From Harriotta raleighana (taxonomy: Eukaryota), in the NCBI GenBank assembly GCA_050575255.1, contig JBNZDD010013599.1:1987053-2051052 (forward strand): a DNA stretch of 64,000 nucleotides, in the 5' to 3' direction. The notes beneath the pieces are model-generated. The model worked only from the letters and a program-made list of their open reading frames with translations, did no database searches and was not told the origin of the DNA. This document shows, in pieces, positions 1-64,000 of this stretch; the stretch's first letter is position 1, and every line of letters begins with the position of its first letter. A program made the translations under genes and the position numbers.

Positions 1-13500: not shown

Positions 13501-16092
13501 TGGAAATTCACTCTCAAATTCAGTAAGAATGAGTGCACCAATCCAATACAGCACCTTTCACATATGAAGAGCATCTCAAATTGTCTGACAGTCCTGAATT
13601 TGGGATGGGAGCACAGTCAAACAGGTATGTTTTGAGACATGCCTTGAATGGGGCGGGGAGAGAGACCATTTAAGATCATCACGTCTGTTCATCAGAGTGA
13701 TAAAGAACTCCCAAAAAAAGAATAATTCTCGCATTTGACCCCTAAAGGCGTGTTACAAAAAATAATTAATTTACATGTTACAAAGAAATGTAGTGATTGT
13801 GTGTCTATAGGCAAATAGGGCAGCCAATCTGAACACAGCAATGTCCCACCAAGTGACAAAGTGAGTGACCAATTTTATCTGGGGTTGGTTGGTCAGGTTA
13901 GCAGGAAAATGTCTTTATTTCAATCATTCTATGGGATTATTAATATCTACCTGTACAGCCAACAGAACTGAATTTTGTCCGTCCGTCCGTGTGTCCCCCA
14001 GCACAACACTGGAGAATTAGCCTCGACTATGTCATTGTAAAGGCAAAGATTAACAAGCCCTTCATTGATTACAGCATTTCATTTGGAGTTCTTTAGCTTT
14101 CTATTCCCATTCCCAAGGTTTCTCTTCACATAACACTGTACTTTGCTTTGCCTAGAGAAGACGCGAGCTTAGTTACTGACCTGCGAACCCTCACTTCCAG
14201 TGTCTGTTTCCCTTGCCAGTCCTCGCTTCTGTCACCAAGTTTCTTGCAATGTTTTTAAGACTCCCAAGTCCACTCGGCCAAATCCAATGTAGGGAATCTG
14301 TTTGAAACCCCAGCTTGTGAGTAGTCAAGGTACGCCCAGCAAATCTTCCAGACTTCCCTGCAGTCCACTCCAAACCGGTTTCACCTCAATAGAAATAGTG
14401 ACTCTAATTAATAAGGGATGATCTACAAATTCCCCAATTTGTGAGGCTTGCAAAATCACCGGGGGGTTATCCCTAAATCTTTAAAGGACATTTCTCCATA
14501 AAGAGTGGAGAGTAAGGATTGGCCTATTCGCCTCGGACTATTGTCCATCTGAAATGGCTTAACAAGTTGCCCTCGAGAGAAAATCACGAGGATGGGAATC
14601 TCATAGATCACAGAATCTTACTGCACAAAAGGAGGCCATTCGGCCCATCGAGTCTGTGCCGGCTCTTTAAAAAGAGCAATTTAATCCCACTCCCCAGCTC
14701 TCTCTCTCTCCACATAACCTCACAAACCCGTCCTCCCCAAATAAATGTCTACCTCTCTTTTAAAAGTTGTTATCGAATCGGCCTCCACCACCGTTTCAGG
14801 GAATGCATTCCAGATTCGAACAACTCGCTGGGCTCGACTCGATGATTTTAAATGAGATTGAAACAGTAAAACCAGATCAATACTTTAAGATGTGTCAAGA
14901 CAGTAGAACAAAGGTTACATAGGTTTCAATGTTGTGAAGGGTAATTTCAAGACAGCCAGAATTTGTCTTTACACACAGGCTAATCAGCATCTACATGGTT
15001 GCCAAGAATGATGGTAGAGTAGAGGACACTTGTATTTAGACTACTACAGTATTTAACTTAAAAAAAAGTACAGCAAAATTATTTCTAAAACAAAACGAAA
15101 ACACAGCTCCCTTCACAGAATGGTGGGAGAGATTTTGAACAAGCATGGACAGAGTAGAACTAGACTCTCGTGGTAATGAAAGGTAATTCTGTTTAGGACA
15201 TCCCTCGACATTAAACAACAAATATATTGCATCCCATAAGTGTTGCATAAAAGGAGCTGTACTAAACGCTTAATTCAGACTGCTGCGTTGAACAGATGCT
15301 GTGAAAATGTTTGTAATATATCTTTCAAATTCCTATCCTGGATGAATCACTCTGAAAAGCAAAATAATTCATCACATTGCTGCCCTATTCCAGACAGCTC
15401 AGCAATTTTTTTTATTGTGACAATATATAGCCTGGATATGCTGTACGTGCGTATATAATGTGCAATTTTTAAGTGAGTGAATCCAATTTAACTTTTAACG
15501 AATTGTTCAGTATCTTGCAATAGTTTAGTCACAATGCACTCGAGGGAGAGGGAGACGGGCGACTGAGAGAAGAGTCTCCAGTGGTTCGTTTAGCCTGAAA
15601 CAGGGAAGAAAAATTCACTAATTCACAAAAGGTGGCCCATTCGATTGAAGTCTTGACCAAATAATCAATCTGCTCGTGCAGTCCAGAAAGAACAGCTGCA
15701 GATTACAATACAATATGTTGATCAGTTGTGTGTTTTTATTTAATTTTGAAGAAGACCTCGGTATTTTAGAGACTTCTTTCATATGGCAAGAGCAGTGACT
15801 AGCAACGCTCAAATAACCAAGTCCAGATTAGTGAGTAATAGTAATATTTAGAATGTATTTGAATTCTTTGTCACAATGTTGTATTTTTTCAGCTCATGAA
15901 GACTATTCCCCAGCTCCATCACCGTTACAGCTCTTTGCGTTCATTGTTTTGCTGAGCCTGCTGATTGGGTTCCTCTATTGCAGTAAGTATCCCTCCAAGG
16001 TCTGTGAACAACTTGGGTCGAAACTTCTTAGCTTCTATCTGGACATCAAGCACATGGCAATCAGATGCTGGCACCGATGGATGAAAAAGTAA
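7563..16092 (+). CDS. C14orf180: C14orf180/NRAC-like (consortin C-terminal family) single-pass membrane protein; join(7563..7598,8663..8788,10708..10846,15893..16092), ~166 aa
   Basis: The phase-consistent GT-AG join is 501 nt. PISILR...KRVHFRE and LQLFAFIVLLSLLIGFLYC...DIKHMAIRCWHRWMKK match recalled NRAC features (PPSILK, RRVWFRE, LGLYC...LRHVALTCW). It lies convergent with TMEM179, as in human. The first two exons rest on splice and frame evidence only. Confidence 0.8.
8333..8640 (+). mobile_element. tRNA-derived SINE with L2-type 3' tail, full length
   Basis: A box TAGCTCAGTGG at 8338, B box GGTTCAATTCC at 8381, caattggctgcc core, aagcgctatatgaaatgcaagg(att)n tail; many copies in this window. 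Confidence 0.9.
8663..8788 (+). CDS. C14orf180: NRAC-like coding exon 2 (DSAADQPLE...CNTQE)
   Basis: ctctatctcag| ... GAG|gtatcg, 126 nt open, phase 0-0. Confidence 0.6.
9834..10160 (+). mobile_element. tRNA-derived SINE, full length
   Basis: A box TGGCTTAGTGG, B box GTTCGAATCCC, same body and tail. Confidence 0.92.
10505..10685 (+). mobile_element. SINE, 3' half
   Basis: gactgtttgtggg...caattggctgccgcgtttc...aatgcaagggttattatt. Confidence 0.85.
10708..10846 (+). CDS. C14orf180: NRAC-like coding exon 3 (AIGLKWPISILRTR...KRVHFRESDEIILP)
   Basis: NAGNAG acceptor (start 10705 or 10708); donor A|gtaagt, phase 1; SILK-like and RVxF motifs. Confidence 0.85.
11390..11590 (+). mobile_element. SINE, 3' part
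   Basis: Same body and tail as the other copies. Confidence 0.8.
13735..14030 (-). mobile_element. Old Deu-domain SINE (SacSINE1/AmnSINE-like) relic
   Basis: The reverse complement reads caggtagatattaataatcccat...tggtca...ggtgggacattgctgtgttcagattggctgcc, resembling the recalled Deu-domain consensus. Confidence 0.55.
14600..14830 (-). mobile_element. CR1-type LINE 3' end
   Basis: cacagaatcttactgcacaaaaggaggccattcggcccatcgagtctgtgccggctct is the typical reverse-strand CR1 3' terminus. Confidence 0.75.
15893..16092 (+). CDS. C14orf180: NRAC-like last exon (TM helix + C-terminal tail)
   Basis: Acceptor tattttttcag| in phase 1; hydrophobic LFAFIVLLSLLIGFLYC; TAA ends at 16092. Confidence 0.85.
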
Positions 16093-16299
16093 CATACCAT
16101 ATCCACAAACATTGGGAGCATCGGATCACAGCCCGCTCTGGACAGGCCCTCCCTTTCAACGGAGCAATCTTGGGTGCATGATGGGTTTCCAAAGGCGAGT
16201 TCTTCAACAGCACTCAGCCACAGTCGGTGGTGGTTAGAAACATTTGATTGAACGAACAAGACAAAATGACAACGAACCCTCCGAAATATGCTGTAAAAA

Positions 16300-16780
16300 G
16301 TCATGAGCCCCCCATCTACCCGATTCTCGCCCGACTCCATTGGCTCCCCATCACCCAGAGGATTCAATTCAAGATCCTGGTCCTCAACTTCAAAGCCCTC
16401 CGTGGCCTTGCCCCCACCCTACCTCTGCGAGCTCCTAACCCCCTACTAACCTGCCCGCCCCCTCCGCTCAGCAGGCTCCGGCCTGCTCCATGTCCCCCGA
16501 CCCACTCACTCCACCACTCAGCTACTCTGCCTCCAACCTCTGCCCCCAACTATCCCGCAGTCCTTCCCCCTCGCCCCCTCTCTAGCCTCCTTCAAGTGCC
16601 ACCTCAATACCCTCCTCATCGATGGTCCCATTGGTCACCCCAATTCCGCCCCCCTTTCCCTCCACCCTCCCCTTCCCCAACCCCAGCCCGGGGTTGAAAT
16701 AGTGACCGTTCAGCACTTTGGGACGTCCTCCTGAGGGAAAAGGCGCTATACAAGTGTAATCTTGTTGTTGTTATTGTTGG
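16300..16780 (+). mobile_element. L2 LINE 3' fragment (decayed ORF2 end + tail)
   Basis: PILARLHWLPITQRIQFKILVLNFKALRGLAP; cactttgggacgtcc...aaggcgctatacaagtgtaa(ttg)n tail. Confidence 0.9.
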
Positions 16781-18117
16781 TTCAGTTTTGCTCTGCAAGG
16801 TTTTTGAAACCTCGGACTTCACTCGGTTTTTATTCTAAGATGGCATTGTCAACAAGACGTTTATTCCAAATATTGTGAAATTTAACGTCTGTCTCAACTG
16901 TAGATCCACAGTCAGTGAAGGTTGCAATCCAACTCCCATCTCTGGTCACCAAAATCAGAACCTAATCAATCCAATTGCTGGAAATGTTTACCTGAATGAA
17001 GATGTATTATTGCCCCACACAAAGCATGGTATTGTACCTTCCATTCCCAGCTCCTATTTAATTCAACCCCCTCCCACACTTTATACAATATCTTTGTCCC
17101 AATGCCTTGGATAATCAGTTGATTACTGGTCCATGGCCTGAGGGATATGGGAACCATTACAAACACTACAGTCTGAGCCAGACATGCATGGATGGCCTGA
17201 TTAGATTCAATTGGTTTTAGAAATAGTTTTCGATTCCTAGTGTATTCTGGCCAGCATGGAGTCAGACCCAAGTCTTAAGGAACATCCTCACCATTATTAA
17301 GCTATCCAAATCAGACGAGAGTTCCACAAACGTATCTCACTTGACACGTGGAAATTTGCGTGTGTCTGGAATGGAATAGGCCGTTCCTTCCCCTTGAGGG
17401 GTGGCCTGATTACCTAATTCCAGAGAGTATTGGGTGCTGGATGTGACAGCGATTTGTAATCTGGACATGTTGGGATTCACAGCTGACTTGAGACATCTTC
17501 TCGGGAGACCATTGTGAATCGCGTGATCTGTGGTGAGTAACTGCACTGCAGTCAGATATTCTTGAAGCAAATCGAATCTGAAAAAAGTATACCTGAATAA
17601 GACAGCAGTATTTCCATCAGCCTGTTTGACTCTCTGGAAGCCATATGCTGTCTGCCTAGGAGTATTGTAATACTATGCTAATGCTATTTGATCTATGCCC
17701 CTTATGTCCTGGCTTAAGGTAGTTGTTAGTATAATCAGTAAAAAACAAACTGAACTCATTGGAAATATGGGATTCAGTTTTGTACTATCGACCTCAGCAG
17801 ATGAGTTTTCCCACCGGATAATTGTTTTATGGAAGATTTTCTTGCTGAAGTTGATGGGTTCAAAGAGAATATAGATTGCGGGCAGTAATTGTTGAATGGC
17901 AGGTACGGGATTGAACGCAATGAAAAAGCCAAATTAATTGTGAATCCAACATTCCTGCAATCTCCCCATACTAGTGGTCTTTCACAGCATTAACGGTTAC
18001 ATTAACGGCAGAATTCTCGATGACGCTTAACACCCAAATTGATAAAATTCTGCGGTTAAGAAGCAATATAGTGTAACCTTTCCATGAATCTTTCCACGTC
18101 GCATTTCAGATACTTGT

Positions 18118-18485
18118 GGAGTTCTGTAACTCAGTGGTTAGAGCACTTGCCTCACAAGTGGGAGACATGCATTTTGATTCCCAGCAAGTATCCTTATTTA
18201 CAAGTGTCATTTTGTTGTTGGTGTTGTTGTTATTTCACATGCCTCTGTATACCTAGCAGTAAGCAGGAACCCGATGGTAATTTCCTGGGGGATAATAATG
18301 CCTTCAAAAAAATAATAAATTGGTCAGTTAATCGGCGACTGTTTGTGGGACACTGCTGTGTGCAGTTGCCTGTCGAATTTTCCCCCCAAAAGTCAATTCA
18401 CTTTACAGTATATTATGTGAAACGTTTTGAAACCTCTTGAAGATGCACTAAGGCACTAAATAGAATTATTATTCTTATTATTATT
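18118..18485 (+). mobile_element. tRNA-derived SINE, diverged, with extra internal sequence
   Basis: taactcagtggttagagcacttg head; standard 3' half. Confidence 0.8.
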
Positions 18486-19286
18486 ACTTGGCAACCATGT
18501 ACATTTTAAGATATTGTTGCTGATTATATTTTCCTGATACTTTTCAGAGCAATGCATAATTTATCTAGTTAAGTTTTATTTTTCATGTGTCCTCAGAATG
18601 GTGCTCAATTTAATATTAGTTGCAATTAGTGCCCCCCCCCCCGAAGTATCATGGAATAGAAAGAATTTTGTCACCATTTCAGAACTTGCTTACAATGTGG
18701 AGAGAAGGAAAACTATTTGTACATGGCATAAGTCTGAAATAAAAATAGAAACACGTTGGAAATCCATAGCATCTGTTGAGAGTGGATGGCCTTCAAGTTC
18801 CAAGGACTGTATTGTACTTCATTAATTCAGAATGATTGTGCAATAAGGATTAGGATCTTTCAAATGCTTTGCCTTTTGAATTATATCTAAATGAACAGAG
18901 TTTTGCTGTGTGTAAATTGCCTTGCTGCACTACTGACTCTGTACTTGACTGTTAAAATGCAAACTGCTTTGATGTTGTAATAATTGCAAGGATTATTATT
19001 TTTTACTGATGAGGACAAAAGTGACAATGGCTGGAAAAATTCAACGCTTGAAGATCAGAAAGTTAGAATTTCCCTTTGCTGGATGAAGAGGAGAGAATCT
19101 TTTCAACGTTTTACTTTCTCAGAAGTTTTACAGCTGGTGTTAAGCCTCCGTAAGGCAAATTTGTGATCTTTCCCCATACTTTGGGGAAGATGACAAAAGT
19201 AATTTTCTATACCTCCGATCTTTCCTCAGTTTCTAAACCATGTTGCTGCAGTTATTGAAGCATTCAGCAATGTAAATCTGAAAGTG

Positions 19287-19292
19287 TTTATT
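19287..19292 (-). other. Candidate polyadenylation signal of TMEM179
   Basis: AATAAA on the minus strand ~1 kb downstream of the stop; motif only. Confidence 0.3.
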
Positions 19293-20318
19293 CGATCCGA
19301 CTGACAGAAAAAGCGCCCAAGCTAACGTGCACAAGCATTATGAATGAATTTAATTGAACACGCTTTCAGGAATTACACAGGACACAGAAGAATCAAGGTT
19401 AAAGAATTGACATTAATAATAAGGATGCTTTTTTTTTCCCAGGAGCAGCACCTGACGCTGTAAAAGGCTGTCACTTTCTACCTCTCAGCTTCAAATGCCA
19501 CTGTTCACTTGAGTAGCCTGTAGTGAGCCAGTGATTTAAGGTGGGACATTCAATAGTGCAAAGGGAGTGGCTGCTTGTAAGGCCATCAGAACCACAATTT
19601 TCGAAGCAACGCAGATGAGGTTTCCAAGACGGAAAGCGACGTATTCAGCATTCTTTGAAAAATGTTCAGCTAGATCCAAAATCATAGCTCCGAGCCACTT
19701 GGCCCCTAATGCGCTGAGCTCGAACAGTAGAATTCAGCAGCCACGAGCCACAGTAACTGACAATTTGTTCGTTTGATTTCAGCGCAATTCATAGAGCAGT
19801 GATAATGAATTGACACACTGACTAATGCAGGGCGTGACCAAATTCGGGACAAGGTGGCCTTAAGTATTATTTTCAAAGACGTTTCTGAGATCGGGGAGCA
19901 TGGAATTCATTATTTAGGTTTTGATACTGTAAAACAGGATGAACTGTTCCGACCTACCCGAGCTAAGCCTTTGACATCTAAGCAGTCGCACAAAGAAAGT
20001 TTACACGGAGCCAAGGCGTTACAGCCACCCTCATTTGGGGTTGCGTTTTGTGGCATGACACTTTAGAAAATGACTACATTCCCAGCTTAACAAAAACGGG
20101 GCCTTTGAAAGAATAGGAGCGTTGATAGTTGTACGAGATTTTTATGACACCCCCAACATCTATTGAGTGGGAGGCAAATCGTGAAGAGCGACTCTCCTGT
20201 TTTACAGTACCTTTGCAGGCATCCCTCTGTGACAAGCAATGCAGAATCTCTCTCTCCTGCTGCAGGGGTTTGAAATGACACTTTCTTCCAACATTTTCGG
20301 GTGTTGGGGCAACACGGT

Positions 20319-24331
<4,013 letters not shown>

Positions 24332-24342
24332 GATGGTTTAAT

Positions 24343-24428
24343 TTCTCTCCCCTCTCTCTCTCTCTCTCTCTCTTCTCTCTCCTCTCTCATTCAAACACAC
24401 GCCTGCGCGCATACAATCACAAACACAC

Positions 24429-24472
<44 letters not shown>
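24343..24472. repeat. Compound (CT)n/(CA)n microsatellite immediately upstream of the TMEM179 ATG
   Basis: Seen directly. Confidence 0.9.
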
Positions 24473-24476
<4 letters not shown>

Positions 24477-25297
24477 TCATTCCCTGATGCTTTAGTGCCT
24501 GTGTCTATGTTAAACAGCCACCCATCCCTGACTGTGGGCAGCTTAATCTTTCTCTTTTGACAAACTATCCCCCTTTTGTTTTCCCCAACCCTCCCCTCCT
24601 CCCCTCCACCAAACACCCCAAAAATATTAATAATAATTTTTTTTGCATTTGATCCAGTTGCTTTTCACGTCTTGCAGACATCTCAAAACCCTTCACAGAC
24701 CATACTGTAAAGTGAATTTACTGCATTTTTTTGTGCAGTAAAATATATTTATAAACACACACACCACACACAAATATATAAGACTAGTAATGATTGAAGT
24801 CCATCTATCATTTCATCAGTGTATTTTAAGTGGCAACTTCCTGAGCATGTGAAGGAGAAGGGGGAAAAAAAAGCGTTTCGCCCACATACATACAGTCAAT
24901 TCACTTTACAGTGAATGCAAGGATTATTATTATTAGAAAAAGAGGGTTACGTGTGGGTGCGTGGTGGGGGAAGTTGAAAAGAATGGAGTATAATCACTAA
25001 CACTGGGTGGATGGGACGGCCTCTCGAAGTGAAAGGCGCTCTGTAGATGTCATTTTGTTGTTGATGGACAATGCAATGTATATTTTCCTTGAAGGTCTAC
25101 AGAAAGGGTGCGGTGTAATGTTACTTTTCAACAACAACAACAGCAACAGTGTGCATTTATATAGCGTTTTCACGTGCGGTAGCGTCTCGGAGTACGTTTA
25201 AACGTAATCCATAATCTGCACTGGTGAGATGAGATGAGAATATCCAGCCTTAGAAACCCATCTTGGTAACACCAATGGCTCCAAGTGATTATAATAC

Positions 25298-25577
25298 TAA
25301 TCCCTGCATTTGAAATAGCGCTTTTCACACCTTCTAGACGTCTCAAAGCGCTTTGCAGAATATACTGTAAAGTGAGTTGACTGTATACATGTGGGCAAAA
25401 CCCTGCAGTCAATTGTGCCCAGCACTGTCCCAGAAACAGTTAAGGATTGAAATTTTCCCTTTTTTTTTTTTTTGACGGGATGATTATTATTCGGCATGTA
25501 GAGAAAGGAAACTAGCCCAAGGTTTTGCCCTGCCTGGAATTGAACCCAGGTTCCCTCGCTTGTAAGGCAAGTGTTCC
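25298..25577 (-). mobile_element. SINE interrupted in its tRNA head (second assembled copy at 25716-26048)
   Basis: Reverse tail, body and B box; the head continues at 26030-26048 in the second copy. Confidence 0.85.
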
Positions 25578-25714
25578 TGTGGCTCAGTGGTTAGAGCACT
25601 CGCCTTACATGCCTTACAAGCATGAGGCCTGTGTTCGAATCCAGGCAGATCAGGGCGAAACCTTGGGCAAGTTTCCTTACTCCACATGCCTAATAATAAT
25701 CCCTCCAAAAAAAA
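25578..25714 (+). mobile_element. Young SINE 5' part, cut by contig end
   Basis: tgtggctcagtggttagagc...gttcgaatccaggcagatcagggcgaaacc, near-identical to the copy at 51960-52048. Confidence 0.85.
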
Positions 25715-28137
25715 NACATGTGGGCAAAACCCTGCAGTCAATTGTGCACAGCACTGTCCCAGAAACAGTTAAGGATTGAAATTTTCCCTTTTTAATTTTT
25801 TTTTTTGACGGGATGATTATTATTCGGCATGTAGAGAAAGGAAACTAGCCCAAGGTTTTGCCCTGCCTGGAATTGATCCCAGGTTCCCTNCTTTATGGGA
25901 TTATTGTTTAGGATCCGGGAAAATAATAACCCATAGGCTGCTTCTCTAATGTACCTGCAATACACTTATTCTAGCCTCTAGGGTTTCACAATTTNTCCCA
26001 GGTTCCCTCGCTTGTAAGGCAAGTGTTCCAACCACCGAGTTACAGGCCTCTATGGGATTATTGCTTAGGATCCGGGAAAATAATAAGCCATAGGCTGCTT
26101 GTCTAATGTACCTGCAATACACTTATTCTAGCCTCTAGGGTTTCACAATTTTAAAATAAAGTTTTAATTGTCCTTACATTTGATATTTAGCACCTTATCA
26201 CCTATGAAGTTTAAACCTTTTACCTCAGGAAACACAACACACAGACAAAATATTCCTCGGACGAAACCTCATGAAAAATGGGATGGATTAGCAGTAAAAA
26301 TACAATTCCCAATATGATTTTCAAATTATGCAGCACCTTTCATGTCATTTTCAAGTGAAATCATTTCAGTTTGTCTAGTTACTGCTGCGGAAAAAAAAAA
26401 CATGTCAACTATCGTTTACACCAGAATAGATCTGTTTCCTCTTAGTTTGGACCTCTTTTCAGAGTGGAAACTTGTCAGCTCTATATTTACCAAACCCAAG
26501 GAACTGTCCTAGTCCTCTATTAAAGTTACTGATCCAACGAACCTGACAATAATCCAAGTGTTCAATGCATCCTCTCATTCAATCTGCTGTTGATTCAGAC
26601 GATATTAAAATCAGTGGTCGTCAGAATCACTGGCGACATTTTTGCAATGCAGGGAATATGCATGTGTTCAGATTGAAGGCATATTGTCACATGCTAATCT
26701 GCAGTTTAAATTTAAGATGATAATGATACTGTGAAAGAATTGGCTGCATTACCTTGGAACTTGGCCAAAGTAATCAGTTAACACAACTCTTGCAGTTTGA
26801 ACAGCATTCATTTGCAATTTTACCCAACGTTGAAACCATTCAGCCACAAAATATACAGTCAATTCACTTTCTACTTTACCGCAAAGCGCTTTGGGATGTC
26901 TCGAAAACATGATAAGGCACTATACCAAATGAAGGATTATTATTATAATAATGATGACATAAGATTCTTCTTTGCTATTCTACAAGAACAGTGCATAATC
27001 CAATACCACTACTGGGTCAAACAGTCCTTGAATATGTGTGTTAAAGATAACTGTTCCAGCCAGCAAATTAAATCGGCTGCATTGTCAATGGATTAGAAAA
27101 TAAAATTTCTGTTAACAAGTTCACAGCAGAGGCAGAATTATGCTATGACACTATCTGGTTTATGAAAGAGTAAAATTTCCGTGCTGCCAAGTGCATAAGG
27201 ATTAACTGTTGCAACTTCTTATCTGAAAGCAAGGCACTGTGAAATAAACACAGCTGCAATTTATATGGTTTCTCATGACTAAACGTAGCAGCTAAATGAT
27301 TACGTTTCACTGTAATAAAATAAGTAAAGCTAAAACAAAATGAATTTGATTAGTCTTCCAGTATTCCCATTTCCATTTTGTCGCATAAAGCTGCCCAGAA
27401 TTCTGAACTAAGAGAGGCTGATTCAGGAGGTAGAAATATTCTGCTCTACATGTTCTCCTGAGAATAGACTGTCAGATATTGCTTTGTAAAGAATGCTTAA
27501 GATGCTTAACAATGCTTTTGCAGCAATTATATTTCACCACTTTGATGAATATAAAAATCCCACTTTGTTTGAATCAAAACGCCCCAATAACAACTGAAGT
27601 GATTGAACTAAATAATTTTAGTTGTGAGAGTAGGCCGAAATCGCCGTGAAAGCGTTGGACACTTAAAATAGATTTCTTTTTTTAAAAAACAATGCAAAAT
27701 GTCATCAAAGTGTACGAGTTGTGTAACAAGCTGTGTCACAATCGTGTTCAAAGTTCCCGAGCAGATCATCGGGCAGAGCGAGGGCTTTGAGTGGCCATTG
27801 GGGAACGAATTGGGGAGTGTGATACGCACCCATTGCAGGTGTCCAAATCGCATCATTATATGGAACCATCAAACAGTGGGATTAGGACTGCCCCAGCCTA
27901 TTTTACCGATACGTTTGTGGGCAAATCCACGTGAAAATTGCTGCCGTTAGTAGCCAAGCGTGAAATAGAGACTCCAGTGAAAGGTAAAATTCTCAATCAC
28001 TAAATGTGCTTTTCTGAAAAGTTTGCAGACTTTTCTAAAGGAAACCATCAATGAGAAATATACAGCGAGTGAGTAAGACTGTTGGGAGTTCTGATTGCTT
28101 GACAGAGCAACAACTCAATGTCTGTGTCGTTAGTAGC

Positions 28138-28302
28138 TTAGTTTTTCCACTGTTGAATCTGAAGCTCCTTCTTTTTTCTGATAATTTTGGCCACGTCATT
28201 CTTCAGTTTACCCACACAAGTCTCCAGCTCTCCTCCCAACGCTTTGATCAGCTCAGTTCTTTCATTTGCAAAGAACCTCAAGGAATGAACATGACCCTCG
28301 TC
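28138..28302 (-). CDS. KIF28: KIF28-like last exon
   Basis: LRFFANER...[32 protein letters not shown]. Confidence 0.87.
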   Translation of the reverse strand, partial: DEGHVHSLRFFANERTELIKALGGELETCVGKLKNDVAKIIRKKKELQIQQWKN

Positions 28303-31300
28303 CTAAAATCAAAGCGGACAAGGAACTCCGATTAACCGACCTCACCAAAAGGTTTTCACGTTTCACGTGTGGTGTGTGCGTGTGTGTGTGTTTGGAAAAG
28401 CCTTCCAGACCTATGTTCAAACCCATCAGAATGACAGAAGCAATTGAGTGCAAATATAGTTCTGCAGTAGAAAAAGATAGAGTAAGTAGCATGTATCTGA
28501 ATAAAATTAACAGCAAATATGTGTACAGAAATAAGACAATTTAAAGGCTTGGTTGGTGGAAAGAACATTCCCCATTATTTTGTGGGGCTTGAATAGGAAA
28601 CTTCAAAGCTCTATCCTTGCTTGTCGCTTGTTAATCTTGATGCATCGCCTCTAATTTCTGTGCTCGCAACCCAAGTCAAACAAGCTGTTCACATCTACCT
28701 TAACTGTGCAACCCTTTTCTTNGCTTGTTAATCTTGATGCATCGCCTCTAATTTCTGTGCTCGCAACTCAAGTCAAACAAGCTGTTCACATCTACCTTAA
28801 CTGTGCAACCCTTTTCTTGCAACTTGCAATCACCTTTACAGAGAGCTCTTTATGAACTCTCTCGCCATTGCTCAATTGTCCTCTGGGAAGTATAGGGTTG
28901 CAAAAATCTCCACAGGATGTGGCTTCATGAGTAGCCCGTGTAAGACTAAAATAACAATTTGACTTTGTGGGGCTGTGAAGAATTCCAAACAATGAAGAAT
29001 CATTCCATTAGCTGAATTCTCTCCCAGTTACACACATTAAATCGCTATCTAGAGGAAAGCCAAGGCCGTTTTCAAAGACTCTCAAGATGGAACCTTTAGA
29101 TTTAATTAGATTCGCTAACTTTTTTTCCTTCTGCTTTTGGATCTCTTCATCATAAGTATACCTTCACTATTTTCTGTTCCACTACGCAATACAGTACTGT
29201 ACCTTTGATTCAGTTGTATCTGGGGCTTCTGTTTTTAGTGCAGTGAGTGTTTCATGTTATTATACTTTAGATTGTATTTACTTTAACAAGTACTTTTGAC
29301 AAAGGCAATCGTCGATGTCTTTTTTTTCCACGATGAGAAGAAAATGGGACCCAACGAACTTCAAGCAGTTCAGGGTTGAAATCAAGCCTATGGCACAAGG
29401 TCAGTGATAAGCAGATGCAAAGGAATTCTCTCTTACCAGTGGCCTGATCTCGTTCAGGTGGATCAGTCTCCCTCTCACTCCATTCATGCTGAAGTAGAAT
29501 GCCTTGAGCGCTTTTGCAAACTCAGCATCCCAGTTGGGAAAGGGTGACTTTAGGTTGGACCTATTGTCAGTTAATTTCGCTGCGTTCCCGCATGCAACTG
29601 AGGGCACAGATTTAAGGTAATCACAAAAGGAATTAAAAGGGGAGGTTGTAAACATCAAATCTTTTCTCAAAGAGAGAGCAGTCGGGACTGCAATTCTCTA
29701 CCACAAACTATTGTCGGGCAGAGATCATAAATTATTCAAAAAGCCAACTACAGTAGATTGATACTCAGGAAAAAAAAGAGGATGATGAAAGAGTACGGTG
29801 ACCAAGCAATAGAGTGGGATTAGATTGGATTACTCAAGCAGAGGAACACACTAGCAGAGTCGTGATGGGTCAAATGGCCCTGTTTCTGGGCTGTAATATT
29901 CTGAGATTCTGTAATGATAAGTTAAGATTTAATTGAGGGCAAAGGAATGAGTGAAAGATCCAGTAGTGAGCAAAGCAGAGCACAACACGCAACTGACACT
30001 AACTGCTGCTATCGTGGTCTGAGGCCAGTATTCTCAGCTCTGCTGCTTTCCCTCGTATATCAAAGTTGTCGCGTTTCAGGATGCGATTTGCTTCCCTCAA
30101 GCCCGCAGTTTCCTGCTCCAGCGTTTTGAGTTGCTTGGATAGTTTGAGTCTGTGCTCTTCATAATCCTGAATTGGCAACAGACAGCAAAGTATGTTCAAT
30201 GCGTTGGATCGTCTGGGATTATTATCCTCTCTGGCCTCTCACTCGCAGGAAAAGAGGTAAAGCATTAATGGTATGGATGCAAACAGTGGGCAACACAGTT
30301 ACTTTTTATCAAACATACCAGTGGCTCAGATGTCTGTTGGTTCCTGTAGCACAAATCTAGTAGAACACTTCCATCGCTTGAGAGTGGGATGCCATCAAAT
30401 ACAGTATCCATTTCCTGGCAGCCTTCTGACATACAACATAATGATTGTTTGTGGTCGATTAGGTTCGTGCAAATAACTCTCCCACCCAGAAATATTTCAT
30501 TTTAAAGAGGCAATAAATCTTCACGGATCGAAACTTGACAAAAGAATGGGGTAAAACTTGCGGTGTTCATTAATCCATTGCTGCAATTAACATTAACATT
30601 AACATGGAAACCTCGAAAATCCTTCACCAAAAGTGTTTTTCCTCTTGGCAAAAAGATCCAACGACTTTTTTGCTGAAGTAATTGAAGTAAAGTATTCCCT
30701 GGAAGCAAATCCGACTGTGATAGCCAATATACATACCTTGGAGGCCCCAGAGTTGCAGCACCAGAGCCTGGGTTTTCAGATAACTGAGGAAATCCGTGGT
30801 GATATGTTGAACAGTGAAGCGCATCGAATAATCCAGATCGGGGTTTGCGTTGCTCCAGGCCGCAGGGGTGTAGAATACGGTAGGAAAGTCATACAGCTCA
30901 AATCTACAACACACGAATCATCACACTACCATTTGGGGAGATGCCAGTGAGGAGCTCGATATTCAATCAATGATGTTATGAATGAATAGCAATGCTTATA
31001 CGCACAGTTAAATCAACGCAAGAACAACTTGGATTTATATAGCGCCTTCCACGCCGGACGGAGTCTCCNCAATCAACGACAACAAGAACAACTTGGATTT
31101 ATATAGCGCCTTCCACGCCGGACGGAGTCTCCGAGCGCTTCAAATCTGGTGCTTTGTAAATTTTGTGATGGTGTGTAAGAGAGACAGACAGACATTTGGA
31201 TACTAGAGGTAATTCAGAGGTATGGTAAAATGTGAGCATTCGGATTAAAATATCTGCTAAAATTCAAGAAACTGATGGACTGAATGGCCTTATCCTGTTC

Positions 31301-34300
31301 TATGCTGAAATAGGTTTCTACTTGTGAGTGATTTATATCTGCAGATCTAAATTACATTGATTTATATTTACTATTCTATTGCAAAAACTATATCTATATC
31401 AGAATTGTTACAATGGCGGTTTGTTCCAAATTTCTATTGATGCATTTTAAACATTAACCTTTCTTCACACACAGTGCAGTGTGATAAGCAGCGTATAAAC
31501 AGAAGAGAAAAAAGCCACAGTGATTTTCAAAGCAGCAGGACTGAAGAGTGATCTTATAGAGTTATTGTTAGTCTTTTGCTCATTCCATGATCTCTAATAT
31601 CCTCAAACAATTCTTAAAATAGTTTAATACAGTAGTTTAAAAGTAGATACATAGATCTTAGCTACAATAATAAATAAGATAACAGTCATTAAATTATGAG
31701 TGATGTGCATTATTGATGCACCTCTAGCCACAATGGTTTGCAGTTCAGATTGAATTTGGTTGGGCTTTTAGCGAACAGACCAGAAGAGGAACTTGCACGT
31801 GAAAATGATCGATGGGGATCAATGGCGGACTTCCATCAAACAAATAACATCTTCCAGTTGTCTCTAGTTATCGCTGTGGCTTCAGGAGGCCCAGTGAAAG
31901 AGCGCATCGCGAATGCCAACAGCTTGAGTCTGCTGTTGAGTCAGCCCAGCTAATTGGATTGAAACCTCAGGTGTTCGGAGCCATTTGCAATACCCCTGGT
32001 GGTTTGAGATAAAAGCCGGGATTTCTCACCCAATTTGAACTCCTCTACTGCTGTTCTCGCGGATCCACCTCACTCCCAAACACAGACTAATCTGCATTTG
32101 AAAGTCCATGCGTTTCCCCAGAAGATTATCAGGATCAACAACGACAGATTCCTCTCCCAATGGACTAAACAAAGAGTACACACATCAAATTAGTTGCTGT
32201 TCCTACTGTAATTGCGGCTTCTCTCAAGGTGTTCACGTTCAAGAGATTGCAAACTGTGTTCTCTCCACCCATATTGTTGTAAAATTGTGCTACATAGAAA
32301 TATGTTGTTGTATCACAGGCATCTTATTCACAGAAAACAAAAGAATGATAAACATTTAATGTACAGTACATAGTCCACTAAAGAATCAGAAATGTACAAT
32401 TATATATATATACATATACATATAGATATTAGGATGTGCTCGATGTTCTTGTGATAAATCAATTTATTTGTTTGATTTACTAGCTGGCAGAAAGTGACAT
32501 TTTGCCCACATGAATGGGGAGAAAATTTACTCTTATTTATGTCAAATGATTAGAATTTGGCAGATTGTTGAATTCCTGCAAAAGTACTTCGAGGCGAATG
32601 ACCTTAATGTTAAAGCTGTGGATGAAAAATTTCCTTTCCTTTCTCCACATGCCTGATAATAATCCCTCAAGAAATCAAATTGGTCATTTCAATCCACGAA
32701 TGTTTGTGGGGACGCTGCTGTGCACAATTAGCTGCTTGGTTTCGCCCACAAATTTACAGTCAATTCACTTTACGGTATATTCTGTGAAGCAGAATATTTT
32801 CCTACAAAATACAGTCACTACACTTGCAGTAAATCCTACCTAGTACTTTAACACATCCTCACAATGTGAAAGGCCCCGAATCAAATGCAAGGATTATTAT
32901 TGCTTCATAGCTAGCGGCTGTTACATGAATGATGCAATTTTATAAGCATATTTTCAAGTTTGAATTTGTATCAGAATCCACAAACATATCTTAATTTGTC
33001 AGAAATGAAAATTGAAACAACAAATTATAAGGCAACAGCCAAATCCGAAAATAAAAATAGTCACTAGTTATCATTATGATACATATGAAGGGCTATGAAC
33101 ACGTCCACACTTACAAATTTCTACCAAGTGAATACTTAGTTTGCCCTGAATACACATTTACTATATTTATAGCGCACATTCACATTATCCTCTCGTTCTC
33201 ACACAGCTGCTCTTATGTGGGTTCATAATTTAATCGTATTTTTATGTAAATAGTTAAGAACCTTGTAAATCTACAGCATATGTTTTGTGTAAATGTAGGA
33301 ATAGTGTTTTCATGGCCCTCCGACTCACCCCATCCCTCCTCTCATTCAAGGCCTGACTCCGAACGTACAAGTCTTCTTTGACTATGTTTACCTTTCACCT
33401 TCCACTGCCCTCACCCTCCTCACAGCTCCCACACGTGGCTTGGGAAAACAGCCAGCATTCTCAAGGCAAGTAGTTTGCAACATCCTCCTGATGTGAAAGT
33501 TTTAACTAAGTTTAAACTGTATGCTATGAGTTAGGATTTGGTCCTGCAATGGGCAGTGTTCTATGGAGGGACACTGAGGTTTTTTATTTTCCTTTATAAT
33601 GTCCTACTATTCTGGGTCTCGAGCTGCCAAATAAAAACTATTTGTCATCCTCTCAATCCACCTTGGCCTTTTAAATTTCTTAATTTGGATTCAGGGGGAT
33701 CTCATTTTTTCCCCCAGTTGTTTATTCCTGCAGACAACGCACCATTCGAGTCATGTCTAAGCTTGCTCAGGCACGCTCATGAGAAAACCCTGGCCAGTTG
33801 TGTCTCAATTCCTATTTGTAAGAAAGATATTTTCTTTCATCCAATGCACATTTCTCTAATCATTCATACATCATGCACGAGGCTGTATTTAAAACATAAT
33901 CTGCTAATTTGGGCATCCTACTTTAAGAAGAGCATTTCTGCATTGGAGATGGATAAGGGAAGTTTGGGGTCTTGAGTTTAGGGAGAGACTTGCAGAACTG
34001 AACTTATTGGAGAACTGATTCAGAGGGGAACAGTGACAGAGATATTTTAAACAATGAGAGGTTGAAATGATATGGATGTAACCAGTCATCTGGCTCGAAT
34101 GAAAACACAGAGCTGGAAGATATGAGTTCAACCATGAACATGCCTCAAACAACAACTTTCAGTTATTGTTTTAAGTCAATTGATGCTGTTATGATTAAGT
34201 CCTTCAAGGAGAGTTGTATAAATACCTGTTTGGATTAGCACTGAAAGTTATATGGATAGTTCTTGCTGAAATAACAATAATGCATCCATTTGATATAGCA

Positions 34301-37300
34301 CTTTCCCATGTCTTCAATAGTCCTACTATTTTTTTTTTAAAAAGATTAAATTATTCACTTAACTTGAGTTACAAATCTGAAATGATGATTGTGATCTTAC
34401 TCTCCACTCGGTGTGCAGGTTAGCAGTTTGATCTGAATCACTGCTTCTTCCTGTCCTCGATAGTTATTTATGTCCACCTGGTCTTCAAAGGTCATACAGT
34501 AGGCCAAAGGTTCCAGCCACACATGAGCACTGCATTCACATAAGCAATGCATTCACATAAGGAGCAGAAACACACACGGGGAACAAGAATAACACAAATG
34601 GCAGTCTTAAGCATGCAATGCTGAAGATCTAAACAGTCTGTAAATATTGGGATTTCCACACTTAAAGAAGAAACAAACAAAAATTTTTTAACTGGTCAAA
34701 CGTAACGGGTAACAGGTTGAAAAACAGATGGTAAAAAAGAGAACTCAATTCGGATTCTCACTGATGTACCTCCCGAGATGCAACGACTCGATAGGGTCCC
34801 AGAATACATCTTCTTCCAGATCAGTCTGGGTTTCTCCACTTTCCACAAAGTGTTGGTAAACTTCTTCAATCAAAGGCATTCGATCGGTGAACTTGTCCAG
34901 CAACCAGACTTCAACCTTGGAATAAAATAAACCAACTGTTGTTTCCGTCACATGAAACACACAGAAACACACACACACACCACACACATATACTCACATA
35001 CATACGCTCACTGTACACAATCTGCTCTGTTCATATTTCTGACATGTTCTTTGTTTTGTCTGACACTATTGAAATCACACATTCTCGTTGAAGGAAGAGA
35101 CGTTACAAGTGTGATATTGGGGGGTCCAGCATACCCCTAAGCAATAACACTAGTAAATTGGGAAATCCCATACTAAACATGCATGAAAGATTCACTGGTG
35201 TTAACTTGTGATATGTGTCAGATCCCATTTAGACGTTAACCCTTCATCCATGATTTAGTTGGACTACAGTAATGTGAATGGTTTGTTGCTTCTGGAAAAG
35301 ACAAGAGAGTTTCTTCCATTATCCTGGCTCCCAAATAAAATTGATCATTGACTACATGTTTCATTGTGGGACCTAGAGTGGGAAAATTGCTACCATGTAC
35401 ACCAATTACAGTCATTAGATGCACGATTAATTTTGTGTAATGCTTTGAGATGTCCTCCCAATGTGAAAGCCATTATATCAAATGTAAAGCTCATCATCAT
35501 TACTATTGCACAGATTCACTCAGACTGAGCTGACTCACCTGTTTGGTTAGTTTGTTCGTTACCTTCACAATAATTTCTTTTTCCAACTCCTCTCCCTTGG
35601 CATCAGTCAGTGCCAAGTTTTTTATCTCTGGTTCGAAGATAACACCCTTTGAAAAGGGATAGAAACAGGGTAGGAATTGTTAATGCATTTAATTACTACC
35701 CCTGCGTCTTTCATCTTTTCTCTCTTCGTCAGTATGCCACCCCAAACCCCGTTTAAATGTAAGATAAGTGGGGGTCTTCCAGACATTTGCTAATGCCATT
35801 CTATACCTGGCTGCTAAGAGACAGGAATTATTTTTTCCGGGGAAAAACTGTTCTGTTGAGCTTTTCTCCTCCAAAAGACAATGTTCAAAAANCTGTGAAA
35901 AACTGTTCTGTTGAGCTTTTCTCCTCCAAAAGACAATGTTCAAAAAAATGTAATTTTGTTGTTGTTTAGCTATAGACTTGGCACATCCCCTATGATCACC
36001 TAACTAGTATAGGGAGTTTCCCGGAAATTTCCCCTTGTATGGTATGGAAACGCACACTCTCTCCCTGGAGAGACACACCTAGTTTACCTAATTCTGGAGT
36101 ACGAGGCACTTGGTCGGCAAGAGCCAAGTCTTGGAGCTTTATCCACTAAAATCGAATAGCCTGCCACTGAAAACTGTATGCCCACCTTTCAGTGCTTGCC
36201 ATATGTCTTTGTCTAACTAGGTTCACTTGTGCTAGCTTGGCCTGGTTAATAGGAGACATGTAGGAGGCATCCTTCCCCTCAGTGATATGTCATTGTAAAT
36301 TGTCTGAATTTAGTGTTCCGAATCTGCCCCAGACTCATCCACTGGGGCAGGTTTTGTTCCTAAGCTGAGTTCCTTGGTGCTCCCAGCGGTATTAATAAGG
36401 AAAGTGCACTTAATCTACCCACACAGATTTGATTAATAAGCTCTCATGAGTACACCAGGTTTTAGCATAATCATGGCATTAACAAATTAAAGTCAAAGGC
36501 CCTTTCTGAAATGATAACAAGAAATGAACAAATGTACCTTGTTAAGTTCCTCACTTATTTGGTTTGCCCAAGCCACTGACGGCATGATTGAGATAAAATC
36601 CTGGATAATTCTTGTCAAATTAGGATCCAGATTTTCTTTCTGCTTTCCGCCTGCCACTGAAAAAATAAATGGGAGGCATTTATTCTGTTGATAGATAAAG
36701 GCAGTTATTCAACCAATAATGAAAAAAAACAAGATAACAGAGAACATTGGAAGAGGTAACTGATATCTGGAACCAGTGCAAAATGAAATACAAAAAGGCA
36801 GCTTTGCTCCTTACTCATTGGCTGGTTAGAGCCAAGAACGTCAGACATAAAATGACCAAAACAATACTTTTAATAATAATTCATAATGTTTAAACAACTT
36901 GAAAGAAAATGTTTAAAGATTTAGATTAAAAACAAAACATTGGGTATTCAAAAAGGATAGAATTTGATTTGGTGCACAGCTCATGACATGAAAAGCACTA
37001 TACAGATGTAATTTTGTATTTAATTGTTGTAGAAGCTGTAGGATAGTTTGTGCTGCTCCTATGCTGGGTATAGACTCTCGTGTATTGGTGAAAGACTAAT
37101 TCTGTGCTGGGCTAAGGAGGACGGTTCCATAGAGTGGAGGCTCGCATGGAGTATAAACACCAGCAATTAATAGTTGGTCTGAATGGTCTGTTTAATGATT
37201 TACATGTACTTTGTAATACCATGTATACGTTGGCTTTTGGGATAGCACAAGAAGAGGCAGATATTGTCTCTCGCCAAAGTAGAAACCATTTGATCAGAGT

Positions 37301-40300
37301 GAGCAATACCCTGTTAGCCAAATGCAATTGCAACCAATGATATTCCATTGATTGATATTTGGTAGGATGTTGAATGAGCCAGATATTCCCCACTCACCCA
37401 CACTAAGCCAAATTAAGCCTCATTATGTTCCACAATTGCCTCACCCATCCCACCCCCAAACCACGCTTATACCCCCCCCCCAAATGTGGGTCCCTAATCA
37501 TCAAAATACAACATTGACCTGATTCCTTGCTTCGGGACCACTCTAGCAAGTAAACAAAGGAATGTGAGCTTAGTTCCACTGAAACCTTTGTCCTTTGGAA
37601 GCTAAATATTTATCACTTTGTCTCCATCCTCCCCCCGCCCCCCCCCCCCCATGCATTTACCTTTTCTTTATCTCTACTCTGTCATGGTTGCTCACCTCCT
37701 TGAATTCTTGTTACAGCTGGCAGGGCAGCTGAACGGCCCAAGGATGCGTCCATGACAGCTGACACCAATGGTGCTCTAAGACTCAACTGACAGAAAGTGC
37801 AGTAACTGAGAAATGAGACAGTCAAATGTGTCAGAGTGACATCCCCAACCCCCCCACCCCCATTTGGCAGATTGAAGTGTCAACACTCAGGCCAGAACCA
37901 CAGAGCTGTGAAGCAGAGGTTTGTGATGTTTCTGGTGCTGGTGGTAACACGAGAAGTCAGCTTCTGGTTTCATTCACAGACATCACAGCCGGTCACCTGT
38001 CGGTTGCCAGTTACCCCATAAAATGGATATCTAGGCATTGCTCGAAAGAGATTTCGAATGGACATTGTATGGAAGTATGACGTAGAAGACGTTTTTGGGG
38101 AATCTGAAGACTTACTGCCATTGTCTCTATTCGTATAACTCAAATACAACGAGAATGTAGAGTACTTAGAATATCATCATATTGTTATTGTTATTCATGG
38201 TAAAAAAAACACACGAGTCTCTGAGGTTTTCAGAATGAACAATAGGACTGTATAAATGGAACAATAACCTATCCTTCACCCTTTAAGTTGAGTGAAATTG
38301 TTGCGTTTATCATCTAAGAATAGTGTATAACATCAATCCTTTGTTGCAATTAAAATGAAGCACACCTGGATTCACTTGTCCAAATCCTTCATTCGATGCA
38401 AGTTCAGAAGCAAAGTATTCATAATTGTATTTGTGGATTTTATCTCTGTCCCTTCTTTCATTTGGGAAACCCACGAATATGTAGAATGAGCTGGAGCCTA
38501 ATATAACTCTGTCCTATACGGAGGAAAACAGAACTGTGACCTGCTATAATAATAATAAACTATTATTGTCTTACTATTACAATGCCTCAGCTAACATAAC
38601 TTACAACTTGCTATGTCTATCTGAATTGGTTGAAAATATATTATTACACTGAATTGTACTGAGATGAAAAACTTTCACATTTTAATTCAACTATAAATGC
38701 ATCAGTCACCACTTCATTCTGCTTCAAGTTGGTCAGTTACTGTATTAATAATAATCCTTGCATTTGATATTGTGCTTTTCACATCTTTGAGATGTCTCAA
38801 AGCGCTTCACAGAATATACTGCAGACTGTAGTGACTGTATAATTGTGGGCGAAACGCAGGGCTGTGTGCCACAAAGTCGTGGATTGAAAAGACCGATTTT
38901 TCTTTTTTGAGGGATTATTATCAGGCCTACGGAGTAAAGGAATTTACCCAAGGTTTCGTCCTGCCTGGAATCAAACCCAGATCTCTCATTTGCAAGGCGA
39001 GTGCTCTAACCACTGAGCTACATGACTCCACCACGTTACTATCAAATAAACTACTCTAGTACAAGTGCGTACATTTGAGTGCACATATGCTCAGCAATCC
39101 CTTTGCTTTGAATTTAATAAAGTTGAAGAACCACGTTACATTCACGTATAACTGCATCTAAGCACATGAAGATCCATCGCTTACTAAATGACGCAGCTGA
39201 TATGTTGTTAGAAGTGGCGAGCCATTGATGATAACTCTGGCTTTGCTTTGGGGCTCGATTCCAACTTTCTGGACACAAACTGTTAGCACTGCATGTTTAT
39301 CCAGGATACTGAAAAATACAACGTGTGAAATTTGAAAGTTAAGTGAATCAACTTTAGCTCAACACACTTTGTAAACGTGTCGTAAGTTCTCAGAGAGTCT
39401 GCAAATCTTTCTCAGGAAAGTGGGTCCTTGATTTTGCACAGCAAGTGTCGTTGGATTTAATGTCAGCAGTGATGATAACGGAAGATTCTTCCTCACGGAG
39501 AAATAGGAAACTAGGGCAGGCTACGCCCAAGAAAAGAACAGAAACTGGCAGAAGGCTGAAAGATGGTTACGAGCGCACAAATCTCGGGGGGAGAACAGTG
39601 TTGGATAGAGAAAGCCACGAAGAAAGAGAAAAAAAGATGAATAAACAATGAACTGAAAATCAACTGTTCCAGGAGTTTATTCCTGTAGGTGTGGGATTTT
39701 CTACCTAAAGTAAATTTCTCTGTCAATTTCTCTTTAATCCACAAAGTGGCCAGATGGTAGATTAGCTCCCCAGATCTCTGTCCATTCCACTCTGAGGGAA
39801 CCTTAGGAACTGTGTGAGAACAGTCTGTGGGGAATCCTCAATTTGTGGATACACAAAGGTACAGCTGAGATTTGTGGATGAACTAGTTTCATATCATTCA
39901 GAGCAACAATATATTGGAATCTCAACAAGATCTGTCACAGGGATGTGACAGAATTTGTCGAAGTTCCAATATACTGTCAAGCGACGTGAACTAAAGCTCC
40001 GGAATTAATCTGGCCATGATACCGGAAAATGATCAATTCTCTTACCACCTCTTAAAAAAAATGTTTACTCAAAAAGTATACTGGGTAAAGTAAGCGTGCT
40101 TCTCCTTGTAATCAGTATGTGAAACACAAAAGTGAGTTCAATGCTGCAATAGCGAGACAACCCATATACGTTTCATTGCTCGGGCCAAATTTGATTGAAT
40201 CTTAAATCAAGTTTTCCAAACTATTTAGTGTCCACAACTCCAAATGCTTGCGGTACATTGTATTTCAGGTACTTGGATCCTTCACGGTGAAATGCAAGTT

Positions 40301-43300
40301 AGAACAGACTGAGCAATTTAATCATCATTTAATGAATTCAACAATAAGGAAACCGCTTGATCTGAAAACAATACTGATCTTTATCGGGCTCATCAGGATT
40401 GATGTAAATTAGAAATTGATCAAATCCATCATTAATATGTGGTATTACCACATATATGCAATATATGCCTTTGCTAATTTATAGTTGTATTTACCCTCAC
40501 AAGTATCAAATAGTGAAGCTGACTTCTAATTCTTAAATTTGTGCTTCAAATGCATAAAACCACTCTCAGCTCAGTCTCTTCCCAGAAACATTCAGAAGTA
40601 TCTACTTATCATAGATAGATAGATTTCTAGCATGCATCTGAGACATGTAGTGAGGTGTCAGAGGCACACTAAGACAAAGGTTGGCATTTCGTGGAAGAAT
40701 CATGCATCACAAAGAGAATCCTGTATGAAGTAAAGGATCATTAAGCCCTAGGAACAGATGGAAGTAACATCCTACAAATACTTGAATTGATTCGTTATTA
40801 ATTTAATCATCTTTAAAAGTCATAGTAAATGCTGATTGACCTTGCTATGTGATTAAGGACTGGAGGGGGCAGATTTGATTGCATGTCACGATTACTTGAA
40901 AAAATGAAATGAAATGTAAATGATCAAACTTAATCAGTTTCTTTAATGGACAATGATTTTTGACACATATGGAGTGCTAAATATATAAACCTAAATAACT
41001 AAGATTAATAGCATACTCTCGGGGAGGAATCCTGTTCTACTCGAATCCTATAGCATTTCAGAGAGTGTGGCAAATTGTCGAATTCAATTTTAACTCTGAA
41101 TCAAAATGGTTTCAACCCGAAGGTTATACAGCATTTAAGAATTTCCCAAATTCCAAACCTGGGTGGAAATTCTCTCAGTTGGTGCCTCGTTACATTTTAA
41201 ATGCCTTTCTTCTGAACGTTTTTGACGTACCTGTGCTCTTCAGAAAGAACAACGGATAAGAGAAACCAGTAATCAGCTTTGACTTACCCAAGCCCTTTCA
41301 GAACAATGTCCTTCTCCACAACGGATGTTCGACCTATTGTGCAAATGCCTGCAATATTAAAATAATGCTCTGCTTTCAATGACCAGAGTTTGCTTGTTGT
41401 AGACCATTATTATACGCTTCATTATAAGCTTCCTGCTCAGCTCTCAGCGAGAAGCCAACTAATTCATTTGCAAATTTCACTCGGTAATATGAACCACAGG
41501 GAATACATGCAAAAATCATTACAAATAATAAGTTGCAAATCAATGCGATTCAGTTCTCTTTCTTTTAACCATTTCAGGCATGAACCGAGTGTTTCAACAC
41601 AACCCCACACAACACGCTTGGGAGCGTCAAATGAGATAGATTCAAATCTTTTTGCACAGTCATGGGTTTAACTCTCGGTAGCCATTGAACGGAAACGGCC
41701 TAAGACGATTAGACGGTTTGGAAACTGATCAATGTTACTGTTAGTCATATGTGACGGAGTCCCTCTCGTTCTCTTTGTCCTACCATTTTGAATAAAGTGT
41801 CGAACCACTCCAGACAGTTGTGGGTCTTCATTGACATTCAGCAAATAGGGAAACTCCGACATCATTTTCTCTTCCTGGAAAATAAAAACACGCAAGTTCA
41901 CTTCACTTCTACTTCTCTAGATTTTAAGCATTGAAAAAGAAAATTAACATGGTTAGTTAGACAGAGGATTATTCAATTGTAAAGCATAAAAGAGAGGAAT
42001 TCGATGGATTTCTAATATTAACCCATTATTATTTAATAGATTTTCAGGTTCATCATTGGAATCTTATTTTCCATCGCTGCCAAAAGAATGTTTCTGTTTG
42101 CTTTTGGGTCACTTAACTGTGCTCTTGTCAGCTCCAAGTGGATTGTAAACGATTATTGGGGGATACATATAAAGCAGACATACAAATGAGCAATCCTCCC
42201 TGTAATGGTACTTCTCAAAGAATTTTTAAAGCAAATCAGTTCTGTTCCGCTTCACAAATTAGAATTTTTTTTTCAAAAGTGCCATTTTGCATTGGATTAA
42301 CATCAATTAAAAGACTGCATGACAATATTAAATGAGACTGAAACCTCTAAGGAAGATAGGGATCTAAAACATACTTAATTTAATCAAGCTGCACGATTAG
42401 GAAAGATAAACAGTAAATCATTGCACTTAGTATCTTAAGCAGAAATTCTTTTTGAAGATTAAATTGCAAAAATCGTTCGTCTTAAATTAATGCCTAAATG
42501 CATTTCCTTGGGGTGGGTGGGGGTGCGGATGAGATGGTGGTGGGGGGTGGTGTTCAACAGAGTAGAGCCTCTCCCTTCTACCAGGAGGTAAAGAACTAAC
42601 AATTATCAAATACTCCTCAGGCAATGAAGGGTATTATAGGATATTGCAGACCCAGTTAAAATGGGACCCATCTCCAAAGTCTAATGGTTGATTAGCATTC
42701 CAATAAGAGCAGCGTTAGAATTAATGCATTATTGGGACTTCCAACACAGGTGGTGAATATATATTGCAGTATATTGCATTTACAAAACACACCAAAATAC
42801 TGCACAATGTCATGAGTAGATGACAACAGCAATTTTAAACCTTGGAGTACGAAGAAACTAGTGATCCTCAATATCAGAGGTTGTAAAATAAAATATACTC
42901 TACTTAGAATAGCTAGTAGACCGTATGAATGGAGAAAAGAAGAGTGAATCCCTGAACGCTTACCTTTATAATGCTGGAATATTGCTGTTCCCATTCTCTC
43001 TTTGCTTCTTCTAACTTCTGTTGCCATGATTTCTGCATCTCTTTTAATCGCGTTTCATTATCCGTGATTAGTCTTCGAAGAGTCTCTAATTTTGAACAGA
43101 CATCATGATTGCCTCTAATTTGTTCTGGTTACTCTATTGCCATTAATGAGCACCAGAATAAGATACCCATAACTGGCTGAATACAACAGCTCAAGCAGTA
43201 TATTCAAAGTAAACCTTCAGAAATGCCAAAACGCTTCCAAAGGATTCTGTTTCTTAATTTATCAGTTTAGAGATTCTACGCAGGGCATATGGAAATTCAT

Positions 43301-46300
43301 ATGTAATTTCCAGTAATCTTAGGAGAGTACAGATCTATTAACCCAAACTATCTGCTGCTGAAGTGCTGTGAGACAGATAAATTACTTAGTCTTGGCGATA
43401 AGCAGGAAACAAAACAACACTGGACGATTTGAACACACATTTCTTGCTCAGCAGAATCCCCTTGGAAAATAGGAAGATCCCTAACGCTGCATTTATATAG
43501 CGCACATGGTGGTGATTCAAGAAGGACAACACACACAGATGTCCTATCACCTGAAGGAGTTCGTTTTCAGGAGCAAGGCGAATGCGAAAGAAATCAACTG
43601 TGTGATGAACAAATTTGAACAGCGGTAAATCCGCTTGTCATTGCAATCACGCCATTTGTTACTTCCTGGCTGAGTTTTCAATGTTCAGCGTGCTGTTACT
43701 CAATTGTCAACAGAGCATTTCTCACTGACGTGGAGAAAGAAATGAATGCCATTTACAGTTGTGAAACGAGGGCGGCGTTCAGCATCAAGTCATCCCTTAG
43801 GGCATCGTAACGAGTAAAAATTACCATCCAAACCTTTGCTAGCACAATAAAGGTCTAAAGACATTCACTTATTTACCGTTACTTATCATTTCATTGGAGC
43901 ATCTTCGATGCTCACTGATCCAGGAGCACACGCTATTTTTTTTAATAAACTCGAAAATGTCTCCACAGTAGGTGTCTACCAATTAGCGAGATGAGTATTA
44001 AAATAATAATCCAACCTCTCTCATCCATGTGTTTGTCTCCTGCCTTCTCCAGATCTGTAATTCTTGCCTGCAGCCTGGTATTATCATCGTTTAGATCCCT
44101 GAGAAGCTGTTCAGTTAGGCTTTCGTTAATCATTGCTCTGTTCTGGATACTCTTAGCTCTTGTTTTAAAAATAGAGAACACACAAATTATATCTGTATGT
44201 CATTAGCATTGACGCATGTATCATTATAAACCGTATGACTGTATCGTTAGGCATAACATAAAGTTATTTTAATATCTCCGAAGTGTCTTGCTTCACTAGA
44301 TAATATTGGTTTGGGGAAGATGGGCATCAGAGAGGATGCTCTGGGGATAGATGCGCCATTTCTGCTGGGAAATTAATATGGAGGATGATGTCCGTATCTA
44401 GATGGAAAGTACAGGTCTTCATTGTGATGACTTTTAATAAAGTTAAATGCATTTTTTGTGTTTCTCCACATTAGGTCTCTTCCCTCATTGCCTTTTCGGG
44501 TTGCGTACTTCCAAACTAGACTCGACAGACAGAAGAGATGAGCACAGTGACTGATGCTTGACTGTTTGTGAATGAATGGAGAAAGCTCGGATCTCATTAC
44601 TTCTAATGGCCTTTAATAAGTTTTGTGATTGCGGAAATGTTTTCAGTACAGGGAGACAAATGATGTATGTTGGATGTTTTTTTTTAACCACTTGAGAGGC
44701 AGTTCCCAGCTGAACAAGCCCAGGTTTGAGTAATAGATTAGATTGGTTACCAACTCATTCGTTTAACAATTGAATCACAAAATTAATAGCCAATGCAGGA
44801 ATTAATGTAAATGCCTAGTCTTGGAATCAATGTAAGCATTTCAACACAAGCTAATGATTTCTAATGATCACAACACAGTGAAATGAAAGAAAGAGGACTT
44901 CGACGTCTCCCAAACGTCTTTCTCAAACAATACTTTAAAAGACATTCGTTTTGTGAACAGAGGTATACGTCCCAGAAGCAATAGAAGGAAATGGAAATAA
45001 GTAGCAGGAACTGAAGATATATTGCAGAATCAGATGGGAAGATTCAGAAATAAGCAATCCTTTGTCATTCCCCACCTTTCCGCAAAGCGTAATGTTGACA
45101 TGGTTTCATCATAATTGATGTCTGCTGGACTTATTGTTGCGATCTGTAAAGCAGGTTTGGGGCAAACAAACAATAAATCATATCAAATGGATCCAGGATG
45201 TATATCATCTGCTGTACTTTGTTTATTTTAGAAGCTTAATGTTTTCAAAAGTTTTTTTTTAAAAACTTTCTACTCTCTGACAAAGAAACCTCACACAGGC
45301 AATCCATCCACTTTCAAATCAACTCCAATCCAACATCCGCATGACTCAAAAACAAGAGAAGCAAACGAAACTGATAATTATTTGGATGTTGAGGAAACAG
45401 GCTGAAATAATGACACTTCAAACCTGGAATAAAAAGGGAATCTTAGCTTTTCTCTACCCAATTCTCTTTCTTTCTCTCTCTCCTAAAAGGGATGACACTG
45501 TGCTTGAGTACAGTTTCATACGAGTTGACAGCTCTCCAGTATCTCATCTAAGCTGCCAATCTTCACGGATGAGCTGAGTCAGTGAGTGTAGATAAGCCAT
45601 CAGATCATAGGGGACATCACAGATGATCCCAATCTCATCGAATATTCACGAACACGCACACACATACACACACACACATACACACAGATTCCAGAAAACA
45701 AAAGCTTGACAAAATCGGAATTGTGAATACAATCTAATATTAATCCTTTCCCTATAAAAATTGTTGTACATATAGAGTTTGACCTCTTCATTCATTTTAT
45801 TTAAGATCAGCTAATGACCTGGCTANGAAAACAAAAGCTTGACAAAATCGGAATTGTGAATACAATCTAATATTAATCCTTTCCCTATAAAAATTGTTGT
45901 ACATATAGTTTGACCTCTTCATTCATTTTATTTAAGATCAGCTAATGACCTGGCTAATCTCCAGGTCAGAGATTGTTAGCCCCCCTCTTCTTGTGCTTCA
46001 CTGAAAGATGCTGATTAGCATTCAGTTATTTGGATTTTATTTCCTCGACCTTTTAGCCTCCTGATGGTCCAGTGATTTGTGGCAAACCATCTGATTTTTA
46101 AAATTTGATTAGATCCAATTCCAGCTTAGCAACTTGTGGACGTCAGGGATATGTACGCAAGTTATGAAACAATCGCTGATTTGTCCCACTCCTATGCGCA
46201 GACCCAATGAAATACAAAGATATCCTTCCCCAGTGAAATTGTGTCCCATTGTGTATGATATCGACGTACGCAAATGAGGCTACTAAAATCAGTGCTGAAT

Positions 46301-49300
46301 GTGAGTGTGGGGCACTTGCACTTCACGTCACAATCTTGCAAACAGGACTCTTGTTTGCAAGATTGTGTTCACTGGAGCTGAAAGTATAGATGTACTAATT
46401 TCCTCTGGCATTTTCTCTCGAGTGGTTTGTAACTTCAGCTACCTACAACGTAGGCAGCCGAAAGACTTTGTCCTGTCTGAGCTGTGGAGAATCAGTGGGC
46501 ATCTCTATCAAATGATCAATACTCACCAAAACAGTCTTACTGTTGCCTCCCAGGGATGTGCTGAGCAGTCTGGTGAGCACTGAATTGCGGTAGGGAATAT
46601 ACAGAACTTTTCTTCCAAACGCTTTGTCTGATAAGGCACTGACAATACATAAGAAACCCCACGCAGCTACTTTAAGCACAGGCTTATAAAGATATCAGGT
46701 GAAGCTACACTGACAATGTTTACCATTTACAGTATACAGAGCTGTGCAGGAAAGCGGGCATAAATATTAAAACCACAGACTGAACTCCAAAGGCAATATC
46801 AGTTTCATTCGCTTTCCGAGGAAAGGTCAGGTTGGGTTAAGCTTACCTAATAACATTTCCAAGAGTTGTTAGACTGAGATTGATTGCCCGCGCTTCATTG
46901 AATCTGTCAGAAGCGACTCCTGCACTCCGCTGTCTCTCACTCCCAGCCAAATCCACCAGATCAATTTCTGAATGCTTCGTCGTGGGCTGGTCTGCAAAAA
47001 CCTGCTGCGAATACTAAATAGCTGTTAATTTGTTTGTGAAACTGGACATCCATCGTGCGAGACTGAATTACACTTGCGGAGAAGCATCACCATCAAGGAA
47101 AAAAAAACGACCAAATTCATCACAAGTCACGAAACATGAAGATGTACCAAATTGTGGGTGAACAGGTTCTTTCAATGAATGATGAATATAGTGTTTGGCT
47201 GCATAGGCGAAACTGTGACTCTTAGAAAAGCTCAATGTAAGTTCTTTAAACAATCCCTCTGTTCATTCTGTTGGGAGTAAGATACTTTTCTTCAGCAATA
47301 TTCGACAGAATTCCTAAAGTTAGACTGTTAAGGATTTCCTTTGAACCTACAACTAAAAATATACCCAGCCCAATCCCCACATGTGTCTGCTAGACTATAA
47401 TTGTGTTAATGGCCCCGCCGCTAATGTATTCACCAATCCCGAAAAATATATTGCTTTTCAATAATATCCCAGGACGGAATCACATGATTCTAATTTAACG
47501 TGGATTATGGAATAAATTCTAAGATAGAAAAAGAAAACCTTGCAGTTGATAGTTAGCATTGTTAGGACATAAATAATGGCGTCAATGGGAGATAATTCAC
47601 TCGCTTTGTGGCATGGGACAATAACATCTTGGCCTTGGACAGTTAAAGCCACTCTTCTGATGGACAAGCAATATTGAGGCATAAATCAGGGCTGTTACAT
47701 TTGAGAGGCAATCATGCAATACTAGTTTATAGCACAGGTGGGTTTAGGGAGGTGATTTATGAAAGGTGGTTCCCGAGTTCCTTCACTGGCACTTAAGACT
47801 CAGGCATCACCTTTATACCTTACCACACACATGAGGTAAAATAGATTTGCTCTACTTACACAGCATTTCAAAGCATCTAGAATTTTACAAATTCTTAAAC
47901 ACTTTACTTTTGAAGCCGACTTTCTGTGCGATGAATCAAGAAATAGAGATAACCAACCTCAACGTTAAGTCTAAATTCAATATTTTACTAAACTCTGGAT
48001 GCTCTAAACTTACGGGCTCCCTGAACATTCACATAAGTCTAGGCAGGTCTGTGTTTCCATCAGTAGTAGTGTTTTCAGCCTCTTCAAGATTCAAGATGTC
48101 TTCAATCAAGAAATATTCATTTCTTGATTTATGACATGAATATGGATTCCCATCTGCCCCCCACCACAAACAGAATCTAAGTATTATTTATTATGACAGA
48201 TATGCAACCAGTCTTGACCTGTGACTTAATCCTAGAATACTTGTCGCCCACTTTCACCATTGCTGCCATTTCATTATTTCATTTACCCCTCTCTCGTTTT
48301 AACTGACGCCCTTGTTTTCATTGATTGTTTCCGTATCTGGCTAATGGATAGGATCAAATACCTTGACCTGTGAAATCGTCAAGTGTGACTTATGGCAGCA
48401 TGCAAATTGCACTAAATCACCTAAGATAATTCGCCTGTGATATCTCAGTGCTTCTTCTTCAAATTTTACCTGCCATTAGACATTCTATTTGATCACTCGC
48501 CGGCACGACAGACATTGCATAATGTATTCAATTTTATGAGACGTTACATTATGTTCATTAGAAGTGATACCACTGCAGGGCTTTTTCCCAACGTGTTGCG
48601 GAGTCTTAACATCAAATGTCAGAAGAATTACATGCTCCTCGCTGGTTTCCACTGTGGGCTTACACCACGTACCTGTTGAAAGCGAATGGTAATCACCATA
48701 TGAGATCTGCTACTGGTTGTGTTCCTATTAGTGGCAGCAGTGCTGCGATTTCTAATTCCTTGTTCGAGGAAAGCCTCTAGCTGCTTATAACTAGTGCACG
48801 GAACTGACTTGAGACACTCGACGTAGAATCCGTGGCTGCCTTCTCGCAATCGCAAACCGCTGGGCTTTCGAGCCTTGGACAAAAGGTCCTGAATCTTCAA
48901 AAATCAAAGGGATATTAATCGTTAACACAGTCGGGCAGAAATGGCGTTAAGATATTTCTACAGCTGTCACAGCTCATTTTGGTTTACATCAGCCAACGCC
49001 GATGGTTCCTTTGTTAGAGCTNTATTTCTACAGCTGTCACCGCTCATTTTGGTTTACATCAGCCAACGCCGATGGTTCCTTTGTTAGAGCTATCAGCTTT
49101 AAAGATCCATACTGAATATTCACAACATGCAAGAGAAAAATAGTGCATTTAAACAAATACTACACAAGGGAGAGTCATGGTTAAAGTTCAAAGAGATGTT
49201 ACATAGCAGCATATTGGATTATGATAGAGAGGTAAGACACTAGCTATGCCCGTTATACTCTCACGTCCTCCCGACGCGAAAGGCGTTCTAGAAACATATC

Positions 49301-52300
49301 TGTGTTGTCGTTGTTGGAGTGATGAAGAAGCGGAAGAAATGCTTTCCATTGTTCACATATGTTCAAAATGCCTGCCCCTGTTTGTATAATCAAACTAAAA
49401 TACCTAAATCTGGGTTTAGACCTGGGCGAATTGGAATCACATCTGAGTAACTGCGTGGAAAAGTCAATACACTCACTTGTTCATTGTAGATCTCGAATAT
49501 ACTGAAGTAAACCTGCAAGAGATGTCACATCATGAGTTACTGGCACTGTGTTTAGTGTGAGGCTAAATAAAATATGACGAGGATTCACTCTGCAAAAGGG
49601 TTGTTCCCGCTGCTTACGTGAAACTGTTTGTCCTCATTCTGATGCTGCTGAATTCCCTGAAAGAGTTCTTCACAAATCATGGGAACGAGTCCTTTGTTTC
49701 CACCATATCCTGTCATTGAGTAACTCTTTCCTGATCCAGTCTGTCCATAAGAAAATAGAGTTGCGTTGTATCCTTTCCACACATTCTCCAAGAGAGCTCT
49801 CCCAAGGTCACTGAAGACGCGTTCCTTGGAATAATTATAACGCAAATGAATTCCTCTTCACATTTTCATAACGCACACCACATTGTATTTTTATTTAACT
49901 TTGGGATAAGGTTTTAATTAATATCTGAGCCAAAGCCACAGTAATATTTCAAGAAATTCTTTGCAATGTTTGCACAAAATCCAATATGATTATGACAATC
50001 AGACCAATGTTAACTTTAATTACGTTTATATTGGGGGAGATTAATGCGACTGACCTGTCCCACATATCTGCTGTGAGGTCCGTCAGGCATGTAAACCCCT
50101 TGGTCATTCTCCATATATTCGTCAGTTGACCAGTAGCAATAATCAAAGAGAAATGTTCTCTTGTCGCCGAAGCTTTTGGGATCCACAATGGTGGTACGGT
50201 TTCCAAGCATGGAAATGATGCATTTGCTTCTCACAGCCTTTTCTCTCTTGCACACAAACGACAAACGTTGACGATATTGGAGGATATTTAGCGAACGCCA
50301 TAGCCAACTCAGGCCCACAAACGGTCAGCAACAAATAAGAATTAACAATGCCCTCAGTTCACACAATCGTATACATAACGCCGAAGATCAATTCAGTATC
50401 GTCGGATCATTTATGATCTACCAGATCATTTATCATAGGTGTGAGGGACGCTGCTGTGCGCAATTGGCTGCCGCTTAGCGCCCACATATGTAGAGTCAAT
50501 TCACTTTACAGTACATTCTGTGAAGCACTTTGAGAACAACAACAACAAGATTGCATTTATAGAGCGCGTTTCACGTCAGGAGGACGTCCCAAGGCGCTAG
50601 ACAGTTGGTTTAGGACTCGAGCAGGGGGAAATGATCAGGGCGAGGGGAGGGAGGGAGGGAGCGAGGAGGGGGTAGAGAGTCGAGAGGGGAGCTGAAGGCA
50701 CGGTCGAAGAGAAAGGTCTTGAGACCGGCCTTGAAAGAGGGAAAGGAGGAAGCGAGGCAAAGGCCCTGGGGGATGGAGTTCCAGAGCCTGGGGGCTGAGC
50801 GGCTGAAAGCCCGGCCGCCGATGGTGGGACGGTTAGGGCAGGGGATGTGGAGCAGACCAGAGCCAGAGGAACGGAGGGTACGGGCAGGTAGATAGGGGGA
50901 TAGAAGGTCGGAGAGGTAGGAGGGAGCAAGGCCGTGAAGTCTAGAAGACGTGAAAAAGCACTGCATCAAATGCAAGGATTATTATTAATTGCCAGGCAAG
51001 TATTGGGAGAACTATTTGAAGGCATTACATGCACATACGGATAGTAAGGAGTGGGGAAAAAAAAGCCCAGAGATCCTTCAATCTTCCTCCCCACCCCTAC
51101 TCGACAGTCCACCCGATATTCATCTACACATCTCTCCTGATCCTGGTCACCCAGTCCTCTCTTCTCTCAGAGACCAGCGGAGTTCAAAAACTGTAGAACA
51201 CCCCCTACACTCACGCAAAACAAGGAAAATTTAAAAGAAAAACGTTGTACCTGGGAAAATTCCCTCCCGACTCCAAAAAGCAGTCAAAGATTAAGCCACA
51301 TTTCACTCTGCTTTTTTAAATGAATTCAGAATGATTTTTCTGCACAAGCCTGCATGATTGGAACACTTTAGAGGCCTCGTGTGCATAGTCAATGCAAATC
51401 GCTAGTAGAAAATATGCTACGATTTATCAGTTGTGCTCAATTTTCCCCCCTATAACATTGGGCTCTCTTGGGTTTAAGCTGAATGCCCTTGTCTCATCTT
51501 TGTTCTTCAACTCTGAAGAAAATGTATAAATGTTTGGTTTGCAATCCACCACAGAGACCCCGATCTAAAACTCATCGGGATATTTTTTTTAAAAAGAATA
51601 AAATTTAAACATTGTTCAGCTGTCTGGGTTGATTTTCGTTTTAGATTTTGTGGGGAATAAATAGATTTATTTGATGGTTTTGTTTCTTGCACCGTGCACT
51701 CGTCCCCTATCGGAAACCACAACACTGGATTCTAGTTAGTCTGAATCATTTTGTACTATAATAATAATAATAATAATCCTTGCATTTGATATAGCGCTTT
51801 TCACATCTTATCAACGTCCCAAAGCGCTTCACAGAATATACTGTAAAGTGAATTGACTGTATATTTGTGGGCGTAATGCGGCAGCCAATTGCACACAGCA
51901 GCGTCCCCCAAACAGTCATGGATTGAAATGACCAATTTTATTATTGTAGTTTTTTTTTTTGGAGGGATTATTATTAGGCATGTGGAGTAAGGAAACTTGC
52001 CCAAGGTTTCGCCCTGATCTGCCTGGATTCGAACACAGGTCTCATGCTATCTCTGCGATGAAACAGTCGTTTAATGTTGTGTGCAGCTTTCGAGGTGGCT
52101 GTGGTCACCATGTTTATAATGAATGCGACTACACACATGTGGAAAATTACATTTTTTTTTTTTTAAAGTAGCATTCCACTGCCCAATGCTTTTCCAACTA
52201 ACACCTCACAACATTTCAATAGTTTTTAGGAACTGTTTAATTCAATTCTGTGCTGGAAAATAATCACTCTTTTTAATAGGTCCGCAGTCAAGGTTGCATA

Positions 52301-52406
52301 ATGGAATTTAATGTAAATGGCACTTGAAAATGTTGAAATGGAACTCGCTTACCTGATCGAATGGGCGTACACGGACAGCAACTTTTACGCTATCTGCATT
52401 GAGCAT
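28138..52406 (-). CDS. KIF28: Kinesin-3 family KIF28-like motor protein, 24 coding exons, 3135 nt, 1044 aa (motor, neck coil, FHA, C-terminal coiled coils)
   Basis: All 23 introns are GT-AG with matching phases and there is no internal stop. Motifs: [17 protein letters not shown] (P-loop), SSRSH (switch I), DLAGSER (switch II), [25 protein letters not shown] (HLDRVILG), FWDPIE. Family assignment is strong; ortholog versus ohnolog is unresolved. Confidence 0.9.
29437..29597 (-). CDS. KIF28: KIF28-like exon 23
   Basis: [26 protein letters not shown]; |gtaaga. Confidence 0.85.
29660..29912 (+). mobile_element. CR1-type LINE 3' end, diverged
   Basis: gtgggattagattgg...gatgggtcaaatggcc...ctgtaatattctgagattct. 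Confidence 0.65.
30004..30166 (-). CDS. KIF28: KIF28-like exon 22 (coiled coil)
   Basis: [27 protein letters not shown]; phase 0-1. Confidence 0.8.
30319..30425 (-). CDS. KIF28: KIF28-like exon 21
   Basis: [24 protein letters not shown]...; phase 1-0. Confidence 0.82.
30737..30903 (-). CDS. KIF28: KIF28-like exon 20
   Basis: [12 protein letters not shown]...[18 protein letters not shown]. Confidence 0.9.
32030..32164 (-). CDS. KIF28: KIF28-like exon 19
   Basis: [22 protein letters not shown]...CLGVRW...RGVQIG. Confidence 0.9.
32630..32900 (+). mobile_element. SINE, 5' truncated
   Basis: ctccacatgcctgataataatccctc...aatgcaaggattattatt. Confidence 0.8.
34401..34529 (-). CDS. KIF28: KIF28-like exon 18
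   Basis: [12 protein letters not shown]...[18 protein letters not shown]. Confidence 0.9.
34770..34915 (-). CDS. KIF28: KIF28-like exon 17
   Basis: [12 protein letters not shown]...[13 protein letters not shown]. Confidence 0.9.
35539..35646 (-). CDS. KIF28: KIF28-like exon 16
   Basis: [36 protein letters not shown]; |gtgagt. Confidence 0.88.
36538..36656 (-). CDS. KIF28: KIF28-like exon 15
   Basis: [21 protein letters not shown]. Confidence 0.88.
38366..38513 (-). CDS. KIF28: KIF28-like exon 14
   Basis: [17 protein letters not shown]...YEYFASELA; the phase 1 donor was chosen to fit the next exon. Confidence 0.88.
38745..39029 (-). mobile_element. tRNA-derived SINE, full length
   Basis: Reverse A box ctaaccactgagcta, B box, body and (aat)n tail. 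Confidence 0.9.
39185..39308 (-). CDS. KIF28: KIF28-like exon 13 (FHA)
   Basis: ILDKHAVL...ARVIINGSP...LRHL. Confidence 0.9.
41288..41348 (-). CDS. KIF28: KIF28-like exon 12 (FHA)
   Basis: ICTIGR...IVLKGLG; |gtaagt. Confidence 0.9.
41784..41874 (-). CDS. KIF28: KIF28-like exon 11
   Basis: [23 protein letters not shown]. Confidence 0.93.
42964..43085 (-). CDS. KIF28: KIF28-like exon 10
   Basis: LRRLITDNE...[17 protein letters not shown]; |gtaagc. Confidence 0.9.
44016..44158 (-). CDS. KIF28: KIF28-like exon 9 (neck)
   Basis: [22 protein letters not shown]...; phase 2-1. Confidence 0.9.
45076..45143 (-). CDS. KIF28: KIF28-like exon 8
   Basis: [22 protein letters not shown]. Confidence 0.93.
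46527..46638 (-). CDS. KIF28: KIF28-like exon 7
   Basis: [24 protein letters not shown]; |gtgagt. Confidence 0.95.
46847..47001 (-). CDS. KIF28: KIF28-like exon 6 (switch II)
   Basis: [14 protein letters not shown]...[12 protein letters not shown]; |gtaagc. Confidence 0.95.
48673..48894 (-). CDS. KIF28: KIF28-like exon 5 (switch I)
   Basis: IQDLL...[20 protein letters not shown]; |gtacgt. Confidence 0.95.
49477..49512 (-). CDS. KIF28: KIF28-like exon 4
   Basis: [12 protein letters not shown]; cag| ... |gtgagt. Confidence 0.92.
49618..49824 (-). CDS. KIF28: KIF28-like exon 3 (P-loop)
   Basis: [20 protein letters not shown]; |gtaagc. Confidence 0.95.
50055..50246 (-). CDS. KIF28: KIF28-like exon 2
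   Basis: [13 protein letters not shown]...FLFDYCYWS...YVGQ; aag| ... |gtcagt. Confidence 0.92.
50443..50988 (+). mobile_element. SINE 3' half split by an L2 insertion
   Basis: SINE sequence stops at tgaagcactttgaga (50535) and resumes at gtctagaagacgtgaaaaagc (50939). Confidence 0.85.
50536..50938 (-). mobile_element. L2 LINE 3' fragment, well preserved
   Basis: [24 protein letters not shown]...[17 protein letters not shown]...[14 protein letters not shown] plus (ttg)n tail. Confidence 0.93.
51760..52048 (-). mobile_element. Young SINE lacking the A-box end
   Basis: (aat)n tail, body and reverse B box ggattcgaac. Confidence 0.9.
52353..52406 (-). CDS. KIF28: KIF28-like exon 1 ([18 protein letters not shown])
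   Basis: ATG at 52406; donor CAG|gtaagc. Confidence 0.9.
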
Positions 52407-55400
52407 TGTGAACTTGCTCGAGACAAATGGAAGTAAGTGTCGGAAAAATTGCACACTTAAAATACAGCAATGTCGGAAACTAGACGGTGAAATACAGCTG
52501 TTCGGCTTCAGGCAATGTTACCGTTGATGCATTTGGCCTTGCATCCTATTGTTGTCGTGTTTTACGTGTGGCTGTCCAAACAAGATGACCTTTCTTTGTG
52601 CGAGAGCATTCAGGTATTCAAGAGTGTAATGAGAGCTTCACAGATTCTCGTCTGAAGTTGATAAGTGACCAATCAAAACTCAGGGTCTTGTTCCCTTGGT
52701 AAGTGAGGCAGCACAACAGATCACCTAAAAAAAGAGATAAAGATATTTAAATTTGTCATGCCTTGGGAACCAGCTTTGGGAGACAAAATGCTACCACGAC
52801 TACCAACAATAATAATCCTTGCATTTGATAAGAGCGCTTTTGACAAAAGTGCTCAAAATGCTTCACAGAATAGACTGTAAAGTGAATGACACGCAATATC
52901 ATTAACAAGTCATTTAAGATTAACTTAAATACCAAAAAAAAATGGTTTAATGCGCCACTTTCTGCTTCTACAAAATTAATTAGGTGAGGTTTGAAATATT
53001 TAGGCAAGCGATTTAATTATTTAAATGCCATTAATTTTTACAAAGTTCATCAATAATTTATTCAGCATCCTCTTACTGGGGGCAACCGTGACACAACTCC
53101 ATTTTGTGTTGAATTAAAGTTTTAAAAGAAAGGTTCTTTCCTGTATCAGGTCTTTATTTTGATGCTAATGTATGCTCAAGCCTTCTGCCTACTTCTAGCC
53201 TCCGTTCTCAACAACTCTTTACCCAAGACAGCCTTCCCCGTTCTCCATTTCATCAGCTTTAATAGGGTTATTGCTTCTCTGAGCTTCTCGCTCTCAAATA
53301 CATGACTTGCTTTGGTCGTTCTGCCTTACTTTCCGTACTGTTCATGATTCTTTACTTCCCGACAAGTTAGAAGTTTGGTGTACTTATTTCTCACAAGCTT
53401 TGCCCCTTCATGAATTTCCACGCAGAAAATGTCTTTCTTGGATGTTCTTTCACTGTCCACACCCCCATGAGTGTTCATAGTAGCTCGAAACATGGTTGAA
53501 ATTGTAACTTTGTGAAACAGAGACCATCTGACTCAATCTCAGGCCCTACAGAGTTTAACTGGAGCATTGGGTGCCAGTTAGTCTGTTTACTGAGGAATAA
53601 TTATCAGTTGACGCATTTGGTGGAGTTAAGTAGAACAACGTTGCTTTGGATGGAAAGCAAATCTGAAATTAACAGTGATTCTTTGATGACAATGATGATT
53701 TATTATTTAAGAACATATTGTTTGAACAAATTATTATCGCTGTGTGACTAGACATGCATGACTCCCGCTTGCTTCGTTCATCTGAAGAGGTACAGTCTTG
53801 TGCAAGCTTTGATGGTTGATAAGATTATAGATTCATAGAGTTTGTGTATGATAATGAGCAGCTCGTGTGTTTAATTGGTTTCTTGAAACATGTTAGAAAA
53901 CACCCCATGTGGTTTTAATGAATATTAATCAAACCCTCAAGATAGAAAATCTAAAAGGTTCCTTGTTAGAAATAACATGAAGTTGAGCGAAAGGGTCAGT
54001 AAGAAAGAATTTAACAGCCCAGCAGCTATAGCTCCTATGAGTTAGCCCACGCAGCACTGTCCAATTCACTCTGGAGAATGGGGAGATAGATGACTGGAAT
54101 CAAGTAGCTGCCCTATCATTCATAGCGAGTTCTTAGTTTGAAGGAGAAATAAATTGCTATAGGGTTTGTGTCAGCGTTTGCAACCGTCGGCCAGAGGGTT
54201 GACAATCCAGTTACTCATTGATTTCGAAAATACTTCCAAGGAGTCAAACGGATTGTAATGGATATGGAGACTTGATATTATCAGCCTTCATTAGTACAGC
54301 ATCACCTCCAGCATTTCAAGTGTTGATGTACTGAAAATTGTTCAAATCTTAATTTTTTGGAAGAGGTGGATATATTGAGCTTAGTTTTTTTTTATATACC
54401 TTTGAAAATGGAAGGCTTAATCTGAAATAAATCATAAAACGGCCAATTACCCTGTGCTACCATAATATGACATTAGCGCATAAAAATAGCACAAAATCTG
54501 GCTAACGATGTAATAAAAAATGATCAAAAACAGAACAGTATCTGCTCGCACCAGCAAAAGCAGCTGGCTGGCATTATTCATCTGCAAATTCAATATTCTT
54601 GCACTTACCTTTGCATGAACCCATTTTATAAATAGTTCGAATAATCGAGAAGTTGGCTCGGGAGGGTGGGAGGGAGGGAGGAGGAGGGGGATGAGTTGAA
54701 TTTATTAAATTTTCTATATGGCACCTTCAATTTAAACTCAGCATTTGTCAGATGTGAATCAATTTGAACCAGATGGAACTTTACCTCATCTCGCCAAGTT
54801 GCCCGTCCTTATAGTCTATCTTGATTAAAAGTTGATGGTCAGAAATTGCACAGATGTTTTGCCTTCATCTCAATTTGTTGACTGAGTGTTATACTCAGTG
54901 AGCAGACAGTGTTGTGATTGAAACTATAGGCTGCAGTAAGATTATGTGTCTAATATAAAAATGATGCACACAGCAGGTTATGATGAACATGCTCAATCTA
55001 ATGAAAGTTCCTCATGCTGCAGTCAAACGTCTATCAATTATGTGACAAATTGAAAACAAAAGTGCTATGTCATACCTATTTACCAACTATACACAGTACC
55101 CACTTTGGTTGGGGGTTTTTTTTAACTGCTGATTACGATTGTCATCAGTTAATATCACTTTCTCTCTCCCCCCGCCCACCACACAGAAATACACACACAC
55201 ACACACTCGCAAAACAATACAGTGATTCCAATCCACTGGGACTCAATCAACATCCATTATCCTTCCACTTGATTGTCACCTACATACTGTACTTCTCCAA
55301 CCCCATTCCTTGACCCACCTGTGTTGCTGAGCTGGCATAAGTTTCAACATTGCCAGCCCTACTTCCAGCCCCAAAACTCAAAACTCCCTACCCCAAACCC

Positions 55401-58400
55401 TTCGCCTTGGCCTGCATAGGATCTGAAAGTACCAGTTTTGACCTTTGAAATGAACCTCTCCCCCCCAGCGTTACTTGAATTTGAATCCAGCGCTTTGGGA
55501 CGTCCTCCCGACGTGAAAAACGCTCTACAAATGTCATTTTGTGGTAGTTGTTTAATCAGCGGAATTTAATCCTTCCGAAAAAGTGGGGAAAGACACTTTT
55601 CGGGCAGCAGGATTGACCCCCCCAAAAAAATCAATGGAATACTAAAACCTAATCAAGGCACAAAGGAGCGGATTCAGCACAAAAGTAGACGTGAGGAAAT
55701 AAACACTCTTATGTATTGATAAGTTGCTGATTTGCTTTTCTTTCAGCTCACCAGTGAAAGAAGATGAGTCGTCCCTGGATAGTTGAGCAGGTGTCACTGT
55801 CCTCACTTGCTGTATGTTGTGCATTTGTTTATTTAAAAGTTCCAGATGGTCTGTGGTTTTATAGAGAAATGGAAATGGCCACAGACGCTACAAACAAAGG
55901 CAATGATTTGGGCTCCTGTTCCATCCTCCCGAGTATTGCAAACAAGAAGATTTAACGTTCGCAGAAAGCTGCTAGATATCATTGTTCAGAACAAGCCTCC
56001 CGCTATAGCTCTCAGCACATCAGTGCTGATCAGCCAGACGCTCAAATGGGATGCGGTCATTCCAAGAAAAAAAAAGTTCCAAGAGATTCAAGATGATTAA
56101 CGACGCACTCATTCTTTTAACAGGGCAACATTCGACAATTACAATCCACAGTAAACCTGACCAGAATGCCCAAATGACCATGGTTGCAAGGTGACCGCAA
56201 GCCTACTTGAGGAATAAATATGTATTAGGTATAGATCTCGTCCATGCATTCTGTAGTGAACAGCCCGCCGCTCAACCACTCACAAACACACACACACAGA
56301 ACTGAGTAATAAATGTAACAGCAAAGTGCGATCTGGGGAAACAAATCATTGATCTGCGGAACACATTATCCACTGCAAGAGAGTATGATTTGGGGTCAAG
56401 AGTTATTTGGTGGAAAGCCTCTGCACCCACACATATAAGTGGGAGTGGGGGGTCGAGGGGTGGGGGGGTTTGGAAGAATTCAACCCATAGATTCTAGAGT
56501 AATCACTGCAATCAATGTGGTAACAAGATTGTCTTTGCTAGGATGTAATTTGATCTTGATTAATGATGTGTATCAGGCTTCTTTCATAGTGTTGAATTTG
56601 ATTTGGAACAACAGTGATACAGTGGATAAGACAATATTCTTCCCTTACGTTCCAGTCCCAGAAGTTACTGTTTTGAATTCATCTTTGATCATCATTGTGA
56701 TCAAATGACTGCCTGTATCTATATAATTACTGTGGCGATAACAGGGCTCATAGTTTCATTGCTCCAGGGAGTAGATTGAAACGTCTGCAACCTTGAAAAA
56801 ACACAAACGTCGTATCTTCAGATAGATGCACAGACATTTCTGCAATCCCAATCGTTTTGCACAATTCATACGCAACACATTTCGAATCCTCCTCCACCTC
56901 AAATGCTCCTACCTGCACATTAGCTCAACCACCATGGAAACTCCTTCCAGTGCAAACCAATTCATTCAACATTCTCGATTTACTTTTTGCCCTCCAAAGT
57001 CAGTCATGTACGGGTTTCAAATCCACCGAAAAAGAGATTAGGATGATCGTGGACAGCTTTAGCCGTCCACACAAATGAAGGGCATGGTGACATCAGACAG
57101 ATCGGAGCTTAGCATTTGCTCGGCAGCCCGTGATTCGGAGGAGCTCTGGGCTGCTCGGAGGTTTGCAAACCTCCCAGTTGGCCAAGGCCAATTAGAAATA
57201 GACAAGTGCCAGCTGAGCAATTAAAAAGAACGAGCAAGTAGTGTTCATTATACAGTATAGACAAATTACAGTACTGTACATGTAAACACCCCTGGGCTCC
57301 TTCCACCGTTACCCAAGGTGGGTGGGAAGGCAGGCTTAATATGGTGATTCTATCTAAAGGATGCTTAGAGGCAGCTCTGGGCCAGAATTTTCTTTTATAA
57401 AACAGCCCAGGCGGCAGAAATGGAAAATCAGATTGGCTGTAGGTAAAAGGCTTCCTGATTATTTAATTATGTATTAATCTTAATTGCTCGCGAACAGAAA
57501 AAGTGTCCAAGAACATTTAGTACTGGCATCACAAACTCCTATCGCTTTGTGCACATAAGTAAAGTTTTTACACAGTACAACACAAAATGTTCATTTATAG
57601 GAGCTTTGCAAAAACACTTACCATTTTGGTTTAATGGGAAGCGATTTTTTTTTAAGACTCAAGAGCATTCAATGTGTTGCTTTGTTTTTCATCTGTGGGG
57701 GGAAAAGAGAAATGCCAATGTCTTATTCTATAGCTCTCTCCTCTCTTCAACGACAGTCAATCATTACAAGCAATCATTTTAATTTACAAAATCCTCACAG
57801 CTTTTGTTCACTTAAGGTTTAAAAAGGTAGAATAGTTTCAAGAGATGAGCACAAGCTTAGAATACCAAAACCTCTGTTGTCAGTTACAGTGCTGTTTAGA
57901 GATGTCATTTCACAGTAGGAAATTGGCAGGCATGTACGAGCCATACTTGCTGATCACTTCAGGCCACCAATACCAACTGATAAATACTCCGCTGAGAAAC
58001 GAAACCAAGGTTTCTTCCCGCGATGTATCTACTTTGAGAGTTCAACAGTGCTTGTGTGCAAAGTTCAGTACCGGATTAACTAGAAGAGGAAGCATTTAGG
58101 CCTGATCAACAACAACAACAACAACAAAATTACATTTACAGACCGCCTTTCATGTCGGGAGGACGTCCCAAGGAACTGATCAACTCCTTGGCATACGAAT
58201 GGTCAGATCGGACACAATGATTATTGGAGTAGAGTACAGTACATCCATTATTCCATATGAATGTTTTGGAGTGTGTTTGGCCATTTCCTTTGGGTGATTA
58301 TGTGAATGACTGGAACATAATAGGAATGTAAAAGCACAAACATAGAAAAGGTTTCAATGTGTCTTTGAAATATCCTCCTCAGAAGTAATTTTCTGCTCTG

Positions 58401-61400
58401 TCGCTTCCACATTTAGAAGCGCTGAGATCATATCTTTTTGATAGTCTACCCAAACTGTAATTCAAACTGTTAGCAGTCACAGTTAACAGACCTTCACCTT
58501 TTAAACACGTTCCAAGGGCTTCCATAAGATTGGTAACGTTTACCCCACAAAGTAACCTGCCATCTAAGTGGCCTGACTCGAACCAGCCTCAAGCTTTCTG
58601 CCAAGTCTGAACGAAGCAACAATGGTTGTGGTGCAGACTTGAAGTTGTAAACCAACCAGTTCAGATACAAAATACTGACATTTTAGACTCCGTTTAGCCC
58701 TATAAATTAAAAGCTGTCCTTATCCACCAGATTAAATTATGTAACTAACCTGAAACGATAGCATAAACCCCCATCCCCCGCCCAACAAACTCCCACAGAA
58801 CAAATGCGCACATTATTGTTTGTGATTGCGTCAATGTTTGTTTCGAAAGTTTGGGAAAAGTAAGCAATTGATTCACAACCAAAAGGGAAGATAAACAGTT
58901 TTAACCTCTCACTCTGTGGAAACCTTTTGCTGCCGTTGCAAAGTGGGGTACAGTTTAGGCAACTTTATATACCAGGCGAAGGTTGAGTTGGAATTCCAAA
59001 TGGTTATAGGTTCACCCACATCAGGAGAAAAGGAATGGTTGGTTAGTATGGGATCTTGGAACTGGAAGCTATCCTACTTAAGGATACTCTGGGGCAGATG
59101 ATGAGGTTTTGTTTACATCAAGGTAGTGGGTATTAGCAGGAGGGATTGGAACGCATATTTCTATTTTTGTCTCTCAGTGTTAGGATCATAGCTCTGCCAG
59201 GTCTTAACAATGTACCTTAAGCCCAGAGAAGCATCCACTGAAGATGCACTGAAATGAATCTTCCCACTTCCCACAGCCAAACCATTCCTGTTTTTCGCCA
59301 AAATGACAGACGTTTCATAACATTGTTTACAAAAATGAAACATTTGGTCCTTGAAGCATTTTGTGCATAAAGTCACAATCACTTCAAATCCATCAACTTG
59401 CTCTATTTTTAACTTTGAACAGTCTTTCTTGTGGTCCCGGTCGTATTCAACCAAGAACTCTATTGACATTTCACACAGACCAGCCAAAAAAAAATCTTAT
59501 ACACACAAGGGAAATGAAAAAGTGACTTCATATAAACATTGTATGTTCAATCTTATGCAGCCAATTCAACCACTTCCAAAGTTTTTTTTTAAAAAATCTT
59601 TCAAGCTACAATGAATATTTGATACAATACAAAAAAAAATCCTACAAGATCTGTTTGCAAAGTAATAAGTACTCAATAAACAAAACCCAGAGAGCATTTC
59701 TTCACCCTAGGTTTGCTTCAAATACTTTCTGGAACAATGTTTTTTTGTTTATTTTCCTACAATAAAAACTTAACACTCGTCATTCTTTGGTTTCCAGCCG
59801 GTANAAAAAAATCTTTCAAGCTACAATGAATATTTGATACAATACAAAAAAAATCCTACAAGATCTGTTTGCAAAGTAGTAAGTACTCAATAAACAAAAC
59901 CCAGAGAGCATTTCTTCACCCTAGGTTTGCTTCAAATACTTTCTGGAACAATGTTTTTTTGTTTATTTTCCTACAATAAAAACTTAACACTCGTCATTCT
60001 TTGGTTTCCAGCCGGTATTTAAAAAGGATTTCTTTCTCAAACACAGCTCTCGTTTTGTTTTTTCGCAGTACTGAGCTGTGGGTCTCTCTCTGGCTTCTTC
60101 TCTACCGTGTGAGCCACCGCCTTGCGATCGGTTTTCATCCCAACTGTTTGTTCTTTACGAAGCTGCAATAGAAGCATACATTTTAATTCAAATCCAGTGG
60201 AAACTTATCACGTAAATTTGTTTTAAATATCCTGGCCAATTAATCATTTCCTTGGGTTATTGAGTCTCCCTCCACTGGCATTGATTTAATGGCGATAATA
60301 GATTCTATTCATTTTAATGACAGATGAAAAATTGTCAAGATTTAATAACGCTTATTCATTTTTGTATTCTATTAAAATAAAGCACATATAGATATTAAGG
60401 CCAGACAGGTCAACTATTTTGCAGTACTCAATATGTCACATAAATTAATCAAACCGTTTTACAGATAAATGAGTGCGTTTTCCTCCCGACCCTGCATTTC
60501 ATCATCAAAGGAGAAATTACACTTTACAAACAGTGCCAAACTAGTTGATGAATATAACATGTCCAACTGCAACCCCACAACCAGCATCAAATGATTGTCG
60601 CACAATGTAATGTGTTGTATCCACCGTCGCCCGTTGATCTTTTCAAACGTGTGGGGTTTTGTCAGCAATTCCTGCTGCTTAGGCTGCCATCGGGTGGCCA
60701 CTCGTGTTACAACATGAGAGAAAACAGATCTATAAAGAGATCTGATTCATTTCTGATTTTCTGGATGGGAACTCGGCAGCAAGGAGACACTTCCCAAGAG
60801 GAAAAACAACAGGAAATCTTTATGCCATTCGGTAGCGTTTGTCTTAAACTCACCTGCAGTCTGAAGCCGCCAGACACACACAGTCACAAGACACACACAC
60901 ACACACCCACACTCTCAGAGTCACTGCACTTTACAGCACGTGCTGTGTTTCAGGTTGGGAGGCTGTTTCGAAAGGGAGGAGTGCTGGGACCCACGTAGAG
61001 AAGTGGCTTACATCAACATCAACAACAACAACAACAATTTATGTAACTCTCTCCACCCCGGACGGCGTCTCAGAGCGCTGCACAATANCCACACTCTCAG
61101 AGTCACTGCACTTTACAGCACGTGCTGTGTTTCAGGTTGGGAGGCTGTTTCGAAAGGGAGGAGTGCTGGGACCCACGTCGAGAAGTGGCTTACATCAACA
61201 TCAACAACAACAATTTATGTAACTCTCTCCACCCCGGACGGCGTCTCAGAGCGCTGCACAATAGCGGATCCCAGGGAGAGGGGTAGAAAGCAGCTCCCAA
61301 AGCAGCTTTGTGCTGAGACCAGGAATACTGAGTCCCCTCACTGGCCTCCGTAAAGCTGCCTCAAATCACAGCAAATCAACACTTTATTTGTGGCACCCAT

Positions 61401-61460
61401 GACACGCAGCAGTCAGTCAATCTGTGCAATTTACCTGGTGGATTGTAGGCCAGGACACAG

Positions 61461-61591
61461 NNNNNNNNNNNNNNNNNNNNNNNNNNNNNNNNNNNNNNNN
61501 NNNNNNNNNNNNNNNNNNNNNNNNNNNNNNNNNNNNNNNNNNNNNNNNNNNNNNNNNNNNNNNNNNNNNNNNNNNNNNNNNNNNNNNNNNN
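61461..61591. other. Assembly gap
   Basis: Run of N. Confidence 1.
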
Positions 61592-62924
61592 ATTTTTAAC
61601 ATCCCTCTGAATAGGCAGTGGAGCCAGTACTGACGGGTCGAACCAAATTCCACAACTACTTCATCAGCAACTCGGGAATCATCAAGGCTGCCCCTTAGTC
61701 ATACGGACATCTTCTTTGTCAAAAGCTCCAAATTTACTTTGAAGCTAAGTTTCCGAGCTGAGCGAAGCCTCAATCCTAACCAATCACCGCAACGCTGGGG
61801 AAACACCCCCCGACACAGACTTGCCGCCGCCGCGGTTTTACCCGTTGCGTTAGTGTTACTCGGAGTGCGGAGTGCAAGGGGACTCTAGAAATGCGTCGAT
61901 GAATTTTGCATCGCAAACAGTTCAGAGTAGCAACAGCCAACCCATTCCGAGCTGCAGCATCAGGCCTTTGAGCATCGTGATGTTATCAGTGGGTTACTCT
62001 GCCTTCAGCCAAGTGATGTCAGTTTCAAGCTGCCTTAATACGGGGTTCACTGCAGACGCTGTTATCAACGACAGCGCTCGATTGCATCATGTAATCGGGG
62101 GAGTTCGGGAGAACTCAGCATCAAGCAGTTTCCAACCGAGCTGCAGCACCTTGAAATGTAAATAAAATTGTCGCCCATAGCAGCCCTGAACTTGCGCATT
62201 TTCTCCGGGGCAGCCTCCGGTTTCTCTTAAAGTACTGCTCTGGTCTGAACAATAGCGGAAGCAAGGGTGTTTTTTTTTGGGGGGTGAGGGGGGAAAAAAA
62301 AACACACTAGAATTTTTGTGTTCAAGAAACCTCATCAGTAATCCACTAAGGCAGGGGGAGGCGAGGTGATGGTCAGGAGATCGGACGGCCAGTACTTCAG
62401 AGGCTCTGGAACTACAGCATCAAGGTTGAGAGTTAGGATCGGGAGGCCGGAAGGCCACAGAACAAAATGGTTGATTGTTGATTCGAACCCTACAACGGGA
62501 GCTGCGATAAAAAGAAACACACACACACACACGAGCGTGCAAATGCATCAATGTCACTTACCATTAAACAAAAAAGCTTTCTATTTTTCTTAAACGGCTG
62601 CACCCGAATAATAATAATCCTTGCATTTGAAATAGCGTCTCAAAGTGCTTGACAGAATATGCTGTAAAGCGAATTGACTTTAGACTCTGCCTGAATTCTG
62701 GATGCACACAGATACACACACACACACACAGGGGTAATTTGTTCCCCAGAGGTCTTCACAAGGTCGAAGAGAATAACAACTTGTATTCACTGTATATAGT
62801 GCCCTTCACTTGGGGTAAGAGCACTGAAAAATTGCATAGTTCGACATCATGGGTTACCTTCAGCAAAGATGTCAGTTCAGTCCTTTGATCTAGGACCTGC
62901 AGCAGCTGTAGCAGGAATACTACT

Positions 62925-63200
62925 CGCATTTGATATAGCGCTTTTCTCGTCTTCTAGACGTCTTAAAGCACTTGACAGTGTATACTGTAAAGTGAACTGA
63001 CTGAATATCTGTGGGCGAAACATGGCAGCCAATTGCACACAGCAGCGTCTCACATCCAGCCGTGGAGTGAAAAGATCAATTTATGTTGGGTTTCTTTTTG
63101 TAGAGGGATTATTATCAGGTGTGTGGAGGGAGGTTTGCCCAAGGTTTCAGGAATTGGAAACCAGGAGTCTCGCTCGCAAGACGGGTGCTCCAACCACTGG
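62925..63200 (-). mobile_element. SINE, diverged, near full length
   Basis: Reverse tail, ggcagccaattgcacacagcagcgtc, gcccaaggtttc, gtgctccaaccactg. Confidence 0.85.
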
Positions 63201-64000
63201 AATCGTGGCGGAAGCAAGACTCCAAGGAAAGGGAGAGCAGGAAGGTACGAACAAAAAAAATGCCAACGCTCCTTACTCCCCTCCCTCCAACCTTGAGAAG
63301 GTTAACCAACTGTTACACTACAGTTGGGCTGAAGTACACGTTTAGTTCAAGATGTAAATGCTTTGACCGCTCAGACACGATCAGATTCGGTGCTTTACAC
63401 AATGCTAATGTGTGCCCTGGGGTACGAAAGGAGATGGGAAAGGTTGCAGTACTTACAAGGTACGATCGTAGTCTGCTCTTGCCTCATTAATAAGACCTGA
63501 AATGTCACAACTTTGCATCTCCAGTTCATATTTAATAACCCGTTATTAAATCTATTACTCACCACTCACACTCGCCTCAAGGTGATCGTCCCCCATTCAA
63601 TCCGCCCCCAAAAAAATACATTCCGCTTCTTTGTCTTTGTCCGTCCGTTTGCCCCTCTCCACCCTCTCTCACGTCCCCACTATCCGCTCCCACCCACCCC
63701 AGAAAACTTTCAGTTCTAAAACTGCTTCACGCGTTAGACGGGTTGCACCTGACAGCAGTTAATACTGCATCAGAATTGTTATGAACAACGCACCTCTCCC
63801 TTACCTCCGCCACCCCACCCCCCCCATCACCAAGCACAAGCAAATTCACACAAGTAGACATTCGAGACTTCCTACCTGTATATTCTCAGCCAGTAAACAA
63901 ATGAGAAGTCGGCCTGAAATATGCTCAATGGAATCAAAGCTGCTTGTCTCGTGGATTTATGTAAAGGACTGTTGCGGGCAGTTGAACAATGCAGTAAACT

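Follow-up and report, generated by a model that had tools for sequence, protein, structure and literature searches.

An intact second KIF28-type kinesin gene in a chimaera, probably a survivor of vertebrate genome doubling

The 64,000-nucleotide stretch of Harriotta raleighana DNA analysed here (the window) contains an intact KIF28-like gene that is, very probably, a second KIF28: it would have separated from the canonical gene ahead of the divergence between sharks and bony fishes, likely through a vertebrate whole-genome duplication, and it is predicted to encode a self-inhibited, cargo-activated microtubule motor of the KLP-6 type. The ancestral jawed-vertebrate kinesin set thereby gains one gene, in a branch, KIF28, that is among the least understood kinesins. 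Below, clade A is the group of the window gene and clade B that of canonical KIF28.

The KIF28-like gene and its neighbours

This kinesin-3 gene lies on the minus strand (28138-52406), with its ATG at 52406 and its TAA at 28138. Our scripted, tblastn-based model has 24 coding exons (3,135 nt, 1,044 aa), GT-AG borders at all 23 introns and neither an internal stop nor an N in its exons, and it coincides exactly with the coordinates and the 1044-aa length given in an earlier note on this DNA. The protein is 89% identical to its Callorhinchus milii relative P0001 and 62% to that of paddlefish (P0013). Exons 1-9 (44016-52406, minus strand: 52406-52353, 50246-50055, 49824-49618, 49512-49477, 48894-48673, 47001-46847, 46638-46527, 45143-45076 and 44158-44016) encode the motor domain (PF00225), the neck linker and the neck coil. 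They are followed on the same strand by exons 10-14 (38366-43085: 43085-42964, 41874-41784, 41348-41288, 39308-39185 and 38513-38366), which hold CC1, an FHA domain with its D-loop (PF00498 on the ortholog P0001, E 8.8e-7) and the start of CC2. From alignment and model, exons 15-20 (30737-36656, minus strand: 36656-36538, 35646-35539, 34915-34770, 34529-34401, 32164-32030 and 30903-30737) carry CC2, the MBS domain and a MATH/C2-like beta-sandwich. The last four exons, 21-24 (28138-30425, minus strand: 30425-30319, 30166-30004, 29597-29437 and 28302-28138), encode a C-terminal extension past the KLP-6-alignable region, for which a search of the protein atlas gave no usable match; the model of the shark ortholog P0384 predicts a long coiled coil plus two helices there (helical residues 863-909, 935-962 and 971-1020).

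The block around the gene reads KIF26, NRAC-like, TMEM179, KIF28-like, a broken AHCTF1-like gene, INF2, ADSS1 and SIVA, the last three flanking the KIF28-like gene on the window's contig. We take the human 14q32.33 order to be the same minus two extra genes, the KIF28-like and the AHCTF1-like. The decayed gene next to the KIF28-like one has at least six disruptions and serves as an internal control. TMEM179 (20319-24331, minus strand) is an open four-exon model of 232 aa (24331-24030, 23134-22997, 22066-21988, 20498-20319), one of three TMEM179 paralogs in the genome. The order described in the earlier note, NRAC-like on the plus strand followed by TMEM179 and KIF28-like on the minus strand, is present in the sequence, though the NRAC-like gene is its weakest element. 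Two last exons of this NRAC(C14orf180)-like gene, a paralog of the CNST C-terminus, were placed (10708-10846 and 15893-16092, spanning 10708-16092 on the plus strand), and its 5' exons were not located. The resemblance to CNST, to which the note had pointed, gains from the alignment of these two exons with the final pair of CNST exons in the block described below (score 57 against 25+/-4, reached by none of 2,000 shuffles) and from the intron between them, which has the same phase in both genes. Assignment to the NRAC family itself fared less well: the last exon falls below the PF15555 cut-off (E 0.0018, 18.9 against 27 bits), and it was missing from the results of a genome-wide PF15555 search.

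Two KIF28 genes and the origin of the duplication

A second KIF28, which the note proposed to look for near CNST, SCCPDH and AHCTF1, is indeed there: contig C13529 of the same genome carries an intact canonical KIF28, only 49% identical to the window gene, in the order CNST, TMEM179-like, SCCPDH (weak), KIF28, AHCTF1, ADSS2-like. Exactly two KIF28 tail matches exist genome-wide. The two genes share 19 of 23 introns in place and phase, and the canonical copy lacks the one that separates exons 17 and 18 of the window gene. The window gene lacks the CNST/SCCPDH and AHCTF1 flanks of mammalian KIF28 and has paralogs of those flanks instead; six pairs (KIF26, NRAC/CNST, TMEM179, KIF28, AHCTF1 and ADSS) occur in the same order and orientation in both blocks. 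We take the window block to be of the 14q32.33 type and that of C13529 to be of the 1q44 type, by comparison with the human gene orders.

Maximum-likelihood trees (31 chosen rows in IQ-TREE and 67 in FastTree, from more than 200 proteins; LG+G4 without site mixture) recover clades A and B with full support, each repeating the jawed-vertebrate phylogeny. In IQ-TREE, support is 100/100 for clade A, 100/99 for clade B and 100/100 for A+B against rows from amphioxus, hemichordate, annelid and mollusc. Among invertebrates, KIF28-like proteins fall into two subfamilies. The C13529 copy groups with tetrapod KIF28 and the window gene does not, which rules out a single KIF28 with rearranged linkage. 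AU tests reject the monophyly of all chondrichthyan copies (p 1.7e-83), a grouping of sturgeon A with sturgeon B (p 2.9e-164) and clade A with bony-vertebrate B (p 4.5e-4, the weakest of the three, under LG+G4 only). Tree and tests together date the duplication to the interval between the invertebrate-chordate split and the gnathostome radiation, and they uphold the proposal that the gene is a sister of KIF28 and not its ortholog. The opposite reading, in which this is the ordinary mammalian KIF28 ortholog moved beside TMEM179, or else arose by a duplication within cartilaginous fishes or within sturgeons, can appeal to its database name (KIF28 or KIF28P) and to its 48-52% identity to bony-vertebrate KIF28. 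However, the CNST-AHCTF1 block holds another copy that groups with tetrapods and the AU tests go against all three groupings, so that we give this reading a negligible probability and reject both of its forms.

A third block, on contig C13073, is GC-rich (55%) and gene-dense and keeps only TMEM179 and ADSS within 55 kb. The TMEM179 of the window is closest to that of C13073 (53% identity against 39-40%), and ADSS shows no such pairing (74% against 78%); we dropped a distance-based ordering of the three blocks because the two genes conflict. C13073 was also rejected as the true TMEM179/14q32 ortholog, since it is the window's contig that carries INF2, ADSS1 and SIVA, and since by score the ADSS exon of C13073 is nearer ADSS2.

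Tree and synteny show that an ancestral block running KIF26 ... CNST/NRAC, TMEM179, KIF28, AHCTF1, ADSS was doubled. The same pre-gnathostome paralog could have arisen by a large segmental duplication from KIF26 to ADSS. Our comparison covers one region (two contigs of a 13,732-contig assembly, over about 0.4 Mb and 0.85 Mb), ADSS distances fail to resolve three copies, and no lamprey or hagfish KIF28 appeared among the matches listed (20 of 146 new representatives named). Yet there are three TMEM179-ADSS linkages, one of them on the GC-rich, gene-dense contig, as two doublings with loss predict. The two KIF28-type loci are presumably those of chicken chromosomes 3 and 5. Both chromosomes are described as having pure CLGA blocks (PMC7269912), which also speaks against a segmental event, to which we allow a very slim chance. 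Since no cyclostome sequence was found among the matches listed, the choice between genome doubling and segmental duplication, like that between the first (1R) and second (2R) rounds, rests on chromosome maps and on how far the blocks are collinear. For the genome doubling that we prefer, 1R is the timing we favour with some confidence: the blocks that bear KIF28 are both rich in genes, with about 40% GC, like two alpha copies.

A predicted KLP-6-type motor with an altered lock

The N-terminal motor motifs are intact (PF00225): the P-loop GxxxxGKS at aa 109-116, switch I SSRSH at aa 224-228 and switch II DLAGSE at aa 254-259. From these motifs we infer microtubule-stimulated ATPase activity and plus-end motility. 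Clade A has just two basic residues in loop 12 (the K-loop), and canonical KIF28 is as poor in them. The FHA domain after CC1 scores above the PF00498 cut-off in the orthologs P0001 and P0013, and its D-loop is kept in the window model. Homology to KLP-6 is full-length, including MBS and MATH, and a PH or CAP-Gly tail is absent. In the PDB, C. elegans KLP-6 (7WRG; E 2e-169 against shark ortholog residues 4-825) is alone in matching at E<1e-100, and it is also the top Foldseek hit. Like KLP-6, the window protein has a motor-NC-CC1-FHA-CC2-MBS-MATH layout, a long loop 3 and an aromatic residue at the F120 position; unlike it, it continues at the C-terminus for a further 190 aa or so, a helical stretch without counterpart in 7WRG. 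Nor does it have the SIV motif that closes helix alpha2a in KLP-6: the window protein has SMT, and none of the 17 clade A rows among the variants listed has SIV. In KLP-6 this motif is described as conferring resistance to ADP (PMC13346673).

Most of the KLP-6 lock residues are kept. N406, W417, E453 and D454 of the window protein correspond to KLP-6 N410, W421, E457 and D458, whose mutation is reported to release KLP-6 (PMC9314371). In the MBS, D665 and R666 correspond to KLP-6 N661 and R662; the R662 equivalent is kept in 13 of 17 clade A rows and is C in three Acipenseriformes rows. Helix alpha4 has the clade-specific residues N272 and A274 (K275 to N and G277 to A relative to KLP-6), so that both sides of the motor/MBS contact, alpha4 and N661, are changed clade-wide. 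By alignment, the shark ortholog does not share the KLP-6 lock residue R606, and the AlphaFold model of that ortholog (pTM 0.48, rmsd 11.8 to 7WRG) does not show the compact locked state. By analogy with KLP-6, the motor would rest with CC1 and the FHA D-loop folded onto the motor domain and ADP trapped, would be unlocked by cargo or an adaptor binding to the MBS/MATH tail, and would then step towards plus ends at the expense of ATP. The rewired alpha4-MBS contact could give clade A an activation threshold or an adaptor different from those of canonical KIF28. Membrane cargo in ciliated or neuronal cells is our tentative guess. For mammalian KLP6, one study reviewed in PMC8077471 points to mitochondrial morphology and transport.

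Compared with vertebrate KIF28/KLP6, the gene has the same domain order, paralogous neighbours and a fully supported sister position, and it differs from the canonical copy in the extra intron, a one-residue deletion in loop 8, the alpha4 and MBS lock residues and its position beside TMEM179/INF2/ADSS1 instead of CNST/SCCPDH. Both copies are present in eight species, with 45-51% identity between A and B. The two chimaera copies are each 89% identical to their C. milii counterparts and 61-62% identical to those of Acipenseriformes; these equal values suggest a similar constraint on the two. Clade A might then be a largely redundant copy with the expression domains and biochemistry of canonical KIF28, its substitutions being neutral or mutually compensating. 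Rates after the gnathostome split are similar for both copies, clade A evolves significantly faster in just 6 of 12 relative-rate tests, the two changed residues belong to one interaction network and may compensate, and repeated loss suggests dispensability. Nevertheless, two lineages have kept the gene intact for more than 400 My, the stem branch of clade A is long (0.37 against 0.13), and 15 columns, plus N661 to D/E, are fixed differently between the clades; redundancy is a serious but rather unlikely explanation. The model of KLP-6 autoinhibition could readily be tested on such a natural pair, which differs at both sides of a lock contact whose structure is solved.

Retention, probable loss and a second ELYS gene

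Among the matches listed, clade A accounts for 17 of 212 proteins, all of them from chondrichthyans or Acipenseriformes. The surveys took the best 120 of 619 and the best 120 of 271 matches, with length limits; among the annotated proteins listed, clade A was absent from gar, bowfin, teleosts, coelacanth, lungfish and all tetrapods, and neither copy was seen in bichir. Human KIF28P is a pseudogene at 1q44. A loss in mammals, as first proposed, agrees with these annotations and is too narrow a description, for the absence extends across neopterygians and sarcopterygians while sturgeons and paddlefish keep the gene. Clade A was thus likely lost in bony vertebrates other than Acipenseriformes, and the annotations would imply at least two losses, in neopterygians and in sarcopterygians.

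This distribution could suggest a motor specialised for the cilia of electroreceptors and retained solely where ciliated ampullary organs exist. Chondrichthyans and Acipenseriformes are both electroreceptive, ampullary cells are described as bearing an apical cilium (PMC5429088, PMC13069148), and KLP-6 is a sensory-cilium motor in an account that also calls its absence from mammalian cilia an open question (PMC12646758). However, coelacanth, lungfish and salamanders are electroreceptive and have only clade B among the matches listed, and many ohnologs persist in slow-evolving lineages without a sensory cause. Two published gene lists, both annotated by best hit, lend the idea no support: the paddlefish lateral-line-enriched list has three kinesin rows (Kif17, KIF1A and KIFC1) and none named KIF28, and the sturgeon ampullary/neuromast table has no KIF28-named row. 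The three supplements of PMC13069148 that we searched gave no match either. We regard a dedicated electroreceptor motor as improbable.

Clade A KIF28 is a real and unnamed member of a familiar class, that of ohnologs kept in slow-evolving fishes. The elephant-shark Pax6 family members and shark globins, as far as their accounts describe them, share with it a 2R-era duplicate, collinear flanks, patchy survival and automated misnaming; here the genes are a motor protein and an adjoining nucleoporin. Clade A proteins are already in RefSeq and UniRef, as "kinesin-like protein KIF28/KIF28P", the name of the true ortholog. In sharks, rays, chimaeras and sturgeons the label thus mixes two genes about 50% identical, and trees, selection scans or expression tables that treat both as orthologs are wrong. 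Our literature search found no published report on clade A KIF28 or on a second ELYS/AHCTF1 paralog.

Such an ELYS/AHCTF1 paralog lies just upstream of the window KIF28-like gene and is broken in the chimaera. It might be that the early jawed-vertebrate 14q32-type block held two extra diverged genes later lost in mammals, a KIF28 paralog with rewired autoinhibition and its own cargo and a second ELYS with a beta-propeller and a helical Y-complex-binding part and no AT-hook, a combined picture that we consider conceivable and doubtful. If true, sterlet, axolotl and coelacanth would have two kinds of nuclear-pore seeding factor. The ELYS-like protein is full-length in predicted models of sterlet and axolotl, both tractable animals, is present in coelacanth, and matches only ELYS clusters in the protein atlas.

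The window gene and a second KIF28 copy

The KIF28-like kinesin gene lies on the minus strand of the window (the window being G000:C13599:1987053-2051052 of a 1.10-Gb assembly), between positions 52406 and 28138. Its exons, located by tblastn and trimmed to splice sites, give a model of 24 exons and 1,044 aa, in which all introns are GT-AG and the exons are free of stops and of N. One motor exon matches Callorhinchus milii 'KIF28P' at 96%, and the whole protein is 89% identical to its counterpart in that species, which marks the animal as a chimaera other than C. milii. The earlier note had looked to a second KIF28 near CNST, SCCPDH and AHCTF1, and a canonical shark KIF28 query finds one in that block (C13529:902748-933867, minus strand). 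It is intact, with 23 exons and about 1,050 aa, and a tail exon search of the genome returned exactly two matching places. The two copies are 49% identical overall (61% in the motor, 43% in the tail). Nineteen of the 23 window introns share codon and phase with the other copy (by script), as does intron 1 (by reading the sequence); two further introns have the same phase, but in gappy alignment regions, and one is absent from the C13529 copy.

Phylogeny and taxonomic range

Two homolog searches (best 120 of 619 and best 120 of 271 matches) yielded 212 proteins, which by best-scoring group comprise 17 of the window clade (clade A), 126 canonical KIF28 (clade B) and 69 invertebrate references. 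All 17 clade-A proteins among the matches listed belong to chimaera, sharks, rays, sturgeons or paddlefish, and a 50%-cluster library added Mobula and Huso fragments only. Support in IQ-TREE (LG+G4, 31 rows) is 100/100 for clade A and 100/99 for clade B, and FastTree (67 rows) recovers the same two clades. Each divides into cartilaginous and bony fishes, and together they form one group (100/100) that excludes the amphioxus, hemichordate, annelid and mollusc rows. No bichir or cyclostome KIF28 of either clade is among the matches listed. That the window gene is not the ortholog of KIF28 is borne out by this separate clade and by the rejection of clade A grouped with bony-vertebrate B (AU p 4.5e-4). 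A single chondrichthyan clade (AU p 1.7e-83) and a sturgeon-only A/B pair (AU p 2.9e-164) were also rejected. Both copies were found in eight species, at 45-51% identity between A and B, and we regard the window gene as almost certainly a pre-gnathostome paralog.

Among the matches listed, the annotated proteins of gar, bowfin, carp, coelacanth, lungfish and tetrapods are clade B only. In these annotated proteins the claimed absence from mammals is not particular to them, and the pattern implies that clade A was lost at least twice. The stem of clade A is longer than that of clade B (0.37 vs 0.13); relative-rate tests between the two were significant in only 6 of 12, and later rates are alike (to C. 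milii, 89% in A vs 89% in B; to Acipenseriformes, 61-62% vs 61%). Amphioxus, hemichordates and lophotrochozoans carry two deep KIF28/KLP-6-like subfamilies (P0045/P0023/P0221 vs P0093/P0102/P0025; KLP-6 is the C. elegans KIF28-type kinesin-3), and both vertebrate copies stem from one of these subfamilies. KIF28 tail matches also occur in choanoflagellates and one filasterean.

In RefSeq/UniRef both copies go under one name, and the full-text literature searched, which covers few subscription journals, yielded no account of a KIF28 or ELYS paralog in vertebrates. The window paralog is unnamed in the literature found, its sequences being already in databases; the observation of the earlier note is confirmed and its interpretation supported.

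Paralogous blocks and their other genes

The window block on C13599 reads KIF26(+) at 1.75 Mb, NRAC-like(+), TMEM179(-), KIF28-like(-), AHCTF1-like remnant(-), INF2(+), ADSS(+) and SIVA(+), with the three genes NRAC-like, TMEM179 and KIF28-like in the order and orientation first noted. The second block, on C13529, reads KIF26(+) at 0.25 Mb, CNST(+), TMEM179-like(-), a weak SCCPDH-family match (E 0.05), KIF28(-), AHCTF1(-) and ADSS(+). Six gene pairs share order and orientation in the stretches read (KIF26 itself and the part from NRAC-like/CNST onward), with KIF26 named at family level. ADSS scores best to isozyme 1 on C13599 and to isozyme 2 on C13529. In human terms the window block is of the 14q32.33 type and the C13529 block of the 1q44 type. 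A whole-genome-duplication origin of the window gene is very probable, and we lean towards the first round of vertebrate genome doubling (1R) as the event.

TMEM179 occupies window 24331-20319 (minus strand, 232 aa, open frame). A divergent paralog lies between CNST and KIF28 at C13529:877582-882233 (minus strand, L004-L005), at 39-40% to the other two TMEM179 genes; no TMEM179-type gene is known at human 1q44, and this paralog may be another retained ohnolog. A third TMEM179 and a third ADSS stand side by side on a 55-kb contig (C13073:13000-28800, L042-L043) whose GC content is 55%, vs 40-41% for the other two block contigs. This contig groups with the window block by TMEM179 distance but not by ADSS distance. 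It is a candidate for a copy of this block on a micro-chromosome, its TMEM179-ADSS adjacency being what a beta micro-chromosome would show, to judge from PMC7269912.

The two NRAC-like exons (window 10708-10846 and 15893-16092, plus strand) encode an NRAC/consortin-type C-terminus. PF15555 scores below cut-off on the last of them (E 0.0018) and its genome-wide profile search did not recover the NRAC-like exon; support for the name NRAC is modest. The resemblance to CNST remarked on earlier is upheld, as the alignment to the CNST C-terminus beats all of 2,000 shuffles. The exons have a basic RVxF-like motif, intron phase, a transmembrane segment and a YC..VC pattern in common with CNST (C13529:861747-863562), which suggests that NRAC arose as a truncated ohnolog of CNST; the full-text literature searched listed none that connects the two. 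Decayed reverse-transcriptase fragments, which we take to be LINE-type, lie at window 16248-16700 and 50600-50980, along with many short copies, and a short interspersed repeat is abundant in introns and intergenic DNA.

Past the right end of the window, about 20-55 kb 5' of the KIF28-like start codon, lies an AHCTF1/ELYS-like sequence (C13599 about 2061000-2094800, minus strand, L021-L025). Compared with intact relatives its frame is broken at four points and carries two in-frame stops, so that it reads as a pseudogene in the chimaera. A perfect 1,606-bp tandem copy within it (C13599:2088982-2092195, L024-L025) may have arisen by recent duplication or be an artefact of the assembly. Annotated relatives comprise a sterlet protein of 1,516 aa, an axolotl protein of 1,548 aa and an 869-aa coelacanth fragment, and none was found in sharks (4 matches among 2,648 candidates). 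Two Acipenser gene models (P0012, P0016) span ELYS-like exons into the clade-A kinesin, so the adjacency holds in sturgeons; the fusion reflects either annotation error or read-through transcription. Over an 82-residue stretch compared by eye with mammalian ELYS, chimaera canonical AHCTF1 reaches about 76% vs about 41% for coelacanth ELYS-like, and the [RK]GRP AT-hook core is absent from the sterlet and axolotl ELYS-like proteins. Position and distance point to an AHCTF1 paralog.

Motor and predicted lock

P-loop, switch I and switch II are intact in the window protein, an FHA domain is detected in its orthologs, and the window-clade protein is homologous to full-length KLP-6 from the motor through the MATH domain. 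The predicted structure of a shark ortholog (pLDDT 80.6) has full-length KLP-6 (PDB 7WRG) as its top fold match; with a pTM of 0.48 and an rmsd to 7WRG of 11.8, the model does not predict the folded state. In KLP-6, according to PMC9314371, the motor is wrapped by CC1, FHA, CC2 and MBS, trapping ADP, and most interface mutations tested restore activity, including N410A, W421A, E457R, D458A, R662A and R606A. Mapped by alignment to KLP-6, lock residues N406, W417, E453, D454 and R666 are kept in the window protein, and KLP-6 R606 is not kept in the shark ortholog. The network between switch II/alpha4 (D272, K275, E276) and MBS (R658, N661, R662) is changed on both sides: position K275 is N in 16/17 clade-A rows vs K/R in 37/39 clade-B rows, G277 is A in 17/17 vs G in 38/39, and N661 is D/E in 17/17 vs N in 39/39. 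The 11 outgroup rows agree with clade B at these positions (N661 in 9/11). Unlike KLP-6, whose ADP resistance is attributed to the SIV motif in PMC13346673, the window protein lacks this motif; the loop-5 aromatic is retained.

The window protein would be a plus-end motor, resting as a folded monomer with an altered lock and presumably released by a tail-binding adaptor. A role as an electroreceptor motor would fit the taxon range of clade A but is unsupported in two gene lists. The cargo of the window motor can be guessed from family likeness: polycystins are KLP-6 cargo in sensory cilia (PMC12646758), and one study linked mammalian KLP6 to mitochondria (PMC8077471).
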